From IMG/VR virus record IMGVR_UViG_3300008262_000126, positions 1 to 64,000 of that record: 64,000 bases of DNA; one strand, 5' to 3'. Within the stretch, counting starts at the first letter, position 1, and each line of letters starts with the position of its first letter. The DNA is from a virus. The notes under the pieces are model-generated. The model did no database searches, was not told where the DNA came from, and saw only the letters and a list, made by a program, of their open reading frames with translations. The position numbers were made by a program, and so were the translations under genes. Positions 1-64,000 of this stretch are shown here, piece after piece.

Positions 1-378
1 CAGTACGCTCTTCCCTGAGGCCACGAGGTCCTCGATCAGGGAGATCGTACCAGTGATGGCTCGCCCGAAGCGGCAGGTGAGACCCACAACCTTGCCAGAA
101 CGGCTGCGGATAGCGGAAATGCGGTGAAGCATGCGAGGCAAGCCTGCACGGTTGTCTTCACCGAACTTCAATTGCTTGATCGACTCGTCCAGATCCTCCT
201 CGGTGACCTCTTGATCCCCAAGGAGGAACGTTGCGGTGCGGTAACGAGCTTCGGGAACGCGGCCTAAGTCCAAGACAACCTCGAAAAGATCATTAATAGA
301 CTCTCTTCTGGTGTGGAGCTGGTACACAACCCATCGAGGAAGAATACCAAGAAATGCCGGAATATCTTGATTACTCAT
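1..378 (-). CDS. Ycf45/SpoIIIAA-like AAA ATPase, N-terminal part (runs off window edge; absent from ORF track)
   Basis: Manual translation from ATG at 378 gives MSNQDIPAFLGILP...LFEVVLDLGRVPEARY...FGEDNRAGLPRMLHRISAIRSRSGKVVGLTCRFGRAITGTISLIEDLVASGKSVL. This matches Ycf45-family motifs (LDLGRxPEAR, DNRAG, LHRISAIR, GLTCRxGR) that precede the Walker A. Confidence 0.85.
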   Translation of the reverse strand, partial: MSNQDIPAFLGILPRWVVYQLHTRRESINDLFEVVLDLGRVPEARYRTATFLLGDQEVTEEDLDESIKQLKFGEDNRAGLPRMLHRISAIRSRSGKVVGLTCRFGRAITGTISLIEDLVASGKSVL

Positions 379-562
379 CAGTCGGCTCTCCGCGTTCGGA
401 GAGTGTGAGCATATACCATGCGCTAGAAACAACAAGAACAATAAAAATGCCACTAACTGCTAAACCAAAAACATGTTCCATAGACAGACTCCTAAGCTTC
501 GTAAAAATTTTGGGCCGCCACTCAGTGGCTTCCTGTATTGTATCATATCTATTCGAATTCAT
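371..562 (-). CDS. small membrane protein
   Basis: 63-aa ORF with one hydrophobic helix; overlaps both neighbours. Confidence 0.6.
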   Translation of the reverse strand: MNSNRYDTIQEATEWRPKIFTKLRSLSMEHVFGLAVSGIFIVLVVSSAWYMLTLSERGEPTDE

Positions 563-884
563 CGTCTAATCCTGTCGTACAGAGCTTCTTGTAGAAGTTG
601 AGGCATTGGCGAGCGGCTGCCAGATCTTTCGTGTCTGTGCGGCTGATGAGGAGATTGTAGTCGTCCATGCGTGTGGCGCTCAGCTCGATTGTGTAGGAAT
701 CTTCCTTGTCTTCTTGAGGCAGAATGAAATTCTGAATCTCGCCGTCATGATGCCAAAAGACTAACTCAAGGTTTCGAGGAATAAACCCGTACATGAGCTT
801 GTATCGCTCAAGCTGTGTCGATCCGAAGAGGAGAGGTGAGTCGATAGGACTCACCTGTACCCACTCCAACGTGTAGTCACTCAT
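549..884 (-). CDS. hypothetical protein
   Basis: ORF in a tightly packed minus-strand run. Confidence 0.65.
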   Translation of the reverse strand: MSDYTLEWVQVSPIDSPLLFGSTQLERYKLMYGFIPRNLELVFWHHDGEIQNFILPQEDKEDSYTIELSATRMDDYNLLISRTDTKDLAAARQCLNFYKKLCTTGLDDEFE

Positions 885-1311
885 GGTTTACAAGCTCCTT
901 CTCAGGTGTCCAGCGGTACCAGACCACAATATTTTCACCGAACGCTGCACCTTCGTATGCAGTGTTGATTGGTTCCTTGTGTTCGCACATACCGATTCGG
1001 TGAAGAGCTTGAGCATTGTTCTCGCACTCAGGCAAAACCATTCCGTCAATGCTTGAGCGATTTTCCTCGTCCCACCAGAACACGCAATACTTGTAGTCAC
1101 GAGCAACCTCGGGGTTCGAGCAGAGCACCAGCGCCAAATGTTGCTTGTGCTTGTGACCGACGCACCACACCTTGACCACACCAAACATGCGAAAAACGGT
1201 CTCAGTGCGAACGGTTTCCTCGAGAAACGTAAAAATGCTCGAAGGTGCCTGATCGTAAAAACCCCATGCTACCCACGCACCCTTGTCTCGAACTGAAGAA
1301 TAGTATGTCAT
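877..1311 (-). CDS. hypothetical protein
   Basis: ATGA overlap with upstream gene; purine-rich RBS. Confidence 0.65.
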   Translation of the reverse strand: MTYYSSVRDKGAWVAWGFYDQAPSSIFTFLEETVRTETVFRMFGVVKVWCVGHKHKQHLALVLCSNPEVARDYKYCVFWWDEENRSSIDGMVLPECENNAQALHRIGMCEHKEPINTAYEGAAFGENIVVWYRWTPEKELVNHE

Positions 1312-1715
1312 TCCTGTTCCTCTTCTACTTCTTCCAAATCTTCTGCAACATCAGCGCCCGTTTCCGCAAACACCTGATGATACTGCGGATATGTTTCTAC
1401 CGACTCTGCTCCGTCGTACTCGTGAATACGGAAAGGAGCGTTCAGCGGTATCCAAGCGACTTCTAACGGCTGGAGAAAAAAAGTACTGGGTTCTGGAAAG
1501 TACTGACGAATGGCGTCATAAAACTCTGCGGAGCGTTCCAAACCCTTCTGGCTGCGCTTACGAGTCTTATCGTCCTTAAGGATTTGCTCGACAACTTCAT
1601 AACTATAAAGCATCTGCAAAGCCAGGTCGCCACTTTTCCAGGTGGACCATCCAGCACCAAAGCCGGGGCTGTATACTACAGCCACTTTGCCCTTCTTGAT
1701 GTACTTGCGGATCAT
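1308..1715 (-). CDS. conserved phage hypothetical protein (VAVxYSPGFGAGWSTW ... EYDGxE type)
   Basis: Motifs KVAVVYSPGFGAGWSTW and FRIHEYDGAESV; AAGGAGG RBS before ATG at 1715. Confidence 0.75.
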   Translation of the reverse strand: MIRKYIKKGKVAVVYSPGFGAGWSTWKSGDLALQMLYSYEVVEQILKDDKTRKRSQKGLERSAEFYDAIRQYFPEPSTFFLQPLEVAWIPLNAPFRIHEYDGAESVETYPQYHQVFAETGADVAEDLEEVEEEQE

Positions 1716-1735
1716 GCAGACCTCCTTCAGTAAAT

Positions 1736-1975
1736 CTAGACGTTCCACTCAATATCGCGCATTGCCGAGGCTAATGTAGTCGTGAAGTACATGTACTCGT
1801 TCTGTACCTCGTCCAGCGTAGCAAACGTACCGATGCTCATCAATATCTGAACTGATGACGCATCGACCATACAAAGCTCAAGCCGATTCGGCTCGTGCTC
1901 AAACAACGCAAACCCAAAAGAACAACTCTTAAAAGGAAATTCCAAACGTACCGTCCCTGCTGCTTGCTCAGTCAT
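1736..1975 (-). CDS. hypothetical protein
   Basis: ORF with GGAGG RBS. Confidence 0.65.
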   Translation of the reverse strand: MTEQAAGTVRLEFPFKSCSFGFALFEHEPNRLELCMVDASSVQILMSIGTFATLDEVQNEYMYFTTTLASAMRDIEWNV

Positions 1976-1998
1976 GCGCTACCTCCTGCTTACTAAAA

Positions 1999-2382
1999 TT
2001 ATTTGGTTGACGTCCAAAACTCACCACGCTTGGTTTTTTCCTGCTCAACCAGCGCTGCCCACTGCTCTCCGGACATCCAATCCATGTGGCTAAATTCAAG
2101 CCGCATGTCGAGTTCCGGAATAAGCAAACCAGTGGCCACATACAGATGCTCGCTGTACACTCCTTGACGAACTAGCTCAGCTTCCTCGTTGTTGCAGGTA
2201 CTAAAAACGCCCCAAAAAGGGTAGCAGTCCTTTTCAACCGAGCCGATGTACAGGATCACACACTGCATGTCGGACACAGTGCCTCCGTCTGGTAGATAAA
2301 CCTCTACCTGCTCAGGAACACTGCCTACACACCCGTACGCATGTGGAATCTGCATAAACTCGCTATCCATTACATTCTCCAT
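1999..2382 (-). CDS. hypothetical protein
   Basis: Start moved to ATG 2382, which lies downstream of the promoter at 2401-2429 and has an AGGA RBS. Confidence 0.6.
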   Translation of the reverse strand: MENVMDSEFMQIPHAYGCVGSVPEQVEVYLPDGGTVSDMQCVILYIGSVEKDCYPFWGVFSTCNNEEAELVRQGVYSEHLYVATGLLIPELDMRLEFSHMDWMSGEQWAALVEQEKTKRGEFWTSTK

Positions 2383-2400
2383 TACTAATCCTACATCGGT

Positions 2401-2441
2401 AAAATAACGCATTTCTGAAGTCTTGTCAACTGTGTTAAAAT
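2401..2441. promoter_or_regulatory. overlapping divergent sigma70-type promoters
   Basis: Minus strand TTGACA-N17-TATTTT (2429-2401); plus strand TGn-TAAAAT extended -10 (2436-2441). Confidence 0.6.
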
Positions 2442-2475
2442 ACATTAAACCGGATTGTCCGGAAAGGAGGTCTGT

Positions 2476-2832
2476 ATGCCAGAATATCTCGAAGGTACTC
2501 AAATTGTCGTGCTGGAGCGAGTGCTGTTTATGGATGCCCCCTGGATGTCTGAGTCCATGAAACGTTCGGCGCTGGCCGGGTGGACTGGATTTCTAGAAAT
2601 ACAGAATGGGTATGGATGGTCGGAACCGCTAGTGATCGATTTAATCCCGATTACAAATGATCATGTGGTGTTTCACGATCCTCTGAGCGTGTTGAAGGTG
2701 TTTTTGTACCAGGCATCTAACCCACTTGAGATGCTTACCTACTGGGGCAACCGAGAAGCAATTCAAAGAAAATTGAAAGATTGGGGAGCACAAGACGCAT
2801 TCCTGACTACGCAAGAACATCCAACATACTAA
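2476..2832 (+). CDS. hypothetical protein (lone plus-strand gene in the left arm)
   Basis: AAGGAGG RBS before ATG 2476; own promoter upstream and terminator downstream. Confidence 0.7.
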   Translation: MPEYLEGTQIVVLERVLFMDAPWMSESMKRSALAGWTGFLEIQNGYGWSEPLVIDLIPITNDHVVFHDPLSVLKVFLYQASNPLEMLTYWGNREAIQRKLKDWGAQDAFLTTQEHPTY

Positions 2833-2837
2833 AAAAG

Positions 2838-2864
2838 AGGGTACAGTCGAAATGACTGTACCCT
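2838..2864. terminator. probable bidirectional intrinsic terminator
   Basis: AGGGTACAGTC-gaaat-GACTGTACCCT, flanked by an A-run and T-rich sequence, between convergent genes. Confidence 0.75.
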
Positions 2865-2869
2865 TATTC

Positions 2870-3130
2870 TTATTTCTGTGATTGCCACTCGTTCATCTTG
2901 GTCTCGAAGACAAAGCTCCAGTTCGCCATGTGATCGTGAGCTGCTTTCAAAGCCGCTTCAATAGCTTCGTATGGAGTCGGTAGCGTCTTTGTGCACTCGA
3001 TAATATACTCGTTGTCGCTTAGGTCGATATCTCCGTGAGTAATAAACCAGCGATAGCCGCCGTTAATGTCCGGAAGCACAAGAATACCAAATGGTGTCCC
3101 TGTAATGTCTTCAAAGTAGACGTTGCTCAT
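2870..3130 (-). CDS. hypothetical protein
   Basis: ORF with AAGGGGAG RBS. Confidence 0.65.
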   Translation of the reverse strand: MSNVYFEDITGTPFGILVLPDINGGYRWFITHGDIDLSDNEYIIECTKTLPTPYEAIEAALKAAHDHMANWSFVFETKMNEWQSQK

Positions 3131-3152
3131 ATACTCCCCTTCTTACTGCTGA

Positions 3153-3416
3153 TTACCAAACTCGGTCAATCTGCTGTACGTAGACTTCCAAATCGTTACC
3201 TAACGATATTGTACTCCAAAAATCAGAATCGTATGAGTCCGCGTAGATCTGCCAGATGAGGGTATTTCCAGCTACGGTTGTAAAACCGACGCTTCCCATA
3301 GCGCGCTCAATCTTCAGAAGTAGTCGATTTAAATCTGTTAAAGGCTGATTCTGGAGGTTCGCCTTGACCGTGATTAACGTCTTGATCACCGAAGGGGATT
3401 GTGTATTCTTCTTCAT
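3153..3416 (-). CDS. hypothetical protein (start uncertain)
   Basis: Fills the gap in the minus-strand operon; overlaps the GT2 3' end. Confidence 0.4.
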   Translation of the reverse strand: MKKNTQSPSVIKTLITVKANLQNQPLTDLNRLLLKIERAMGSVGFTTVAGNTLIWQIYADSYDSDFWSTISLGNDLEVYVQQIDRVW

Positions 3417-4077
3417 GCGGCATTCCTCCCCATTTTGATTGATAGTACATTGTATTCTTTCGGAAGTTGTGATGGTGCATCATTTTGCGCTGAAAATCAA
3501 ACGCCGTGAGAGTAGCACTCATACGGTGGTAGTAAGATGGCTCTTCTACATAAGCAGTCGGCAGACCTAATAACTTCATGCGATAGTGGTAATCGTTGTC
3601 CTCAAAGTATGCAGGCCAAAACGCTTCGTCAAACCTGCCGACTTTGTTGAAAAGACTTGTGTGTATACCAAAGAACGAAAAAGCGTTTTGACCTTCAAAA
3701 CAAACAAATTCGTTATCTTGCATCTTCGTGACAAACCGCGAAAGCACGTCGGCGTAAAGATAAATGTCGTCGTTGGCTACAATTACGGCGTCGTATCCGT
3801 CTCTTTCCGCCTCTTCTATAAAGTAATTCCATGAGTTAGCCACACCGAAATTGTCAAGCGACGTCGACACTTTCCAGTCTTTGAATCGATCCAACTGCTC
3901 CGCAAACTGAGGAATGTCAATCGGGTCTGCAAACTTTCCCTTTTTGTATGTTTGCTCCGCAACCTCACTGATGTAAACATGCACACCGTCGACCAGTGCA
4001 GGATCCAAGCTGGGTAGATGCTCATCAATTACCCAGGTGAGTTGGTTAAGAGTCACAATACAGTACCGTATGCGCAT
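3307..4077 (-). CDS. glycosyltransferase family 2 (GT-A fold)
   Basis: NFGVANSWN, IVANDD (DxD-like), VGRFDEAFWPAYFEDNDYHYR. Confidence 0.85.
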   Translation of the reverse strand: MRIRYCIVTLNQLTWVIDEHLPSLDPALVDGVHVYISEVAEQTYKKGKFADPIDIPQFAEQLDRFKDWKVSTSLDNFGVANSWNYFIEEAERDGYDAVIVANDDIYLYADVLSRFVTKMQDNEFVCFEGQNAFSFFGIHTSLFNKVGRFDEAFWPAYFEDNDYHYRMKLLGLPTAYVEEPSYYHRMSATLTAFDFQRKMMHHHNFRKNTMYYQSKWGGMPHEEEYTIPFGDQDVNHGQGEPPESAFNRFKSTTSED

Positions 4078-4090
4078 ACGCACCTCCTTG

Positions 4091-4333
4091 TTAGTAGTTA
4101 TTGTAATATTCGTCGTTACAGTGTTGAGTAATTATGCTTATTATCTCAGCATTGGTCGAAAAAACCGTAGTTACTCGCTTTTTATCCGTGTGTATGTCAG
4201 TTACTTCGGCATAATATTGCCCGTCGTCAGTAACAAACACCTCAACCCATAACTTTCCCTGACCGTACGTGTAAATGTTAGTTCCCGAGCCTGACTCGGC
4301 AGGCCCTACAAACAGATCGGAGATCATCTCCAC
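4091..4333 (-). CDS. hypothetical protein
   Basis: ORF in operon. Confidence 0.55.
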   Translation of the reverse strand: MEMISDLFVGPAESGSGTNIYTYGQGKLWVEVFVTDDGQYYAEVTDIHTDKKRVTTVFSTNAEIISIITQHCNDEYYNNY

Positions 4334-4713
4334 ACCGCCACCCCTTCATCATTGATTACCAGCCATTGCGACCAGCACGATCGACTGGATTTCCAATGCG
4401 TCCAGCCTTTACCGCCTTCCCACAGTCGCTCGAACGTATCGTACTGAACAGCGGGCGAATCGATAGCTGCGTTAGAGCGACCGGTAAGCCATAAGTAAGT
4501 GTTTTCATTAAACTGAAACGCGCCGTAATCAAACGTACCGTCTTTGTTCTGTTTGTTGCTTCGTGTTTCCCACCCCAAAGTACCGTAGTTCACGGTGTCC
4601 CCGCTTTCGCAGGTAGCCACGGCTAATGCCTCTCGACTTACGTTCAACTCTTCGACATGACACATGCCGCCGTGACAAACCAAATACAACAAAACTGTGA
4701 TCAATGTGCTCAT
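4324..4713 (-). CDS. secreted Rpf/lysozyme-like transglycosylase
   Basis: N-terminal hydrophobic signal; AVATCESG (catalytic Glu), YGAFQF, Q..A/F..L..G...W...C pattern. Confidence 0.75.
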   Translation of the reverse strand: MSTLITVLLYLVCHGGMCHVEELNVSREALAVATCESGDTVNYGTLGWETRSNKQNKDGTFDYGAFQFNENTYLWLTGRSNAAIDSPAVQYDTFERLWEGGKGWTHWKSSRSCWSQWLVINDEGVAVWR

Positions 4714-4892
4714 TTTTTCTTCCTTTTGCTTTCCTTTTTGATTTGTGCTTTCCATGCTTTAGCTTCTTCCGCAGTCAGCTGCTTAGCTCGAGAGCCGTCA
4801 GCGTTGTACACTTCTGAATGCAGGGTATACGTCTTAACCAGTGTTTCGGTACCATCTCTTGTTATGGCGATCCAGCACTTTAGATTTTCCAC
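4710..4892 (-). CDS. small basic hypothetical protein
   Basis: GTG start with AAGGAG RBS; first gene after the promoter at 4922-4950. Confidence 0.6.
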   Translation of the reverse strand: MENLKCWIAITRDGTETLVKTYTLHSEVYNADGSRAKQLTAEEAKAWKAQIKKESKRKKK

Positions 4893-4921
4893 GTACTCTC
4901 CTTTATAGTTCACTGTTCAAC

Positions 4922-4950
4922 ACTATAGCACAACCGGGTTGAATGTTCAA
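4922..4950 (-). promoter_or_regulatory. sigma70-type promoter
   Basis: TTGAAC-N17-TATAGT with TGn extension; GTTGAACA repeated on both sides. Confidence 0.6.
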
Positions 4951-4959
4951 CTACAAGCT

Positions 4960-5001
4960 AAAAATCGAGACCTGCAGCAACTTTAATTGTCTGCAGGTCT
5001 C
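4960..5001 (-). terminator. intrinsic terminator of the packaging/lysis unit
   Basis: GAGACCTGCAG/CTGCAGGTCTC stem followed by a T-run on the minus strand. Confidence 0.7.
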
Positions 5002-5024
5002 AAGTAGGTACTAATTACGCAAAC

Positions 5025-5477
5025 TTACTCAACCGAATCTTCTTCAAACTCCGGATCGTTAAATTGCCGAATATCGATACTCAACGAACTCGGAGATTCA
5101 GGATCAAGCAAATCTTTCGTCGTTTCTGGCGTCAGCGTCTGAAGATAGGCAGATACCTGCTCCTTAACCAACGCGAGAAGTGCCGACTGTGGATTAAGGG
5201 AGTCTTCAACGCGAAACATTTTAAATATGCTCTGGTAGACAACCTGAGAAGTAGTGAAAATCACTGAAAGAGCCGCAAGCAGCTCAGAAAAATCAAAACT
5301 GCCCGAACTCAGTAGTTTAGCCATCGGGACAATTGAAGACGCCAAGATTGAAAGACCAAAAGCAAGTACAAACTTGTACTGACTGCTCCAAGACACCTTC
5401 TTAATGTTAGAAACAAACACCGGGATAATTACGCCAATTACCAACTGATACAACGTTTCCGCAGTCAACATTCCCAT
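5025..5477 (-). CDS. holin-like membrane protein
   Basis: Three predicted TM helices; lies two genes downstream of the endolysin. Confidence 0.65.
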   Translation of the reverse strand: MGMLTAETLYQLVIGVIIPVFVSNIKKVSWSSQYKFVLAFGLSILASSIVPMAKLLSSGSFDFSELLAALSVIFTTSQVVYQSIFKMFRVEDSLNPQSALLALVKEQVSAYLQTLTPETTKDLLDPESPSSLSIDIRQFNDPEFEEDSVE

Positions 5478-5502
5478 AACACTCTCCTTACTAACACGTT
5501 AG

Positions 5503-5835
5503 TTAATTAATGTTCTTACTTGACTCCAAAAGAGCTTTTACCTTCTCTTCGAGATCTTGAATACGATCCAACATACGCAGTTTTTCGTGCTCCATCTGCT
5601 GAATTTTTTGCTCCAAATCCATCTGCTTTTGCCTCTCTGCTAAGTTGTCGCTAAGTAACTCTTCGTTTTTCTTACGCAACGACTCGTTGTCTACTTCCAA
5701 GGATTCAATTCGAGAAAGAAGACTTTCCTGGAATTTTGTGTTTGTGTCTTGGCTACTTCTTCGAAACCCAATCCAGGTAATCAACAGAGTAACCAGTGCG
5801 CTTATAGCTGCCGGGATTGTGTTTTCTTCGGTCAT
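5503..5835 (-). CDS. TM plus coiled-coil lysis-associated protein
   Basis: N-terminal TM and long coiled coil; sits between amidase and holin. Confidence 0.55.
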   Translation of the reverse strand: MTEENTIPAAISALVTLLITWIGFRRSSQDTNTKFQESLLSRIESLEVDNESLRKKNEELLSDNLAERQKQMDLEQKIQQMEHEKLRMLDRIQDLEEKVKALLESSKNIN

Positions 5836-6545
5836 ACATCCTCCTGAATATCAAGAAGCGATGCGTGAATATAACCCAACCAGTTACAATTGTACCACAG
5901 GTTATTGTTGTTATAAACCGCGCCTTCGGTGCCATTTGCCTCAATAACCACTGTACTACCCTTAGGGTAGACAGCAATGATGTTATTTCCAAATTCCGGA
6001 AGGCTGCGTACGTTGCAGTTTACTTGAAGCTTTGCTATTTTGTATGGTTGTTCTAGAGACTTTGACCATTTTGAAAATTGAGCGTCTGTAAAACCAGAAG
6101 GGTCTATTTTACGACCGGCTGGTCGTGCAATAAAGCGATGCGTTACAAGCTCCAATCCTTTGTGGATCCGAGCCAGCCGAGTCAAACCGGCATACATGTA
6201 ACCGCTCCAGTTAACTTCCTTAGGCGTAAAGTGAACCTCAACTCCAATTGAATTGAGGTTTGCATACGCATCTCTGCTTACTTCGCCGGCGTGCCAGGCT
6301 ACGTAGTGCACAGGATCTAAAACTTGATAAATTGTTCCGTCTTTTCCGATCAGGTAATGAGCGGAAACATTAGGAGAGTTTACTAAGAACGCTAGCTCAG
6401 CCTCACTTCTTGAGTTAGCTGCGCCATTAGTAGTGTGAACAACAAAGGACTTATACGGGCTGTTGCCCGTTCTCAGGCTGTAACCCTGTCCCGGTTTCAG
6501 CACTAGGTTCTTCTGGTGCTGCGGGTTGTTCTTGATTTGCGTCAT
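5832..6545 (-). CDS. endolysin, N-acetylmuramoyl-L-alanine amidase (Amidase_2) with C-terminal SH3-like domain
   Basis: VVHTT, SAHYLI, AWHAG, SIGVE, THR..RKIDP zinc-amidase motifs; C-terminal NVRSLP...W..GYIH. Confidence 0.88.
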   Translation of the reverse strand: MTQIKNNPQHQKNLVLKPGQGYSLRTGNSPYKSFVVHTTNGAANSRSEAELAFLVNSPNVSAHYLIGKDGTIYQVLDPVHYVAWHAGEVSRDAYANLNSIGVEVHFTPKEVNWSGYMYAGLTRLARIHKGLELVTHRFIARPAGRKIDPSGFTDAQFSKWSKSLEQPYKIAKLQVNCNVRSLPEFGNNIIAVYPKGSTVVIEANGTEGAVYNNNNLWYNCNWLGYIHASLLDIQEDV

Positions 6546-7896
6546 CAGCTTCTACCTCAAAACTTATTTTTTGTTGCTCTTCCTCATAAGTCGACCCGTA
6601 TAACTGGGCGATAGTATCCTTGCTGATAGCACCAATTTGCTGAGCTTGTATAGCAAACTGGGTCAGTGCGGTCATGTCCTGGAATTGAATTGGACTAAAG
6701 TAAGGTTTAGGCCAGGAAGTCAAGTTGTTTCGTTCTGCGAGATTTTCGTAAAACCACTCAACCCAGGATAGAAGTCGATCGCGAACTTCGGTAAGCGTTG
6801 CCATCGGTCCGAGTGAGGCTATGCGGCTATCAGAGGAGTTGCTTCGAAGAGACTCACCAACAGTGAGAATTCGAGGAAATCCGAGAGCCAGGAAAATGTC
6901 TGCGTTCGGCTCTGCATACTTTGATTCGTTTAGCAGTGCGTCGAGTGGCGGAAGAACCCATTTAATATCCACAGTGTGGTTAGTAAAGAGATTAAAAACA
7001 CGATCACCTGATGCTGCTGCCTGGGCTATTGCCGTTTGCGTTGCTTCGATGTCATCGTCTGTTGCAGGAAATTCGTCACTACCTATTTTCACTTGTCGCA
7101 AAAGCTCGATAGAGCGAGAAACAATAGTACGATCCATTATTTTTAAATATTCTTTATGCTGCATCGCCGATAAAGCGTTCTGCAGGTAAGGTAACGGGTA
7201 ATCACCGTAAGAGACAATATCTCCATAAATTGCGCGCGTATCGGTTAACGGAAACGTTCTTTGCCCTGCCTGAACGGCGCGCACATACTCGGGAGACTGC
7301 TTTAGCAGCTCTTTGTATGCCTCGACGTCGTCAGTACCGTCCATCCGTTTGCCTTTACCCATAATAAAGGAGATTTCGTCGTCGGGAATTTCCAGATACA
7401 CAGCGCGCTGAGTACCAGTCGGTCGTTTTCGCAATCGAATGTTGCTTGCGTTACGAACCCACATGTCTTCCGGAATTTCGACACGTTTTCGAGTTAGGCT
7501 AGGGTTTAGCTTATTCATCATAACGGTCTTGTAGGTAATTCCTGGGACAACCAGACCGTGAATAAAGTACTCGGTCGCCATCAGCTTAAGAAATGGTTGA
7601 ATCTTCTCGGCAACTGCGTCAAAAAACAAAGCGTTATTGTCGTCTTCTGTTTTCTTGTTCCGCAGCTTAGTAATACCGAGATTTACCAACCGGTTGATTA
7701 CAGTTCGCGCAATTGTGTCACGCTCGTAAAAATGCCGGCAGTAATGAATAAGTTCATGGTATGTATACTTCTTAGTGTTATCGAACGGCTTGTTCAACGG
7801 GTCGTAGTACCCTACGACGTTAAGGTTATACGTAAATATTGGGTTTGGCGAAAACCCTGCTACTGCCTTGTTTGAAAGTGTTTTAGTCATAATCAC
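6451..7896 (-). CDS. portal protein
   Basis: 481 aa, directly downstream of TerL, helical portal-like sequence with acidic tail. Confidence 0.75.
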   Translation of the reverse strand: MIMTKTLSNKAVAGFSPNPIFTYNLNVVGYYDPLNKPFDNTKKYTYHELIHYCRHFYERDTIARTVINRLVNLGITKLRNKKTEDDNNALFFDAVAEKIQPFLKLMATEYFIHGLVVPGITYKTVMMNKLNPSLTRKRVEIPEDMWVRNASNIRLRKRPTGTQRAVYLEIPDDEISFIMGKGKRMDGTDDVEAYKELLKQSPEYVRAVQAGQRTFPLTDTRAIYGDIVSYGDYPLPYLQNALSAMQHKEYLKIMDRTIVSRSIELLRQVKIGSDEFPATDDDIEATQTAIAQAAASGDRVFNLFTNHTVDIKWVLPPLDALLNESKYAEPNADIFLALGFPRILTVGESLRSNSSDSRIASLGPMATLTEVRDRLLSWVEWFYENLAERNNLTSWPKPYFSPIQFQDMTALTQFAIQAQQIGAISKDTIAQLYGSTYEEEQQKISFEVEADDANQEQPAAPEEPSAETGTGLQPENGQQPV

Positions 7897-10484
7897 CTCG
7901 AAGTATTGTAGGCCGCTGACTTGGCGAGAGCGGTACCTTTAGAAGCAGGTACTGGAACTCGAAGTGCGCCGATAAAACAAAGATAGCTCGCATAGATGTG
8001 GTCATCGTTACTTTCTCCGTGACCGCGAGGGGATACCACGAAATAGTGCATATGTCCGGATGCTCGACGTTGCCGTGCAACACGCTCTAACTGAGAAATT
8101 CCCTCAGCGTCGACTTCCGAAAACACTAAAGTACCGTTTGTGATTTGGCGAATAAGTTCGTTAGTAGCCCATGCTTTAAACGACTCGGTAATTTCCTGGC
8201 TGTCTGAAATAGACCCGACACCGATCTTCTCGTTAAATTGAACAGCCTCTAACTTGGACGCGTATTGACCGCTAGCAAATTCAGGACGCGTTTTCAGGCT
8301 CTGAACAATACCAGCACCACCGCCACCAGCACCGACGTCAATCGCGATTCTACTCGCATTGTACCCACGTGCTAAATAGTCAATAATGCGCTCCTGTTCA
8401 GGATAATCAATGCGTTGAATTCGGTACCGGACGAGAGAGTGCCATATGCCGTCAATAGACCCGAATACCTGTAGTACGGTAGGATCACTGAAGCCTGTGT
8501 CGATTGCAAACACAATACTTTCGCACTTAGGAAGTTTAACAACAGGCAGTGCCTCTTGATACGTACGTCCTTTGTCCTTGTCTGATCCGCTATAACGATA
8601 CGTATAAAAATCAAACGGGAGAATCTTCATCTGATCGCGTGAGATAACTTGGAAAGACGGAGAACCATGCTTTCCTAGGATTAGCTGCTGAAATATGTCA
8701 GAGGATTCCCCACCAAACTTGGAAAGTGCGTCGTCCCAATCAGCCTTTGTGAAGTACGGGTTGTTCGGTGCGGGTATGCGATACTTTTTAAACTTAGGAG
8801 TCTTGACATCCAAGACATACAAAGCTGTGTTACGCATGCCATTTGGCACGCCAAAATATCGCTCCTCGACCTTAGGTTCCCACGTATTCAAGGTAGGCTG
8901 CATCTGATCAAACGCAGGCATTGGAAATAACTGAAACTCGTCGCCCATAATTTTAGGAATGTGCAGACCGACCAAGTTGTTCTCGCCTTTGCTACCAGCG
9001 ATACGAGCGTTTAGACGGTGCCTTCGAGCTCCCATTTGAAAGTCTAACGTTCCTTTGGACCTGTTGACATTGTTATTCAAAAAGTCTTTCAGGAGGGGAG
9101 AAACGGTAAATTTTAAAATTACCTTGTCTAGAATAGGAGTTAACTGGCTGCTGTTGGGCGTCACCATAAGTTGCTCAGGGGTTCTGGGAAACTCAATAGA
9201 CGAGTTGAGAACTTGGTAAGTTATCAAGTCCTCTAAGATAACTGAGTTGTGTACAACAATGTTTTCGCTTATGTATGTTTCATCGTGGTAAACGTGTACT
9301 GAGTAAGTCAGCTGCATTCCATGCCGCTGCTTGCTGCTAATGGGCTCCCAAGAGTACCAGTCAAGCACCGAGTCAGTTGTTTTTAAATTAACTGATACCC
9401 CCGGAACTTTGAAGTGGTTCCAAAACGCGTGAGCGGCGCTTCTGTCGTACGTTTCGACAACCCATTGAGAGTCGTCAATGTCAAAGATATGATGCTCTTC
9501 TGCATGATCTGCGACTTTGTATGATTTCGTTTTTACACCAAAATACAGAAGAAGTTCCTGCCAATCCTGCACATACTTCCAATTAAACAGTTTGATCTTT
9601 ACGCAGTCAAGCGAAAGATCTCCGTGCTGAGCATAGGCTGCTTCGAGAAATATACGGATGTTATCCAGTTTCTGTGTTTTGAGCCAATCAAGTTTGAACA
9701 CCCGACGGTAATCTTTGCCATACGCACCAAGCTCAATCTTAAGCTGATTGAGATAGTGCCTTACTCCGCCGGCTTTCATACGTTCAATGTAAACTTTACC
9801 AGACTCGTCTTTTCTGTATTGCAGGTACAGCGAGTTTGCTATTTCTTTAATCTCCGCATCGATGCGTTTGTAGCGTGGGACTATTGCACCCGCAGGTTTA
9901 AAATAAACACTGCCTGTGGCAAGATAGCCGAGAATGCGAAGTTCTGCCCAGCTCAGCGTATTGTGTACGCAGTGATCTGTGGGAAGTTTGTTCATAACGG
10001 CCACGACATCACCGACTTCTAAGTCCTGCATAAGGACAAAGCCTTTGGGTGTCATCACTGGATGTACGTCGGTAGCTTTGAGACTGTGGCCCGACTTAGT
10101 GGTAATTGAGTAGCATTTTTTCCATTTGTCTTTCCGGACAAACGCACGCCTCTGTGTAAAATCTCCCTTAATCGAATAGCCGTATGTTATAAAAGAGGGC
10201 TTCTTCAAAAGAGCCGTAATCGTCTGATACCCCTCGTTTGTAAAAACTCGAGCAGACGCGGGTTGGCATTTACCAATAGCGCGACCGCCAGTCACTACGA
10301 CGTGGCGTGACTGATCAGTCAGTATTTCTTTCTGGTAAGGCCGGAAAGAAAATTCTTCCTCCGGCCAGTTGCCCCTATTCATATCGGCATTGTTAGTAGA
10401 GCGTAGAAACTCGTTAAGCCAAACAGGATCTTCGAGAATTTCTAAGAGCGCTAACTCAGCGTCGTCAATCTTCGCTTTTAACAT
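7893..10484 (-). CDS. terL: terminase large subunit (intein-containing)
   Basis: RPYQ Q-motif, Walker A GRAIGK|S, Walker B IMGDE, nuclease motifs FAIDTG, IAIDVG and NDDH. Confidence 0.9.
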   Translation of the reverse strand: MLKAKIDDAELALLEILEDPVWLNEFLRSTNNADMNRGNWPEEEFSFRPYQKEILTDQSRHVVVTGGRAIGKCQPASARVFTNEGYQTITALLKKPSFITYGYSIKGDFTQRRAFVRKDKWKKCYSITTKSGHSLKATDVHPVMTPKGFVLMQDLEVGDVVAVMNKLPTDHCVHNTLSWAELRILGYLATGSVYFKPAGAIVPRYKRIDAEIKEIANSLYLQYRKDESGKVYIERMKAGGVRHYLNQLKIELGAYGKDYRRVFKLDWLKTQKLDNIRIFLEAAYAQHGDLSLDCVKIKLFNWKYVQDWQELLLYFGVKTKSYKVADHAEEHHIFDIDDSQWVVETYDRSAAHAFWNHFKVPGVSVNLKTTDSVLDWYSWEPISSKQRHGMQLTYSVHVYHDETYISENIVVHNSVILEDLITYQVLNSSIEFPRTPEQLMVTPNSSQLTPILDKVILKFTVSPLLKDFLNNNVNRSKGTLDFQMGARRHRLNARIAGSKGENNLVGLHIPKIMGDEFQLFPMPAFDQMQPTLNTWEPKVEERYFGVPNGMRNTALYVLDVKTPKFKKYRIPAPNNPYFTKADWDDALSKFGGESSDIFQQLILGKHGSPSFQVISRDQMKILPFDFYTYRYSGSDKDKGRTYQEALPVVKLPKCESIVFAIDTGFSDPTVLQVFGSIDGIWHSLVRYRIQRIDYPEQERIIDYLARGYNASRIAIDVGAGGGGAGIVQSLKTRPEFASGQYASKLEAVQFNEKIGVGSISDSQEITESFKAWATNELIRQITNGTLVFSEVDAEGISQLERVARQRRASGHMHYFVVSPRGHGESNDDHIYASYLCFIGALRVPVPASKGTALAKSAAYNTSR
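9246..10268 (-). mobile_element. intein (341 aa) with degenerate LAGLIDADG region, inserted in the TerL Walker A
   Basis: Begins C-QPASARV, block B ATDVHP, ends IVVHN followed by Ser +1; excision restores GRAIGKS. Confidence 0.92.
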
Positions 10485-11115
10485 CGTCTTCCTCTGCCTC
10501 CTCTTCGTCCCCCAAGATAACATCGTCTTCGATGTCTGATCCTTCGCTTCCAGAGGATCTCGCCTTCTTTACAGAATAGCGGTGTTTTTTACGCCAGCCT
10601 GCGTCTTTAATATCGAAGAAGATGTCCTTCTCCTCACGCTCGGCGGTTACTGGTTTGTTACACTGATTGCAGTTAACTTTAAGTTCAAACGCACTGTGAT
10701 CGTGCATAATTGAAAAGCGCGAAAGAAGTATCTTACAGTTTGGGCAATACAGCTTAATAAGCCGGCGCTCAAGAAAATCTTGAGCAGTTTGCTTCAAACT
10801 GACAATGTACTCCGCCACAGACTCAGAGGAGTTCTGATTGCGTGTCTTTCGGTCAAGCGCAAGGGCTCGTTCAAGTTGCAGATTGCGCTCGATGATGTCC
10901 TTCAAAGAAGAACTTAATCGTTGAATCATGTCAATGTTGTCTACTGGGTCATCTTGCGTCAGTTCCTGTAGTTTTGCTTGAACGCTCTCAACAATAATTT
11001 GATTGTTGATTAGCATTTCCAAATTGGCTTTATCATTTGGGGATGATAATGTAGCCAAGTCGTATTTATCCGAATAGTCCTTCAAAATCTCATCAAACCT
11101 TCGGTTCTTAGCCAT
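10465..11115 (-). CDS. putative terminase small subunit with CxxC...CxxC zinc ribbon
   Basis: Immediately upstream of and overlapping TerL; coiled coil; CPNC and CNQC. Confidence 0.5.
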   Translation of the reverse strand: MAKNRRFDEILKDYSDKYDLATLSSPNDKANLEMLINNQIIVESVQAKLQELTQDDPVDNIDMIQRLSSSLKDIIERNLQLERALALDRKTRNQNSSESVAEYIVSLKQTAQDFLERRLIKLYCPNCKILLSRFSIMHDHSAFELKVNCNQCNKPVTAEREEKDIFFDIKDAGWRKKHRYSVKKARSSGSEGSDIEDDVILGDEEEAEEDDVKSED

Positions 11116-11187
11116 TTCCCCTCCAGTAAGTGAGAGATACTAGTACCAAAGTACACAGTATCTCTCACCAATGTATCTAATAATTTG

Positions 11188-13338
11188 TCAGCGAATCGGA
11201 CAAGCCCCGCCTTCGCAGTCTGTTCCCAGGTCGTCGTCGACTTCCACATTCTCGTGTTTCTCAAGAAGTGCGATAATCGACAAGCCTGTTACACCAGAGA
11301 CTTCGGCCAATCGACGCTCGTACTCGAGTTCGTCAATTGCTTCGTACGGCATCAACGGGTAAGCCGTTGTAAACTTTGGAAGGAACGAAACACCAATGTA
11401 GTCTTCCCACTTGCGAAGCAGCAGTTCGATAATATCATCAACTTCGTCGGGACTGAATGTCACGGTGATTGACGTATTATGGTCAGTCCAGTACTTCTGC
11501 AAGATAAAGTAGCGATTAAGCTGTTCAACAGCACTTTCCGTTGCTGAAGCTTTCTTGGCAGACGTTTTAATTGGGAACTCTACAACCCAGGTCAATGCGC
11601 TTTTGAGTGTTGCTTCCTTGTCCGCATCGCTCATGGCTGCAAAGACATCAGGCATGCATGATGTGGCTTCTGGGAAGATTGGATACCCTGACTCGCGCAT
11701 AGCTTGAGCCAGCGGGTCTTTTGACGAGATACGGACACGGCGAACGTAGTGAGGTGCGTACGATGCGTGAGCACCGCTGGAGACAGTAGGAAGTTGAGCG
11801 ATTGTGCCCGACGGCTTAACCGTTGTAACTAAAAGGGGAGTGGGAATGCGGAGTTCAGCTGCATATCCCAGAGCTGCTTCTTGAGCAACCGTATTTATAA
11901 TCGCCAAAACTTCGCGCAATGTGTAAAACTTTAAACGTGAGCGATTTGCGCCATCACGGTCGACAGTACGAATAGCATTTGAGCTTTCTTCGGTAGTCGA
12001 AACACCGAGTGCGTCGAAAGCCTCGACGTAGCCCGTTAGGCTAACTCCAGTCAATCGATCTCGCTGCTGTACTTTATTCCAGTGAGGCAGCTCAAGCTCG
12101 AGTGTGGCCATACGCACTCCGAGACGCGTGGCTTGCACTACTGCACGCTCAAGTTCAATCATATCGAGATACCCACCGTACTCGTCATTCTTAACGAAGT
12201 TACGAACGTTAATTTCGCTAAGGTTACACACACCGTTATCTGCCAAAAGAATTTCCGCACACGGGTTAGTACCGGCATACCAAGGGCGACGTTTTGCCGC
12301 AGCCACAGCATTAATAAAACCTGGCTCGCCGTTGTTCAAAATACGGCTGAACAGCTGCGTAAGCTGCTCTTTGGTTGGTTTCTCAGTGAAGTAAACCGAA
12401 TTGTTACTCATTGAGCGAAACCGCTTGTCTTCTTTAGCGGGGTCGGACCAAAGGTCGACTTTAGCGTCAAGTACCGCAGTGTCGTTAATGTCAAACAAGG
12501 TGATCTCGGAAGAACGACGAACGCCGCCGACAACAACGGCCTCGCCAATCAAGTTCATCACGTCCATAGCCTGAAGCGTCGAAAGACGGTCAGTGCCCTC
12601 GTTCAAGACTTTGACAATCTTCTCGTACATATCCCGCAGTGCTTCATGACCGCTGGCGCGACCGCCAAACGTTTTCAATTGCTCGCCTGCGGGACGGACG
12701 CTATCGTAGTCGACAACGATCTTCTTATAACCCTTGAAGAAGGCTTCAAACAGGGCTTCTAAGCCCCACACCCAGCCTTCCTTGCTATCACCTACCGAAA
12801 GATACATTATGTCGCCATCAATGGCATATTTCGAGAGCTCTTCGCGATCCGCTTTGCGCTTAGCGCTATATTCTCTGTGTTCAATGGTTACGCCGGTGAT
12901 CAGCGCTGGGAATTTGGTTACGTCCTGCGGCAAAACGCGAAAACCTACTCCAGTGCCAAGCATCATCAAATAAAATGCGTCGAGGAACGCTTGTACATCA
13001 TCAACGATCATGAACGAGCAGTTGAAGTTCGAAAGCGGGTACTTCTTAGCAGCCTCTGTGCCACCGGTCCACAAAGTGCGACCTGCTGGAAAAACTGACA
13101 GATTGTACATGGCCTCAAAAAGTTCACGTGCTTCCATTTCCCGATCCAGGCGGTTAGTAATTGCGTCGAGACCCATGCTGTACTCAACCACGCGAGTAAC
13201 AGTCTCTTTCCAAGTTTCTCGTCGTCGCTTGGTAGGTAAATACCGGCTATATGTACGCAGATAGACAAACTGACCGAGCAAGCTCGGCCATTGTGGATTG
13301 TCTTCAAATTTGTTTAAGAATGACTTACTAAGTAACAT
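11188..13338 (-). CDS. nrdJ: class II (adenosylcobalamin-dependent) monomeric ribonucleotide reductase
   Basis: YLRTYSR, FNC, GGVRRS, TNPCAEI, VKPSGT and C-terminal CEGGACP. Confidence 0.93.
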   Translation of the reverse strand: MLLSKSFLNKFEDNPQWPSLLGQFVYLRTYSRYLPTKRRRETWKETVTRVVEYSMGLDAITNRLDREMEARELFEAMYNLSVFPAGRTLWTGGTEAAKKYPLSNFNCSFMIVDDVQAFLDAFYLMMLGTGVGFRVLPQDVTKFPALITGVTIEHREYSAKRKADREELSKYAIDGDIMYLSVGDSKEGWVWGLEALFEAFFKGYKKIVVDYDSVRPAGEQLKTFGGRASGHEALRDMYEKIVKVLNEGTDRLSTLQAMDVMNLIGEAVVVGGVRRSSEITLFDINDTAVLDAKVDLWSDPAKEDKRFRSMSNNSVYFTEKPTKEQLTQLFSRILNNGEPGFINAVAAAKRRPWYAGTNPCAEILLADNGVCNLSEINVRNFVKNDEYGGYLDMIELERAVVQATRLGVRMATLELELPHWNKVQQRDRLTGVSLTGYVEAFDALGVSTTEESSNAIRTVDRDGANRSRLKFYTLREVLAIINTVAQEAALGYAAELRIPTPLLVTTVKPSGTIAQLPTVSSGAHASYAPHYVRRVRISSKDPLAQAMRESGYPIFPEATSCMPDVFAAMSDADKEATLKSALTWVVEFPIKTSAKKASATESAVEQLNRYFILQKYWTDHNTSITVTFSPDEVDDIIELLLRKWEDYIGVSFLPKFTTAYPLMPYEAIDELEYERRLAEVSGVTGLSIIALLEKHENVEVDDDLGTDCEGGACPIR

Positions 13339-13609
13339 CGTTAGCTCCTATATTCTCGTAATAATGAACTGTCGGATCAGTAAACGCAAAGTCCGTCATT
13401 ATACTCTTGACAGACTTAAGGTTATCCACATACGCAACATGACTGACCATGTGATTCCGCAACTTGTTCATGAAAAGCTGCGGATCCTCTCCGTTAAACG
13501 CAACCACTACTGTGTATGGGTCTAACCGATCATCCTTGTTAGACGCAACGGCAAATCTAACTATAAACGCACTATTCTCTTCCTTCCAGTCTACAATGCG
13601 AAACCTCAT
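13328..13609 (-). CDS. hypothetical protein
   Basis: ORF overlapping both neighbours. Confidence 0.6.
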   Translation of the reverse strand: MRFRIVDWKEENSAFIVRFAVASNKDDRLDPYTVVVAFNGEDPQLFMNKLRNHMVSHVAYVDNLKSVKSIMTDFAFTDPTVHYYENIGANDVT

Positions 13610-13947
13610 CGAGTATCCCCATCCCCTTGAATCACCCCGCGCTCCATACGAGAAGCAAGCTTCTCTGCGTTGTGCCAGGCTAAATTTTCAAGAGTTTGAC
13701 CCATATCATCAACACAACAGGTCACATACCAGAGAACATCGCCAAGTTCGTCAAAAAGACGTTCGGCGGTTTCCTGATCAATTTGACCGTCGTGATCGCG
13801 CAAAATCTTTTTCATTTTACCCGCAACTTCACCAGCTTCTGAAGCAAGACCAAGAATCGGATAGATTAACCGATAACCTTCCGAATACTTCTTTGTAGAC
13901 ACAACAAACGCCTGATACTCATTCCAATTCAACGAAGCATCTTCCAT
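13606..13947 (-). CDS. MazG-like NTP pyrophosphohydrolase
   Basis: LGLASEAGEV, DELGDVLWY, N..KL..R..RG.I.GDGD.R; GGAGG RBS before ATG 13947. Confidence 0.88.
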   Translation of the reverse strand: MEDASLNWNEYQAFVVSTKKYSEGYRLIYPILGLASEAGEVAGKMKKILRDHDGQIDQETAERLFDELGDVLWYVTCCVDDMGQTLENLAWHNAEKLASRMERGVIQGDGDTR

Positions 13948-13959
13948 CTTTTTCCTCCA

Positions 13960-14200
13960 CCTAGATAATATTAAACACTGAGAACATGATAACATATAAT
14001 TTAAATAAAAACAAAACATACTAGATTTAATATCTAATATGTAAACATATGTTATATGCGCTTCTTTTTTTTTTCTCTCTTGTGGGATTATAACAATCTC
14101 GTCAAGTGATTAGTATTAGAATTGCATTAGACAACCTCACTTACATAAACTCTCCGCTTTTATGCTATGATAGTAGCGGGTAAATATGCCCAAAATAACT
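13960..14200. promoter_or_regulatory. AT-rich divergent control region
   Basis: Strand switch point; minus TGtTATAAT (~14087-14095), plus TGcTATGAT (14163-14171), poly-T tract. Confidence 0.6.
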
Positions 14201-14214
14201 TGTCAGGTGAATTT

Positions 14215-14607
14215 ATGAGATATGTTAGATGTATGTTTTGTGATGAAAGGCGGAAGAGTGGTGATTTTCTCTGTGCTGCTTGCCGTACTTTATACGGACC
14301 GTATGCGGCAGAAGAGTGGTTTTCAGAATTAGTTCAGATGGAAAAAAGACAGCGGAAGATTACAAAACTTGAGTCGACTAATTTTGAGGTTGATTATCTT
14401 CCAAAAGAACCTGAAAGATATTGGGGATCTTCTCGTCCAAGGGGTAGACCACGAACAACTGACGTTATTGAATCTTTTATAAAAAGTGTGTATTCGCCTG
14501 ATCACTCAGTAAGGTCTTTAACTAACCTATGTAATGCAACAGGTTTAATTGTTTCTCGTGAGAGTGTTCGCATGATTATCAACAAGCTAAAGTTGACAAA
14601 AAATTAA
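14215..14607 (+). CDS. putative DNA-binding regulator (Zn finger, AT-hook-like, HTH-like)
   Basis: CMFC...CAAC, RPRGRPR and C-terminal SVRSL...VSRESVR. Confidence 0.55.
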   Translation: MRYVRCMFCDERRKSGDFLCAACRTLYGPYAAEEWFSELVQMEKRQRKITKLESTNFEVDYLPKEPERYWGSSRPRGRPRTTDVIESFIKSVYSPDHSVRSLTNLCNATGLIVSRESVRMIINKLKLTKN

Positions 14608-14640
14608 GGATACTATTAGAGGACACTTTTGGAGGGGTAT

Positions 14641-15405
14641 ATGCCAATTAACATTCCGTCTACGACGACGACAACTTTGGGGACAATCGAGATAATTGGA
14701 GACTCGTCAACAACCCATTATCAACAGTTTGTAATTACTAATTCAAGCGGTGTTGCACTGGGGACTGATTCTTTTCCGTTACCAGTCAGCATAAAAATGG
14801 ATGGTTCTTTCACACAAGCTTTTAATCAAGACACAACGCTTTTTCCAAACGGTGCAGCTTACTACAATGAACCCGTAGATAATAGCGGCCCTGAACTTCA
14901 AGATGGCGAGCTTTCTGTTTTACGATCAACTGCTAAAGGTGGTTTGAAGACTGCTGGTGACGGCAGAGTAAACGAGTTAATTTCTACTATCGCCGATGGC
15001 TACGACGACATTTATGTCGTTGAGGACACCTTCGATCCTTTGACAATGGATGTCATTGATCCGTATGGTGACTTCTTTGATACGTCTCGCAATAATATTA
15101 GATACATGTATGTTCCAATGATACGTTCTGGTTGGAGAAAACTTTCGTTTTCTTTCAAATCGTCTGTAGCCGGATCAATTTCTGTTTATGCCGACTTTGG
15201 TTCTAAAACAGCGGACTTGCAGATTACGAGTGCTCCTGTTTTTCCAGGAGCTCGTTATGGATTTGTTCCAGAACCCATAACAGCTACCGGTATCATTACA
15301 AGCATCCCGATGCTGGCTAGCGCTGTAAACGCGTTTATTATCTGCTTTACGCCGTCTGGCACAGCAGCTGGAAATTTTGAGGTTCACTTAGTTAGAGGTG
15401 CTTAA
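14641..15405 (+). CDS. probable virion structural protein
   Basis: Beta-rich, T/S-rich; directly upstream of head genes; GGAGG RBS. Confidence 0.5.
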   Translation: MPINIPSTTTTTLGTIEIIGDSSTTHYQQFVITNSSGVALGTDSFPLPVSIKMDGSFTQAFNQDTTLFPNGAAYYNEPVDNSGPELQDGELSVLRSTAKGGLKTAGDGRVNELISTIADGYDDIYVVEDTFDPLTMDVIDPYGDFFDTSRNNIRYMYVPMIRSGWRKLSFSFKSSVAGSISVYADFGSKTADLQITSAPVFPGARYGFVPEPITATGIITSIPMLASAVNAFIICFTPSGTAAGNFEVHLVRGA

Positions 15406-16980
15406 ATGAACGAAGAAGCTGAGTACCTATCTCCTAGGCAGGAAGATCTTGTCGAGGAGCTAGTCAAAATAGCAGATGAGTACGGCAAGTTTGGTTGGGG
15501 AGTTGATAGCGAAGGCTCTCACTACACCCCTGCTGAAAAGAACCCGTTTAAAGCGGAGGGATTAGTCTGCGCTAACTGCGCTTTCTACGCTAAAGATAGC
15601 GCAAGCTGTTCGATTGTTACTGGTCAGATTGAGCCCGAAGCCATATGTAAATTTTGGATTATCGAGAACACTGACCTAAATATTCCAGACTTTGTCGAAG
15701 ATCCCATGACTGAAACTACGGAAGAGGAGGAGGACAGCAATGAAACCTACTCTGCCGCTAAATACGCTAACATTAATTTCTCTCCCCCTGCCGGTGTACG
15801 GTCCGCTGCAAAGCGAGGCTTGGCACTGCACAAAGAAGGACTTAGTGGAGATGGTTTAGAACCCGCTACTGTAGCCTGGGCAAGAAAATATGTTTCAGGC
15901 CAGTCAGTTAGTCCCGAACGGGCTCGAATGGGTAACCGTTTTTACGGAAGAAACGCACGATTTGCGAATGCTCCTAAAGATTCGCCAGCTTGGGTTTCTT
16001 GGTTACTTTGGGGAGGGGCGGCAGGAAGAGGTTGGTTTGCACGCCTAGTAAGACAAATGAATAACGCTGACAAGAAAAGTTCGGCATCTGTGAAAGGTGG
16101 TTTGCGACTGGCACAAACGTCAGATATTAACCACCCGTTCATAAAAGAAATTGAGGTTGTTCTCACAGACTTTGAGCCTAACGCTAACGGCGAAGGTATC
16201 TCAAGATCAGAGATCGACAACGTAATTCGCACTTCCCGGCTAACACCGATTAAAATATCGGTGTCTGAGAGCGGTTACGGTGGCCACACTGGAGCACATC
16301 CTGTGGGAGCCATAACCGAGGCGTTCGTAGACACGTACGAAGGACGCGATGTAATTATGGGGCGCGCTTTCATTTGGAAAGACCAATACCCCGCAGTTTA
16401 TGATCTGCTAAAAACACGCGCCGACGAAAACGAGTTTATCGGAACTTCTTGGGAAGTGTACTACACCTCTGCTGAAGAGGTAAACGGCATTAACTGGCTT
16501 AAAGACGTAGTCTTTGCCGGCACCTGCATTGTAGATAATCCCGCCTATGGAAATAGAACTCCGCTACTTTCAGTAGCAGAAGAGAAGGAAAAAATGGAAG
16601 AACTGAAAAAACAAATTGAAGAACTTACGGCCGCTCTGGCCGAGAAGGAGAAGGAAGCCAATGACTTACGGACCAAAGTCCAAGCCTTCGAAGAAGCCGA
16701 ACAGCATGCCAAAGCCGAAGCCAGGAAAAATGAAGTAATCGCTGAACTTTCTTCTGTCTTCGGTCAAAGCGAGATCGAGCAAAAGCTCGAATTCTATCTG
16801 TCGCTTTCTGACGATGTCTTGAAGAAGATTATTGGGGATCTGCAAAAAGCTGCTCCTACAAGCAAGTCAACTTCAAGCACCAAAGAGCCTATTTCAATTC
16901 CAGAACCCCAAAGCTCGACGACTGACGCAGTCAGCCCTAAAGCTTTGGCAGACTTCTTGAAAAAGAATCCTAAGGTCTAA
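15406..16980 (+). CDS. prohead protease/scaffold fusion with N-terminal HiPIP-like Cys domain
   Basis: PNANGEGI, GHTGAHPVG, TSWE, GTCIVDNPAY protease-like motifs; C-terminal coiled coil; precedes capsid genes. Confidence 0.7.
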   Translation: MNEEAEYLSPRQEDLVEELVKIADEYGKFGWGVDSEGSHYTPAEKNPFKAEGLVCANCAFYAKDSASCSIVTGQIEPEAICKFWIIENTDLNIPDFVEDPMTETTEEEEDSNETYSAAKYANINFSPPAGVRSAAKRGLALHKEGLSGDGLEPATVAWARKYVSGQSVSPERARMGNRFYGRNARFANAPKDSPAWVSWLLWGGAAGRGWFARLVRQMNNADKKSSASVKGGLRLAQTSDINHPFIKEIEVVLTDFEPNANGEGISRSEIDNVIRTSRLTPIKISVSESGYGGHTGAHPVGAITEAFVDTYEGRDVIMGRAFIWKDQYPAVYDLLKTRADENEFIGTSWEVYYTSAEEVNGINWLKDVVFAGTCIVDNPAYGNRTPLLSVAEEKEKMEELKKQIEELTAALAEKEKEANDLRTKVQAFEEAEQHAKAEARKNEVIAELSSVFGQSEIEQKLEFYLSLSDDVLKKIIGDLQKAAPTSKSTSSTKEPISIPEPQSSTTDAVSPKALADFLKKNPKV

Positions 16981-17056
16981 CTTTAGTTCTTTTTCACAAG
17001 ACGAATATACCGAAGGACTACGGAATTAGTCTAAATTTTAAATGAGGTAACTAAAA

Positions 17057-17587
17057 ATGGCAGTTATTGTAACCACGCAATTCAGCCGGCAGGGTGTCGC
17101 AGCTTCAACGATTGTTGAAGGTCGCGCCGTTGTTGTTGGCGCTTCGGGTGTGCGTGAAGATTTGCCCAATGTGACGTATGCGAGTGCTAACACTCTGCAT
17201 GGCGTTTTCATTGCGTTCTTCCCACCTGACAACTTTCCTTCCCCAACGTACGAGGATTGGTATACTGTTCCAGGAACCAAGACCTACAACTTGAATGATG
17301 GCGGTCTCTACGGCGATCCCATCTTTGATAAGAAGCAATACTTGGTCAAGCGCTCCATGTGGAAAGAACCAGTAATGGTTAGCGGTGAACTCGTTGCTTT
17401 GCATCAAGGCAAAATTGGCATTACGACTGGCTGTTTCGTCGACTCAGCTAACATTAAAGTTCCTGGCGCTCGCGTTGCCGTCGGCGCGTCTGGTCTGCTT
17501 ACTTATACCACCACTGATAGTCACACCATTGCGACCGTCGAGCGTTATCAGCCCGACACCGAAATGTTGTACATTATCATGCATTAA
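17057..17587 (+). CDS. capsid decoration/cement protein
   Basis: Position between scaffold and MCP; beta-rich. Confidence 0.55.
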   Translation: MAVIVTTQFSRQGVAASTIVEGRAVVVGASGVREDLPNVTYASANTLHGVFIAFFPPDNFPSPTYEDWYTVPGTKTYNLNDGGLYGDPIFDKKQYLVKRSMWKEPVMVSGELVALHQGKIGITTGCFVDSANIKVPGARVAVGASGLLTYTTTDSHTIATVERYQPDTEMLYIIMH

Positions 17588-17600
17588 TTAGGAGTAAAAA

Positions 17601-18551
17601 ATGAACGAGACAGAAAAGTTTCAAAAAGCCTTAGCTGAGACGGCAAAAACAGCAGGCAAAGACCTGGCAGGTAAGTCTGCTTTTGCGGAATTGTTGGTTC
17701 AGATGGTAGAGCCCAATCACTTGACGCTCGACCTCTTTAATACGTTTATGCCCACTCGTCAGGCAAACATTGGCGATCCGATTATCCGACGTCTTCGTCG
17801 TGGTAAGTACTCGGTTCAGTCGATGGTTCCCGGCACCAATCACTTGGTCAGTCAGCCAACCACTGTCCAGGACTATCACTCATATGTGTTCGATCGTTTG
17901 ATCGGCGGTGTGCGTGAGAGCCTCTGGAACGTTCAGCAGGGCAACATGATCACGGTTGAGATGATGCGTCAGCAGCTTGCGTTTGACCTTACCGACAACT
18001 TGGTGAACCGTGTGTTCAACTTGCTGTCGTCGGTCTGGACCACTGCAAACACCCCATCACACTACGTGGAAACCGCAGCTTTGACCTACACGGCTTTGGA
18101 TACGTTGATGGAAAACGTCATGTACACCGCAGGTGGTGTCAAGGCTATTATCGGTACACGTAAAGCATTGCTGCCTATTTACAAGTTTGCCAGCTTCCGC
18201 GAATACATCTACAGCGGTACCTCGAACGCGATTGCGTACCCTGTTAACGAGAAGTTGCTTGAGTACCTCAACACGAATCGTGTTTCGTACTACATGGGCG
18301 TGCCGTTGATTGAACTTCCACAGGTGTTCAAGAACGACCTTCCAAACCCACGTGCAGCGCTCATTCCGGAAGACAAGATTATTCTCGTTGGCAACAACGC
18401 AGGGGAAGTCTTGTTGTACGGCGGTACTGAGTATCAAGAAAGTGTCGATATGACCATTCAGCCAGCAGACTACACGCTTCACGCGTGGATGAGCTACGGT
18501 TTGGTTGTCGACATGCCACAAAACATCGGTGTAATCAAGATTACTTCTTAA
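17601..18551 (+). CDS. major capsid protein
   Basis: 316 aa, position, high-expression codon usage, HK97-like C-terminal pattern (YMGVPLIEL...IPEDKI...YGL). Confidence 0.75.
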   Translation: MNETEKFQKALAETAKTAGKDLAGKSAFAELLVQMVEPNHLTLDLFNTFMPTRQANIGDPIIRRLRRGKYSVQSMVPGTNHLVSQPTTVQDYHSYVFDRLIGGVRESLWNVQQGNMITVEMMRQQLAFDLTDNLVNRVFNLLSSVWTTANTPSHYVETAALTYTALDTLMENVMYTAGGVKAIIGTRKALLPIYKFASFREYIYSGTSNAIAYPVNEKLLEYLNTNRVSYYMGVPLIELPQVFKNDLPNPRAALIPEDKIILVGNNAGEVLLYGGTEYQESVDMTIQPADYTLHAWMSYGLVVDMPQNIGVIKITS

Positions 18552-18562
18552 AGGAATTAACT

Positions 18563-19075
18563 ATGGCAATGAACAACATTTACCCAACAGTCTCAGAAGA
18601 AGCGTATAAAAAATACGCAAAGGTGCCAATCAACATGCTTGCTGGTCTTCGTGTTGATCCCACCGATACAAAAGTCAATGTTGGGTGGTTACTGAGTACC
18701 GACGAAGAGAATTTCGATTTATCGTCAAACAGTAGAAAAGCTTTTGTGTACGAGGACGAGGTAATCGAAATCTATTCAGAAATGGAAGACAAGATGTTTC
18801 GTCGTTTAAACAAAGGTCTTTTTGCAAAAGGGCTGTTGAAGGATTACCATGAGTCGCAGCTCCCCATCGACACGAGGAATTTTCTATCTGACGCGGAAGT
18901 TGCAGAAATTGTAGACTTGCGCTCGTTGGTTGAATTTACATCGCGCTTGGAAAAGTTTGACTCTCTTTCCACTTTGGAGCGAATCAAAGAATACGCCGTC
19001 TCCGAAAATAAATCGGTAAAAAAGGTTCAAGCTATTGAAGCTCGGATCAAGGCGGTACAGGATGTCGTTGATTAG
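18563..19075 (+). CDS. hypothetical head-region protein
   Basis: ORF with AAGGA RBS after the MCP. Confidence 0.6.
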   Translation: MAMNNIYPTVSEEAYKKYAKVPINMLAGLRVDPTDTKVNVGWLLSTDEENFDLSSNSRKAFVYEDEVIEIYSEMEDKMFRRLNKGLFAKGLLKDYHESQLPIDTRNFLSDAEVAEIVDLRSLVEFTSRLEKFDSLSTLERIKEYAVSENKSVKKVQAIEARIKAVQDVVD

Positions 19076-19433
19076 TGAAGCTCTTTATATACGGGAGCAG
19101 TCTGAGCAATTTCTTGTTGACAGCTGCGTTATCAAAGTATGGGGCGGGTTCACAACTGTTGACGGCGAGTACGCGGAGTCTTTTGCAGACTCCGCCCCTA
19201 CTCCTTGTCGAGTGATCAACAGATCAGGAAAAACAGGAATTTCTGCCAACGCTAAAGATAACATCCAGCTATTAACTAGTTTATCAAGCTATCGACTGCA
19301 ACTCCCGTACGCAACTACGATTACTACAAAAGATAAAATTTTGTATAATTCCATTCTGCATGACGTAGTATATGTACCACTCAAGCACTCATTGATGGGT
19401 GCTTTTGTCGTCTACATGGAAAAGCAGCAATGA
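19062..19433 (+). CDS. head closure/stopper protein
   Basis: Size, position and YRLQLPYATTITTKDKI pattern. Confidence 0.55.
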   Translation: MSLISEALYIREQSEQFLVDSCVIKVWGGFTTVDGEYAESFADSAPTPCRVINRSGKTGISANAKDNIQLLTSLSSYRLQLPYATTITTKDKILYNSILHDVVYVPLKHSLMGAFVVYMEKQQ

Positions 19434-20026
19434 CTGACCTTATTCAAACGATTAAGCAGTTTATTGTTACGTTGGATACTGTTAACGGTCAACTTGGCCA
19501 GGTCATACGCGGTCTTGTTCAACAAAACGTCGAAGATTATCTCGACACCCTCGCGGACATAAGTCCGGAAGAAGAGACACGCATGTATGGCAGGACACTT
19601 CTGCAATCAGATCTAACCACTAATAAAAATTTTAGAGACCGCTTGAATAGCTATAAAGATGTTAATAAAGAAATAAAACAAATTACGGGAGATCCGGTTT
19701 TAACTTTGGACACTCTCGAAAATCCTTTGAAAGCTGCATTGATTGACGATTCTATTTTGCAGTTGTACAAACTCGCAAACGAGATTGTGCTTTTTATCAA
19801 AGACGGAAAGATTGATGGACCGCGTCTCGACATTCTTGTTGAACGGGCTGTAAACGTGTCTACTAAAGACGCTACGCTGCCCGAGATTAAAGACATGCTC
19901 GAGGAGTTAGTTGATCGAGTACAAACAATTTATTACGACAACTTCCAAAAGGAATTAGATCCAGAAGTTGACAAATATATATCGACATTAATAGATGGTG
20001 TTCTTTCTGGCAAAGGTGCAGCATGA
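19430..20026 (+). CDS. hypothetical neck-region protein
   Basis: Position between stopper and tail terminator. Confidence 0.5.
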   Translation: MTDLIQTIKQFIVTLDTVNGQLGQVIRGLVQQNVEDYLDTLADISPEEETRMYGRTLLQSDLTTNKNFRDRLNSYKDVNKEIKQITGDPVLTLDTLENPLKAALIDDSILQLYKLANEIVLFIKDGKIDGPRLDILVERAVNVSTKDATLPEIKDMLEELVDRVQTIYYDNFQKELDPEVDKYISTLIDGVLSGKGAA

Positions 20027-20451
20027 TTATAAACGCGTTATACCCAAACATTTGGCGCATCGTCTCCAGGGCCTTAGTGCAGATATCTGGACAGTATGGT
20101 GGTCGCGTATTTTTTAATGCTGCCCCACCAGAAGCTCCCTATCCATATCTTATCTACCAAAGTGACAGCAGCCTCGGATACAGTTATGGCATGTTAAACA
20201 TGTCGGCGTGGAAAGGAATCATTACGATGAGGTCTATTTCCAGTACGCTCGCAGGAGCATCAGACTCCCTTGCCGAACTTTCTAACGGGTTTCCTGGTCC
20301 TTTTGTAGTATCTGGTATTGCTAACATAGCGGTGCCTTACGATGTTCAATTCTACCCGTACAAAGTTTACTCGTTTCCAGTAGAACGCCTTAACAGCACC
20401 GCTATATACACAGCGGCTATCGGAGTCGAGGCCTTTATTACGCCGAAGTAA
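20023..20451 (+). CDS. tail terminator protein (DUF3168-like)
   Basis: GRVFFNAAPPEAPYPYLIY motif; precedes tail tube gene. Confidence 0.7.
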   Translation: MIINALYPNIWRIVSRALVQISGQYGGRVFFNAAPPEAPYPYLIYQSDSSLGYSYGMLNMSAWKGIITMRSISSTLAGASDSLAELSNGFPGPFVVSGIANIAVPYDVQFYPYKVYSFPVERLNSTAIYTAAIGVEAFITPK

Positions 20452-20595
20452 TTTGGCTGAAGTCGAAGGTAGTACAACAAGATCTAAAACTAAAAGTTGC
20501 GGTGACTGTCGAAAGATAGCCTTTTCCGCACTTCTCCCCGGTTTCTATGCCGGCTTTATTATTACAAACCCAATCTTATGAGGAGAGTTACTTAA

Positions 20596-21027
20596 ATGGC
20601 TATTGTTAAAGGTATTGAAGGTTATTTGAAGATTCGCAACGCAGCCGACACCGGCTACGACAATGTCAAGTTTGTCTCGCAGTGGCAGGCTAGCTTGCAG
20701 ACCCAGCAGGTTGATGCAGGTCCGTTCTTGAACGACAACGGTAAGATGTACACGTTCACCACCACGAAGCGTGTGAACGGTTCTTTCCAAATCACTTTGC
20801 CAACTGCTCAGCAGGACACGCACACTCGCTTGATCAACATCTCAAACTCCGGTGAGTACATCGGTGTTTCGTTGGTCTCGAAGGGTGGCTACACCATGAC
20901 CATCCCATCGGCAATCATCACTGGTTACCAGTTGACCAACGCTGCAAACGATCAGGTTACTGTCTCGTTTGACTTCATGGACAACGGTGGTTTCTCAGTG
21001 GCTCCTGCAGCCAACGGCGACTACTAA
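20596..21027 (+). CDS. major tail tube protein
   Basis: 143 aa, beta-rich, AIITGYQL...VTVSFDF; high-expression codons; terminator follows. Confidence 0.75.
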   Translation: MAIVKGIEGYLKIRNAADTGYDNVKFVSQWQASLQTQQVDAGPFLNDNGKMYTFTTTKRVNGSFQITLPTAQQDTHTRLINISNSGEYIGVSLVSKGGYTMTIPSAIITGYQLTNAANDQVTVSFDFMDNGGFSVAPAANGDY

Positions 21028-21053
21028 ACTGCCCAGTGTTAAGCAGTAAATGC

Positions 21054-21096
21054 ACCCCCTCTGATAGATTACTATTAGAGGGGGTCACTTTTTTTT
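21054..21096 (+). terminator. intrinsic terminator
   Basis: ACCCCCTCTGATAG/CTATTAGAGGGGGT stem followed by T8. Confidence 0.8.
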
Positions 21097-21116
21097 AAAT
21101 TTAAGGAGAGAACAGT

Positions 21117-21518
21117 ATGTTAGATTACGCATTTGGGGCCGGAGAATATTACGACAACGTGGATGATTTGCTTCAAGACGATTCAATGTTAGAGGTAGAT
21201 TTGACGATTAAGGGATTAAAAAAACGATTACGTATCCGCGCTCTGAGCTTTGCGCAGATGGAGAAAATTAACCAACTTTCGCAGAAGAACGGAGAAATGG
21301 ACAACACCGAGTTTACGGTAAATACTATTGTAGAGGGATTGATTCGTCCAAAAATGAATTCAGCACAGGCAAAGAAACTGCTTGATGCCAACGGGGAGGT
21401 AGTACGTGAACTCGCGGAAAATATTTGGACTCTTGGAAAAATATCAAAAGACGCTTTCGAGAAGTACCTCGAGACACTTGAAAAGGACGCCTCTATATCG
21501 GAGCCCGTCGAAGAATAA
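21117..21518 (+). CDS. tail assembly chaperone (G-like)
   Basis: LRIRALS and GLIRPK patterns; between tube and tape-measure genes. Confidence 0.7.
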   Translation: MLDYAFGAGEYYDNVDDLLQDDSMLEVDLTIKGLKKRLRIRALSFAQMEKINQLSQKNGEMDNTEFTVNTIVEGLIRPKMNSAQAKKLLDANGEVVRELAENIWTLGKISKDAFEKYLETLEKDASISEPVEE

Positions 21519-21534
21519 CGCAGTCGGTATTCTA

Positions 21535-21780
21535 ATGAAAACCGCCATATCCACAAAGGATGAACTTGCGATGTGGATAGATCATTTTTTAAATTCAACG
21601 CAGTATACGGCACTAAATGCGAAGAAGCTATCTAAGCTTAGTTACGCAGATATGGCCGCAATCATTGCAATAAAACAAAAATCTTTAGAAGCTAGCGTCC
21701 GCCGCAAACTTCAAAAACAAAAGAAACTGGAAGAAAAAGAGTTAGTTGAGGAGGCGGAGACGTTCAAATTATTTATGTAG
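21535..21780 (+). CDS. tail assembly chaperone, second ORF (T-like; possibly frameshift-fused)
   Basis: Frame open from 21406, overlapping the first chaperone; directly before the TMP. Confidence 0.5.
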   Translation: MKTAISTKDELAMWIDHFLNSTQYTALNAKKLSKLSYADMAAIIAIKQKSLEASVRRKLQKQKKLEEKELVEEAETFKLFM

Positions 21781-21790
21781 GTGGTGCTGA

Positions 21791-24700
21791 ATGTCAGATA
21801 GAATACAACAATTAGTAGGATTAATTCAAACGCTGCTGCTTTTAAAAAGTACTAGTGAAGAGGCTGCTAATGTTTTTGAGAAGGTTATACAAAGTAAGGC
21901 AAACGCGCATGAGGGTGGTTTAGCCGGATATTTAAAAGAAATTACAGCAGACGCTAAAACAGCTACTACAACACTAGCTATATTAGAAAAAGAGATTAAG
22001 GCAGTAAGCGCGCTTCCAGTAAGGGCAGCAGCTGACGAAACTCTTACTTCAGAAGGTACTCGTCCGGCACCCGTAGTTTCGGATGCGGCACGTAAGCGTA
22101 AGGAAGTACAAGATCGGATAGATGACGAACGAAAAGCACTTAGAACAGAGGTGCGTGGTAACAATAGGCCAACAGTTGTAAACGTACATACAGATAGGCT
22201 AAAAAATTATGAACTTTTGCTTGCCCAGCTAGACGAACAAATAGACGAGCGAGAAGACACTCTCAGGGATCTGATCAGACGAACGCAAACTAAAATGAGA
22301 ACGCCGGCAAAAACCTCTCGTTCAAGTTCACCAGTTGCGGATCCTGAGTACGCAGACATGAAATGGGCGCTTACTACACCGGATACTCGTTCCGCTACAA
22401 GTTATGCTGTTACACCGAATCGAGGAGGACGGGTCAGCGTAGCTCAATCGGGCGGAGCAAGGCCTCCCGAAAACGCCTCCGTTTCGGCAATTGTTAAATA
22501 TGTGAATACTCAACTGCGTCACGAAAATCCAGCCGAAACTCGTCCGGAAATTGCCCCGATTGTCGCCGAACTTCAAAAACTTGTAAAAGACCGAGAAGAG
22601 GCAACTGTTCCTGCGGACAAAAATAGAATAAATCAGCAAATTAAGCAAGCATTCAAAAAGATAAATCAATCTTCTGGCACAGTAAGCAACACACAGCGAC
22701 AAACGGCACAAGAATCAATTATTGCCCCAATTATTGAAGCATTGCGGGCAGTAAAATTAGACGACCCTACACTTAATGCGGCAATGTCTCCAGTAGCTAG
22801 CAGTTCTGAAATTGAGTCCGCTCTAACCAGAGCCGTTGAAATGTTGGTAACTAGACTTGAGAATGGTGCAGCAGGAAGAGTAGGAGAAACAGCTTTAAGT
22901 ACTGAAGGTTTTGAGTTTTTACGTCCGGCGGCTTTTGATCAGTTGCTGAAAAGATTGAAAACGGTAGTTGCAGAAGCAACGACTCGACCGGTAATACCAA
23001 GAAGCCGAACAGTCGATCCAGGTACTGCAGAAGAAGTAGATTCTTCTGCGTTATTTTTGGGAACTGACTTTAGCATACAAAATGCCGGAGAAGATGGTAG
23101 TCCTCAAGTAGTAGACGCTTTACGGAGTAGCCGAGTATTTCCGGGACAGGTAACCAGAATCGGTGCTAACATTTCAAAGTATATTCAATCACTCAAAGCT
23201 TCACTAAATCCTACGCGTCGTTACAGTTCGGAAGCGCAAGGCGTAGACGTTCGTGCCGGTTCCCAAGTAGTAGCCGGAAGCTCAAGCGCCGTTTTCGGTG
23301 GGGGCATGGACGCCGAAGTACAAAAGGCGGTTGACGCGCTCTTTTCAACCGTTATGCAGGACATAGAAGAAGGAAACATAAGGCCCGCTTCGATCGCAGG
23401 GCAGACTGTAGACTTGCCTGAATCTCTTGCAAAAATGGTTGTGGAGGCGATTCAATCTAGTTCAATTTTGTCAGAACACACAACAGCTTTCGGTAGAATG
23501 GCTGGAACTCGGGGACCTAGAGGGGCGATAGTTACTGGAGATCCAGTACGAAAGTTTGTTGCTTTGTTTGCGGGCGATTTAATAAATCAATATACTTCGA
23601 CAGGGGCTGTTTCAGATCAGTCCGCTAGTCGTTTTGTAGAGCAGACAGTTGCTCCGGAACAAGAACAGGAAGTTACGTTGGCAGCAACTCACGCAAAACG
23701 TTTGCGCGAAAGACTTGTTTATCAGAGAGATCAGGCAGATCTCAGTATGGTAACTGCGGCTCCAGCAATGGCTAATCGCTACAGAACTGAGTCGGCAAAG
23801 CTTGGCAAAGAGATACAGTTACTGGATGAGATTCTGGCTGAATCTGAAAATCCAGAAGAGGAAAAAAAGTTAGCGCAAAGACGTGGACAGATAGCACTTC
23901 CGGGCAGTAACACAGCTCCCGCGTTAACGCGAGATCAAGCACTAACTGTTTTATTTAAACAGTCTATTGGATCCATTCCTGCAACACCTGATGCGGTAGC
24001 GCCGATTATAAGCAAAGCTCAGGAAGTTTCTGCGGGACTTGCACAATCGGGACTTACAATTCCAGCAAGACCCTCTTATGGAACTAGTCCCGTACAATCG
24101 TTAGTAGAGTATATGACATCCGGTCAGTCTATGGCACTAGACCGTTATCAAACTACTCCAATTACGCAGCAGTTAGACTCAGCCGGTAAAGTGTCGTCAG
24201 GTCAGCAAAATCGAGAGTTTATCGAAATTATAAGCGATGCTTTTGGTTTATCTCGACAGTCTGCTTCTGCGGGTAATGTCATTACTGGTTTGTATCATGG
24301 AGCACGTGCGACAGACGCCAGCGGTAAAATGCTTGAGGGAGAAGAGCTTGATCAATCGCTTGGCGGTGGCTACAGAACAAAGAAAGGTTTGCAATCAATT
24401 GTTCAAGCATCCGCAGAGATGGGTAGTTATGGTTCCGGCGGTATTCCCTTAATTGAGTACGCTAAGTTAGCAACTTCAACCGACCTTGACGCAGAGGAGC
24501 AGAGTCTATTTCAAGAGGTGCAGGCAAAACTTCCGCATCTGCAAGCAATAGATTCTGATTCACTTAAGCAACTTGCTGAGTTAGACACGTCGATGGATCC
24601 CAAAGAGTTAATTAAACGCGTGTTGACTTTGGCAGCCCCAGCAATAAAAAATCAAATAGTTGCTTCAATTAGGCGACGAGGTGGCGCTGCCGGCATGGGA

Positions 24701-27700
24701 GTTGATGAAGTCACTCAAATGATTTCGGATTACGAAACAGCCGGGGTTGCTCCAGCAGGGTTTCAAGATGAATTTCGCGCTTTAGCGATGTTTGATCCTG
24801 CTAACATAAACACAACCGATGTATCTGCAGCGGTTAACCGATCGCTTTCGTTGTTCAGCAATTTATTAACTGACAACGTGCAGTCAGGCGAAGGTATGCC
24901 TCAGTTTGCAGCCCGAGTTTTAGGAAGACAGGACCGACTAGTTGGTACGGGTCCGGATGTAGCTGCAGCCGTTCCTGATCAAGGAGCGTCTTACAGCTTG
25001 ATGGGCAAGGGTGCAGAAGTTGCAAATCAAGAGTCTGGTCAAGTTGTCGGTGGTACGTATGGTCGCAATGTAGAAAATCAAATAAAAATTCAAGAAGCAA
25101 TGAGTGAGTTTGAGCAGTTAACTGCTGAAATAGAGGAAATGCAGAGAAGGATAGCTTTAGCACCTCACGAAGCTGATAAAGTACTTCCAGTTATCGAGCA
25201 AAAAAACAATCAACTTAAGATTCTTAAACAAAAACTTGATACTTACAAAGCATCAGAACCAGATCCTATTTCTCAAAAATTTGAAGCTCTTTCCACAATT
25301 GCCCAAATGGACAATATTGACCCCGCAACAAGAAGTGCTGCAATTTACGATTTAGGCATTATGCAGGAAATTTTTAATCAAACTGGCCGATACCAGATTG
25401 ACGAATCCCAAGGATACGGAACTGGTACTCAAGAGCAACGCCTTACTAATTTGATGGCTCATAAAGCAAAGTTAGACCGTTTGCAAAAATTGAGAGAAGA
25501 ACGAGCAGCGTTAGAGGCAGAATCACCTGGAGATGGTCCCGCTAAGGCAGTTGAAGCTGTAATTAAAGAATCAGACGTTGATGGAGAAATTGCAGCTGTC
25601 ACAAAAGACATTAGCGACATGAAGTCCGAAGGTACGGGGTCAGAAAAAAAAGTTGATGCTTCACCTTATGCAAATATGAATATGACGGAATTGGAAGATC
25701 TTTATCAGAGATCTTATCAAAAATATGATAGAGCTATGTCTGCTGTACCTGGAATAGAAGAGGCAACCCAGAGATACCACAACTATGAAGGCGAGGATGA
25801 CGAACAAGAATTAGAAATCTTAGTAAAAGCTCTTGAAGGCGCACGGGAAAATAACCCAGAGGTTGCAAAACTGTATCAAGAGCATCAAGCAGTAAGTGAC
25901 GAGTATGAACGCCGTATCAAGGCTAATATCGAAAATAACCGCGCAATACAAGAAAAATTATCTCCTGCTGAAACTTCGGTTATGGCAACTTCAGTGCCAG
26001 GAACAATAGATGAAGAAATAGCAATAGACGAAAACGCCGTACCTTTAAAAATCCCTAGAATAAATCTTACAGAAAGTAAAGATATCACTGATGATGTTAC
26101 GGCTGAGGATAAGTCAGTTTTTGTACACCCGGCTACTGTGGAAGCACAACTTATAGAATCTCCGGCCTTTACGGCATTTTTAGCTGGTAAAGAAAATCAG
26201 ATAATAAGTGGTAATCAAGATCGACTAGCCATCCGTCAAGATGCGGAAACAGGTGCACTTACGGCAGCGGTGGCTGATGGAGCGAGTTCGTCTTGGTTTT
26301 CCGCGAGGTTAGCCAACATGCTAGCAGAAGAGGCTGTTAACTTACCTACAGACGAGCCTTTTACAACCGAATCAATTTTATCGAGAGTTAATAACAGATC
26401 GGCACAAGAACAAGTAGACAAAATTTTAGAATATTTTACTGACGAGGACTATCAAACCCGTTATCAATTGCAACGTATGGGTTTAGAAAAAAATGATAAA
26501 TCGAAAGAAAAATTTAAAAAATTTTTACAACCTTTTGAAGAGGCCGGTACAAGCCCAACTGTCAGAGAACTTATAGCATTTTTACACGGTGAAAAAGCTG
26601 CAAACGACCCTGCCAACATTGGCCAGGTTGCCGGTGCTACGTTTGCCGGTTATCGCAGAACAAGAAGTTCAGAAGGCTACAAGCATGAATTTCTTACTGC
26701 TGGAGATGCTTTAATAGAATCGGCTGATTTAGGTATTGCTAAAGAGACGCTGGGCGAAAATAAAACGAATCCGGACGGAACTCCCTACACAGGACCGCAA
26801 ACTGCAGGGATTATATCAACTGAAAGTGGAATAGCTCACCCAGGAAAAGTTTTGACAATTGAGTCAAAAACTCCGGCACGTGTTTTCTTAGCGTCCGACG
26901 CATATTCACATAGCGGAGAATTCAGCCGACTTGATCCGGAAGTTGATGCTGGAGGTTTTGTTAACTTAGGTGAAAGACTGCTTCTTGACGAGGGGGAGTT
27001 AGGTACTCGGCAAGACGACCGAAGTTTTATAGGCATTACAGGAAGCGAGCAGACGGGTCCTGTAGTAAAGACCGGCGGACTTGCTGAAGAGGGATTTACA
27101 GGATTAGAATTTACCGATCAGTTAGAAGCGTACTTAGCACAAGAAAAACGTAAATTAAGTCAGATAAATCAATTGCTGACCGACAGGCCGGATATAGATA
27201 AAGAGTTAGAAAGAGAACGTCAAGCATTACTTAAATCTGCTGAAGCCGAAGTTGAACAACAAGGACAACTTGCAGAAGAAATAACAAACACACATCGAGC
27301 GATTGCTGATGAATATGACGCGGTTGTTGACAGATTAATGAAAAACAGATACGCCGGTCCCGAAGAAAAAGCTCAAGATAGCGAAAAACATCGAAAACTG
27401 GCGCAAACGCCGGAAATGCAAGAAGTTTTAAAAGCAAGAAGAGAGGCGTTTAAAGCTGAGCAAAAGTACAAGCAGATAGTAGCCGAAAACCCGCCGACAA
27501 GTGCAGAAAAAGCTAAAGTAGTTACAGAAAACAATATTCAGGCATTAACAGAAGAGCTTACAAAAAGAGGAGTAATCTTACCGACTGAGACAACACCAAC
27601 AGCGGAAACTGTGATACCGGTAACTGACGTTACATCGGTTGCTGAAGAACCAAAAAGAATTGCAGATGAGCCTGTTAAAGTCAGTGCCGAAATTAAAGCA

Positions 27701-30700
27701 TCGCCCGAAGAGATTCAAAAAAGAAAAGCAGACCTAGATTTACAAATAGCCGAAGCCGCAAGAGAAGCAGCACAATCACAACAGGTTATAGAGTTAATGC
27801 AAAGACAGGCCCAGGGTTTAGACACGGAAGATAGCGACATTCGTTTTGTTGTTGACAATACAGGCATTCCGGTAAGTTACGAAGATAAGCAGGTAATTGA
27901 CCGAACTTCTTTGCGTCCGCTAGTGCGGACAAAAATGACTGTTGATGACACTGGTGAATCAGGATTTGTTTCTAATTTGAATGTTAGAGATATCGTAGAT
28001 CAAGCAGAAGCAGTCAAGCCAACCGCCGAGTTAATGGACGAAATCGGTAAAATGTCCGATGCCGATCTCGCTGCTGTCAAAATGCCTTCAAAGGTTCTTA
28101 CAGACGAAGAGAAAGAAAAATATCAATACTTAAGACAAGCGTCGAAACAGGCAAAAGAAGAAGCACGTAAAATCTATGAAGCTGACACTCCCCTTGGTGA
28201 AGCAATTCGAAAATATTACAGAATTACCAACGTAGAAGAGCGGGACAGAATGACGCTGGGAGACATAGGAAGCCCGGCAATTCCCGGATTAAAGGAAGCC
28301 GTAGCTGAGTACGAATTACAGCGGGGTATATCACTTGGATCAGACGAGCAAACGGGTAAGCTTGGAAAGGCGAGTGAAGCCACGCCACTACAACTCGCCG
28401 CTCGTTTATTCAGATCGTCTCGTGCAGCAGTCAGAGCGTATGAAACAGAATTTGGAGTAGAGCCTGCGTTTAGTGCGCGCGAGGTAATGGACGAGCTCTT
28501 AGCATCTTCCGCAAGAGCCGAAGTAGATAGCGCTCCAGCTGGATCTGCAGAAACAGCGGTAGCATTGGACAAAACTATTTCAAGCTTTGAAGGGGGAATA
28601 CCTGAAATTAAAGGCTCTACTGATAGAGCACCGAGAAGACCTAGAAGAGCCCCGGCTGATGTAGTTGCAGACGTTGAACAACCTTACACTGAGAATCAGT
28701 TAAAGTATGCTCGAGCACAGGTAAGGGCTTTAGCTGGCAGAACCGACCTCACAGCCGAACAAAAAAGACAATTAAGCGAAGCAAGAAAAAAATTACACAA
28801 TTATGCAATGAAGCGGTTGACGACTAATTTCGGGGACAACAAAGGCGTGATGCAAATTGCAAACGTAGTTGCCGGTTTAACTCCTCCTGATTGGGCAAAA
28901 GATGACGTGCAGAGTGCCCGTGTTTCGGCAATATCACAAGCAATGGCTGACTTAAAACCAGGACAGTTGGCGAAGTTGAAAGACGTCGATCTTAGAGACC
29001 CAGTGCAGATGGATATACTTTCAAAAGATCCGGCGCTGCAGCCAATAATGGCGTTGCTGGCTGATCAGGATATCGATGCCGCGCTTAAGTATAGATCAGG
29101 CACGACGGAATACGATGAGGCAAAAGGACTGCTATCTGCAATTGAAGGGGCAAAGAAACGCTTACCTGTTCCTGAGCCAACGGCTGGCGTACCGACTGAC
29201 GCAAGGCGATTGTTTTTTGACTTAGAAACAAACTTTGCAAAAAAACCTGAAGACCGGTTAATCTTTCAAGCAGCTACAGGCGTTAACGACGGAAAAGTCA
29301 GCGACATGTACGCAGTTCCCTTAGACTCGAGCGCTGAGGAGATAAACAGAATAGCGGTGGACCCCACAATTCCCGATGACGAGAAGAGAAAATTAATTAG
29401 AGAACTCGCTCTTAAACGAGCTGGAAAACCTCCTTTAGTTGAAGGCAGAGCCAGCGGTAACGACGTTAGTTCGGGAGTTATCGATAATCTAGTTAATGCT
29501 GCAATGTCGGGACGTCAAATACTTACTCAAGGCCAAATACGCGGAGATTTACAGAGTCAAATTCTAGCTGCCACTACAGTAGCAGGGCATAACATTGAAA
29601 CCTTTGACTTGCCCACAGTATACGGCGGCGAAATGGCTGTTCCGGATGCAGTAAAAGCAAAAACAGAAGACACATTGCTGATGAGTCGTAACATGTATCC
29701 AGGATCTCACACACTGAGTGATACATATGAGGTGGTTACCGGAGATCCGCTAGTCAACGCTCACGATGCACGCGCAGACACGGAAGCAGTGCAAAGAATA
29801 TTTCCTCAGGTTTCTGATCCAGAGGAACGTGCCAAAATAACAGAAGCATATTTAGCAAAACATGGAATTACAATGGATTCCGCTGTTGGTCAGCTTGTTG
29901 CTACACCTAAGATAGCAGACATTGCAGATACGGAAGAACGAAAGAAAGCATCTAGACAAGTGGCTGAGGCGCACGCTTTCTATCAACCTTTAGCGGACAT
30001 GCAGGACTTTACACGCCGTATCGCAAAAAGCGGCGGTAAAACAATACTGAGGGACGCTGATAAAACAGTGGCTGCTGAACAAGGCTGGTACGATATGAGT
30101 CCAGCTGCGAAAGCTAGTTTATTCGAACGAATGAACAAAATGTTTGTAGGACATACTAAGCTCAAAGGGAAAAAAATAGAAGAACTTGACGACGCAGAGT
30201 TAGGCGAGTTTGTTAAGGAAATAAATGCTACCTACTTAGAACCCAATGCAGATGCGGCAGTAGGTGGGGATTTCGGCGGAATGAAAAGACTGCTGGAGGA
30301 AAAAGTAGGCGGGAAAATGGCGTTCTCTGATTTTCGAACACCAGCTGAACGCCTTGCAGCCATTAAAGGTAGAACAATTGAAGATGTAATGAGCACAGCA
30401 GGTTCTTCGGGTGTTAAAGTTGGTCCTGCCATAAGTAAAGAAACAGTGGGCGATGCAATTGAAGATATATCATTAGCAACTGAAAGACCGACAAAAGTGA
30501 AAACTCCCGGATCTGCACCATCGGTAACTGCAAGTACTTCGGACGGCGGCTCAAAAGAACCCCCAAGAGAACCACCAGTTACTTTCTCAGACGACGCGGA
30601 CTCTGGCGAGCGTGGTGGTCCTGGCGGCGGTATTACTACAATAGCTTCGGCTACTATCGACACGTTGCATGCCGGTGCGGTAGAGATAAACATTCATGGT

Positions 30701-33700
30701 GGTAACGTTACTATAGATGCCAACTTCAGTGCAGGCGCTGCAGAGAAAATGCAAAAATCGTTAGTGTACATATCAAATAAAGATGGTATGAACGTAAACG
30801 GCGATGTCACTAGTGTAGGTACGGGCGGTGGTGGCGGTGGCTATCGACGGGTGTCAGTTGCTGACAGATCTATATTAAATCAACTTGACGCAGCAAAAAA
30901 CCAGATAGCTGGGCAACTTCAAACAGAAACTGACCCAGCAACACGAGAACGGTTGCGCGGTAACCTCAATGAGGTCAGCAGGCAAGCAATTCGCGCCATT
31001 ATTGAGCCTAAGGTAAAAGCAATTGATAGCGAAGGTATGGAACCTTACGTCAACGAACGTTTTTACTACGGGGATGAAACAACAGATTCTAAAGAATCGT
31101 TGACATATTACAATGACGCGGTGGCACAGGCACATCAAGACCTCACTACACAACTTGAAGCTCAACAGGCAATTCCAGAAGGAACTGACGGAAGAGATGA
31201 AGAAATTCAGCGAATACAAAAGCAAATATCGTTAGTTGAGGAACTTATCAATGCGCTTACAGAACTTAATCAAGCAGAGCAGCGTGTAGGTAGTGCAACT
31301 TCAACTAGAGCAATTGTTGATCCTACTGAAGTAAAAAAACCAGCATATCCTACGAATAATAGCGGTTATCGAAAGTTGTCTCCAGAAGATCGTGCTTCAT
31401 TAGCCGTACTCGACGCTACAAAAAATTCAATAAGCGAGCAGCTGAGAACTGAGCAAGATCCAGAAGCCAGGGCAAGATTAAAAGAAACACTAACCGGTGC
31501 GAGCAAAAAAGCAATTGCAGATATTATTAAACCGAAAGCAACAAAGCTACTTGGCTATGGTTTTGTAAATACTGTCGACGCCTTATCAACATCTCCAGAA
31601 GACTCATTAGTTAACTATAGTCAGGCGGCGCAGAGCAAACTTAGCGAATTAAACGGTAGATTGTTTATGATCGAGAGCGAGCGAGAAGATGCTCCGGGTC
31701 GTGAAGAAGCAATCGAGAGAACTAAAAGAGAAATACAGCAAGTCCACGAGCTTATAGACGCTTTGACCGAGCTTAATCAGGCTGAGCAACGAGTTGGTGC
31801 AGCTGGTGCAACACGTAATGCTGAAAGTCCTTACGGACCAAAACCAACTGCAGATCCGCGTGCAGGAGCTAACAAATATAGAAAAGTTTCGTTTGCGGAC
31901 CAGGCTTCTTTTAATGTTCTGGAATCTACAAAAAATGAGGTATCCGCAAGACTGAGAGATGAGACCGATTCAGCAGCACGTGACGCGCTGCGTCAGAGTC
32001 TTGTAAATGCAAGCGAGCGGGCTATTAACGAAGTTATTAAACCTAAAGCGGCGAAGGTATTAAATCCGACGCAGCTTGCGGCGCTTTCGGCTTTGCCAAT
32101 GGGTCCTGAAGAAGCACTAGTCTCTTACAATGAAATGGCCCAGTATAATCTCAATAATCTCTCAACCGAATTGGCTACACAAGAGGCACTGCCTGAAGGT
32201 ACAAGCGGAAGAGATACAGAGATTGAAAGATTAAAAGCAGAAATAGCCGCGGTTGAGGAGCTCATTAATGCACTGACCGAATTAAACGCTATAGAACAAC
32301 GCGTTGGATCGGCAAGTGGTACACGCAATGTAAACAGTCCGTACGGTACTACATCCGGAACTGGTACGGGAACATCAGCAAGTAAATACTACTCAAGAAA
32401 AGCGAAAGAAGACGAGCAGGTATTTCTACAGTTAGCGCGAAACTCATTCGATCAATCAGCGGGGTCTATGGGTATTGCGGGCGGAACAACGGCCGATTCT
32501 CGTAAATTTTTAACAGACCTTACGCGCAGTACTGCAACGACAATGATTAACAGTTCGGGAATACAAGCTCCGGGAATGGCCGCCGATATTGCAGCGATTG
32601 CAGCAACAAGTCCCGAAGTACAGTCAGCTTATGATGATGCAGCTAAAAGTTTAACAGATTTTAGTGGAAAAGTTGGCGGTACAATTACAGACGTCGCTGA
32701 CGACTTATTTACTGTAGTTTCTGGATTAGAGAAGCTGAAAGCGGCGCTTACTCCTATAGCAGCTACCTCTCCTCAAGCAGCAGCAGCTTTGGCGGTTGTT
32801 CAAACTGCTATTGACGAAACAAGTGCGGCTGGAAAAGAACAGCGGGGAACTGCAGGTGTAATTGAAACGGACAATCGAAAGAAAGTTTCGCTTGTCGAAG
32901 AACAAATGCAAGCAGCAGCAAGTAGACCTGGATTTTTTGCCGGCGGCAGACGTGAAAGAGAAATGAGGCAGATACAAGAGGGATACATAAGAGACACCTT
33001 CGGTAAGGAAGGACTAGACGCCCTTATGCACCGAGGTAGAATAAGAGCATACACAGCAACAGGAAAACGTGTCGACATGGCGCAAGCAACTGTACAAGAG
33101 CAGCGAGACACAGTTGAACGATTACAAAAACAAGGTATTAATATTACTGCTGAAGATATGACAGGTATAGCACGAATGTCCGGCAGAGTCGAACAGACAA
33201 AAAGATCTGCACCGATGGGCGATAAGTTATTCTATGCTGCGTCAAAAATTAGAGACACGCAGAGTGTAGTTCAAGCGGCAGTTGATACTGTTACTAGTCT
33301 AGCAAACATACCGCAAATGGCCGGAGGAATGATTCAGCAGTTTGCGAGTAGTGCTACAGGATCTAACAGGGTAATGACAACCGCAAGAGGGTTAGCACTT
33401 GATCCAGAGAATTATACAGCCGCATTAAATGCGGCTGATATGCAGAGAAAGCAATTCGGCGGCTCATTAACTTCAAATCTAGGTCAAGTTACTAGCTTTA
33501 TTCCCTTGTCAAACGCGTACGGTGTAGATATTGGAAAGTCTGTAAAAGTAGCTAGAAAATTAGCCGCGTTTGACCCAGCTCAGGGTATGGAAGGTGCTGG
33601 CATAGCAATCAAAGAATTTCTATCTGGTAACGTTTCGTCTCTCTCACGTCGATTTGAAATTAATCGATCCGCGCTTTCTAAAATTAATACCGGCGATGCA

Positions 33701-36700
33701 ACACAAATGCTTGATAGTCTTGATCAGCTTCTTTCAAGTATGGGCGTTACTGATAGACTTATTGATGAGCAAGCAAACTCTATGGCGACTAAATACGACA
33801 AGATGATCGGTAATCTGGAAAGTGTGCAAATTAGCTCAACTACGGCGATAGTCGACTTTATCACTCCGGCGCTTGAATCTTTAATTGGAGAGCAGTCGTA
33901 CTTTGGTAAGAATGTAAAAGAGCGTTCACTTAATACCGTGCTTAAAGAGACCATTACATCTTACGGCGATGACATATTAAGCGATCCGGAAGCTGGATTA
34001 GACAGCGTTAATATTGGCGGCAGTTTAAGCACGTTTACTTCGCAAATGGACACAATTTTAGAAGCGGCAAATAAACGAATGGCCGGAGAGGCGGGAAGGT
34101 ATAATAGTGCTACTGGCGCTTCTGTATCAGTTCCTGGTTATCGTCTACTCGGTAACATGAAGCCTCAAGAACGAGCAAATATTCAATTTGATGCGCTGCT
34201 TGGGCAGGCACAAGGATTAAATGCAACTCAAGCAATTATGCAAGCCATGCGAAATAATCCCGGAGATTACAACTCAAGTCCTGAATTTTTAAATCAACGC
34301 GAATCTTTAAAAACTAGACAAGTGAAAGTTGATCCGGTTGCTTACGCAGAAGCTTACAAAAAAGCCGAAGCTGGTTTGCTTGTAGCGGATCAAGGCGCAA
34401 CAGATCTCAGCGGTCTGGGCTTGGGGTATATAAACTTTAATGCCGAGCCCGTAAAAGAAAAACCTCTTATGACTAAGGGAAGAGTAAGAAGACAAGTTGA
34501 CGCTGATACGTTCGATATAGAAATACCGGGACGCAAAGACTTGGTCAGGGTTAGAACGGGTGTTATAGACGCACAGGAAAAAGGAACGCAAGATGAGCTT
34601 GCAGCCCGTGTTGGCGGTGCCGATATAATAGGAATGGACCGAGCCATGATTGGTGGGGAGTATAAACCCGGACAGGGACCGGAAATTACATTAGTAGGAA
34701 CTTTAAAAAACATTGACGAGAACAATAGAGTAGTTGCTCAACTGTTAAATAGCGAGGGTAAGAATTACTCGCTTGAAATGATAGCAACCGGAAATGCATC
34801 TTCAGCTTTTATGCAAGGACTTGATAAACAGACTATAGATAGTCTTGCATACATAGAGAAGGTAGTTGCCGATAATGGAGTAGGTCCGCAAAACAGAATA
34901 GCTAGAGATTTAAACCTTGGAGGAGCTCCCGAAATTTCAGAAGAAGTGCGTAGTTCCTATTTCTGGAATAAATATGGATTAGGTATAGGTGGATCCGCAA
35001 TAGCAGGGGGAGCAGCCGGTTTAGGCGGAGCAGCGCTTGCTACCAACGCCACACTTGGTACAGCTGGATTGGCAGGCCTTGGTGGATTAGTAGCTGCTGA
35101 AATAGCCGCTGCAATAGCCCTCCCTGCCGTGGCGGCCGTGGGTTTATATGCAGGCGGGGCTTATGTGTCAGATCGGCTAGATAGTTCTCCCGAAAAAATG
35201 AGAGAATTGTATAAAATGCAAAGTGATCTAGATCGACAAGATGCAAAAATGAACATATTTAATACATTTGCAGATCAGGCAAACTTAAATGCTGAGCAAG
35301 TTGGTAAATATGTGGGTGGTGCTAAGTATCGATCTGACATGCCAAGTAAGGAAATTGTACTTACTCCGGGATTTGGACCGGGAGCTCCAATTATTCCAGG
35401 TACTGCACCAACAAAAACAGCTTTTGAAATTATGCAAGATAGCAAGGCTTCGCTAGGACAGGTTTATTTAGCAAACTACGAAGAAGCTTCCAAAAGTGGA
35501 CAAGAGCGGTTTGCAACAGCCGGCGACGCAACTAAGAGAATATTAGAACGTCAGGTGTACGATCCGGTATCAGAAACCATGATGTCTTATGTTGATTACG
35601 AGGCTCAAACAATAGCGCTTAAGAAAACAGCCGATGTTGATCCGACGGCATACAGAAAATTTGATGCGATGCGCGGAGAGATTTTAAAACCTATAGGGCA
35701 AACTGGAGCACTTATTGAAAATGAGAAATTAGTTGAGCGGGGCATTAAATATGGAACCAGGTTAGACAAACGAGCATTAGCTGAAGCCGAGGCTTCTCCA
35801 TTTCGAGCAGACGTTGCAGATTTAACTAAAAAAAGAGACGACGCGTTTAATGCAGGAGCCGTAGCTGAAGGTCAAAGATATAAAACTCAAATTGATAAAG
35901 CTAATGCTGAAATAGAAAAAATTACGTATACAGATGCTGAATGGGATAAAATACCAGAAGCTGCGCGTTACTTAATAATGTCGGCTGAAGAAGTCGCAAA
36001 TATGACTGCAGAAGAAATAAGATTTGCAGCTGATCAAACCTACCAACAAGGGCTTAATCCAGTTGACTATAAGCAAGAAGCAAAAAACTTTTTTGACGGT
36101 ACAATGGACCGTAATTTTCAAAGACGGCAACAGCGTGTAGACACAACTTTAACTGCTTTTGCAAGACAGTCAATTATGGGATTAGGCGATGCGTCGGCGT
36201 TGCCTAATGACATAGCTAGACAAGTTGTTAACTCTGGTGGAGCGGGGGTAATTGACAACACCCCAGAAGCGAGAGCTGTGCGTATGGTAGGGCGTTCAGG
36301 CTTAATGCCAAAAAATAGAGATTCTGCGCTAGACACTGTAGCAATGCTTACCGAAGCACAAAGAGCAGCAGTAAGAGAGCAATTAGATATTGCAAGAACA
36401 AATCGTCAAGTAGCTTTAGCTAATGCACCAGAAGCTCAATTATATAAATCAGGATTTACAAATTTTGTTATGGCAATGAATAAAGCAGGAGCAACTGCAG
36501 AGGATCTTGGTCGATCTTTTATGAACACCATGAACATGATGTCCGAAGGCAATCCTAGATACGGCTTAGACTTAGCACAGCAAATGACTGGTTTTAGCTA
36601 CGAGGCTATGATCGGTATGCAACTTCGTCCGCGCACTGGTGTAGATGCCGAGGGTAATCCTATATCAAGTCTTAACGGCGCGAACGGTATGCCTTACGGG

Positions 36701-38356
36701 TATAATGCAAAACCCGGCGAGATTATTAGTGGGCCAATGGTCATGCCGTACACTTCAGGCCCTCGAGGAACAATAGCGTACTCGAGAGACATGATGGCAG
36801 TAGGTGCAAACGGTGTTCGAGAAGGCGCTTTAGGTATTGCTCCTTCGCAATGGCAGCAGTTTGTATCAAACGCTACAAACGCAAATGCCGAGTTACAAAG
36901 ACGTGCAATGAGTAATGCAATGCAAGAACGCGATTTGAATAAGAATCACCAGCGTAATCTTGAAGATATTACTCGAAACGGCATGCGTCAGTTAGAGAGC
37001 ATTCATTTAAATTACACACGAAACATGCAACAGATGACCATGCAAGCAGACCTTGTTAAGGGAGCGACCCGAGCAAATGCAACAAGAAGCATTGCAATGG
37101 CTGCTATCGACCCTACAAGCAAAGCAGCTCTTAACAGCCAATACTGGGCGCAGGATATGTATTCTCAGCATCTAGGTCAAGGCGATTCGAAAAATTTCTT
37201 AAAAGACAGCGCAAACATAGCAACTCTTACAGCGATAGATCCTTCATTGTCTGCAGACATAAGCGCATTAGAGACTACAAACGCCGCGTATGAAAGCTCA
37301 GCCATAACAGACCCAAATAGGCAGAATCTGCAAGATGCAAAAAGAGCGACTATAGAACCAATTTTAACTAAGCTACGGGGCCTTATTGAAACTGAAGAAG
37401 ATCCAATAAAAAAAGCCGCACTCCAGACGGCCCTTGTTCGTTTAAGTCCAGATGCATCAAAAACAATAGCAGCTCAAACTGAAAATGACAAATGGTTAAA
37501 GCAGACGCTCGGTGATAAAATAACTCAAAAGCAATTAGGTCAACAAATTGCTGACCAAGAGTTTCAAAATCAGTTTAGACCGTTGGATATTGCAAATGAC
37601 TCAGCAAGTTTAGCTGAAGCAGGAAAATCAAAAGATCCTTTAGCTTTTCTTAATGCAAAACGTTCAAGTCTGTCAATGTACCGCGGATTTGCTCAGTCTG
37701 ATATTGGTTTAGCTGAAACTACAAATAGCTTGACAGGTTTGTTAGGAACTGGTAGTCTTTTTGAAACGAATACTACCGAAGCGTTTAAGCAAATAGCTGA
37801 AGTTGCGGGTAGCGCGACTCAGGGAGTTCTTTATAGTCTTGACGATTTTGAAACCTCGTTTCAACAACAGATGGAAGATGCTCTTAGAAACTTCGAACGA
37901 CAGCGTTTGGATATGATCCAGGCCTTTGCTGATGCTGCGGTTGAAATTGCGTCAATTGTTCCTGAAGAAATGGTACCAATTATGCAAGCTACAAGTGCCT
38001 TTATGAATACGCAACGACAAGCCGAGTTACTCTGGCTGTCTGGAAGAACAGACGAAGCCAACGCACTTGCCTACCAAGGCATGCTAAAGCTTGGCGAAGT
38101 TGTGTACGGTGAAGGTAAGGGTAAAGAATATGCAGACAAATATAGTCAGAACTTTCAAGACATGGCAGACGTTGCAGCACGAGACGTTCCTCAAGGTGAC
38201 TTAGGAAAGTTTGCTGTAAAGACAGAAGACGGTTGGGCATTGCTGGTAAAAGAGACTAAGTCCGCACGAGTATACGACAGGCCTCCTCCTAATAAGGATA
38301 AAGAGACTCTGAATCAAGGGAATGGTCCGTTTGTTGCACCGGGTGGCAAAGGCTAA
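21791..38356 (+). CDS. giant tape measure protein (5521 aa) with PP2C-like, DEDDh exonuclease and SNase-like domains
   Basis: Canonical position after tube and chaperones; TMP core (LAAFDPAQGMEGAGIAIKEFLSG..SLSRRFEI, ~33400-33900); coiled coils; hydrophobic segment. Confidence 0.85.
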   Translation: MSDRIQQLVGLIQTLLLLKSTSEEAANVFEKVIQSKANAHEGGLAGYLKEITADAKTATTTLAILEKEIKAVSALPVRAAADETLTSEGTRPAPVVSDAARKRKEVQDRIDDERKALRTEVRGNNRPTVVNVHTDRLKNYELLLAQLDEQIDEREDTLRDLIRRTQTKMRTPAKTSRSSSPVADPEYADMKWALTTPDTRSATSYAVTPNRGGRVSVAQSGGARPPENASVSAIVKYVNTQLRHENPAETRPEIAPIVAELQKLVKDREEATVPADKNRINQQIKQAFKKINQSSGTVSNTQRQTAQESIIAPIIEALRAVKLDDPTLNAAMSPVASSSEIESALTRAVEMLVTRLENGAAGRVGETALSTEGFEFLRPAAFDQLLKRLKTVVAEATTRPVIPRSRTVDPGTAEEVDSSALFLGTDFSIQNAGEDGSPQVVDALRSSRVFPGQVTRIGANISKYIQSLKASLNPTRRYSSEAQGVDVRAGSQVVAGSSSAVFGGGMDAEVQKAVDALFSTVMQDIEEGNIRPASIAGQTVDLPESLAKMVVEAIQSSSILSEHTTAFGRMAGTRGPRGAIVTGDPVRKFVALFAGDLINQYTSTGAVSDQSASRFVEQTVAPEQEQEVTLAATHAKRLRERLVYQRDQADLSMVTAAPAMANRYRTESAKLGKEIQLLDEILAESENPEEEKKLAQRRGQIALPGSNTAPALTRDQALTVLFKQSIGSIPATPDAVAPIISKAQEVSAGLAQSGLTIPARPSYGTSPVQSLVEYMTSGQSMALDRYQTTPITQQLDSAGKVSSGQQNREFIEIISDAFGLSRQSASAGNVITGLYHGARATDASGKMLEGEELDQSLGGGYRTKKGLQSIVQASAEMGSYGSGGIPLIEYAKLATSTDLDAEEQSLFQEVQAKLPHLQAIDSDSLKQLAELDTSMDPKELIKRVLTLAAPAIKNQIVASIRRRGGAAGMGVDEVTQMISDYETAGVAPAGFQDEFRALAMFDPANINTTDVSAAVNRSLSLFSNLLTDNVQSGEGMPQFAARVLGRQDRLVGTGPDVAAAVPDQGASYSLMGKGAEVANQESGQVVGGTYGRNVENQIKIQEAMSEFEQLTAEIEEMQRRIALAPHEADKVLPVIEQKNNQLKILKQKLDTYKASEPDPISQKFEALSTIAQMDNIDPATRSAAIYDLGIMQEIFNQTGRYQIDESQGYGTGTQEQRLTNLMAHKAKLDRLQKLREERAALEAESPGDGPAKAVEAVIKESDVDGEIAAVTKDISDMKSEGTGSEKKVDASPYANMNMTELEDLYQRSYQKYDRAMSAVPGIEEATQRYHNYEGEDDEQELEILVKALEGARENNPEVAKLYQEHQAVSDEYERRIKANIENNRAIQEKLSPAETSVMATSVPGTIDEEIAIDENAVPLKIPRINLTESKDITDDVTAEDKSVFVHPATVEAQLIESPAFTAFLAGKENQIISGNQDRLAIRQDAETGALTAAVADGASSSWFSARLANMLAEEAVNLPTDEPFTTESILSRVNNRSAQEQVDKILEYFTDEDYQTRYQLQRMGLEKNDKSKEKFKKFLQPFEEAGTSPTVRELIAFLHGEKAANDPANIGQVAGATFAGYRRTRSSEGYKHEFLTAGDALIESADLGIAKETLGENKTNPDGTPYTGPQTAGIISTESGIAHPGKVLTIESKTPARVFLASDAYSHSGEFSRLDPEVDAGGFVNLGERLLLDEGELGTRQDDRSFIGITGSEQTGPVVKTGGLAEEGFTGLEFTDQLEAYLAQEKRKLSQINQLLTDRPDIDKELERERQALLKSAEAEVEQQGQLAEEITNTHRAIADEYDAVVDRLMKNRYAGPEEKAQDSEKHRKLAQTPEMQEVLKARREAFKAEQKYKQIVAENPPTSAEKAKVVTENNIQALTEELTKRGVILPTETTPTAETVIPVTDVTSVAEEPKRIADEPVKVSAEIKASPEEIQKRKADLDLQIAEAAREAAQSQQVIELMQRQAQGLDTEDSDIRFVVDNTGIPVSYEDKQVIDRTSLRPLVRTKMTVDDTGESGFVSNLNVRDIVDQAEAVKPTAELMDEIGKMSDADLAAVKMPSKVLTDEEKEKYQYLRQASKQAKEEARKIYEADTPLGEAIRKYYRITNVEERDRMTLGDIGSPAIPGLKEAVAEYELQRGISLGSDEQTGKLGKASEATPLQLAARLFRSSRAAVRAYETEFGVEPAFSAREVMDELLASSARAEVDSAPAGSAETAVALDKTISSFEGGIPEIKGSTDRAPRRPRRAPADVVADVEQPYTENQLKYARAQVRALAGRTDLTAEQKRQLSEARKKLHNYAMKRLTTNFGDNKGVMQIANVVAGLTPPDWAKDDVQSARVSAISQAMADLKPGQLAKLKDVDLRDPVQMDILSKDPALQPIMALLADQDIDAALKYRSGTTEYDEAKGLLSAIEGAKKRLPVPEPTAGVPTDARRLFFDLETNFAKKPEDRLIFQAATGVNDGKVSDMYAVPLDSSAEEINRIAVDPTIPDDEKRKLIRELALKRAGKPPLVEGRASGNDVSSGVIDNLVNAAMSGRQILTQGQIRGDLQSQILAATTVAGHNIETFDLPTVYGGEMAVPDAVKAKTEDTLLMSRNMYPGSHTLSDTYEVVTGDPLVNAHDARADTEAVQRIFPQVSDPEERAKITEAYLAKHGITMDSAVGQLVATPKIADIADTEERKKASRQVAEAHAFYQPLADMQDFTRRIAKSGGKTILRDADKTVAAEQGWYDMSPAAKASLFERMNKMFVGHTKLKGKKIEELDDAELGEFVKEINATYLEPNADAAVGGDFGGMKRLLEEKVGGKMAFSDFRTPAERLAAIKGRTIEDVMSTAGSSGVKVGPAISKETVGDAIEDISLATERPTKVKTPGSAPSVTASTSDGGSKEPPREPPVTFSDDADSGERGGPGGGITTIASATIDTLHAGAVEINIHGGNVTIDANFSAGAAEKMQKSLVYISNKDGMNVNGDVTSVGTGGGGGGYRRVSVADRSILNQLDAAKNQIAGQLQTETDPATRERLRGNLNEVSRQAIRAIIEPKVKAIDSEGMEPYVNERFYYGDETTDSKESLTYYNDAVAQAHQDLTTQLEAQQAIPEGTDGRDEEIQRIQKQISLVEELINALTELNQAEQRVGSATSTRAIVDPTEVKKPAYPTNNSGYRKLSPEDRASLAVLDATKNSISEQLRTEQDPEARARLKETLTGASKKAIADIIKPKATKLLGYGFVNTVDALSTSPEDSLVNYSQAAQSKLSELNGRLFMIESEREDAPGREEAIERTKREIQQVHELIDALTELNQAEQRVGAAGATRNAESPYGPKPTADPRAGANKYRKVSFADQASFNVLESTKNEVSARLRDETDSAARDALRQSLVNASERAINEVIKPKAAKVLNPTQLAALSALPMGPEEALVSYNEMAQYNLNNLSTELATQEALPEGTSGRDTEIERLKAEIAAVEELINALTELNAIEQRVGSASGTRNVNSPYGTTSGTGTGTSASKYYSRKAKEDEQVFLQLARNSFDQSAGSMGIAGGTTADSRKFLTDLTRSTATTMINSSGIQAPGMAADIAAIAATSPEVQSAYDDAAKSLTDFSGKVGGTITDVADDLFTVVSGLEKLKAALTPIAATSPQAAAALAVVQTAIDETSAAGKEQRGTAGVIETDNRKKVSLVEEQMQAAASRPGFFAGGRREREMRQIQEGYIRDTFGKEGLDALMHRGRIRAYTATGKRVDMAQATVQEQRDTVERLQKQGINITAEDMTGIARMSGRVEQTKRSAPMGDKLFYAASKIRDTQSVVQAAVDTVTSLANIPQMAGGMIQQFASSATGSNRVMTTARGLALDPENYTAALNAADMQRKQFGGSLTSNLGQVTSFIPLSNAYGVDIGKSVKVARKLAAFDPAQGMEGAGIAIKEFLSGNVSSLSRRFEINRSALSKINTGDATQMLDSLDQLLSSMGVTDRLIDEQANSMATKYDKMIGNLESVQISSTTAIVDFITPALESLIGEQSYFGKNVKERSLNTVLKETITSYGDDILSDPEAGLDSVNIGGSLSTFTSQMDTILEAANKRMAGEAGRYNSATGASVSVPGYRLLGNMKPQERANIQFDALLGQAQGLNATQAIMQAMRNNPGDYNSSPEFLNQRESLKTRQVKVDPVAYAEAYKKAEAGLLVADQGATDLSGLGLGYINFNAEPVKEKPLMTKGRVRRQVDADTFDIEIPGRKDLVRVRTGVIDAQEKGTQDELAARVGGADIIGMDRAMIGGEYKPGQGPEITLVGTLKNIDENNRVVAQLLNSEGKNYSLEMIATGNASSAFMQGLDKQTIDSLAYIEKVVADNGVGPQNRIARDLNLGGAPEISEEVRSSYFWNKYGLGIGGSAIAGGAAGLGGAALATNATLGTAGLAGLGGLVAAEIAAAIALPAVAAVGLYAGGAYVSDRLDSSPEKMRELYKMQSDLDRQDAKMNIFNTFADQANLNAEQVGKYVGGAKYRSDMPSKEIVLTPGFGPGAPIIPGTAPTKTAFEIMQDSKASLGQVYLANYEEASKSGQERFATAGDATKRILERQVYDPVSETMMSYVDYEAQTIALKKTADVDPTAYRKFDAMRGEILKPIGQTGALIENEKLVERGIKYGTRLDKRALAEAEASPFRADVADLTKKRDDAFNAGAVAEGQRYKTQIDKANAEIEKITYTDAEWDKIPEAARYLIMSAEEVANMTAEEIRFAADQTYQQGLNPVDYKQEAKNFFDGTMDRNFQRRQQRVDTTLTAFARQSIMGLGDASALPNDIARQVVNSGGAGVIDNTPEARAVRMVGRSGLMPKNRDSALDTVAMLTEAQRAAVREQLDIARTNRQVALANAPEAQLYKSGFTNFVMAMNKAGATAEDLGRSFMNTMNMMSEGNPRYGLDLAQQMTGFSYEAMIGMQLRPRTGVDAEGNPISSLNGANGMPYGYNAKPGEIISGPMVMPYTSGPRGTIAYSRDMMAVGANGVREGALGIAPSQWQQFVSNATNANAELQRRAMSNAMQERDLNKNHQRNLEDITRNGMRQLESIHLNYTRNMQQMTMQADLVKGATRANATRSIAMAAIDPTSKAALNSQYWAQDMYSQHLGQGDSKNFLKDSANIATLTAIDPSLSADISALETTNAAYESSAITDPNRQNLQDAKRATIEPILTKLRGLIETEEDPIKKAALQTALVRLSPDASKTIAAQTENDKWLKQTLGDKITQKQLGQQIADQEFQNQFRPLDIANDSASLAEAGKSKDPLAFLNAKRSSLSMYRGFAQSDIGLAETTNSLTGLLGTGSLFETNTTEAFKQIAEVAGSATQGVLYSLDDFETSFQQQMEDALRNFERQRLDMIQAFADAAVEIASIVPEEMVPIMQATSAFMNTQRQAELLWLSGRTDEANALAYQGMLKLGEVVYGEGKGKEYADKYSQNFQDMADVAARDVPQGDLGKFAVKTEDGWALLVKETKSARVYDRPPPNKDKETLNQGNGPFVAPGGKG
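30842..32386 (+). repeat. three tandem ~170-aa repeats inside the TMP (525, 510 and 510 nt)
   Basis: Units start at 30842, 31367 and 31877: YRxxS..D...L...KN....L..E.D...R..L ... ELI(N/D)ALTELN..EQRVG. Confidence 0.9.
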
Positions 38357-38360
38357 TTTA

Positions 38361-38398
38361 TGGTATAATGCAGAGCAGGGTTTAAACCCTGCTCTGCA
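38361..38398 (+). promoter_or_regulatory. extended -10 element followed by a perfect 30-bp palindrome
   Basis: TGGTATAAT then TGCAGAGCAGGGTTTAAACCCTGCTCTGCA (38369-38398). Confidence 0.6.
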
Positions 38399-38412
38399 AG
38401 GAAGGTTAAAAT

Positions 38413-38829
38413 ATGACATATACGATACAGCCCATTTACCTCAGTGGTAGTTTACACGGGTATGGATTTTATCAAGATTTAAAAGCAACTTCGATTAGCA
38501 CCACAATGAACAATGTAGCTGAGGTGTTGCAAGCAGTTGACGGCACCAATTCGTATCTTCACAGGTCATACAAGCATGTGTGGAACGTAACCTTTAACAT
38601 GATTGTTTATTCTGGTTCTGCTGGTTATCCGTTGGCCACAGTTGCAAATTTACGTGGTATCTATCAGGGATTTTCCAGCGTGTCAACGAGCGTTATTTTT
38701 TGTTTTGAATCCAAACAGTACCCTGTTTTTTTCGAGCCAGGTAGCTGGCAAGCGGAGTTGGCTTCGACAACTGTCACAATGACGAACAAGCCGTACTATA
38801 ACGTCTCGTTTAGGCTGGTGGAGATATGA
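38413..38829 (+). CDS. distal tail (Dit-like) protein
   Basis: Directly after the TMP; AVDGT and YNVSFRLVE pattern. Confidence 0.6.
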   Translation: MTYTIQPIYLSGSLHGYGFYQDLKATSISTTMNNVAEVLQAVDGTNSYLHRSYKHVWNVTFNMIVYSGSAGYPLATVANLRGIYQGFSSVSTSVIFCFESKQYPVFFEPGSWQAELASTTVTMTNKPYYNVSFRLVEI

Positions 38830-40394
38830 GTTACGTTCTTGCGTACAAAGTATACATTGCTCCAATTTCGGTTCCTTTCTATTTAATAAAAACTTCGGCA
38901 AATTTAGTATCTGGCTCAGCTGTTCAATCTGTTGATTCGGCACAAACTACTAGTTTAGATTTTACTGCAGGCATTACACTCGGTGTGACAAGCCCACCAC
39001 AGTCGACCATAGTACTTATTAAAAACAACTTAACGACAGTTACCTCTAGAATGTTTAACTGGCGGATGGCGAATGTTGCGGTACAGTTCTCTATAGACGG
39101 ACTTAACTTCTACGATGCGTTTTCTGGTTTTATCGACGGGCGTACTGAGGATTTAAATACTGTCAGCTTTCGTTGTCTCGGTTACCTTGGTTACTTAGAC
39201 TACTATAAATACGCAACTCCCTTGTGGAGAGAAAAGCCAGCCGCCTCATATATTCCAGATCCCCCATCTGAGTGGAATACTACTATCAGTGGTCTATGGC
39301 GTCGTATGTACAACGACCAAAACCCTGCAACGCTTAGCGGATCATTTACCGGTACGGTAAACACAGTGTTCTGGTTCCTCGGTGGCAGACCGTACAAGTA
39401 TCGTGATGAGGCTGTACGAGCAGGGGACACCGTTCGATTTTGGTACGACTGCGATCATGCCCCAATTACACCAAACTTTACATGGCTTAATCAGGAAAAC
39501 ATATCCGATGACTTTGCCATGCTTGCCTCTAGTGCAGGGGGGCAAATAATTCAGGGCAGTAATGGGGTACTTAAATTTATCAATCCGCACTCTTTTGTCC
39601 CTGCGACTAAGAGTGTAACTATTACAGATTCAATGTTTCGATCTATTAGTGTTGACGAAGTCTCGTCGACTACGTTTGGAAAAGCAATTGTGACGTTTTC
39701 CCCTAGAATGCTGGGAGCAAACAAGGCAGTGCTTGATTCAAACATAGGTGTGTATCTTCCGTACAACGAAGAGTACACGCACGAGGTTGAGTTTACGCAG
39801 CCTGTAGATCGGCTTACAAACAACACTTATTTCGGTTCTGGTATTACGTTTGGCCAGACCGGTGGCTACTTTAAAACTGCAGCTCAGTTTATGAAAGTAG
39901 TTGTCAAGAGTGTAGACGAAGCACGCAGCTTGTACTTATCTAAACTAACGCTGTATGGCATACCAATTGTTGCTGGTGAGCCTCAGACAATTAAACGTGA
40001 CATACCGCTGGACTTCACCGGCCTCGTGACCGCGGGTATTGTTCCCAGCGGGTTTAGAGAAGTTAACGTTAGAGAAAACCCGTACATACAAACAAAAGAA
40101 CACGCAACTCGAATGCTCGATGTTGTTAAGTATCTGCATAAACGACCGCGTCCTGTAGTGCGTGTAGTTGACATTGTCTTTAACCCGTCGCTTGAAATCG
40201 GTGACGTGATCAACATCAACAGCGTTTATTACGGACTCTCGGGCAAGTTTAAAGTTACCGACATTGCAATAAAAAACTCAGGTGCGTTTATGGATATCAG
40301 CTGCGTAGACGTCTCAGATATTAAAACACGCGAAGAGCTGTTTGTTATTGGAGAAACGTACGCAAGCGACACGGTTAAGTATTTATCTTGGTAG
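38826..40394 (+). CDS. tail hub/Tal-like minor tail protein
   Basis: Position; NPYIQT, NPSLEIGDVI hub-like C-terminus. Confidence 0.6.
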   Translation: MSYVLAYKVYIAPISVPFYLIKTSANLVSGSAVQSVDSAQTTSLDFTAGITLGVTSPPQSTIVLIKNNLTTVTSRMFNWRMANVAVQFSIDGLNFYDAFSGFIDGRTEDLNTVSFRCLGYLGYLDYYKYATPLWREKPAASYIPDPPSEWNTTISGLWRRMYNDQNPATLSGSFTGTVNTVFWFLGGRPYKYRDEAVRAGDTVRFWYDCDHAPITPNFTWLNQENISDDFAMLASSAGGQIIQGSNGVLKFINPHSFVPATKSVTITDSMFRSISVDEVSSTTFGKAIVTFSPRMLGANKAVLDSNIGVYLPYNEEYTHEVEFTQPVDRLTNNTYFGSGITFGQTGGYFKTAAQFMKVVVKSVDEARSLYLSKLTLYGIPIVAGEPQTIKRDIPLDFTGLVTAGIVPSGFREVNVRENPYIQTKEHATRMLDVVKYLHKRPRPVVRVVDIVFNPSLEIGDVININSVYYGLSGKFKVTDIAIKNSGAFMDISCVDVSDIKTREELFVIGETYASDTVKYLSW

Positions 40395-40403
40395 GAGGTT
40401 TAT

Positions 40404-42941
40404 ATGATTTTTGCTTTAGGGCGAGTTCCTAAATTCTTTGAAGGACAGGAACTCTCAGCGCAGGATTTAAATAACTTAGCTCAGAACGTAGAGATTATGG
40501 AGCAGGTTGTTAAAGGACCTGATCGGTTGTTTCTAAGCGACTGGAAATTAGCTCCCCCGGTATTTAAGCTTATAGAGCAAAAAACGAATACCGGTGATCC
40601 GGCAACACTTGAGGGTTTGACCTTTGCCATGAGTCTATCTGAAATAGACGTGTGGGAAGGTTCCTTCTTATATCGGGAAGGAATGCACACTTTGAGATTT
40701 GGATTTAACACGTACGCAGTGAAAGAAAGAGGTGACTCTTTTGGAAGATCTCCGTTAGATTTAGTAGACGCATACTCTGTAAATTACGGAAAGGAAGGCG
40801 ATAATAGTAAATGGGTTAACCCTTCGACTAGTTTGTTTTTGTTGCTCAAGTACACAGACATGCCCGTAAATCAAGTTATAAGTAAGCACAAAAAGTACGC
40901 AATTAGCTGGGTTTATGACAGTTCCAAGAAAACTCAATATAAGCAACCGTCAGACAGCGACATAAATTCGTTTACAATGATTGACGACAGTACTGCTCTC
41001 GATGGTAGTAATTGGACCGCTAATGGTACTTCTGCGGCAGGTTATCACACATACACTCTAGACATCACCAAGTACAATTTTGTGCCTGGTGAAATTGTCT
41101 CGTTAAAATTCAAAATAAAAACACGCGATGGTAAACCGGTTTTAAGTTTGGGCAGAAGATTTTATTTCAGTATGGTCTACGCTAACATCGATCACGATGT
41201 CAGTAGCTATTCGTGGAAGAGCATTAGCAGCGACAGTATAACGACGCTGAGTCATATAAAAGATGTCGCGGAAAATCAACGCATGCTCGTTGATTACTTT
41301 CAAAAATACGACATTCCGTTACGTGCTGCAGTTTGGGATCAGGTGATGGCAGGTACTTCTCAATTTCCGTACTACGGTCGTTTTATAGCCACAGCGCTTC
41401 AAAAATTAGCAAGCTGGGGGTTAGTCCACGGTGACGATTACTTAGTAATGGATTTCAATACTTCGGAAGCTCGTTATTACTTACCGATGCGTTTTGATTT
41501 AAAGAACACTGTCAGCATATCTTACAACGTGGCGGTCAACACCCGAAGTGCTTTTTCTTTGCAGGGGCTGTTGAGTAAATTCGCTATCGCCGCATACCGT
41601 AACAAAAAAACTTTTTATTATGCGTCTACTAAAAACGCACCTTCTTTTTTAATAGCTTACAACCACAAAGATAGCGAGAATACAAAAGATCGATATCCGT
41701 GGGTTGTTGGTCTTGGTCAAATGAACTATGGCGACTATGTTAACAACGTTTCGTCAGCAGGCGGTCGTTTTCAATATGCTAATTTTCTTGCCCGAGTAGG
41801 ATTAACAAATTTTATGGGTAAGATTTCAGTCGATACTGCTAATGATGTTCAGTCTTCTATCTTGCCGATAGGTTTACTACCTACACCCGCTGGTTATCCA
41901 GACCCCAGAGAGTTTTTGTACATGCAGGGACCCCAACCAACAGGTCAAGCTTCCTGGCAGGGATTTTATTTTATCCTGCCTAGTTTTATAACGGGTAAAG
42001 TACCGTATTACAATTCAACTGGTGGCAACGCCGTCGGCCTGGAAGATAAAATGTTTCTCGGTCCGCGTGCTGTAAGTGGCGAATTTCGTGACGCTTCTAT
42101 TTATGTAGACAATTTTAATTTTTCACTTAAGCAACACACAGGCACAGGAAACAGTGATTACTACTACCCCGCAATATACGAAGAGTATGGTTTAAACAAC
42201 CATGCGACTTATCGCTATGAAAAAAATGATGCGTACACAGACTTTACTGTTAACTTAAAAGAAAGCTCTCCCTCGTATACCAACGCTATCGGTTATTACG
42301 GTGCCGGTAGTGGTATGATCCTGGAGTCTTTTGATACACGTGCATTCAACAAAGCTAGCTATATCGCTACTTTCCGACTTGCTGAGGTAACCAGAAAAAC
42401 AACTGTTGAGCCGGGTCTTCCTGAAGGTAGATTTCAGTCATTTAACTCAGTTGCTTTTTCAGGTGTGCTTGGTTATGTAAAACGTGTGAACGACCGCCAA
42501 AACGAAATTCACACTTATATTAACAGCGACCCTGTATACAAGTACATCCCGGTGTTCTGGACGAAGCCCAAAAGTTCTTTAAAGCATTTTGAAGATCTAG
42601 TTCAAGGACTGGACCAGAGTGCTGAAAAATTCTACTACGCTGCCGAATTCAACACAATCTACTTCAGTAACATACGCCAGGCTGATTATTTAATTGTGCG
42701 TGGAAGAAACATAACTATCGGTTGGGGAGGCTTTAATAAAGTATACAGAGATAACCCGCAAAGTATCTTGTTTCCTGCTCCTCTTGAATTAGAGTTTTCT
42801 AATTCAAGTAATCTGACCGGAAGTGACATAGAGACGGTTATTATTGGCTTCGACACGCTGAGTAGCCTGACGTATGGGGAGCGGTACTACATTCAAGGAG
42901 ATGTTTATTATGCAGCTGAGACTATGGGTATACCATCATGA
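40404..42941 (+). CDS. minor tail/baseplate protein
   Basis: N-terminal P.FFEGQELSAQDLN motif; aromatic, beta-rich. Confidence 0.55.
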   Translation: MIFALGRVPKFFEGQELSAQDLNNLAQNVEIMEQVVKGPDRLFLSDWKLAPPVFKLIEQKTNTGDPATLEGLTFAMSLSEIDVWEGSFLYREGMHTLRFGFNTYAVKERGDSFGRSPLDLVDAYSVNYGKEGDNSKWVNPSTSLFLLLKYTDMPVNQVISKHKKYAISWVYDSSKKTQYKQPSDSDINSFTMIDDSTALDGSNWTANGTSAAGYHTYTLDITKYNFVPGEIVSLKFKIKTRDGKPVLSLGRRFYFSMVYANIDHDVSSYSWKSISSDSITTLSHIKDVAENQRMLVDYFQKYDIPLRAAVWDQVMAGTSQFPYYGRFIATALQKLASWGLVHGDDYLVMDFNTSEARYYLPMRFDLKNTVSISYNVAVNTRSAFSLQGLLSKFAIAAYRNKKTFYYASTKNAPSFLIAYNHKDSENTKDRYPWVVGLGQMNYGDYVNNVSSAGGRFQYANFLARVGLTNFMGKISVDTANDVQSSILPIGLLPTPAGYPDPREFLYMQGPQPTGQASWQGFYFILPSFITGKVPYYNSTGGNAVGLEDKMFLGPRAVSGEFRDASIYVDNFNFSLKQHTGTGNSDYYYPAIYEEYGLNNHATYRYEKNDAYTDFTVNLKESSPSYTNAIGYYGAGSGMILESFDTRAFNKASYIATFRLAEVTRKTTVEPGLPEGRFQSFNSVAFSGVLGYVKRVNDRQNEIHTYINSDPVYKYIPVFWTKPKSSLKHFEDLVQGLDQSAEKFYYAAEFNTIYFSNIRQADYLIVRGRNITIGWGGFNKVYRDNPQSILFPAPLELEFSNSSNLTGSDIETVIIGFDTLSSLTYGERYYIQGDVYYAAETMGIPS

Positions 42942-45298
42942 GTAAAAATAAACCAGCACCGCGTATAGATCTTGAGTACAATAAAGATTTAAAATATCCA
43001 GACATTAATGATTACTTGAAAGACAGCATGTATGCTTCTAATCTTTCTGATTACCCAGACAACCAACGAAATGCCGTCGTTAACTTCAGAGCTATTCCAA
43101 ACACTCTGGCACTCAAGGAAATAACAGTCGGTGAGAATAAAGCTTCTCTGCGCGTCTGGGTGGGCGACATGAAACTGTTTGGATACAATCCTGAACTTGA
43201 GCTTGTAGATAGCATGGATTTATTAATTGACTCTTTAAATGACGGGGACACTGAAGAAGTCGAAGGAACTAAAATTTTAAAAATTTTTAAAAAAGGTTCC
43301 AAGTTAAATTTGGACTTAGTTCAAAATTCAGAAATACAAGCGTTTAAACTGCCTTCACTTGTTAACTATTCAATTACTTTCCCGATTGCGACTGTGATTG
43401 ACATATACAACTATGTCTTTGGCACAAGAGCTAAACAAGCAAAGACTTATTTCACAGGGGCTGAAACACTAGAAGACACGGACTTTCAAGAAGCATTTTT
43501 AGACAATGTTTATCGTTGGGAAATACCAGCACTGCTTAGATACTACCCAGTCGGTTCAGACAAGCCTGATGGTTTTATCGGAGTTGAGATCTCGTTATCA
43601 AGCATACTGCCGCAGTATCGAAAAAGAATCGAGTTGACATCCAGCAGTGTCGAGTATAATACAAACTTTTCCCTAAGCTCTTTTGATTTGTTTAAGTTAA
43701 GCTACATAACTAATCAAGAAGGGCGTATCCGGATAAAGGCGCAGATACGCGGGTTTCCCATAACTAAACAGACAGACAGTGCAGAGCTTGAACTTGTCGA
43801 ACGAGAACGAACTTCGATACTTTCTAATTTTTACGCATTTTCATACATCGTATATCAACACTCAGGGTTTTACGTATCTTACCCTGCTTTAGATTTTACC
43901 TACGACTTATACGTCAGTGCGGATAGCATAGCCGAATTACAAAACGATGCATTCGGCGTCTTTCAAGCATCGCCGACTAAAGTCGTTAATAACCTAAACA
44001 TTACCGCAGTCAAATCGGGAATGAAGGTACTGGAAAAAAACGCTGACGCTAACAACCCTTTCTTTGTTAGTGTTTGGTTTTCCTGTAAAAATAAAACACT
44101 TGCACTTCAAAAAGATAAATTAAAGTTTATTTTAAATTTTCGACAGAGTAGAGTAGGCGATGACTCGCAGTCAGATACCAGTGGTTTCTTTAACGATGTT
44201 GCATTAGATGCTACTGCAATAGCCGGGGATTTTTGGACAGACACTAAAAACCCCCGTAAAATCGACGTTGACAAGTCAGTAAGAACTTCATCAACACTGT
44301 ATCGAAGTAATGCTGTAAGCGTTTCAGAGAAAAAAGTTCTCTCGGTTTTTCAAAGACTTACGCCAAATAACGATAAATACATGTCAAGCATTTTATCTAA
44401 GTGCTCTGTTAATTTGACGTTAACTAACTCTAACACGGAAACCAATACTTACTCCTACAGAATGGATATTTCTTGGCCTACAGTGGATGGTAAGAACGCT
44501 TTTGACAAAACAGCTTTGTATAATCTTATTAAAGCTCGCTTTGTGCAACTTTCAATTAGCGACGTCTTTCAACAGGTTATTTTTGACGGTCGTTATAGAC
44601 GTCCTTTTTATGACGTTTACGAAGATAACTCGAAAAATCCGTTGTTTACCAGCTTGCCTGGTTGGAGAGCAAACTATTACACTTGGTTCACGAACAGTTG
44701 GACTGGTTTAAATGGAGACGAGGCTGCGGCAATAAACAAGATCGGTGTGGCTCCAAATAAGTCAGCGAACGGGTCTTTTTTTGTGCAACAAGCTAACTCT
44801 AAACGTCAAACTGTAGTCAACTTAAGAGGTACTGAAAGAGACAATATAGATCTTTTAGAATACATTCCTCAAACATACATAGCGTTGAGTACTACCGAGC
44901 CGGCTGATACACAACCAAGTAGGGCATTTTTTTGTCTGCAGGGTATGGCTATGCTAGGAAGCGCTTCCATAAAAGGCGGCGTACTACAACCATTTACATT
45001 TTACCCTCAGTTTGCTAAACCATTAACAAATGTTAGAAGCGATTTCAATGTTATTAATCCGGTTGTATTTGACCAGTCTACTGGGAAAGTTAAGATAACA
45101 ATTTCCCCACAGGATGTTCTTAAGGCCATGAGGAAGATTCTAGGTGTGACGACTTTTCCGTCGGGTGTCTACCACATGTATTACATAATGAATCTAAATG
45201 AGGTACCCGATAGCGAGTCCCGCATATTTACAAATCTAATGGAAGGAAGCAAACAGAAATCAACACTTATTTTTGTTGTAGCGCATCAGGTTAAATAA
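42938..45298 (+). CDS. hypothetical tail-associated protein
   Basis: 786-aa ORF coupled within the tail operon. Confidence 0.55.
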   Translation: MSKNKPAPRIDLEYNKDLKYPDINDYLKDSMYASNLSDYPDNQRNAVVNFRAIPNTLALKEITVGENKASLRVWVGDMKLFGYNPELELVDSMDLLIDSLNDGDTEEVEGTKILKIFKKGSKLNLDLVQNSEIQAFKLPSLVNYSITFPIATVIDIYNYVFGTRAKQAKTYFTGAETLEDTDFQEAFLDNVYRWEIPALLRYYPVGSDKPDGFIGVEISLSSILPQYRKRIELTSSSVEYNTNFSLSSFDLFKLSYITNQEGRIRIKAQIRGFPITKQTDSAELELVERERTSILSNFYAFSYIVYQHSGFYVSYPALDFTYDLYVSADSIAELQNDAFGVFQASPTKVVNNLNITAVKSGMKVLEKNADANNPFFVSVWFSCKNKTLALQKDKLKFILNFRQSRVGDDSQSDTSGFFNDVALDATAIAGDFWTDTKNPRKIDVDKSVRTSSTLYRSNAVSVSEKKVLSVFQRLTPNNDKYMSSILSKCSVNLTLTNSNTETNTYSYRMDISWPTVDGKNAFDKTALYNLIKARFVQLSISDVFQQVIFDGRYRRPFYDVYEDNSKNPLFTSLPGWRANYYTWFTNSWTGLNGDEAAAINKIGVAPNKSANGSFFVQQANSKRQTVVNLRGTERDNIDLLEYIPQTYIALSTTEPADTQPSRAFFCLQGMAMLGSASIKGGVLQPFTFYPQFAKPLTNVRSDFNVINPVVFDQSTGKVKITISPQDVLKAMRKILGVTTFPSGVYHMYYIMNLNEVPDSESRIFTNLMEGSKQKSTLIFVVAHQVK

Positions 45299-47403
45299 TG
45301 AACGAAGACTTTTTTCAAAACATCTCCAGTACCGGAAATCCGATTGAGTACGCGGACACGGTACAACGTTATCAAACGCAACTACCTTTGGGAATTTCCT
45401 GGCCAACCGTGACGGGATCTTTAAATCCTAGCGACTTGTACACTGACGATACGTCTCTGTATATGTATTATCCCTCGGGTGTTAATAAGACTGCGATCGC
45501 AATTCAGCAAAGAGATCGCTACGGCGGTATTACTTTTACTTTGGTCAGCGGGTCGACTAACTTGTACATTCAAGCCTCTGAGTATTTTGCAGATCCAAAT
45601 CCTGCGTTTATCTCAGGCCCTTATACTGTTTCAGGAGAGGGCGGTACTAATTTAATCAATGCTTCTTATCTGAGCGACACTCCTGAAAATCCAGAAAACT
45701 ACTGGATTAATTTACCAAACCCCGGTACTTACAAGGTGGTTTTTCCAAACCCTGTAATAAGCACTGCAATCAGCGTTACTCACTCGGGATCCTCGCCGTA
45801 CGTACTCAGTCAGATGCTTCCGAGAAAGTCGGTAGGCAGCTACGACATAGACGTAAACTCTATCCGAGCGTACCACGTTACGGCTTCGTTTATCGATGCT
45901 GTGGCTATACAAGTCTCGGACAGTATCGTAGTCGGTCCTGATCTAATTGGCGCTAAGAGTATCGATGGTTCAAAGATTATCGACGGTACAATCTCCGGCG
46001 TACTCATTCGAGATGGCACGGTCACTGGTAATAAAGTACTAGCCGGTACTATCAGCGGAGTTCTGCTCCAAGCGGAAACAATTACAGCTACTCACATTGC
46101 AGTAAGCGGCATTACCGCAAACAGATTAAACGTGACTCAACTTGATGCGGTGGCTGCTAACATGGGTACTCTAGTAGTTAACAGCGGTATTTCGGTTGGA
46201 ACGAACGGATACATCACAGTACCAAGTGGGTATATCTCAGCAGGTAAAGCAAAATTAGACAATACTGGTTTATCTATAGGGGACTTTAATACTGCTCTGG
46301 AGAATACAAATGCGCTACGAGTTGTAGGAAGCGGAGAGTCCGCCAACATTGTAGGTATGGCTTTGTATAACGGATCATTTTCTCCAACAATCCCGCAAGC
46401 AGTAATACAGCTTGACGGTACAAACGCACTCGAGGTTGAGAACAATCAGACTAATGGGCTTATTAATTTTAACTTTAACCAAAACCCCGCCGGGAGTTCT
46501 TCTTTGAGGATATACAACGGAGACTTGCACTTAGCTCCATTTCGACCTTCCTACCCAGGTACTTTTTTTCCGGGAGTTGTTAGGGGCTATAACAGCGCAG
46601 GAGCACAGCTGTATGCACTTGACCACGAAAGTTACAGAACTTACTATGCAGACGGCGCTGTCAAGCATATTTTAGCTGCTGATCGACTTGTTAGCTACTA
46701 CAATGATGGGTCCACGCGTTTTTCTCTGGGTGATGGTGGTCTGGAAATATGGAATCCTGCTGTAAGTACCGTCTCGGCAGTCGGACAGATTGATGCTGAC
46801 GGTAACTTGTTCGCTGAAAGTGCTACTGTTTTTGGTAATTTAGGTGCAGTCGGTGACCTTTCAATTGACGGGGGTGTCGGGATTGGTACTGATAACGATA
46901 AAGTAACGATCGCAGCATCTACGGGGAATACTGCTATTGCCGGTACACTCGAGGTTACTAATAAAATAACCTCTAGTTATATGGGTTACATTACAGCTAG
47001 AAGAACAGCAGACGTTGCAATTACAACCGCGGGCACAACTATTGTATGGAATAACGCACTGCGTAGTAATAAAATTACTGTACCTACAAACTCATCTACG
47101 ATTACCATAACAAATGCAGGCTACTACATGTTCTCGGCTACCTTCGCAACACTCGCCAACTTGACAAGCCTTCGAATGACTTTAACAAGAGGCGGTGCTA
47201 ACTACGTGAGTACTTTACACGGAGCTGGTTTAGGTACTGGAGGTGGTTATATATTTAACTTTAATATTGGGTTTTTTGCTTCGGCAAATTCAACTTATAC
47301 CGTAGTCCTCACACCCTCAGCAAATACAACACTGAACGCTAATGGTGAAGGCTTTGCAGGACCATCCCCACTTATGAATATATTCCAGGCTATAGGTGTA
47401 TAA
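45298..47403 (+). CDS. tail fiber/spike protein
   Basis: Repeats of the (D/A)GTISGVL type; ITANRLNVTQLDAVAANMGTL; C-terminal C1q/TNF-like beta domain. Confidence 0.7.
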   Translation: MNEDFFQNISSTGNPIEYADTVQRYQTQLPLGISWPTVTGSLNPSDLYTDDTSLYMYYPSGVNKTAIAIQQRDRYGGITFTLVSGSTNLYIQASEYFADPNPAFISGPYTVSGEGGTNLINASYLSDTPENPENYWINLPNPGTYKVVFPNPVISTAISVTHSGSSPYVLSQMLPRKSVGSYDIDVNSIRAYHVTASFIDAVAIQVSDSIVVGPDLIGAKSIDGSKIIDGTISGVLIRDGTVTGNKVLAGTISGVLLQAETITATHIAVSGITANRLNVTQLDAVAANMGTLVVNSGISVGTNGYITVPSGYISAGKAKLDNTGLSIGDFNTALENTNALRVVGSGESANIVGMALYNGSFSPTIPQAVIQLDGTNALEVENNQTNGLINFNFNQNPAGSSSLRIYNGDLHLAPFRPSYPGTFFPGVVRGYNSAGAQLYALDHESYRTYYADGAVKHILAADRLVSYYNDGSTRFSLGDGGLEIWNPAVSTVSAVGQIDADGNLFAESATVFGNLGAVGDLSIDGGVGIGTDNDKVTIAASTGNTAIAGTLEVTNKITSSYMGYITARRTADVAITTAGTTIVWNNALRSNKITVPTNSSTITITNAGYYMFSATFATLANLTSLRMTLTRGGANYVSTLHGAGLGTGGGYIFNFNIGFFASANSTYTVVLTPSANTTLNANGEGFAGPSPLMNIFQAIGV

Positions 47404-47729
47404 TGATCATTTTTAAAATTTACGACCCCGACACGATTACCCTTGGTTATTGGGATGAGTATGGTACGCCCTACTCAACCCCATTACCCGAGGGGAGCGC
47501 TGTCCAAGAGAAACCTTTTACGTTTGTGCAAGCCCTGAGAGAACTCCGTACGAGACGCAACACGTTTCTGTACGAGAGCGATTGGACTCAGCTGCCGGAT
47601 ACTGGATTAACCGCCGACAAGCTACTTGAGTGGCGAGAGTATCGACAGGCTCTCAGAGATCTGCCAGCTCTGGTTGCTACCGCAGGGTGGGGCAACGTTA
47701 CATGGCCGCAACCACCGCTTGACAGATAG
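47403..47729 (+). CDS. tail fiber assembly chaperone
   Basis: RRNTFLYESDWTQLPD...WREYRQALRDLP...WPQPP. Confidence 0.85.
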   Translation: MIIFKIYDPDTITLGYWDEYGTPYSTPLPEGSAVQEKPFTFVQALRELRTRRNTFLYESDWTQLPDTGLTADKLLEWREYRQALRDLPALVATAGWGNVTWPQPPLDR

Positions 47730-47747
47730 ACGCGCATAACCTAAAAT
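47719..47747 (+). promoter_or_regulatory. sigma70 promoter
   Basis: TTGACA-N17-TAAAAT, then GGAGG and ATG 47761. Confidence 0.75.
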
Positions 47748-47760
47748 AATGGAGGTACAG

Positions 47761-48345
47761 ATGATAATCACTGTATGTAATTTAGACTATTTAATAGAGC
47801 CTGTTCGCATGCGTCTGGGTGATTTTGAAGGAACTGTTTATTCAAACGCGTTAGTTAGGACCGCCCTTGTAAATGCGGTTAAGTTTCTTCAAAAACGTTG
47901 GCGCTCTAAGTATCAGGTGCTGTCTTCGGGCATGATTGCTGACATTCAGCCCAGCGGGTTTGCAGAGCAGGGATTGATTTGGGTAAGTACCACAAACGGG
48001 TACTCGTTTATTTCGGCTGGCTTTGAGGTTAACGACGTTTTTCGAAACCCGTTTCTTGAATTTGATCAGCCGTCTCCACCAGTTGTAGAGCAGAATGACG
48101 AAGATGCTATTGTATTAGCGGCGGCTTATCTTGTTCACCTGGGCAAATTGACTTCAAGTTCGGCCACGTTTGTCTCGTGGTCAACTGAAGATATAAAGTA
48201 CACAAATTCAGAATCAAGCAGGTCGATGAAGGTAGTGCTTGATACGCTAATGGCAGAACTCAACGTGCTGTTTAAGACGCGTATCGCTCAGCCTAAAGCA
48301 ACTCGCCAACCGCTGAATATTGTAGTAGGTACGAAAGTATACTAG
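47761..48345 (+). CDS. putative head-tail adaptor
   Basis: LIEPVRMRLGD...YSN adaptor-like N-terminus; SWSTEDIKY. Confidence 0.45.
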   Translation: MIITVCNLDYLIEPVRMRLGDFEGTVYSNALVRTALVNAVKFLQKRWRSKYQVLSSGMIADIQPSGFAEQGLIWVSTTNGYSFISAGFEVNDVFRNPFLEFDQPSPPVVEQNDEDAIVLAAAYLVHLGKLTSSSATFVSWSTEDIKYTNSESSRSMKVVLDTLMAELNVLFKTRIAQPKATRQPLNIVVGTKVY

Positions 48346-48353
48346 GAGGATGT

Positions 48354-49571
48354 ATGGGTAAGGTAATTCCGAAGATGTTGTATATCGGGGATTTTCCAGT
48401 TCCGACTGGATTTGGGATCGTGTCTGCAAACTTGATTAAGACGTTTAAGCAGTACTACGATGTGACCGTACTGGGTGTTAATTTCTATGGGGATTATAAT
48501 CCAGCAAATGACGGGGTGAAGGTTTATCCGGCTTCGGGTAACGGTAGCGACATTTGGGGAAAAGGGCGACTTGCTGAAATGCTTATGCGTGTCAAGCCGG
48601 ATGTTGTTTTCGTGTTGAACGATCCATGGATTGCCATGGAATATTCTGCAATCTTTATGAAGTTAAAAGAACAGTATCCTGCACTTCACAGCAAGTTTGT
48701 GGTTTACACGCCCGTTGACGCCGAAAACGTCAAGCTGGATTTTATCGATGGCCTGCGTGCTTATGACGCTGTGATCACGTACACTCAGTTCGGCGCTGCT
48801 CAACTTGTAAATTGTAAGAATAACGCAGGTGAGATTGTAGGTCTCAAGGACATTATGGTAATTCCTCACGGTGTTGATACCGAAGTATTCAAGCCGCTTA
48901 AGGTTTCTAAGGCGCAGCTGCGAAAGCAACTAAACCTGACAGATCAGGATTTTGTTGTTCTCTGTCTTCAACGAAACCAGCCTAGAAAACGATTAGACTT
49001 GACGTTCTACTACTTTGCTGAGTGGGTCAAGCGGTACGACTTGCCACCGAGCGTAAAGATCTACTACCACGGCGCTCTGCAGGACTACGGTATCGACATC
49101 ATTCAATGGTGCGAATACTTGGGTATTATCGATCGGCTAGCAATCTCGTCTCCCGATATTCGACCAGACAACGGTTTAACTGTTGAGCAGATTAATATGA
49201 TCTACAACAACGCCGATGTGTTCTTTACCACTACTGCAGCCGAGGGCTGGTGTTTGCCAGCATCCGAAGCAATGGCCGCAGGTATTCCGGTCATTCTGCC
49301 TAAGCACTCGGCGTTAGCTGAATGGCCGGAAGGTAACGCCCATTACATGGATGTGTACCCGTTCCCACAACTAACCGATCGCGGTTTGAATACTATTCAT
49401 CATGTTACTGAAATGGAAAGTGCTATTGAATCACTCCACAAATTGTACACAGATCACGAGTATCGTGCGCGTCTCGGTAAGGCAGGGCACGACCACATGA
49501 ACAAAGAGAAGTTTCAGTGGAGTGTGATTGCAAATCAATTCATGGAGATTATAAATGGAGTCATCAAGTAA
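48354..49571 (+). CDS. glycosyltransferase family 4 (GT-B fold)
   Basis: TGFG, HGVDTEVF, RNQPRK, EGWCLPASEAMAAG. Confidence 0.88.
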   Translation: MGKVIPKMLYIGDFPVPTGFGIVSANLIKTFKQYYDVTVLGVNFYGDYNPANDGVKVYPASGNGSDIWGKGRLAEMLMRVKPDVVFVLNDPWIAMEYSAIFMKLKEQYPALHSKFVVYTPVDAENVKLDFIDGLRAYDAVITYTQFGAAQLVNCKNNAGEIVGLKDIMVIPHGVDTEVFKPLKVSKAQLRKQLNLTDQDFVVLCLQRNQPRKRLDLTFYYFAEWVKRYDLPPSVKIYYHGALQDYGIDIIQWCEYLGIIDRLAISSPDIRPDNGLTVEQINMIYNNADVFFTTTAAEGWCLPASEAMAAGIPVILPKHSALAEWPEGNAHYMDVYPFPQLTDRGLNTIHHVTEMESAIESLHKLYTDHEYRARLGKAGHDHMNKEKFQWSVIANQFMEIINGVIK

Positions 49572-49731
49572 ATTAGAGCAAATGGCGAAGAAGTATGCAA
49601 AACGGCTGTTGACACGGCTCGAAGCATATGGTATTGTTAACAACGAAGTTCGGAAAGCAGTGCTTGATGAACTCAATTCGATGGCGAGAGAGATCGCCTC
49701 AATGCAGGAGAAAAAAGATGGCATTCGGTAA
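49555..49731 (+). CDS. small hypothetical protein (58 aa, below ORF-track cutoff)
   Basis: MESSSKLEQMAKKYAKRLLTRLEAYG...; GGAG RBS; bridges the GT4 and SSB genes. Confidence 0.55.
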   Translation: MESSSKLEQMAKKYAKRLLTRLEAYGIVNNEVRKAVLDELNSMAREIASMQEKKDGIR

Positions 49732-50602
49732 GATGATTGGTGGACAGCAGCAGGCAGGCAGCAATTCAGGCGGCGGTAAGAACCCGTTTATTGACGTTCG
49801 CGAAGGTAAGCGTGTCATTCGTTTTCTTCCAGATCCAGCACAGCCAACAGAACCGCTTTTGGGCCAGACTGTTTTGTCTGTTTGGATGACTGTGAAGAAG
49901 GGCGAGGCTGACGTTCAGCGGAGAATTTTTGTTGATTACTCAGCACGCTCAATTCTTCCAAAACAGTATAATGATGCAATTCGTCGGCGCTTCTTTATGA
50001 ACGTTCTCGACAAGAGCATGGTTGTCAAGTTGGAAGATGGTTCTCTTATCTACGGTAATAATCAGAATCAGTATCTCATGTCGCAAAACGGCGAGCTCGT
50101 ACCAGTAACTGGTAAGAAGCCAGAGCGAAACATGCAGATCATGGTTCTTGAGGGCAGCGTCTCGTCTGGTCAAGGACGTAATGGGTTGCTTAACGAAATC
50201 GAAGAGCTCAGCAAGTCTGTGTTTGACGAAGAGACGAGCGAACTTATTCCAATTACCAACGTGGACATTGAAGTTGTCACTCGTGGCAAAGGCTTAAACA
50301 CGAACCGCGCTGTGTACGTTGGTGCTAACCGAGATCCCATTCCTAGTGAGATTCTCAAGTTGCCAATGTTCGACATCGACGCCTACGCAAAGCCATTCCC
50401 GGCTGACGCCATCAAAGATCTACTCAAGGGGCTGGACTATGGCGAAGTTCTTAAGGCACATGGCATTACAGTAATGCCGCGTTTGATTGAAAAGGATTCG
50501 GCGTCAACCGATACAGTTTCAGCAGCAGCGGTTGTCAAGAAGGCCATCGAAAGTACACCAAGCAAGGCTATTCCAGCAGCAGACACTTTGTTTGACGACT
50601 AA
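49718..50602 (+). CDS. single-stranded DNA-binding protein (gp32-like)
   Basis: VIRFLP, RFFMNVLD, DIEVVTRGKG and acidic tail LFDD; upstream of primase. Confidence 0.6.
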   Translation: MAFGKMIGGQQQAGSNSGGGKNPFIDVREGKRVIRFLPDPAQPTEPLLGQTVLSVWMTVKKGEADVQRRIFVDYSARSILPKQYNDAIRRRFFMNVLDKSMVVKLEDGSLIYGNNQNQYLMSQNGELVPVTGKKPERNMQIMVLEGSVSSGQGRNGLLNEIEELSKSVFDEETSELIPITNVDIEVVTRGKGLNTNRAVYVGANRDPIPSEILKLPMFDIDAYAKPFPADAIKDLLKGLDYGEVLKAHGITVMPRLIEKDSASTDTVSAAAVVKKAIESTPSKAIPAADTLFDD

Positions 50603-50610
50603 GTGAGCAA

Positions 50611-50650
50611 GGGCGGTGGGCGGTGCTAAACACACCGCCCGCTTTTTATT
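50611..50650 (+). terminator. intrinsic terminator
   Basis: GGGCGGTG/CACCGCCC stem followed by a T-run. Confidence 0.7.
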
Positions 50651-50660
50651 TGGAGGTTTT

Positions 50661-51596
50661 ATGGGCAGAGGGTACAAGACCGAATGTCCGCAATGCGGCG
50701 GGGATAATCTGTATGTAACTCCGGACAATGGAATGGCTTATTGCTTTAATTGCGAATACCGATCGAGTCCTGAACAAGCTGACCGCACTCAAGACGAGCG
50801 TGGTCTTCCTTTTCAAGGGAGCGGCGAAGACTTAGAGGCTATACGCCGAGTCTACACAGACGCTGCTAATTATTATCACGCCTGTCTAACGCCGCAAGCT
50901 CGTGCATATGCTAATGATCGCGGTATAACGGACGAGTCAATCAAGAAGTTTAAAATTGGCTATTGTCCGGAGGTTCAGAACTATGACAGGCAGTTACACG
51001 ACGTCTACGTCCGGGCTGGATTAATTACCACTTCAGGTAAGCCTACTCTGGCAGAGCGGCTAACTTTTCCCTATCTCGATCCAACGACCTCACAAATCGT
51101 AGACATCCGTGGTAGATCTATGGATGGGGCTGATCCTAAGTATAAAGGGCCGTTCGGTACGACCTCTTCAAGAGGAGCTGGAGAATGGCCGTTTAACGCC
51201 GAGGATCTAAAGGGTGACCACTTAATTACGGAAGGTGAGATTAAAACTATTGTAGCCAGTCAGCTCGGCTTTAAATCAGTAGGGCTGCCAGGTATAGCCG
51301 TATGGCGTTGGAGACTTCGCTCTATGGCACGCGGTCGACAGACAGTAGTATTCGATTCTCAACTGCAGGCTAACACACGTGAGTCTGTATACACAGCTAT
51401 TGACAAGCTGTCGCAGAAACTACCGAATCTTCACATAGCCACGCTCCCGCTAGGCAAGCACAACAAAATGGATCTCGATACCTACTTGTTGACAAAGGGA
51501 GCAACCGAGTTTAAACTCATCTTAGACAAGGCGTTGCCTTACAACGAGTGGGCAAATTTATTACGGAGGCCGTATGTACTACGACAAGGACGCTGA
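50661..51596 (+). CDS. DNA primase (DnaG-like, Zn finger plus TOPRIM)
   Basis: CPQC...CFNC, RGI, IGY, PKY, ITEGE, VFD, DLD. Confidence 0.88.
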   Translation: MGRGYKTECPQCGGDNLYVTPDNGMAYCFNCEYRSSPEQADRTQDERGLPFQGSGEDLEAIRRVYTDAANYYHACLTPQARAYANDRGITDESIKKFKIGYCPEVQNYDRQLHDVYVRAGLITTSGKPTLAERLTFPYLDPTTSQIVDIRGRSMDGADPKYKGPFGTTSSRGAGEWPFNAEDLKGDHLITEGEIKTIVASQLGFKSVGLPGIAVWRWRLRSMARGRQTVVFDSQLQANTRESVYTAIDKLSQKLPNLHIATLPLGKHNKMDLDTYLLTKGATEFKLILDKALPYNEWANLLRRPYVLRQGR

Positions 51597-52767
51597 GTGG
51601 CGATTACTCTCCTCGCTGATGGCAAATCCCGAGAGTCTGCACATTATCACGCCCGCTTTGTTTTCAGACGAGCGTAAGGATATTCTGCTGGCTATGAAGG
51701 AAGCTTACGTGCGTTACGGTGAGTGCTCGTACGAAGTGATGCGGATGGCTCTTGCAGGGGATGTTCCTGCTCAAATGCTTGTTCAGGTTTCGGTTAACCA
51801 GCAGGCCGTGATCGATGAGCTGGGGTTCATCGCTCGCCGACGCCAGCTCTTTGAAGCGTCAAAGTCGTTAGACTTCGAGTCGAAGCAGTACTACCCGAAC
51901 GAGGATAAGATCGAGGATATCCTAAACTTTCCTCCAATTCTGCAAGCCCACGATACAACGCTTGTTCCGGGTGCCCAGCGGATGCTCGGCGACCTGAATA
52001 AGAAGGTAGACGGTTCGTACAAGTTTACGCACACCGGTATTAAGTTCTTGGATACTATGCTGGGTGGTGAGTGGTTACCGAAGACACTCAACATCATTAT
52101 GGCCAAGCCGGGTACGGGAAAGACCGCACTGATCGGTCAGTCTATGCTTGAGATGGCTCGTCAGTACGAAACCCGCTCGTTGTTCTTTTCACTTGAAATG
52201 AGTAAGGAGCAGTTGATTAGTCGTTGGGTTGCCTACTTGCTGAAGATGGATGCCAGCAACCTTCAGTTCGGGCGAGTTACAAAGGAGCAGGCTGAGAAGG
52301 TCGAGCAGGCTGTTATGTATCTGCAGTCGCTACCAATGTCTGTAATTGACGATCCAACAATCAACCTGTCGACAATACGGAAAGAGATTCGGGATTGCGC
52401 TCGTATTGGCTGTAAGGTAGTCTTCCTCGACTACTTGCAAATTGTACGGCATTCTCCCACAGCTAACCGGAACAATGACCTTGGCGAGGTAGCTCAGACT
52501 TTGAAGGAAGCCGCCAAAGAAGCAAACATCGCAATAGTACTTCTTAGCCAGATGACTAAGGGTCGAGAGGGATTGGATGCAGTCAGAGATTCCGGTGAGG
52601 TGGCGCAAGTGGCAGACGCGGTTATCGAGATGGCGCCAATTGACGACCTCTCTGATGATTTGGGCAATCGGGCTATCAGTCTAAAGTTTCATAAAAATCG
52701 TAATGGGAAGCTCGGAGTGAGCACGGTGATATTTAATGGGAGTACGCAAAAGTTCAGCAGTCAGTAA
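51574..52767 (+). CDS. dnaB: replicative DnaB-like helicase
   Basis: AKPGTGKT, FSLEM, DYLQ, LSQ, RDSG..Q.AD, KNRNG. Confidence 0.92.
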   Translation: MYYDKDAEWRLLSSLMANPESLHIITPALFSDERKDILLAMKEAYVRYGECSYEVMRMALAGDVPAQMLVQVSVNQQAVIDELGFIARRRQLFEASKSLDFESKQYYPNEDKIEDILNFPPILQAHDTTLVPGAQRMLGDLNKKVDGSYKFTHTGIKFLDTMLGGEWLPKTLNIIMAKPGTGKTALIGQSMLEMARQYETRSLFFSLEMSKEQLISRWVAYLLKMDASNLQFGRVTKEQAEKVEQAVMYLQSLPMSVIDDPTINLSTIRKEIRDCARIGCKVVFLDYLQIVRHSPTANRNNDLGEVAQTLKEAAKEANIAIVLLSQMTKGREGLDAVRDSGEVAQVADAVIEMAPIDDLSDDLGNRAISLKFHKNRNGKLGVSTVIFNGSTQKFSSQ

Positions 52768-53341
52768 GCCGATAACAAGTCCACAAGCCGCAGAGCAATT
52801 GAAGGCGGAGCGCCGAGAGCGTAACCGCCTCAATCGCCAGCGAGCAAAGACCATGGAGCGTAGAATAGCTAAGTATCTGGGCGGTGATCGAACTCCTCAG
52901 TCAGGAGCGGGAAATAGTAAGGGGGATGTTACCGTACTGTTTACCAATCGTCCTGGTAGGTATGTGATAGAGTGCAAGCTCACCGAGCTTTTTGATCGCC
53001 ATGGCCCATCCATCACGATTAGTAAGGCCTGGTTAGCGAAGATACATCGAGAGGCTCAGCAGATGAACGCGGTCTTCGGAATGCTCGTATACCGCTACCA
53101 CGGAAAGCCAGACGACTTTGTTCTTATTAGGACTCAGGATATGCGAAAGGTGCTTAAGTCTCCTGTAGAAGCCGTCAGCGACCTGAGCTTTGATAATCCA
53201 AAGACAAAGACGTTTGCGATGCCCTTAGCACGTTCGCTCGTCTGCAAAGAAGGAACCGGATTAACTTGTGTCACAATTGACTTCGTGCTATATTATCTCA
53301 TGACGCTAGAACGTTTTAAGGAGTTAATTGACGAAGTATGA
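52736..53341 (+). CDS. PD-(D/E)xK nuclease, probable Holliday junction resolvase
   Basis: ERRIA, SGAG..KGDV, IECK. Confidence 0.7.
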   Translation: MGVRKSSAVSKPITSPQAAEQLKAERRERNRLNRQRAKTMERRIAKYLGGDRTPQSGAGNSKGDVTVLFTNRPGRYVIECKLTELFDRHGPSITISKAWLAKIHREAQQMNAVFGMLVYRYHGKPDDFVLIRTQDMRKVLKSPVEAVSDLSFDNPKTKTFAMPLARSLVCKEGTGLTCVTIDFVLYYLMTLERFKELIDEV

Positions 53342-53652
53342 AACCTAAAGAGTTTCCAGAACAGGCACTATTAGCACCCTTATTAGGCAACGAAGTGATC
53401 TTGAAGTTTGACGGGCTCGAGTTTCCTACTCGGTTACTAAGCGCTGAGCTTCAGAAACTGACTGGGCTAGCCAACCCGCCAGATAAGAGAATGAATGCTG
53501 AGGGTAAAATGTACACTCCTAAGTGCCTTCGTCTCGTTTGCGAGGCGGGGGCTCTTGTGATGTGTATAGAGGATTACAAGTTTGTGGCCGTGCACAAGGG
53601 TGTTGCCTTTATGTTCGACTCGTATACCTTGGAGGTTCGTCTTGCAAGTTAA
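53338..53652 (+). CDS. hypothetical protein
   Basis: ORF in the replication operon. Confidence 0.6.
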   Translation: MKPKEFPEQALLAPLLGNEVILKFDGLEFPTRLLSAELQKLTGLANPPDKRMNAEGKMYTPKCLRLVCEAGALVMCIEDYKFVAVHKGVAFMFDSYTLEVRLAS

Positions 53653-55588
53653 CATCGTAACTACGGTCACCGGTTTAATGGATTCGCTCGCAGCAATTAA
53701 CATTCAATTGACTCGCAACCCTCGTCGTCTTTTAGTAGACACCGAGACTACTGGATTAGATCCACGGCAGTCTATGCTGCTGCTTGTACAGATTGCGACC
53801 TTTGAAGAGGTGTTCGTGTACGACTTTACGCAGCTGCCGGTAGAACTGATTAAGGAGTTCAAGCCGCTTCTGACAGACCCGACAGTTATCAAGGTGTTTC
53901 AGAATGCCAGCTTTGACATCAAAGTCTTCTTTGCTCTGGGTAAGTACATTGTCGATCCGATTCACGACACGCGTGTTGTCGAGGCTCTGCTCACAGCAGG
54001 CATAGTGGGCGTACGTAACGACTTGGCGAGTATCGCTCAGCGTCGGTTGGGGGTAAGTCTGGATAAGTCTGTGCGTACTCAGTTCACTGACGGTTCTTTC
54101 TCAGGCATCAGTGCCGAGCAGATTGAGTATGCAGCTAAGGACGTCATTGTACTCAAGGACATCTTTACTCAGCAGATTGCAGAAGTTAAGCAGCATTCCC
54201 TGCAGCAACCATACCGGCTTGAATCCAAACTAACAAAGGTTGTTGCGATGATGGAGTACTTTGGCATGCCGTTTAACGCACAGCATCTCAAAGACATGGA
54301 GCCTACGTTCGATACGCTAATCAAGAATGCCGAACGCATGCTTCAGCGTATGGTAATCGAAGCCGGTGTTGCTGAGGAGATTGTGTTTACCCGCGATGGT
54401 TACTCCGCTGTGAACACATCGTCTACTCAGCAGATGCTGAAGTACTTTCACGCGGTAGAGATGGACCTGGACAATCTAAATGCTCAGACCGTGACCGAGT
54501 GGGATTTTAAGAACCGTAAGAGTGCTAAAAATCACACGGTCAGTACCTCAATGTTTGATGAGGATCTTGTAGAGTCTATTGAGTCTTACGGACGCTACGA
54601 CAACTACAGGCTTAATTCCTATGCGTTTCTTGTAGGGGCTCGCAAGCTTCAGTCAACGTACGTTCGCGGATTACAGGAAATGGAAAACCCTGTAACTGGG
54701 CGTATTCACTGTACGTTTAATCAGATCGGCGCTGCAACAGGCCGGTTCAGTAGCTCTCGTCCGAACCTGCAGAACTTACCCTCCGATCAGAAGATGAAAG
54801 ACCTGGGCATTCAGCAGAGCATACGACACGCCTTTGCAGTCAAGGGCGAAGGTCGCAGGATGATTATTGCCGACTACTCGACAATTGAACTTGTAATCAT
54901 TGCTGATGCCAGCGGGGACCAAGGACTCATCGACAACCTGGACGACCTGCACACGTATGTAGCTAAGCACGTACTCAAGGTAGAGGATATCACAACGCAG
55001 AATAAGAAAGAGCACCCGTACAAAGTATGGAGAGAAGCGGCAAAGATGGTCAACTACTCAATTGCTTACTCTGTTGGCGGCGACAACCTGGCTAAGCAGA
55101 TGACGATCAAGCTTGCTCCTGTGAATGCAAAGTACTCACCGAAGCAAGGAGAAGCAATTATTGAGCAGTGGAAGGCTATGTTCCCAGCTGCTACGCTGTG
55201 GCTTAAGAAGAGTGCGCGTTCTGCTGTTGTTAACGGCTGGGTGGCAGATAGCTATGGTCGTAAGCGTTTCTGGAACAGGGACGACTTCACGATGAAGTGG
55301 AAGAAAGAGGCAGCAGAGCGTGAGGCTTCTAACTTTCCGATTCAAGCCCTGTCTGCTACAATGGTCAAGTTGGCCCTTGTCAAGACATTTGAAAGGTTAG
55401 ATATGAAAAGGGCTGTAATTGTCTCGACAGTCCATGATGAGATTATTGTGGAGAGTACTGTCGAGTACGCTGAGCAGGCTCGCCTGATTCTAAAAGAAGC
55501 CATGGAGGAATCTGCTCGCGAGGTTCTACCTAATCTCGGGAGTACGGTAATTGTGGATCCCGCTATATCTATGAAGTACGACAAGTAA
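53642..55588 (+). CDS. polA: family A DNA polymerase with 3'-5' exonuclease
   Basis: DTETTG, NASFD, YAAKD; TGRFSS..PNLQN; motif A DYSTIE, B REAAKMVNY, C VHDE; TTG start after GGAGG. Confidence 0.93.
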   Translation: MQVNIVTTVTGLMDSLAAINIQLTRNPRRLLVDTETTGLDPRQSMLLLVQIATFEEVFVYDFTQLPVELIKEFKPLLTDPTVIKVFQNASFDIKVFFALGKYIVDPIHDTRVVEALLTAGIVGVRNDLASIAQRRLGVSLDKSVRTQFTDGSFSGISAEQIEYAAKDVIVLKDIFTQQIAEVKQHSLQQPYRLESKLTKVVAMMEYFGMPFNAQHLKDMEPTFDTLIKNAERMLQRMVIEAGVAEEIVFTRDGYSAVNTSSTQQMLKYFHAVEMDLDNLNAQTVTEWDFKNRKSAKNHTVSTSMFDEDLVESIESYGRYDNYRLNSYAFLVGARKLQSTYVRGLQEMENPVTGRIHCTFNQIGAATGRFSSSRPNLQNLPSDQKMKDLGIQQSIRHAFAVKGEGRRMIIADYSTIELVIIADASGDQGLIDNLDDLHTYVAKHVLKVEDITTQNKKEHPYKVWREAAKMVNYSIAYSVGGDNLAKQMTIKLAPVNAKYSPKQGEAIIEQWKAMFPAATLWLKKSARSAVVNGWVADSYGRKRFWNRDDFTMKWKKEAAEREASNFPIQALSATMVKLALVKTFERLDMKRAVIVSTVHDEIIVESTVEYAEQARLILKEAMEESAREVLPNLGSTVIVDPAISMKYDK

Positions 55589-55597
55589 GGAGAATGT

Positions 55598-55846
55598 ATG
55601 CCGTTTACGATTGAGATGGAGATCAACGTTTTTAAAAACCTCGAACCGGATCCTGGGCAGCATTACGCGTGGGTAGCCCACATAATGCAGACGTCCGACT
55701 GTGTCGATATCTCTGACGAGAATGAGCTGTTTTACGGCATGAGTCCTTTGGCTGCTTATCAGAAAGCAGCGGTTGCCTTGGGTGTTCTGTTGAAGTCTCC
55801 TACGTTTTACAACCCGCTTATCAAGAAGGCATTGAACAATGAGTAA
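55598..55846 (+). CDS. hypothetical protein
   Basis: AAGGAG RBS. Confidence 0.6.
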   Translation: MPFTIEMEINVFKNLEPDPGQHYAWVAHIMQTSDCVDISDENELFYGMSPLAAYQKAAVALGVLLKSPTFYNPLIKKALNNE

Positions 55847-56798
55847 GAAGCTTAACCTGGACGGCATGTCTTTTGGGGACACTCCTCAGAATTACCGTTA
55901 CTTCCCGTCGTCGATTCGCTCGCTCAACAGGGCACTGGGTAGTAGCAAAGGCATCAGGGGTGGAACTATCATGCAGTTGCTCGCTGAACCAGGGCATGGC
56001 AAGACCACGCTGGCTTTGGATTACCTGGCGCAGGCACAGAAGCGTGGCATTAAAGACGTGAGCTTGACCATTGGTAAAACTACGCGGACAATTAATTCTT
56101 TATTTGTCGACCTTGAACGCACGTTTGACACCGAGTATGCCAAACTGCTTAACGTGGACGTTACAAAGCTGCTGGTATATCGACCCGATTACGCAGAGCA
56201 ATGCCTGCCTCAGATTGAGTACTTTCTCAGTCAGGGAATTCAGGTAGTGATCTTTGATTCAGTTCCCGCAATTGTAACAAAGGATGAGTTTGAAAAAGAG
56301 GTAGACGATCCAGCCCGCATGGCCGGAGCAGCTAACTTACTCTCGCGCTGGATTGTACGTTTGATCGGTCCTGTAGACAATGCCGACGCACTGTTTATTT
56401 TTGTTAATCAGTACCGTGCTAATCTATCGCCGATGGCCAGATCAGATAAGAAACCATTCGGTCCCCGGTCACTGCGTTACTTTAGCCGCATTATCTTAGA
56501 CCTAGTTAAAGTTCGCAACGAGGAGGATAAGTCACACATTCAAGCGACAGTCTCCAAGAATAAACAAGCCGCTGAAGGACGACGCTGTGACTACCTTATG
56601 CTTAAGGGAAAGGGATTGGCGCCTGCTTACGACCTTATGTCACTTGCTCTGGAGTATGATATAATTCATAAGTCAGGGGCGTGGTATGAGTATCAAGGGC
56701 AGAAAGCCCAAGGTCTCGATAATTGTGTACTGACCTTTGATTTGGAATCCATAGCCAGTCAAGTAGACAAGTGCTTAGAGGAGGAACTCGGTGAGTGA
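55839..56798 (+). CDS. recA: RecA/UvsX-like recombinase
   Basis: EPGHGKTT, FVDLERTFD, DSV, NQ.R, KNK, KSGAWYEY. Confidence 0.9.
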   Translation: MSKKLNLDGMSFGDTPQNYRYFPSSIRSLNRALGSSKGIRGGTIMQLLAEPGHGKTTLALDYLAQAQKRGIKDVSLTIGKTTRTINSLFVDLERTFDTEYAKLLNVDVTKLLVYRPDYAEQCLPQIEYFLSQGIQVVIFDSVPAIVTKDEFEKEVDDPARMAGAANLLSRWIVRLIGPVDNADALFIFVNQYRANLSPMARSDKKPFGPRSLRYFSRIILDLVKVRNEEDKSHIQATVSKNKQAAEGRRCDYLMLKGKGLAPAYDLMSLALEYDIIHKSGAWYEYQGQKAQGLDNCVLTFDLESIASQVDKCLEEELGE

Positions 56799-57135
56799 TT
56801 TAGAAACGTGGGTACAGAATTCGCCCGATTACTACGAAGTAACTCAAGCGTATAAAGGCTACGGTCGTTTGAAACAGATGATTATCCTTAAAGAACGTGA
56901 CATTGAACGCGTTGAACAGCAGATCGCTGTCGAGGAAGATAAGCCACGCAGCAATGTAGCTCGGTCTCGGAAAATTCAGGAGACTTCGACGCTGCTCGAT
57001 GAACTTGCAGAACTTAAAGCTCAGTTTGCTGAGCACGAAGCCTACGTTAAATCGCTAGAGTATCACAAATCTATGTTTGCGAGTGCCGCATACACCATAA
57101 AGATGCGGTTTGACGCACCGATGGGGAACGAGTAA
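56791..57135 (+). CDS. coiled-coil protein (possibly UvsY-like mediator)
   Basis: Helical; directly after RecA. Confidence 0.4.
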   Translation: MSDLETWVQNSPDYYEVTQAYKGYGRLKQMIILKERDIERVEQQIAVEEDKPRSNVARSRKIQETSTLLDELAELKAQFAEHEAYVKSLEYHKSMFASAAYTIKMRFDAPMGNE

Positions 57136-57887
57136 TGAATAGTCTCCCTGAATTTAGTGCTTCGCGCTTTAACCTGTACAAGACTTGTCCAAGACTGTAC
57201 AAGATGCAGTACAAGGAAGGTCTCGAGGGAAACAAGCACGTCTACACAGTGATGGGTTCTGCCCTGCACTACGCCATTGAGTCTTACTACGGCGGCAAGA
57301 CAAACGCAATTCCCCTTTTCTCTTCTTACTTTAACGAGGCGATTGCTTCGGCAGTCGGGAGCGAGCGGGGTCTTGTAGCTTCTAATCTTATCGGTAAGGC
57401 TTCTCAACTCGGGCAGTCGATTCTCCGTGAGATGAACTGGGATCAGTTTAATCCGACTCACCTTGAGTACGGGTTTAAGTTGCCGTTTCCCACAGAAAAC
57501 CCGCTTGTTCTTATGCGTGGTTTTATTGACATGATCACTGACGACGGTTGTATTATTGACCACAAGAGTGGTAGTAAAAAACCAACTGCTAACGAATTAG
57601 CAAACAACCCGCAGTTGCTTATTTACGTATGGGCTTATGAGCGCTTGTTTGGACACAAACCAAAGGCAGTTTACTGGCATCATTTGCGAACGCTTGAACT
57701 AGTGGAGGCAAAGGTGATGGTCGACTATGACGAGAAATTAAAGAAACTGGAGGAAACGCTAGTGCACATAATGAATGATACTGAGTTTGAACGAATCCCT
57801 CAAGGGTATTTCTGTAATCGTATCTGTGCTCATGTTGAGCTGTGCTGGCCGTCAACGAATTATGAAGAGTCGCCTTTTACTACGTGA
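57135..57887 (+). CDS. Cas4/AddB-like PD-(D/E)xK exonuclease
   Basis: SASR...CP, G.ID, IIDHKSG, QL..Y and C-terminal Cys cluster. Confidence 0.85.
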   Translation: MNSLPEFSASRFNLYKTCPRLYKMQYKEGLEGNKHVYTVMGSALHYAIESYYGGKTNAIPLFSSYFNEAIASAVGSERGLVASNLIGKASQLGQSILREMNWDQFNPTHLEYGFKLPFPTENPLVLMRGFIDMITDDGCIIDHKSGSKKPTANELANNPQLLIYVWAYERLFGHKPKAVYWHHLRTLELVEAKVMVDYDEKLKKLEETLVHIMNDTEFERIPQGYFCNRICAHVELCWPSTNYEESPFTT

Positions 57888-58242
57888 GGTTTTTCGAGAC
57901 TGGTTTGCAAACCGGTTAAGCGACGAAGACCGAATTAATATCGAGATGGTGGTTGCCGCAAACAGTCACTTTCTCACAGACAACCACCCACTAACACTGA
58001 AGATACTGAGCGATTGGTCTTCGGGTTACCTACTCCACGAGATCGCTCACAGGCATAATCTGCACGTTGGTGTAACCAGGGACATACTTAAGTTCGCTTT
58101 TGAACTGCTAGGACGCAAACTTGACATAGACGATGGTAGTGTTCTACGAGAAGTACCCGCTCAGTTACATATAACGGCGCGCAATGTATTCAACGCTTAC
58201 TATGATACGTTTACAGAACTTCCAGAGAGAGATCTGGAGTAA
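57862..58242 (+). CDS. hypothetical protein with possible HTH
   Basis: GYLLHEIAHRHNL..GVTR sigma-region-4-like pattern. Confidence 0.5.
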   Translation: MKSRLLLREVFRDWFANRLSDEDRINIEMVVAANSHFLTDNHPLTLKILSDWSSGYLLHEIAHRHNLHVGVTRDILKFAFELLGRKLDIDDGSVLREVPAQLHITARNVFNAYYDTFTELPERDLE

Positions 58243-58252
58243 CTAAGGAGTA

Positions 58253-59272
58253 ATGATGAAGGGTATTTATTACAGTAACGGCAGCTACGGCATTCGATGG
58301 TGGGACAAAGAGCAGAAGAAGATGGTACACGGCGGTCGCTACCCCACACAGCAAGAAGCTGCCGATGCTCTAACCAAGCGCACAAGTGCCGAGGACGTTC
58401 CCCTTATTAAAGGTCCCGATGTCTTTAAGTACGACGCTAATGTTGCCGATCGTATGTGGGAGATGGCTGCTGAGGTGTACGAAAAGAATAAGAAAGACCA
58501 GGTTGCTAAAAAGAGTCAGTCAATTCACCTCGGCAACAAGCCGACAGGGATTGCTTTTCTATCCGACTTGCATCTAGGTAACTCTGGAACTGACTACGGC
58601 GCCATCTTCAAGGACACAAAGCTGGTCGCGGACACCCCAGGAATGTATGCGGCCTTTCACGGCGACGGTATCGACAATTGGATTACGCCTAAACTGCAAT
58701 CACTGCAGCGCAACCAGGCGGTAAGTTTCCAGACTGAGCTGATGTTGTTTCGTCGCTGGCTTGAACTTATTCAAGAGAAGCTGCTGTTAGTTGTCAGTGG
58801 TAACCATGACAACTGGACCAGCAAGATTTCAGGCGTCGATATCATCCCAAGTCTGCTTGAGAGTACGACAATTCTGTACGATCCTAATGAAATTTACGTA
58901 GACATATCGTGCGGATCCTACTCTTGGAATGTCTTGATTCGTCACAAGTGGAAGTACAGCAGTATCTTTAACCCAACCCACGGTATCGAAGTCGGCTTTG
59001 ATCGATTGTCACGACCTTTCGATATCGGTATTGGGGGTCATACACACATCGGTACTCTGTTCCGCCCTTTTTACCGACACGGAGAAGAGCGGTTGGCGCT
59101 GCTGACTGGGGCGTACAAGCGTATCGATTCCTTCTCAAAGGAAATTGGCTATGCAGAGACGGCAAACAACGGGTGTGGCGCTATTATCTTTATGCCAGAT
59201 GGCAAGATGTGGTATAATTCTGACTTAGAGGTAGCATGTAACTACCTTACGTACTTACGAGGAGAGCGCTAA
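58253..59272 (+). CDS. calcineurin-like metallophosphoesterase with N-terminal AP2-like domain
   Basis: DLHLG, GDGID, GNHD, RH, GHTH; N-terminal KGIY...W...GRYPTQQEAA. Confidence 0.8.
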   Translation: MMKGIYYSNGSYGIRWWDKEQKKMVHGGRYPTQQEAADALTKRTSAEDVPLIKGPDVFKYDANVADRMWEMAAEVYEKNKKDQVAKKSQSIHLGNKPTGIAFLSDLHLGNSGTDYGAIFKDTKLVADTPGMYAAFHGDGIDNWITPKLQSLQRNQAVSFQTELMLFRRWLELIQEKLLLVVSGNHDNWTSKISGVDIIPSLLESTTILYDPNEIYVDISCGSYSWNVLIRHKWKYSSIFNPTHGIEVGFDRLSRPFDIGIGGHTHIGTLFRPFYRHGEERLALLTGAYKRIDSFSKEIGYAETANNGCGAIIFMPDGKMWYNSDLEVACNYLTYLRGER

Positions 59273-59463
59273 TGGACACTTGTTCTGTATGTCATGAGTA
59301 TTTAGACCAGTGCATCTGCGACGATTACACGGTGTCCAGGCGTGATTCTTTCCATGTTCCGGATCGATCTGAGCAAGAGAGAGAGCGACGCAAGCTTGAA
59401 GAATTTGAGATACTGAAGCGACATCATTATGGGCAGGTGGATCATGAACGCAAACATTCCTAA
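59272..59463 (+). CDS. small Cys-rich hypothetical protein
   Basis: CSVC...CIC; coupled start/stop. Confidence 0.5.
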   Translation: MDTCSVCHEYLDQCICDDYTVSRRDSFHVPDRSEQERERRKLEEFEILKRHHYGQVDHERKHS

Positions 59464-59647
59464 ACTTATTCAAGCCGAGCTTAAGCAGGCTAAAGCTACT
59501 CCCGAGGAGCTGGCTGACTTTATGGGGGTGTCCATTGAAAGACTGGAACAGATTCTTAAAGGATTGCACAAGCCTTCTGTTTCTGAAGGTATTGCGATTG
59601 CTCAATTTTTTGACCTTGAACCTATGCTATTTTTAGGAGGTAAGTGA
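59444..59647 (+). CDS. XRE-family HTH protein
   Basis: TPEELADFMGVS...ILKG..KPS. Confidence 0.8.
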   Translation: MNANIPKLIQAELKQAKATPEELADFMGVSIERLEQILKGLHKPSVSEGIAIAQFFDLEPMLFLGGK

Positions 59648-60333
59648 TGTCAGTGCTAGGAACAGCGGAGATTATTGCGATTACGAAGCCGACTGGTAAA
59701 CTTATAGATCTCACAGTGGCCGAATTTTTAGCGTATACCGCTCGGGTATCTAACCCGTCGAACCAAGAGAACCATGCAACAGCTACCAAACTGTTACGGT
59801 ATCTGGTTAAGCACAGTCATTGGTCACCGTTTGAGATGGTTAATGTGGTCATGGAAATTAACACAACTCGCGATGTTGCTCGTCAGATCTTGCGCCACCG
59901 CAGCTTTTCTTTTCAAGAGTTTAGTCAGCGTTATGCGAATCCTTTAGACGACTTGGGTATGATTACTCGAGACTTGCGGCTACAGGACACAAAGAATCGC
60001 CAGAGCAGCTTGCACACAGACGATCAGGATTTACATGACGCTTGGGAAGCTAAGCAGCTGGCTCTCCAGGTTGAAGTAGCACGCACTTACAACTGGGCAA
60101 TTCAGAACGGTGTTGCCAAAGAAGTTGCCCGCAGTATAATTCCCGAGGGCCTTGTCAACTCTCGGATGTATGTGAACGGGACACTACGCTCTTGGCTACA
60201 CTACTGTGCTGTTCGTTGTAAGTTGGACACACAAGAAGAGCACCGAGTGGTTGCTCAGCAAGCTTGGGAGTTGATTCAGGGCGAGTTTCAGGCTCTTCGC
60301 GAAATTTCACTGTTGGAGGATAAGGATGTTTGA
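59644..60333 (+). CDS. thyX: FAD-dependent thymidylate synthase
   Basis: HWSPFE, QILRHRSFSFQEFSQRY, EVAR, TQEEHR. Confidence 0.95.
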   Translation: MMSVLGTAEIIAITKPTGKLIDLTVAEFLAYTARVSNPSNQENHATATKLLRYLVKHSHWSPFEMVNVVMEINTTRDVARQILRHRSFSFQEFSQRYANPLDDLGMITRDLRLQDTKNRQSSLHTDDQDLHDAWEAKQLALQVEVARTYNWAIQNGVAKEVARSIIPEGLVNSRMYVNGTLRSWLHYCAVRCKLDTQEEHRVVAQQAWELIQGEFQALREISLLEDKDV

Positions 60334-60785
60334 TGATAAGGATGTTTGATCCCGAGCTACTTAAGAAAGCCGCAGAGGCTCGAATTAGATTGGAGGAGGC
60401 GCAGGGTAAGATTCGTAACGAAGTTACTGACTCTGACTGGGTACCGCTTCTGAAGACAACCGGCTATATGCCAAAGAATGAGCACTTGATTCCAGAGCAG
60501 ACGAGAGAATTCCAGTCTATTTTGGATAGCTTGCTCGAGATGCACAAGAGAAAGACCGCCGACTACTCATCATGGAACATCAAGGGGGCAGGTGAGCAGG
60601 GAGTAGCCGTTCGCTTGTGGGATAAGACAGCCCGTCTTATGAATCTGATGGGGTGGGATATCGGTACTGGTAAGTGGTCGCAACCCAAAGAACCAAAGAA
60701 CGAGTCAGTCGATGACACTCTTATGGATCTGGCCAGCTACGCAATTATTATGATAATACTACGACGAGGAAAGTGGGGTAAGTAA
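60330..60785 (+). CDS. DUF1599 / nucleotide-modification-associated domain 1 protein
   Basis: KxxDY, VRLWDKxxRL, ESVDDTLMDLASYAII. Confidence 0.75.
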   Translation: MMIRMFDPELLKKAAEARIRLEEAQGKIRNEVTDSDWVPLLKTTGYMPKNEHLIPEQTREFQSILDSLLEMHKRKTADYSSWNIKGAGEQGVAVRLWDKTARLMNLMGWDIGTGKWSQPKEPKNESVDDTLMDLASYAIIMIILRRGKWGK

Positions 60786-60786
60786 A

Positions 60787-61032
60787 ATGAGTGAACTAAA
60801 CGAATTGAGTTACAATTCAGCCGAAGATCCGCTGAGTCCTGTGGGTAAAGACTGTACTATCTGTAGCACCGAGTACGAAGATGAGGATTGGGGAATGATG
60901 GGGTGGATCGGTATCTTGCCGCTCTCTCTGTGCCCTAACTGCTCGTCAGGCATATTTCACATGGTTCTGTCTACAACTTCTCCCGAGGACTTGGAAGAGG
61001 CTGCCGCAATTCAACGCATGGAAGCGGAATAA
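60787..61032 (+). CDS. small CxxC...CxxC protein
   Basis: CTIC and CPNC. Confidence 0.55.
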   Translation: MSELNELSYNSAEDPLSPVGKDCTICSTEYEDEDWGMMGWIGILPLSLCPNCSSGIFHMVLSTTSPEDLEEAAAIQRMEAE

Positions 61033-61077
61033 TAAGGTCAACCAGTACCAGTGGTTAACCCCCACTGGTACACACAT

Positions 61078-61153
61078 GCCGGCGTAGCTCAGCGGATAGA
61101 GCATCTGCCTTCTAAGCAGGTTGTCGGGGGTTCGATTCCCTCCGTCGGTACCA
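61078..61153 (+). tRNA. tRNA-Arg(UCU)
   Basis: Cloverleaf; anticodon loop CT-TCT-AA; GGTTCGATTCC T-arm; encoded CCA. Confidence 0.95.
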
Positions 61154-61190
61154 AGCTACAGCAGTAGCAATAAACAACAGGAGTTATGGA

Positions 61191-61784
61191 ATGAAACCAA
61201 GATTTACAATAGTTGCAACTGACTACGACCAGTGGGTTTCTAGAGAGGGAGCGTACAGAGGTTTGAAAAGTCTCGCTGATCAAACATTTAAAAATTTTGA
61301 AGTTATCCTTCTGCACGACGGTCCACGAACACTAGATGTTTCTTCTGACTTACACCTAGATGAATTAAATTTGAACATTACCTGCATCAGCACGCACCAA
61401 CGGTTTAACATGTGGGGCCACCCGCAGCGTCATTTAGGGGTTCAGATGGCAAAAGGCGACTACATAATTCACTTTAACTGTGACAATTATTTAGAACCTT
61501 TCGCTTTAGAACTGCTAGATAAAACTATTACAGAGCAGAATGAAATAGACGCAGTCGTTTTCTCAATTCGTTGGAACGGGCAGTATTTTAAGGGCGTGCC
61601 TGTGCATACCGGAAACATTGACTGTCTTCAGATGTGCGCTTCGAGCAAAGTATGGCGAGAAATTGGCGGATGGTATCGTTACGATGGGTGCAGCGATGGA
61701 TTTATTTATGAAAACATCGCAACCAATTATCCGTTTTATCATTTAGACACAATCCTGGGTGATAACTATATCTCGATAAAGTAG
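61191..61784 (+). CDS. glycosyltransferase family 2
   Basis: SLADQTFKNFEVILLHDG, AKGDYIIHFNCDN, IGGW. Confidence 0.85.
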   Translation: MKPRFTIVATDYDQWVSREGAYRGLKSLADQTFKNFEVILLHDGPRTLDVSSDLHLDELNLNITCISTHQRFNMWGHPQRHLGVQMAKGDYIIHFNCDNYLEPFALELLDKTITEQNEIDAVVFSIRWNGQYFKGVPVHTGNIDCLQMCASSKVWREIGGWYRYDGCSDGFIYENIATNYPFYHLDTILGDNYISIK

Positions 61785-61831
61785 ACAAGCCTGTAACGAA
61801 CATCACCATTTAGGAAATAAAAGGAGTAGGT

Positions 61832-62527
61832 ATGAAACAAAATAATCAAATGAAATTCAATCGAATTGTCGTAGAGTCAACATATTCGCGTACAGATCTT
61901 TGTGACTTGGGTGCTCACCATGTTACAGATAAATCCCCTTATTGCGAAGCAGCAGCCAGTCACGTAAAACATCCGTACACACCTGTGTACGATTTTCTCT
62001 TTTCAACGTTTCGCGACAAGGCAATTAATATTGGCGAGATCGGAATTGACGCGAATGCATCTATGCGCTGCTGGCGAGAATACTTTAAAAAAGCGTCTAT
62101 TTGGGGATGGGAATACGATGCAGAAAAGATTAAGCGAGCCGAGCAAGATAATTTAGAGAACACTACGTATCTACACATGGATGTGCGTGATGGCGTATCT
62201 ATTCGGGAAGGACTTAGCAAACCAAACGTTCTGTTTGACATTATTATTGAAGACTCGTCACACCGCGTGGAGGATCAAATCCGAATAACTCAGCAAGTTC
62301 ACCAGTTTATTTCACCTGGCGGTTATTTTATAATTGAAGATGTGGATAAGAAACACGATTTAGCAGGATATTATGAAGCTTTTGCTGATGTCTTAAAGTA
62401 CTACACAAGTGTAACTGTAGTAGATGCAGATCACGAAAACAAAGTACGGGGAAATGGCACGTTTGATACACCTTATGACGACAATCGACTGATTGTGATG
62501 GTAAGAAACAGTCAACCGGCTGAATAA
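61832..62527 (+). CDS. class I SAM-dependent methyltransferase-like protein
   Basis: TDK..H.Y, EIGI...S...W..YF, FDIIIEDSSH, PGGYFIIED. Confidence 0.75.
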   Translation: MKQNNQMKFNRIVVESTYSRTDLCDLGAHHVTDKSPYCEAAASHVKHPYTPVYDFLFSTFRDKAINIGEIGIDANASMRCWREYFKKASIWGWEYDAEKIKRAEQDNLENTTYLHMDVRDGVSIREGLSKPNVLFDIIIEDSSHRVEDQIRITQQVHQFISPGGYFIIEDVDKKHDLAGYYEAFADVLKYYTSVTVVDADHENKVRGNGTFDTPYDDNRLIVMVRNSQPAE

Positions 62528-62603
62528 GCAATTAACTTATAATTTGGTGTATAATGAATACCAGCGGGGTAATAAGGCTCCGCTGGTACTTATGAGGTAA
62601 GCT

Positions 62604-62810
62604 ATGAGCAGCATGCGAGAACATCTGGGCAGTCAGGCAAGCACGGTTATGCGTCAGTACGCTGACCATCTACTCTACGACGGGAATCTTACTGAGGTCG
62701 ACCTCGAGAGTCTGGACGAGGCGTTGGAGGCAGCGAAGCAGGTCATTGAAGCTATCGAAGCAATCAAGACAGTTTTTGCATCTGCAAAGACAAAGGAAGT
62801 GACAAAATGA
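62604..62810 (+). CDS. hypothetical protein
   Basis: GAGG RBS; TATAAT upstream at 62550. Confidence 0.6.
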   Translation: MSSMREHLGSQASTVMRQYADHLLYDGNLTEVDLESLDEALEAAKQVIEAIEAIKTVFASAKTKEVTK

Positions 62811-63004
62811 TAAATGGATACAGCGACGAGAAAGTTATTGCGGATCTGCAAAAAGATCTTAAAGAGCTGCAAAACATGTCTCGAGTGTTTGAGCCGCGAG
62901 GAGTCACTATCTGGTGGGACCTCCAAAGTGATCTGAAGGCAATTGAAAAAGTCATTAAAGACCTGCGTCGTGAGATAAACTCACAAAACAATCCGGGCCA
63001 ATAG
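62807..63004 (+). CDS. hypothetical protein (stop codon lies inside the tRNA)
   Basis: ATGA coupling with upstream gene; AAGGA RBS. Confidence 0.55.
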   Translation: MINGYSDEKVIADLQKDLKELQNMSRVFEPRGVTIWWDLQSDLKAIEKVIKDLRREINSQNNPGQ

Positions 63005-63070
63005 CTCAAAGGTCAGAGCAGATCGCTCATAACGATTTGGTTGCAGGTTCGAATCCTGCTTGGCCCACCA
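62995..63070 (+). tRNA. tRNA with CAU anticodon, probably Ile2 (lysidine, reads AUA)
   Basis: Cloverleaf GGGCCAA/TTGGCCC; loop CT-CAT-AA; lacks initiator features and resembles ileX-type tRNAs; encoded CCA. Confidence 0.85.
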
Positions 63071-63106
63071 ATTAACTAGCACAGCGAAGGAGGGGTAGTA
63101 AAAAAT

Positions 63107-63322
63107 ATGAGCTGGAAGAAACGAGACCGGAAAATTGTAACATGGTCTTACACCTTCTACGGCTGCGTGTTTTGTAAAAATGAAGACTTAGTTAAAGTCA
63201 ACATTTACGAAGTTATCTACAACTACTACAACTGTCACAGGAATAATAGACGAGGGAGCATTCGTGATAAAGCCGATTACATAGCTCAGCAACGGCACCG
63301 GAAAGATCATAAACAAAACTAG
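63107..63322 (+). CDS. hypothetical protein
   Basis: AAGGAGG RBS. Confidence 0.5.
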   Translation: MSWKKRDRKIVTWSYTFYGCVFCKNEDLVKVNIYEVIYNYYNCHRNNRRGSIRDKADYIAQQRHRKDHKQN

Positions 63323-63406
63323 CCAGAGTGGCGGAATGGCAGACGCTGCGGTCTTAAAAACCGTTGAGTAACACTCGTACGGGTTCGACTCCCGTCTCTG
63401 GCACCA
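63322..63406 (+). tRNA. tRNA-Leu(UAA)
   Basis: Cloverleaf with long variable arm; loop CT-TAA-AA; encoded CCA. Confidence 0.95.
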
Positions 63407-63464
63407 GTACCCTGCAGGGGGTAGCAAAAAATTAGATTAATCACAATTCTACAAGGGGGAAGGC

Positions 63465-64000
63465 ATGACAAAAATTGACACAGGTTTGATTACGTACACT
63501 GCTACAAAAACTGACACTATTACAGACAAGTCAGGTGCTTTGTATATTACTTCTATGGGTGCAACCGCGCCAGGTACGCCATTCGGCATTAGGGTATGGC
63601 GTATCGCAAAAGGAATGAAAGTAAGACAAGAAGTCCTGTTTTATCCGGGAGACCACGGCGGTCTTGCTGTACTCTGGGGTAAGCTTTTCTTTGTGCACAA
63701 TCAAGCAGGATCGAAAAAAATTGTGCTTGAGGAAATTCCAGGGTTTATTCCGGAAGACGGCACACTGTCGAGTACAACGGTGAACCTCAACGAGTCTCAA
63801 TTAGCACTTATAAACAAGATGATCGAGACGGCCACTAAACGAGCTGAGGGGGCTTATGCTCAGTCTAGTCAAGCAATGGCTCGCATCGTTGCTTTGGAAA
63901 AGCGTATCGCTGCACTTGAAGCACGTCCGGCTGCTTCTTCCAGTCCTGCAGGCTTGTCCAAGGCGCAGATTGAAGACGTTGTGTGGACCAAGATCTGGGA
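63465..64000 (+). CDS. hypothetical protein (runs off window edge)
   Basis: Open frame MTKIDTGLITYTAT...LEKRIAALEARP...; AAGGGGG RBS. Confidence 0.65.
   Translation, partial: MTKIDTGLITYTATKTDTITDKSGALYITSMGATAPGTPFGIRVWRIAKGMKVRQEVLFYPGDHGGLAVLWGKLFFVHNQAGSKKIVLEEIPGFIPEDGTLSSTTVNLNESQLALINKMIETATKRAEGAYAQSSQAMARIVALEKRIAALEARPAASSSPAGLSKAQIEDVVWTKIW

Follow-up and report, generated by a model that had tools for sequence, protein, structure and literature searches.

Among the tape measure proteins (TMPs) with an embedded peptidoglycan hydrolase motif is pb2 of phage T5. Such a motif is also described for the TMP of mycobacteriophage TM4 (PMC1796659). For gp96 of Thermus phage P23-45, a 5,002-aa TMP, the N-terminal 1,200 aa are reported to form an active virion RNA polymerase, which is detected in virions and acts on the entering DNA; TMPs of this type also occur in P74-26, G20c and TSP4, and the P23-45 tail, termed extraordinarily long by the authors, measures ~800 nm according to the preprint abstract (Chaban et al. 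2024, PMC10770324). This is the one published precedent for enzyme delivery by a TMP. The first-pass annotation of the locus studied here had considered the idea to be without precedent, a view that has to be abandoned because gp96 is a published TMP-fused enzyme acting in the cytoplasm. Two further kinds of system are relevant: the Sle1-type modular effectors related to TMPs in actinobacterial contractile injection systems (PMC13277306) and the polyvalent proteins of phages and conjugative elements (Iyer et al. 2017, PMC5512222). In the open-access literature searched, no description of TMPs with PP2C, DEDDh or staphylococcal nuclease (SNase) domains was found.

The giant gene belongs to an uncultured phage represented by an IMG/VR record of 72,320 bp, and occupies 23% of this 72-kb genome. 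The window, that is, the whole stretch of DNA that was analysed, comprises 64,000 nucleotides. We regard the protein, with somewhat more confidence than doubt, as the TMP of a phage with a non-contractile tail that was enlarged into a 'polyvalent' carrier of enzymes delivered to the host.

Architecture of the giant gene and its neighbourhood

The overall organization of the gene is summarized in Table 1. The first-pass annotation had described a single 5521-aa ORF with an unusually late TMP core, three repeats and a Gly-rich membrane segment, and all four elements were recovered. The frame is read through uninterrupted and an AGGTGG-like Shine-Dalgarno sequence lies directly 5' of its ATG. The three repeat units are 40-41% identical to each other (BLASTP, E 1e-34 and 7e-30), and the probable membrane segment is the sole stretch of the protein with Kyte-Doolittle values > 1.4 over 19 residues. 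The element between the poly-Gly runs marks the junction of a front half and a back half. A sequence identical to the giant is present in the protein collection as P0002.

Table 1. Coordinates of the giant gene, its parts and its neighbours in the window
Feature	Protein residues	Position	Strand	Basis or remark
ORF in tail-tube position, putative tube	143 aa	20596..21027	+	Position and homologues
Tail assembly chaperone-like ORF	133 aa	21117..21518	+	Weak Phage_TAC_5/XkdN-like matches
Second ORF overlapping the chaperone in the +1 frame, putative G/GT-like pair		21406..21780	+	Overlap
Giant tape measure protein, whole ORF	5,521 aa	21791..38356	+	Open under table 11
All-helical N-module	aa 441-1239	23111..25507	+	Present in 13/13 giant relatives
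PPM/PP2C-fold phosphatase-like domain	aa 1442-1769	26114..27097	+	AF2 fold; ~110-aa helical insert
DEDDh (DnaQ/RNase T-like) 3'-5' exonuclease domain	aa 2470-2683	29198..29839	+	Profiles, residues
Short conserved element between poly-Gly runs	aa 2960-3017	30668..30841	+	Translation, family consensus
Three tandem repeats, ~170-175 aa each	Starts aa 3018, 3193, 3363	30842..32395	+
Hyperconserved tape-measure core	aa 3860-4035	33368..33895	+	Conservation and tblastn
SNase (thermonuclease) domain	aa 4226-4345	34466..34825	+	Family profile, relatives' Pfam matches
Gly/Ala-rich hydrophobic, probable membrane segment	aa 4395-4458	34973..35164	+	Kyte-Doolittle
Conserved C-terminal region	aa 4461-5521	35171..38353	+	Kept in all giants; no known domain
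Five downstream genes, presumed distal tail	138, 522, 845, 786, 701 aa	38413..47403	+	Gene order

Many linkers of the giant are long helices, and no fold could be assigned to ~60% of the chain. Scans of three overlapping tiles against Pfam, PHROGs and NCBIfam returned sub-threshold PP2C_2 and SNase matches and one PHROG exonuclease match; no peptidase family and no muralytic domain was found by these scans, and a processing peptidase could sit within the portion of the chain that has no assigned fold. The SNase was the only match of the back-half profile in the PDB. The N-module is predicted to be nearly all helix (AF2 model of aa 401-1250, pLDDT 69.9). Its identification as an RNA polymerase, suggested by analogy with P23-45, was considered and dropped: the family has no conserved DxDxD, the model of the module has no Foldseek match at E <= 0.001 in the PDB or BFVD, and the ESM Atlas gave nothing informative (best score 0.75). 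The weak BFVD rows are mostly long helical tail proteins, with TM-scores of ~0.1.

Related loci retain this succession of genes, from the tube-like ORF through the chaperone and the giant gene to the five downstream genes. In L006 and L016, the corresponding position ahead of the giant gene is taken by homologues 76-80% identical to the tube-position ORF. The chaperone-like ORF matches Phage_TAC_5/XkdN-like sequences in Pfam below the cut-off (E 1.4e-3) as well as PHROG 389 (E 2e-4); in L006, L009 and L016 it likewise precedes the giant gene, with 78-79% conservation. The overlapping arrangement of the putative chaperone pair, and its homology, is retained in L006, L009, L013 and L016; an in-frame ATG at 21535 could instead begin a separate 82-aa gene. 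The ORFs between the capsid gene and the chaperone do not exceed 200 aa, and the locus therefore has no sheath. The TMP locus of the first-pass annotation, placed after tube and chaperones and before Dit and Tal, thus holds on the side of the weakly XkdN-like chaperone pair, whereas for the proteins called tube, Dit and Tal the family and PDB searches found no match. The tube-position ORF had no match in Pfam, PHROGs or PDB sequences and the five downstream genes none in families or the PDB (the 522-aa and 845-aa proteins none among PDB sequences). Among the 20 neighbouring ORFs, ten of which were also scanned against Pfam, no structural family was found in PHROGs.

The core itself is the part of the protein that connects it to known TMPs. 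It shows ~90% mean column conservation across 13 giants. In tblastn searches with a tile covering it (aa 3800-4066), all 19 matched phage records were genes annotated as tape measure, the best being that of phage D6E (E 2e-6, 35.6% over 104 aa), followed by Clostridium (E 2e-4) and Brevibacillus (E 2e-3) phages. In the ESM Atlas, 28 of 30 named neighbours of the core belong to TMP_3 or PhageMin_Tail clusters, although the recognition score of this lead, 2260, lies below 2300. The relative P0025 (1,044 aa) weakly matches TMP_3 (E 0.0038) and hits the same D6E TMP (E 1e-6). The curated TMP models, by comparison, gave no match to the giant tiles at E <= 1 (TMP_3 PF20155, PhageMin_Tail PF10145, TIGR01760), and the homology therefore rests on tblastn, synteny and the language-model lead; for annotation, this means that the curated models miss the whole family. 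The silence of these models and the unannotated neighbours would also suit an ejection or internal virion protein packaged on its own, which captured a segment resembling a TMP core, the true ruler being elsewhere. This explanation appears quite improbable, as the Pfam and NCBIfam TMP models match no other gene of the genome either, even at E <= 10 in six frames, the giant gene directly follows the chaperone pair, the phage genes matched by the core are without exception annotated TMPs, and relatives of ~1,030 aa carry the core near the N-terminus, as ordinary TMPs do. As in a TMP, the gene adjoins the chaperone pair and precedes the presumed distal tail genes, and its product has a hydrophobic segment and a helical modelled N-module. 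By sequence and position, the giant gene is supported as a homologue of TMPs that occupies the TMP slot.

Three enzyme domains in one chain

From motifs alone, a PP2C phosphatase (~aa 1460-1750), a DEDDh exonuclease (~aa 2470-2670) and an SNase (~aa 4230-4340) had been proposed, and each of these assignments was borne out. The three folds are supported as genuine, with their catalytic residues kept.

In the predicted structure, the first region takes the PPM phosphatase fold. Its AlphaFold2 model (pLDDT 77.6, pTM 0.80, from a 7-row alignment) matched 110 PDB chains in Foldseek at E <= 0.001 (best E 2.5e-7), PPM/PP2C-fold enzymes throughout among the matches listed, and VIA-align superposed 205-239 residues with Z 15-17 and found 165 chains at Z >= 8. 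D1477, D1496, G1497, G1638 and D1639 are invariant in 7/7 rows and the domain also has SDAY (D1703) and QDD (D1742/D1743); we take its Asp residues to be those of the canonical PPM metal-binding motifs, an equivalence drawn at the sequence level. Pfam, on the other hand, detects the domain only below the gathering threshold (PP2C_2, PF13672: partial, E 0.015, 15.2 vs 24 bits), as it does in the homologues P0026 (19.9 bits) and P0027 (21.9 bits). The family profile matched no phosphatase among PDB sequences, so the assignment rests on the structure predicted from the 7-row alignment. The single-sequence tile was uninformative against PDB sequences, and a representative search of 1.84 billion proteins returned 3 proteins only.

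The exonuclease domain matches PHROG 192 (E 4.2e-7), and its family profile matches 195-aa exonuclease chains in the PDB (E 1.9e-6) and, more weakly, Pol III epsilon and RNase T. The Exo I-III residues D2477, E2479, D2606, H2658 and D2663 are invariant in 6/6 aligned rows. In L015, the homologous domain scores above the Pfam RNase_T cut-off (29.9 > 24 bits, 1-164/164), whereas the sequence of the giant itself has no RNase_T match at E <= 1. The single-sequence tile gave a weak DEDDh-type match among PDB sequences (E 0.015), and a word-based search with it found only P0028, a fragment of the same protein.

The SNase family profile matches a PDB thermonuclease with E 1.2e-9 (chain residues 9-126 of 143). 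The giant's own match to PF00565 is partial (15.9 vs 21 bits), and the single-sequence tile was uninformative against PDB sequences; at the homologous position, the domain exceeds the cut-off in all six relatives scanned (P0012, P0013, P0014, P0016, P0018 and P0019; 24.7-40.3 bits). D4237, D4239, T4240, R4255, D4260, E4263, D4309 and R4313 are invariant in 13/13 giants and presumably include the equivalents of D21/R35/D40/E43/R87. SNases are Ca2+-dependent and usually extracytoplasmic, and this one directly precedes the membrane segment, so that it may work in the envelope instead of the cytoplasm. The proposal of a TMP doubling as an injected multi-enzyme effector therefore stands as regards the TMP homology and the three folds with their catalytic residues, but its cytoplasmic action is least certain for the SNase.

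Exchange of enzyme cassettes and absence of cysteine

The giant relatives are 4,400-6,500 aa long. They keep the back half and the all-helical front module and swap the cargo in the middle. According to family HMMs, the N-module and the SNase are present in all 13 giants, the DEDDh domain in 9 and the PP2C domain in 5. The comparison of cargo among relatives, suggested by the first-pass annotation, indeed reveals different middle domains: some relatives have NUDIX (25.7 > 21.1 bits) or cpYpsA-SLOG (26.7 > 26.2 bits) as alternative or additional cargo, and DUF7831 and E3_binding are likewise found. Along the DNA, identity to the closest relative is, in order, 94.8%, a gap, 74.6% (the PP2C cassette), an insert, 92.9%, a gap and 88.8%; the insert, 3.26 kb long and present in the relative, follows the PP2C cassette, at the position of the relative's NUDIX match. 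Divergence is also much faster in the giant gene than in the genes around it: between the window and L006 or L016, the tile from the TMP core to the membrane segment has ~38-39% identity, against 76-80% for the tube-like ORF and the chaperone. A prophage origin was considered and set aside, as no relative was found in one genome per species from 185,579 species.

The catalytic residues are invariant in relatives that are only 25-50% identical overall, which argues for selection on activity. This bears on the possibility that the chain does nothing but set the length of a very long tail (~0.7-0.8 micrometre at 0.15 nm/residue), the enzyme-like domains being inherited filler. The tandem repeats, the usual device for TMP length change, and the long helices of the N-module and of many linkers are in keeping with it, as is P23-45, which pairs its 5,002-aa TMP with a very long tail (~0.16 nm/residue over the whole chain). 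Yet the invariance of the catalytic residues in all three enzymes, and the replacement of cassettes by other enzymes (NUDIX, SLOG) and not by arbitrary spacer, make a mere ruler unlikely. A long tail and a cargo may moreover coexist, so that ruler length is compatible with delivery.

The amino-acid composition of the family is equally distinctive. Cysteine is absent from 24/24 family proteins (91,271 aa), cargo included. The 30 other ORFs of the window contain 72 Cys in 11,093 aa, from which ~36 are predicted for the giant and 0 are observed. P0027, a PP2C-like homologue that stands alone, contains 5 Cys among its 319 aa. P0026 was dropped as a second free-standing PP2C: its N-terminus resembles that of the giants and its 3 Cys are confined to an unusual C-terminal tail, so it may be a fragment and P0027 alone serves as the free-standing PP2C-like control.

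Another explanation is that the giant is a polyprotein: the front half would be cleaved off during or after translation, its enzymes would function inside the cell that produces the phage, with replication, nucleotide metabolism or late host takeover as possible tasks, and the back half alone would be the ruler. Database records of 1,614-2,759 aa, of uncertain completeness, correspond to the back half alone and suggest that it could be a self-sufficient TMP, and the poly-Gly-flanked element at the junction could be a cleavage or hinge site. Nevertheless, these records could not be maintained as complete minimal forms. One of them, P0018 (2,327 aa), shares its C-terminus with open frames of at least 4,470 aa in L010, and some short forms are therefore artefacts of gene calling or contigs. 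The front half is as free of Cys as the back half in all 13 giants, unlike the cytoplasmic proteins of this phage and P0027, and Pfam, PHROGs and NCBIfam detect no peptidase domain. In P23-45, moreover, the N-terminal enzyme is detected in virions (PMC10770324). Taken with these observations, the polyprotein has a low probability.

Proposed delivery to the host and comparison with known systems

The swapping of cassettes, the lack of Cys and the precedent of P23-45 gp96 fit delivered cargo, and the host probably receives ready-made enzymes through the tail. In this delivery scenario, the back half (~aa 3018-5521) would be the conserved ruler and channel, with the repeats, core, SNase, membrane segment and C-terminus, and the front half (aa 1 to ~3000) would be made up of the helical module followed by a mosaic of linkers and exchangeable enzyme cassettes. 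Against it, domains of 25-35 kDa are expected to be too large for a tail lumen when folded, and packaging would therefore need an unfolded state. We infer that the whole chain would be located in the virion, loaded in the lumen in extended form and without Cys, and expelled upon infection, the membrane segment contributing to the conduit. The front-half enzymes would enter the cell with the DNA or just before it, refold and act early: the phosphatase on phosphoproteins, the exonuclease on nucleic acids or nucleotide signals, and the NUDIX and SLOG domains of the relatives on nucleotide-derived signals.

A more specific version, which we put forward tentatively and think may well be wrong, sees the tail lumen as a protein-delivery device loaded with a Cys-free, unfolded TMP 'cartridge', whose swappable front-half enzymes would be threaded into the host before the genome and refold there to counter its defences. 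PP2C would then reverse phosphorylation by defence kinases, DEDDh, NUDIX and SLOG would destroy or sequester nucleotide immune signals, and the SNase would attack host or rival DNA. The helical N-module would serve as a loading or translocation module of a new type, and the ruler gene would also be the main fast-evolving anti-immunity locus of the phage.

If the cargo is delivered, TMPs would be a general route of enzyme delivery for long-tailed phages, P23-45 would not be a one-off, and both the share of the genome invested in a single gene and the fast divergence of that gene would be explained. For studying which proteins are injected and which host systems they oppose, the lineage offers a natural series, from ~1,000-aa TMP-like relatives with only the core through back-half-only records of uncertain completeness to the 4,400-6,500-aa giants with different cassettes.

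Like the TM4 and T5 pb2 proteins, the giant has enzyme motifs inside a TMP. Theirs are cell-wall enzymes acting at entry, whereas the giant has a phosphatase and nucleases and no detected muralytic domain. With the polyvalent proteins (for instance head cargo of the P1 DarB type), it shares the combination of several unrelated enzyme domains in one long polypeptide, aimed in their case at host systems, the shuffling of these domains and, in its relatives, domains of the NUDIX/SLOG type (PMC5512222). The carrier differs, being here the tail tape measure; the words 'tape', 'PP2C', 'SNase' and 'DnaQ' have 0 occurrences in the full text of PMC5512222, and the pervasive peptidases stressed in its conclusions contrast with the giant, in which no processing peptidase was found. 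The Sle1-type effectors likewise pair a TMP-derived scaffold with a functional domain that can be exchanged, and are loaded into a tube resembling a tail, but they belong to a bacterial injection system and have a single C-terminal functional domain (PMC13277306), whereas the giant is a phage ruler with several N-terminal enzymes.

The likeness to P23-45 gp96 extends to a TMP of ~5,000 aa with an N-terminal enzyme and a membrane segment further on, to a gene taking a large share of a ~70-80 kb genome, and to an enzyme that in both cases would be active in the host during DNA entry. No sequence relationship between the two is detectable: the C-terminal tile of the giant (1,921 aa) matches no phage record at E <= 1e-5, and the core tile finds a Thermus phage only once, at E 0.8. 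Also unlike gp96, the giant has no detected metallopeptidase domain, its family has no conserved DxDxD and its N-module no RNA polymerase fold. Instead of one RNA polymerase, it carries several small enzymes (PP2C, DEDDh and SNase), and its cargo varies among close relatives.

The giant gene and its tape measure core

The reading frame of 5,521 codons that had been described as a single 5521-aa ORF is indeed open throughout when translated with the standard bacterial code. An AGGTGG-like ribosome-binding site lies just before its ATG, and the identical protein is on record (P0002). Since the source virus record, rated about 95% complete, has 72,320 bp, this gene makes up 23% of the genome. Its coding strand is unusually A-rich, with an AT skew of 0.14-0.23 (positions 22000-38000) against about -0.07 to +0.08 across most of the window, owing to A-rich codons for Glu, Lys, Gln and Ala; the last 2-kb bin of the window has a skew of 0.14.

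The protein is a tape measure protein (TMP) homologue. Three overlapping tiles of it matched no TMP family in Pfam, PHROGs or NCBIfam, and PF20155, PF10145 and TIGR01760 had no match in a six-frame search of the entire genome with a limit as loose as E <= 10. The proposal of a TMP at the TMP locus is instead supported by the core and by the neighbouring genes. The core, which the first-pass annotation had placed unusually late in the chain (~aa 3870-4040), coincides with a hyperconserved block (about 90% column conservation in a 13-protein alignment). A tblastn search of 50,697 phage records with aa 3800-4066 matched 19 of them, all under genes annotated as tape measure, the best being Deep-sea thermophilic phage D6E (E = 2e-6), Clostridium phages (2e-4) and Brevibacillus phages (2e-3). 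TMP_3 or PhageMin_Tail clusters account for 28 of the 30 named neighbours that the ESM Atlas gives for aa 3700-4200 (score 0.92), a result taken as a lead only, its recognition value of 2260 being slightly below the reliability line. Relatives of about 1,030 aa have the core near their N-terminus, like ordinary TMPs, and a weak TMP_3 match occurs in one such relative, P0025.

Directly upstream, a 133-aa ORF shows weak matches to XkdN-like chaperones (PHROG E = 2e-4, Pfam E = 1.4e-3), and is overlapped by a second ORF, after which the giant gene follows. The overlapping frame is +1, not -1, relative to the chaperone-like ORF, also in the related IMG/VR loci L006 and L016; alternatively, the partner could be a small gene of its own that begins at an in-frame ATG at 21535. 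Related IMG/VR loci have the same order of tube-like ORF, chaperone, overlapping ORF, giant gene and genes of 138, 522, 845, 786 and 701 aa. Between the capsid gene and the chaperone every ORF has 200 aa or fewer; a sheath is therefore lacking, and a non-contractile tail is expected. A replication block is found 3' of the structural genes on the same strand, with a glycosyltransferase (PHROG 2170, E = 4e-43), an SSB-like protein, a primase, a DnaB-like helicase and a family A DNA polymerase. The glycosyltransferase could mean that the phage DNA is modified, which would be relevant to a nuclease-carrying phage.

Features of the giant gene, its alignment to the closest relative (locus L001) and other features of the window. 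Counts refer to the window protein and its 12 giant relatives; the family HMMs behind them were built partly from the same 13 proteins and give presence or absence, not independent significance.
Feature	Window position	Strand	aa	Giants (family HMM)	Remarks
Giant gene	21791-38356	+			
N-terminal region			1-~440		poorly conserved, charged
All-helical N-module	23111-25507	+	441-1239	13/13	
PP2C			1442-1769	5/13	two copies in P0005
DEDDh			2470-2683	9/13	
Short conserved element	30668-30841	+	2960-3017		between poly-Gly runs, at the exact junction of variable front half and conserved back half
Three tandem repeats		+	3018-3535		~40% identical (repeat comparison)
TMP core			3860-4035	13/13	hyperconserved block
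SNase			4226-4345	13/13	
Gly/Ala-rich stretch		+	4395-4458		sole strongly hydrophobic one; starts 50 residues past SNase
C-terminal region		+	4461-5521		conserved, without known domain (alignment; profile search)
Aligned to L001			825-1293		94.8% nucleotide identity
No counterpart in L001			1294-1404		
Aligned to L001 (PP2C cassette)			1405-1940		74.6% nucleotide identity
Insert in L001, 3.26 kb					site of its NUDIX match; missing from window
Aligned to L001			1946-2099		92.9% nucleotide identity
Unaligned to L001			2100-2198		
Aligned to L001			2199-5484		88.8% nucleotide identity
Chaperone-like ORF and overlapping partner	21117-21780				
Replication block	48354-55588				
Three tRNA genes	61078-63406				Arg-TCT, Met-CAT, Leu-TAA

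Three enzyme folds

The enzymes claimed for this protein were a PP2C phosphatase (~aa 1460-1750), a DEDDh exonuclease (~aa 2470-2670) and a staphylococcal nuclease (SNase, ~aa 4230-4340), and all three hold up. The phosphatase is recognized mainly by its predicted structure. Its PP2C_2 match in Pfam is partial and sub-threshold (E = 0.015), as are the PP2C_2 matches of P0026 and P0027, two of the just three relatives that the PP2C tile had in an exhaustive search of 1.84 billion representative proteins, and no phosphatase came up when PDB sequences were searched with the PP2C family profile. The AlphaFold2 model from a 7-row alignment (pLDDT 77.6, pTM 0.80) matched 110 PDB chains with Foldseek at E <= 0.001, and all the matches listed have the PPM fold, among them PppA, PstP, RsbX, tPphA, human PPM1A/B, and Lem3 and SidD, Legionella enzymes that remove other modifications. 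In VIA-align, 165 chains reached Z >= 8; Lem3 scored 16.9 and PPM1B 15.9, over 215-239 residues. D1477, D1496-G1497 and G1638-D1639 are invariant in all seven rows, and D1703 and D1742/1743 are present in the window domain. The phosphatase could reverse host Ser/Thr phosphorylation or act on other phospho-modifications, its best structural counterpart being a phosphocholine hydrolase.

The DEDDh domain matches PHROG 192 (E = 4.2e-7), and its 6-row family profile finds 195-aa exonuclease chains (E = 1.9e-6) and, more weakly, Pol III epsilon and RNase T. D2477, E2479, D2606, H2658 and D2663 are invariant in this alignment, and the domain of locus L015 passes the Pfam RNase_T cut-off (29.9 > 24 bits, aa 2257-2404; family HMM match at aa 2256-2414). 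Its substrates could be the ends of nucleic acids, or nucleotide signals.

The SNase domain is sub-threshold in the window protein (Pfam, 15.9 < 21 bits), and over the cut-off at the homologous position in the six of six relatives scanned by id. A profile of the back half (~aa 3018-5521), headed by the window tile, hits thermonuclease structures (E = 1.2e-9, residues 9-126 of 143), and eight SNase residues are invariant in the 13 giants, the D-D-T, R, D-x-x-E and D/R positions among them. SNase requires Ca2+ and is usually extracytoplasmic; the envelope, or DNA at the site of entry, may be where this domain works.

The family and its exchangeable cargo

The 12 relatives of 4,437-6,477 aa lie on 20-94 kb contigs (the search was limited to proteins of 3,036-9,662 aa), and an IMG/VR scan gave 15 loci, each with a giant open frame: the complete ones have 3,991, 4,476 and 4,666 aa, and the rest, of 2,399 to > 5,155 aa, are cut at locus ends. 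L016 shares the C-terminal 300 aa of P0014. Records of 1,614-2,759 aa contain the back half only. Since one of them, P0018 (2,327 aa), has the same C-terminal 300 aa as frames of at least 2,399 aa (L008, cut at the locus end) and at least 4,470 aa (L010), some short members are probably truncated gene calls or split genes, and these records were not counted as complete genes. Representative genomes of 185,579 prokaryote species yielded no relative, and a C-terminal tile of 1,921 aa had no match among GenBank phages at E <= 1e-5.

The cargo, that is, the enzyme cassettes of the front half (~aa 1-3000), is exchangeable between relatives. Among giant relatives, the domain scans covered six locus front halves and four whole proteins below 5,000 aa (P0012, P0013, P0014 and L016). 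Further domains seen in relatives are NUDIX in L004/P0003 (25.7 > 21.1 bits), cpYpsA-SLOG in L017 (26.7 > 26.2 bits), DUF7831 in P0012 and E3_binding in P0016, the last also in P0009 from precomputed annotation. The window and L001 form a mosaic at the DNA level (see table). The cassettes are set apart by charged helical linkers; about 57 aa of coiled-coil linker are identical in P0005 and P0006 right after their PP2C cassettes, which are otherwise only about 30-40% alike, suggesting recombination at linkers. L006 and L016 are 76-80% identical to the window in the tube-like ORF and chaperone and only about 38-39% in the tile from TMP core to membrane segment.

The N-module had no structural match in PDB or BFVD, no ESM Atlas neighbour and no Pfam match; it may serve in loading or translocation, or be no more than ruler. 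Before it, the AlphaFold2 model of aa 401-497, the sole modelled stretch touching the N-terminal region, is of low confidence (pLDDT < 50). A P23-45-type virion RNA polymerase finds no support in the window protein, the family alignment having no conserved DxDxD motif. The poly-Gly-flanked element could be where the chain hinges or is cleaved. The three repeats and the Gly-rich membrane segment of the first-pass annotation were both recovered, the latter as a hydrophobic stretch.

Absence of cysteine, proposed delivery and known systems

Cysteine is absent from all 24 family proteins (the window protein and P0003-P0025; 91,271 residues). The 30 other ORFs of the window have 72 cysteines in 11,093 residues (0.65%), from which about 36 would be expected in the giant protein, and P0027, a free-standing PP2C-like protein, has five in 319 aa. 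The cysteine-free enzyme cassettes thus appear to be constrained in the same way as the ruler part. This is what exit of the whole chain in the virion and unfolded travel would predict, and it speaks against the possibility that the front half stays in the cytoplasm. The first-pass reading of the tail ruler as a vehicle for enzymes is partly supported: a TMP homologue combines three intact enzyme folds with exchangeable cargo and no cysteine. The chain would be loaded in the tail lumen and expelled upon receptor binding; the Gly/Ala segment would insert in the membrane as part of a conduit, and the front half, nearest the DNA end, would follow into the cytoplasm and refold. A ruler made of every residue, at 0.15 nm each, would give a tail of about 0.8 micrometre.

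A full-text literature search, with subscription journals and supplements outside its range, turned up no TMP described as carrying phosphatase or nuclease cargo. The injected polyvalent proteins (PMC5512222) resemble the window family in having many shuffled enzyme domains in one chain; the text of that paper never mentions tape measure, PP2C, SNase or DnaQ. Actinobacterial contractile injection systems have TMP-related modular effectors (PMC13277306). The closest precedent is gp96 of P23-45, a TMP of 5,002 aa that has an active RNA polymerase as its first 1,200 residues, detected in virions and transcribing pre-early genes; the mechanism of its packaging is unknown according to its authors (PMC10770324). 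The window protein is a multi-enzyme version of such an enzyme-fused tape measure, its cargo enzymes being predicted.

Follow-up and report, generated by a model that had tools for sequence, protein, structure and literature searches.

A staphylococcal-nuclease domain beside a candidate membrane segment in the giant tape-measure protein of an uncultured phage

The fate of a tape-measure protein (TMP) after it leaves the phage tail, and the side of the host membrane on which its parts come to lie, are largely unknown in general. A particular form of this problem is raised by a 64,000-nucleotide stretch of viral DNA (positions 1 to 64,000 of IMG/VR record IMGVR_UViG_3300008262_000126; the window), in which a staphylococcal nuclease (SNase) domain is followed by a Gly/Ala-rich hydrophobic segment inside one giant open reading frame (ORF). 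Is this a working nuclease of a TMP, and where would it act? A conserved enzyme fixed to a membrane-insertion segment would provide a built-in reporter, through its activity, metal dependence and location, of what becomes of a TMP.

The giant ORF (21791-38356, + strand) is a single open frame in a tail-gene setting, encodes 5,521 aa and accounts for 22.9% of the 72,320-bp genome, the record being 95% complete. Directly upstream, at the place expected for tail assembly chaperones, the ORF list contains an overlapping pair in different frames (21117-21518 and 21406-21780, + strand; 21117..21780 overall), the first member of which matches phrog_389, "tail protein XkdN-like", with E=2e-4. A canonical in-frame XXXYYYZ slippery heptamer (-1) was not found in the overlap of the pair. 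Large ORFs assigned to the tail tip and an assembly chaperone for tail fibres lie downstream. The order of chaperone-like pair, giant ORF and tail-tip ORFs is that of a TMP gene, and the TMP assignment proposed in the first-pass annotation therefore holds by gene position. Two further TMP traits were found: towards the C-terminus the protein has a hydrophobic segment rich in Gly, and it contains internal length repeats. The latter are three tandem protein repeats of ~170 aa each (aa 3018-3530; 30842..32380, + strand), the later copies being 41% identical to the first in a protein alignment (A3); tandem repeats at the DNA level were not found in the giant gene by TRF, and self-BLASTP of the protein gave no off-diagonal matches at 1e-5. 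The conclusion that the product is the TMP of an uncultured phage with a long, probably non-contractile tail is supported. At 0.15 nm per residue, a mostly helical chain of this length would correspond to a tail of about 0.8 micrometre.

It is highly improbable that the ORF encodes some other giant virion or ejection protein, or that its nuclease is a decaying, functionless passenger. No curated TMP family was matched above threshold: no Pfam TMP family was matched in 31 overlapping pieces of the 5,521-aa protein, and phrog_305 (tape measure) matched one 331-aa piece weakly, with E=0.0033. Against this stand the gene order, the presence of tandem length repeats and the resemblance of the Gly/Ala hydrophobic run to those of lambda gpH; the possibility of decay is taken up below with the catalytic residues. 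The phage encodes a class II RNR, MazG and ThyX, and GT1/GT4, GT2 and methyltransferase genes lie close to its replication genes. Among cultured phages, the closest match to its DNA polymerase is 28.7% identical (Pseudanabaena phages), and its capsid match is 23% identical (Bacillus phages).

The SNase/thermonuclease OB-fold was located at aa 4227-4361 (34469..34873, + strand) from a profile, Pfam searches of relatives, AF2 modelling and Foldseek. The four peptides from which it had originally been recognized, and the Gly/Ala run, all fall in frame 1 of 34478-35170, inside the one ORF. The window sequence alone is insufficient for the assignment: it scores 17.6-18.8 bits against PF00565, under the gathering cut-off of 21, a phmmer search of the PDB with the SNase piece gave 0 matches at E<=10, and a single-sequence AF2 model was unusable (pLDDT 38.5). 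It is the relatives, the profile and the structure that place the likeness to SNase far above chance. An exhaustive search of 1.84 billion representatives returned eight relatives, every one a giant protein, which together with the window form a nine-sequence alignment (A1). The A1 profile matched thermonuclease in the PDB with E=1.8e-9, covering almost the whole enzyme. PF00565 was matched by 8/9 members of A1 at E<=0.01 (best 2.9e-12), and P0006, P0007, P0008 and P0010 scored 27.1-37.1 bits, over the cut-off of 21; the window copy is the most diverged SNase of the set. Two relatives bear the JGI name "endonuclease YncB (thermonuclease family)". Modelling from the nine-sequence alignment yielded a mean pLDDT of 77.8, with the core mostly >88, and all 50 of the Foldseek matches listed for this model against the PDB were staphylococcal nuclease, with probability 1.00, E values of 3e-8 to 1.3e-7 and target TM-scores of 0.73-0.83. 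On this profile and model evidence, aa 4227-4361 are confirmed as a true SNase/thermonuclease OB-fold, and the homology claimed at first sight stands.

Searches of other collections returned little. With tblastn against 50,697 phage records, the window SNase region found nothing and the canonical SNase of a relative gave two weak matches, 0 of them in a TMP; when 7,997 longer candidates, with lengths of 365-2,000 aa, were scored for homology to A1, 0 were accepted as relatives, which is weak evidence. A match to phrog_8809 (2,317 positions, function unknown) was set aside as uninformative, as it arises through an SNase-like part of that family (1099-1212) and was also obtained with 11/14 control genomes.

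In SNase, Ca2+ is bound by D21, D40 and the backbone of T41, and R35, E43 and R87 are catalytic. We take D4239, R4255, D4260, E4263 and R4313 of the window protein to be the equivalents of D21, R35, D40, E43 and R87, respectively. The suggestion that the catalytic D, R, D, E and R are retained proved correct, with D21, R35, D40 and E43 kept in 16/16 relatives and R87 in 15/16. The equivalents of D19 and T22 are likewise present in all 16, making, with D21, R35, D40 and E43, six positions held in proteins that share just 28-48% identity with the window. The position of T41 is occupied by Ala in 15/16 relatives. At the substrate-binding positions, K84 and Y85 are replaced by E and N in the window and Y115 by Q, changes that may mean a different specificity or activity. 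The domain nonetheless appears catalytically complete, and its conserved residues point to selection on catalysis; this forms part of a reading to which, as a whole, we give roughly an even chance. Divergence of the window copy would suit a passenger in decay, but the invariance of the catalytic residues across 16 sequences argues against decay of the domain.

The same residues bear on an improbable alternative, that the SNase fold acts on DNA of the phage itself, gripping or piloting its leading end through the pore, or trimming or nicking it once, in which case the conserved "catalytic" residues would serve in metal and phosphate binding. The unconserved K84 and Y85 positions suggest altered substrate handling, as this alternative would have it, and in all relatives the fold adjoins the putative channel segment and belongs to the conserved core of the protein, not to swappable cargo. 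Retention of the Ca2+ ligands, the general base E43 and both arginines in 15-16 of the 16 relatives is, however, a pattern typical of active enzymes, and non-catalytic SN domains such as that of Tudor-SN have lost their catalytic residues.

The nuclease is joined to the hydrophobic segment by a conserved juxtamembrane linker (aa 4362-4395; 34874..34975, + strand), found in 16/16 relatives, with the family consensus G.GP.N..A..LGLG...IS.E.R..YF..KY; G151, N154, A157, G163, I168, S169 and Y181 are invariant in A1. The linker is predicted to be helical at lower confidence, AF2 placing helices at 152-159 and 170-181 with pLDDT of about 45-75. The Gly/Ala-rich segment that follows (aa 4396-4460; 34976..35170, + strand) starts ~35 aa past the end of the SNase fold, or ~55 aa past the last motif quoted in the first-pass annotation, in agreement with the spacing given there. 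It is the sole stretch of the 5,521 residues in which the 19-residue Kyte-Doolittle mean exceeds 1.6 (maximum 2.1), and uncharged Gly/Ala-rich runs of 47-87 aa occur at the same place in 16/16 relatives. Comparable Gly/Ala runs are present in lambda gpH, at 113-147 and 695-729. Hydropathy, conservation in all 16 relatives and likeness to gpH make aa 4396-4460 a candidate membrane segment, for insertion or as a channel. Its description as a glycine zipper is partly warranted, in that 3 GxxxG and 20 small-xxx-small spacings occur in 68 aa, but this is largely a matter of composition.

The SNase-linker-hydrophobic module belongs to the conserved C-terminal core of giant TMPs that together make up a small family, with lengths of 1,614-6,477 aa; every member comes from an uncultured phage, and some are among the longest TMPs seen. 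The module lies inside the part common to all relatives (window aa ~3363-5520), and the middle of the protein varies; P0012 is 88-94% identical to the window protein, yet contains an extra block of ~1,060 aa. Related loci were collected with a 109-aa query, the motif block that the family conserves best (aa 3903-4011; 33497..33823, + strand), which is 77-100% identical in 8 viral contigs. The module was present in 8/8 closely related viral loci and in 0/7 distant TMP loci. A scan of genome contigs with the same block gave only 3 distant matches, 36-40% identical over ~50 aa and all in Spirosoma, and thus neither a prophage relative nor a clue to the host.

Further enzyme-like regions lie N-terminal to the nuclease. 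A PP2C-like phosphatase signal at aa 1475-1536 (26213..26398, + strand), where the full domain is probably longer, matches PF13672 (PP2C_2) with E=0.0036 and 17.3 bits, under the cut-off of 24; in an ESM Atlas feature search with aa 1400-1900, 25 of 30 matches were PP2C_2-type clusters, with a top score of 0.94. The PP2C-like region is a lead, not proof. A DEDDh-type 3'-5' exonuclease-like region at aa 2460-2710 (29168..29920, + strand) is common to the window protein and to P0003, P0004 and P0009, and their alignment (A2) displays invariant FFDLET, GHNI.xFDLPT and AH.A..D motifs. The A2 profile gave 4 matches in the PDB, each bearing the name "exodeoxyribonuclease III" (best E=7e-4), and nothing was matched in Pfam at E<=0.1. 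In the variable middle of relatives, NUDIX (31.8 bits) and cpYpsA SLOG (34.6 bits) modules were detected, and PF00293 was matched in P0012 and P0013. The middle of these proteins thus appears, at the level of sequence, to carry swappable enzyme modules, PP2C-like and DEDDh-like in the window and Nudix and SLOG in relatives. A virion RNA polymerase like that of phage P23-45 was also considered for the conserved N-terminal region (aa ~311-1257) and is unsupported: in place of a conserved DxDxD, D.D.D occurs at non-homologous places in 5/8 family proteins and is absent in 3/8, aa 300-1260 gave no match in the PDB, and tblastn with three parts of the window TMP against the 50,697 phage records found nothing.

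The first-pass annotation had placed three enzyme domains N-terminal to the hydrophobic segment. Three enzyme-like regions do lie there, but the PP2C-like and DEDDh-like signals are weak. They would come to lie on the same side of the host membrane only if the one hydrophobic region is the sole span and the chain is uncut. The C-terminal 1,061 aa beyond the segment (35171..38353, + strand) hold no recognizable domain, yet are conserved family-wide, in P0003-P0006, P0009 and P0018. This part gave no match in the PDB, PHROG or Pfam, and no wall-degrading domain was seen in it, so that the topology cannot be fixed from such a domain. By analogy with other TMPs, we presume that the C-terminal end is the tail-tip end and exits the tail first.

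These features can be accommodated in a model to which we incline, with evenly balanced confidence, in which the virion delivers the SNase as a latent nuclease that ends up tethered to the entry pore and most probably faces the cytoplasm; its activity, latency, topology and target we infer. During synthesis and threading, the TMP would be held extended by chaperones and the tube, which together with low cytoplasmic Ca2+ would keep the nuclease silent. Upon infection, the TMP would be expelled, and its Gly/Ala segment would enter the cytoplasmic membrane of the host and form part of the conduit for DNA. The SNase would then refold where the DNA enters, membrane-tethered and facing the same way as the remaining N-terminal enzyme modules, most probably towards the cytoplasm. 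There it could cut host nucleic acid ahead of any phage gene expression, resulting in host shut-off and a supply of nucleotides that would serve a phage bringing its own RNR, ThyX and MazG. It is a fair inference, already drawn at first inspection, that a non-specific nuclease at a DNA channel needs control. It counts against the model that an enzyme active during TMP synthesis would be self-harming, the cytoplasm being then full of phage DNA.

Placement on the cytoplasmic side is favoured because enzymes of the Nudix, SLOG, PF00293, DEDDh-like and PP2C-like kinds have cytoplasmic substrates, because the N-terminal RNA polymerase of the P23-45 TMP transcribes pre-early genes, and because the T6SS DNase Tde1 requires a glycine zipper, similar to those of TMPs, to permeabilize membranes and pass into prey. 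The metal requirement leads elsewhere. Enzymes of the SNase type require millimolar Ca2+ and typically act outside the cytoplasm, for which reasons a periplasmic site fits them better than a cytoplasmic one. It is accordingly possible, though doubtful, that the same active nuclease faces the periplasm or cell wall after ejection, where Ca2+ is available. It would there degrade nucleic acid encountered in the envelope, for example extracellular or matrix DNA or DNA belonging to competing elements, and would be harmless in the low-Ca2+ cytoplasm of the producer cell, so that self-toxicity is solved without extra assumptions. SNases of the YncB and YokF type are Ca2+-dependent and usually extracytoplasmic, and the JGI name of two relatives points to that group. 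If the C-terminal 1,061 aa leave first, as TMP polarity would have it, simple forward threading would place the SNase on the membrane's outer face. At a periplasmic site, the modules that share the side of the SNase (Nudix, SLOG, PP2C-like and DEDDh-like) would have no obvious substrates, and a nucleic-acid target for the nuclease itself is not evident there; moreover, the N-terminal polymerase of P23-45 has to reach intracellular DNA. A precedent for the outer location is offered by the BtI1 hub, whose SNase-related domain is described at the position of the tail lysozyme, i.e. outside (PMC2147016).

Should the domain be active, the virion would deliver a pre-made non-specific nuclease to the site of genome entry, raising the question of how phage DNA escapes cleavage. 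Activity would also extend the role of giant TMPs as enzyme delivery vehicles, so far shown for one RNA polymerase.

Several known systems share parts of this arrangement. With staphylococcal nuclease/thermonuclease (PF00565, COG1525 YncB), the window domain shares the OB-fold with helices and the DxDT, RxxxxDxxE and DxxGR motifs. It differs from that small secreted enzyme in lying at residue ~4,230 of a 5,521-aa structural protein, in its changed K84, Y85 and Y115 equivalents and in a score under the Pfam cut-off. Members of the SNase family generally have a signal peptide or lipid anchor before the domain, whereas in the window a linker and hydrophobic segment come after it.

A functional parallel is the 5,002-aa TMP gp96 of Thermus phage P23-45, whose N-terminal part, an active RNA polymerase of the virion, transcribes pre-early genes; the authors propose that this enzyme sits at the TMP pore (Chaban et al. 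2024, PMC10770324). Both are giant TMPs of long-tailed phages that combine a nucleic-acid enzyme with a transmembrane region. In gp96, however, the enzyme is an N-terminal polymerase, whereas the window has a nuclease by the membrane segment and no metallopeptidase domain was found; no sequence relation was detected by tblastn, and the family lacks a conserved DxDxD. In the Agrobacterium T6SS effector Tde1, a glycine zipper is required for membrane permeabilization and for translocation into prey and, according to the authors, resembles the C-terminal zipper of Burkholderia TMPs (PMC10240207). Tde1 likewise joins a nuclease to a hydrophobic stretch with repeated GxxxG, but the nuclease is an Ntox15 DNase with the zipper N-terminal to it, whereas in the window an SNase precedes the segment; Tde1 is delivered by the T6SS and has a cognate immunity protein, whereas no immunity gene was recognized in the window phage. 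The BtI1 element of Bacillus thuringiensis, which is prophage-like, encodes a baseplate hub with an N-terminal SNase-related domain whose purpose was called "not obvious" (PMC2147016). Compared by description, BtI1 too has an SNase-type domain fused to a tail-tip structural protein in a long-tailed phage lineage, the carrier there being a gp27-like hub, with no adjacent membrane segment described, and here a TMP. TMP-enzyme fusion (gp96), DNase with glycine zipper (Tde1) and SNase-hub fusion (BtI1) are thus already known; an SNase domain inside a TMP was not described among the matches listed from Creative Commons PMC papers and bioRxiv.

The window family also recalls the polyvalent proteins of phages and conjugative elements, which are giant multi-enzyme chains (Iyer et al. 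2017, PMC5512222), and the TMP-related CIS effectors (Sle1, PMC13277306): in all of these, enzyme modules in a huge chain are swapped between relatives and are thought to be delivered, with DNA. Several enzyme domains, as in polyvalent proteins, are found here with unequal firmness, the SNase being firm and the DEDDh-like and PP2C-like regions weak, with NUDIX and cpYpsA in relatives. Unlike polyvalent proteins, the window protein yielded no peptidase domain in Pfam searches, the hallmark processing metallopeptidase included, and its SNase resides in the conserved core. The terms "tape measure", "SNase" and "staphylococcal" do not occur in PMC5512222 (2017).

A final comparison is with SNIPE, a GIY-YIG nuclease that the host anchors in its membrane and that cleaves phage DNA at the TMP entry site (bioRxiv 10.1101/2025.11.03.685801). 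SNIPE lies, as the window SNase would, tethered to the inner membrane at the point of siphovirus genome entry, and its tether keeps it away from the chromosome. SNIPE is host-encoded, of another nuclease family and directed against phage, whereas in the window the phage would bring the tethered nuclease itself. The parallel invites a further view, distinctly improbable as a whole: that the SNase is a Ca2+-gated gatekeeper set in the host membrane by the first infecting virion, that it stays silent in the low-Ca2+ cytoplasm in which virions are built and is activated solely at the open entry pore, and that in its tethered form it shreds membrane-near host DNA and later-arriving foreign DNA. If this were true, the domain would be a virion-delivered nuclease for superinfection exclusion or against competitors, a phage-borne mirror image of SNIPE.

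The staphylococcal nuclease (SNase) domain and the hydrophobic segment beside it lie within a single unbroken ORF (21791-38356, + strand) encoding 5,521 aa. Because the virus record containing the window is 72,320 bp long and rated 95% complete, this ORF represents 22.9% of the genome. It is immediately preceded by two overlapping ORFs (21117-21518 and 21406-21780, + strand), the first of which resembles XkdN, of the tail chaperone type (E = 2e-4), and ahead of this pair are capsid-module ORFs. The pair is chaperone-like, with an overlap in a +1 frame relation, and a search of the overlap for a canonical -1 slippery heptamer gave none. The giant ORF is followed by large ORFs that lack annotation and by a tail-fibre assembly chaperone (PF16778, E = 1.3e-16). 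Given this gene position, and with no sheath-sized gene ahead of it in the ORF list, the giant ORF is read as encoding the tape measure protein (TMP) of a tail that is long and non-contractile; matches to curated TMP families were weak (phrog_305 at E = 0.0033). At 0.15 nm of tail per TMP residue, 5,521 aa would give a tail of ~0.8 μm if the chain is mostly helical. One relative, P0012, has 6,477 aa and so exceeds the TMP of Thermus phage P23-45, which at 5,002 aa was called giant by its authors (PMC10770324).

The first-pass annotation had placed a SNase domain in this TMP. Taken alone, the window sequence scored 17.6-18.8 bits against PF00565 (cut-off 21), with the match confined to the second half of the profile; phmmer with the window piece against the PDB gave no match, and single-sequence AF2 of the SNase piece gave a pLDDT of 38.5. 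An exhaustive HMMER search with aa 4215-4400 against 1.84 billion representatives revealed eight proteins at E ≤ 0.001, all of them giant (1,614-5,665 aa), and the motifs D-x-D-T, R-x4-D-x2-E and D-x3-R were invariant when these were aligned with the window. A profile of this alignment matched thermonuclease in the PDB (E = 1.8e-9), with residues 9-121 of the chain aligned. PF00565 was matched by eight of the nine members at E ≤ 0.01 (best 2.9e-12), and four relatives clearly exceeded the Pfam cut-off; the window sequence by itself was marginal. AF2 on the nine-sequence alignment gave a mean pLDDT of 77.8 and a pTM of 0.70, and all 50 matches listed by Foldseek for this model against the PDB were staphylococcal nuclease (E = 3.0e-8 to 1.3e-7; target TM-score 0.73-0.83), confirming that the domain (aa 4227-4361) is genuine. 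Two relatives carry the JGI pipeline label “endonuclease YncB (thermonuclease family)”, so automated annotation had already picked up the domain.

Active-site residues were compared in 16 distinct sequences, comprising the HMMER alignment and seven further viral-contig copies; L009, a contig copy identical to another, L002, was omitted. The equivalents of D19, D21, T22, R35, D40 and E43 (staphylococcal nuclease numbering) were retained in all 16, that of R87 in 15 and that of D83 in 14, in agreement with the earlier proposal that the catalytic D, R, D, E and R (D21, R35, D40, E43 and R87) are preserved. The functional roles of these residues we take to be those of the SNase literature. Positions K84, Y85 and Y115, which contact the nucleotide, were variable (the window has E, N and Q), and the Y113 position was aromatic in 14 of the 16. 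That the metal-binding and catalytic set is invariant in relatives only 28-48% identical to the window argues for a functional active site.

A 19-residue Kyte-Doolittle scan over all 5,521 residues revealed a sole region above the threshold of 1.6, at aa 4420-4460 (maximum 2.1), and before it a Gly-rich stretch with a weaker signal (aa 4399-4417; 1.35). Joined, the two form a candidate membrane segment at aa 4396-4460 (34976-35170, + strand). The glycine zipper previously ascribed to it largely reflects composition: three GxxxG and 20 small-xxx-small spacings occur within 68 aa, of which Gly and Ala make up >50%. An uncharged run of 47-87 aa (46-63% Gly/Ala) occupies the same position in 16 of 16 relatives, with a conserved linker, G.GP.N..A..LGLG...IS.E.R..YF..KY, ahead of it and a conserved motif, D..D.S..K.RELY, after it. 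In the same analysis, lambda gpH showed Gly/Ala runs at 113-147 and 695-729 (maxima 1.5-1.6); by this analogy the segment is a TMP-type feature, but the window run is longer and more hydrophobic.

When compared by BLASTP with seven relatives, the window protein showed a conserved C-terminal core (aa ~3363-5520) and a second conserved region (aa ~311-1257), with a variable region between them. The SNase-linker-hydrophobic module falls inside the core and was present in all eight closely related viral loci, ~300 aa past the most conserved motif, and in none of seven distant TMP loci. Of five relatives scanned over their full length, four matched no Pfam family other than SNase at E ≤ 0.001. SNase is therefore the single constant enzyme of the giant TMP family, and the remaining modules are exchangeable. 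P0012 is 88-94% identical to the window TMP, yet carries an additional block of ~1,060 aa (P0012 aa ~1848-2907), which indicates recent gain or loss of a module in mid-TMP; a Nudix domain is recorded for the P0012 protein as a whole. Other relatives contain a NUDIX domain (P0003, 31.8 bits) or a cpYpsA SLOG domain (34.6 bits) together with a sub-threshold NADAR match (P0005 aa 1843-2349). An HExxH string was spotted by eye in a further relative, P0009, and is not recognised by Pfam. In the window, a DEDDh-like exonuclease region (aa 2460-2710; 29168-29920, + strand) was detected by profile against the PDB (best E = 7e-4), with no Pfam match; its motifs FFDLET, GHNI..FDLPT and AH.A..D are invariant in the window and three relatives. 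A PP2C-like phosphatase region (aa 1475-1536 and surroundings; ~26213-26398, + strand) gave a weak Pfam signal (E = 0.0036), and 25 of the 30 ESM-Atlas matches listed were PP2C-type; it is regarded as a lead. Three tandem repeats of ~170 aa, 41% identical (aa 3018-3530; 30842-32380, + strand), each end in ELI(N/D)ALTELN..EQRVG.A and have the appearance of units that set the length of the ruler. Judged by eye, P0003 has apparently fewer copies.

The genome has ~45% GC and, outside the giant ORF, the gene content of a lytic-type phage, with genes for terminase, portal, Amidase_2, class II RNR, MazG, ThyX, primase, DnaB, family A polymerase, RecA and two PD-(D/E)XK nucleases. The large terminase (7893-10523, - strand; 876 aa) contains an intein-like insert matching PF14890 over residues 96-426 (31.7 bits, under the cut-off of 35.8). 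Searches for a cultured relative were negative, with Pseudanabaena phages giving the best polymerase match at 28.7% identity. Two glycosyltransferases (GT1/GT4 and GT2) and one methyltransferase (48354-49571, 61191-61784 and 61832-62527) lie among replication and nucleotide genes and could serve DNA modification, which would bear on self-protection from a virion nuclease, or modification of virion proteins.

A catalytically complete-looking SNase domain is thus fixed, under conservation, beside the only hydrophobic segment of the TMP. In the mechanism we propose, the late-made TMP would be held extended by chaperones and tube and be expelled upon infection; the Gly/Ala segment would then enter the cytoplasmic membrane and form part of the conduit for DNA, and SNase would refold while tethered at the entry site. 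The target is likely host nucleic acid, giving shut-off and a nucleotide supply with which the phage RNR, ThyX and MazG genes are consistent. That SNase works on the periplasmic side is a serious rival, since enzymes of the SNase type require high Ca2+ and are mostly found outside the cytoplasm, a cytoplasm-active nuclease would threaten phage DNA during assembly, and the C-terminus is the first part of the TMP to emerge. If Ca2+ flowed in locally through the newly opened pore, the two placements could be reconciled, which is pure speculation. We lean modestly towards the cytoplasmic side, because all the other modules share the SNase side of the lone hydrophobic region and belong to types whose substrates are in the cytoplasm. 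Two precedents point the same way: the N-terminal part of the P23-45 TMP is an active RNA polymerase, responsible for transcription of pre-early genes and placed by its authors at the TMP pore (PMC10770324), and both membrane permeabilisation and entry by the Agrobacterium T6SS DNase Tde1 depend on its glycine zipper, which was noted to resemble those of TMPs (PMC10240207).

Among the papers listed in searches of open PMC and bioRxiv, none describes a SNase domain in a TMP. New here are SNase as a TMP-borne enzyme family, its position in the conserved core, joined to a membrane segment and outside the swappable cargo, and a small family of TMPs, 4,400-6,500 aa long, with this domain in common. 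TMPs with wall-degrading domains are known from mycobacteriophages and from T5 (Pb2). Polyvalent injected proteins are another precedent, in a paper from which the words “tape measure”, “SNase” and “staphylococcal” are absent (PMC5512222), and TMP-related CIS effectors with exchangeable domains have been described (PMC13277306). The baseplate hub of the Bacillus thuringiensis prophage-like element BtI1 carries a SNase-related domain, for whose role the authors had no explanation (PMC2147016). In P23-45 the enzyme fused to the TMP is an RNA polymerase (PMC10770324), whereas in the window TMP it is SNase.
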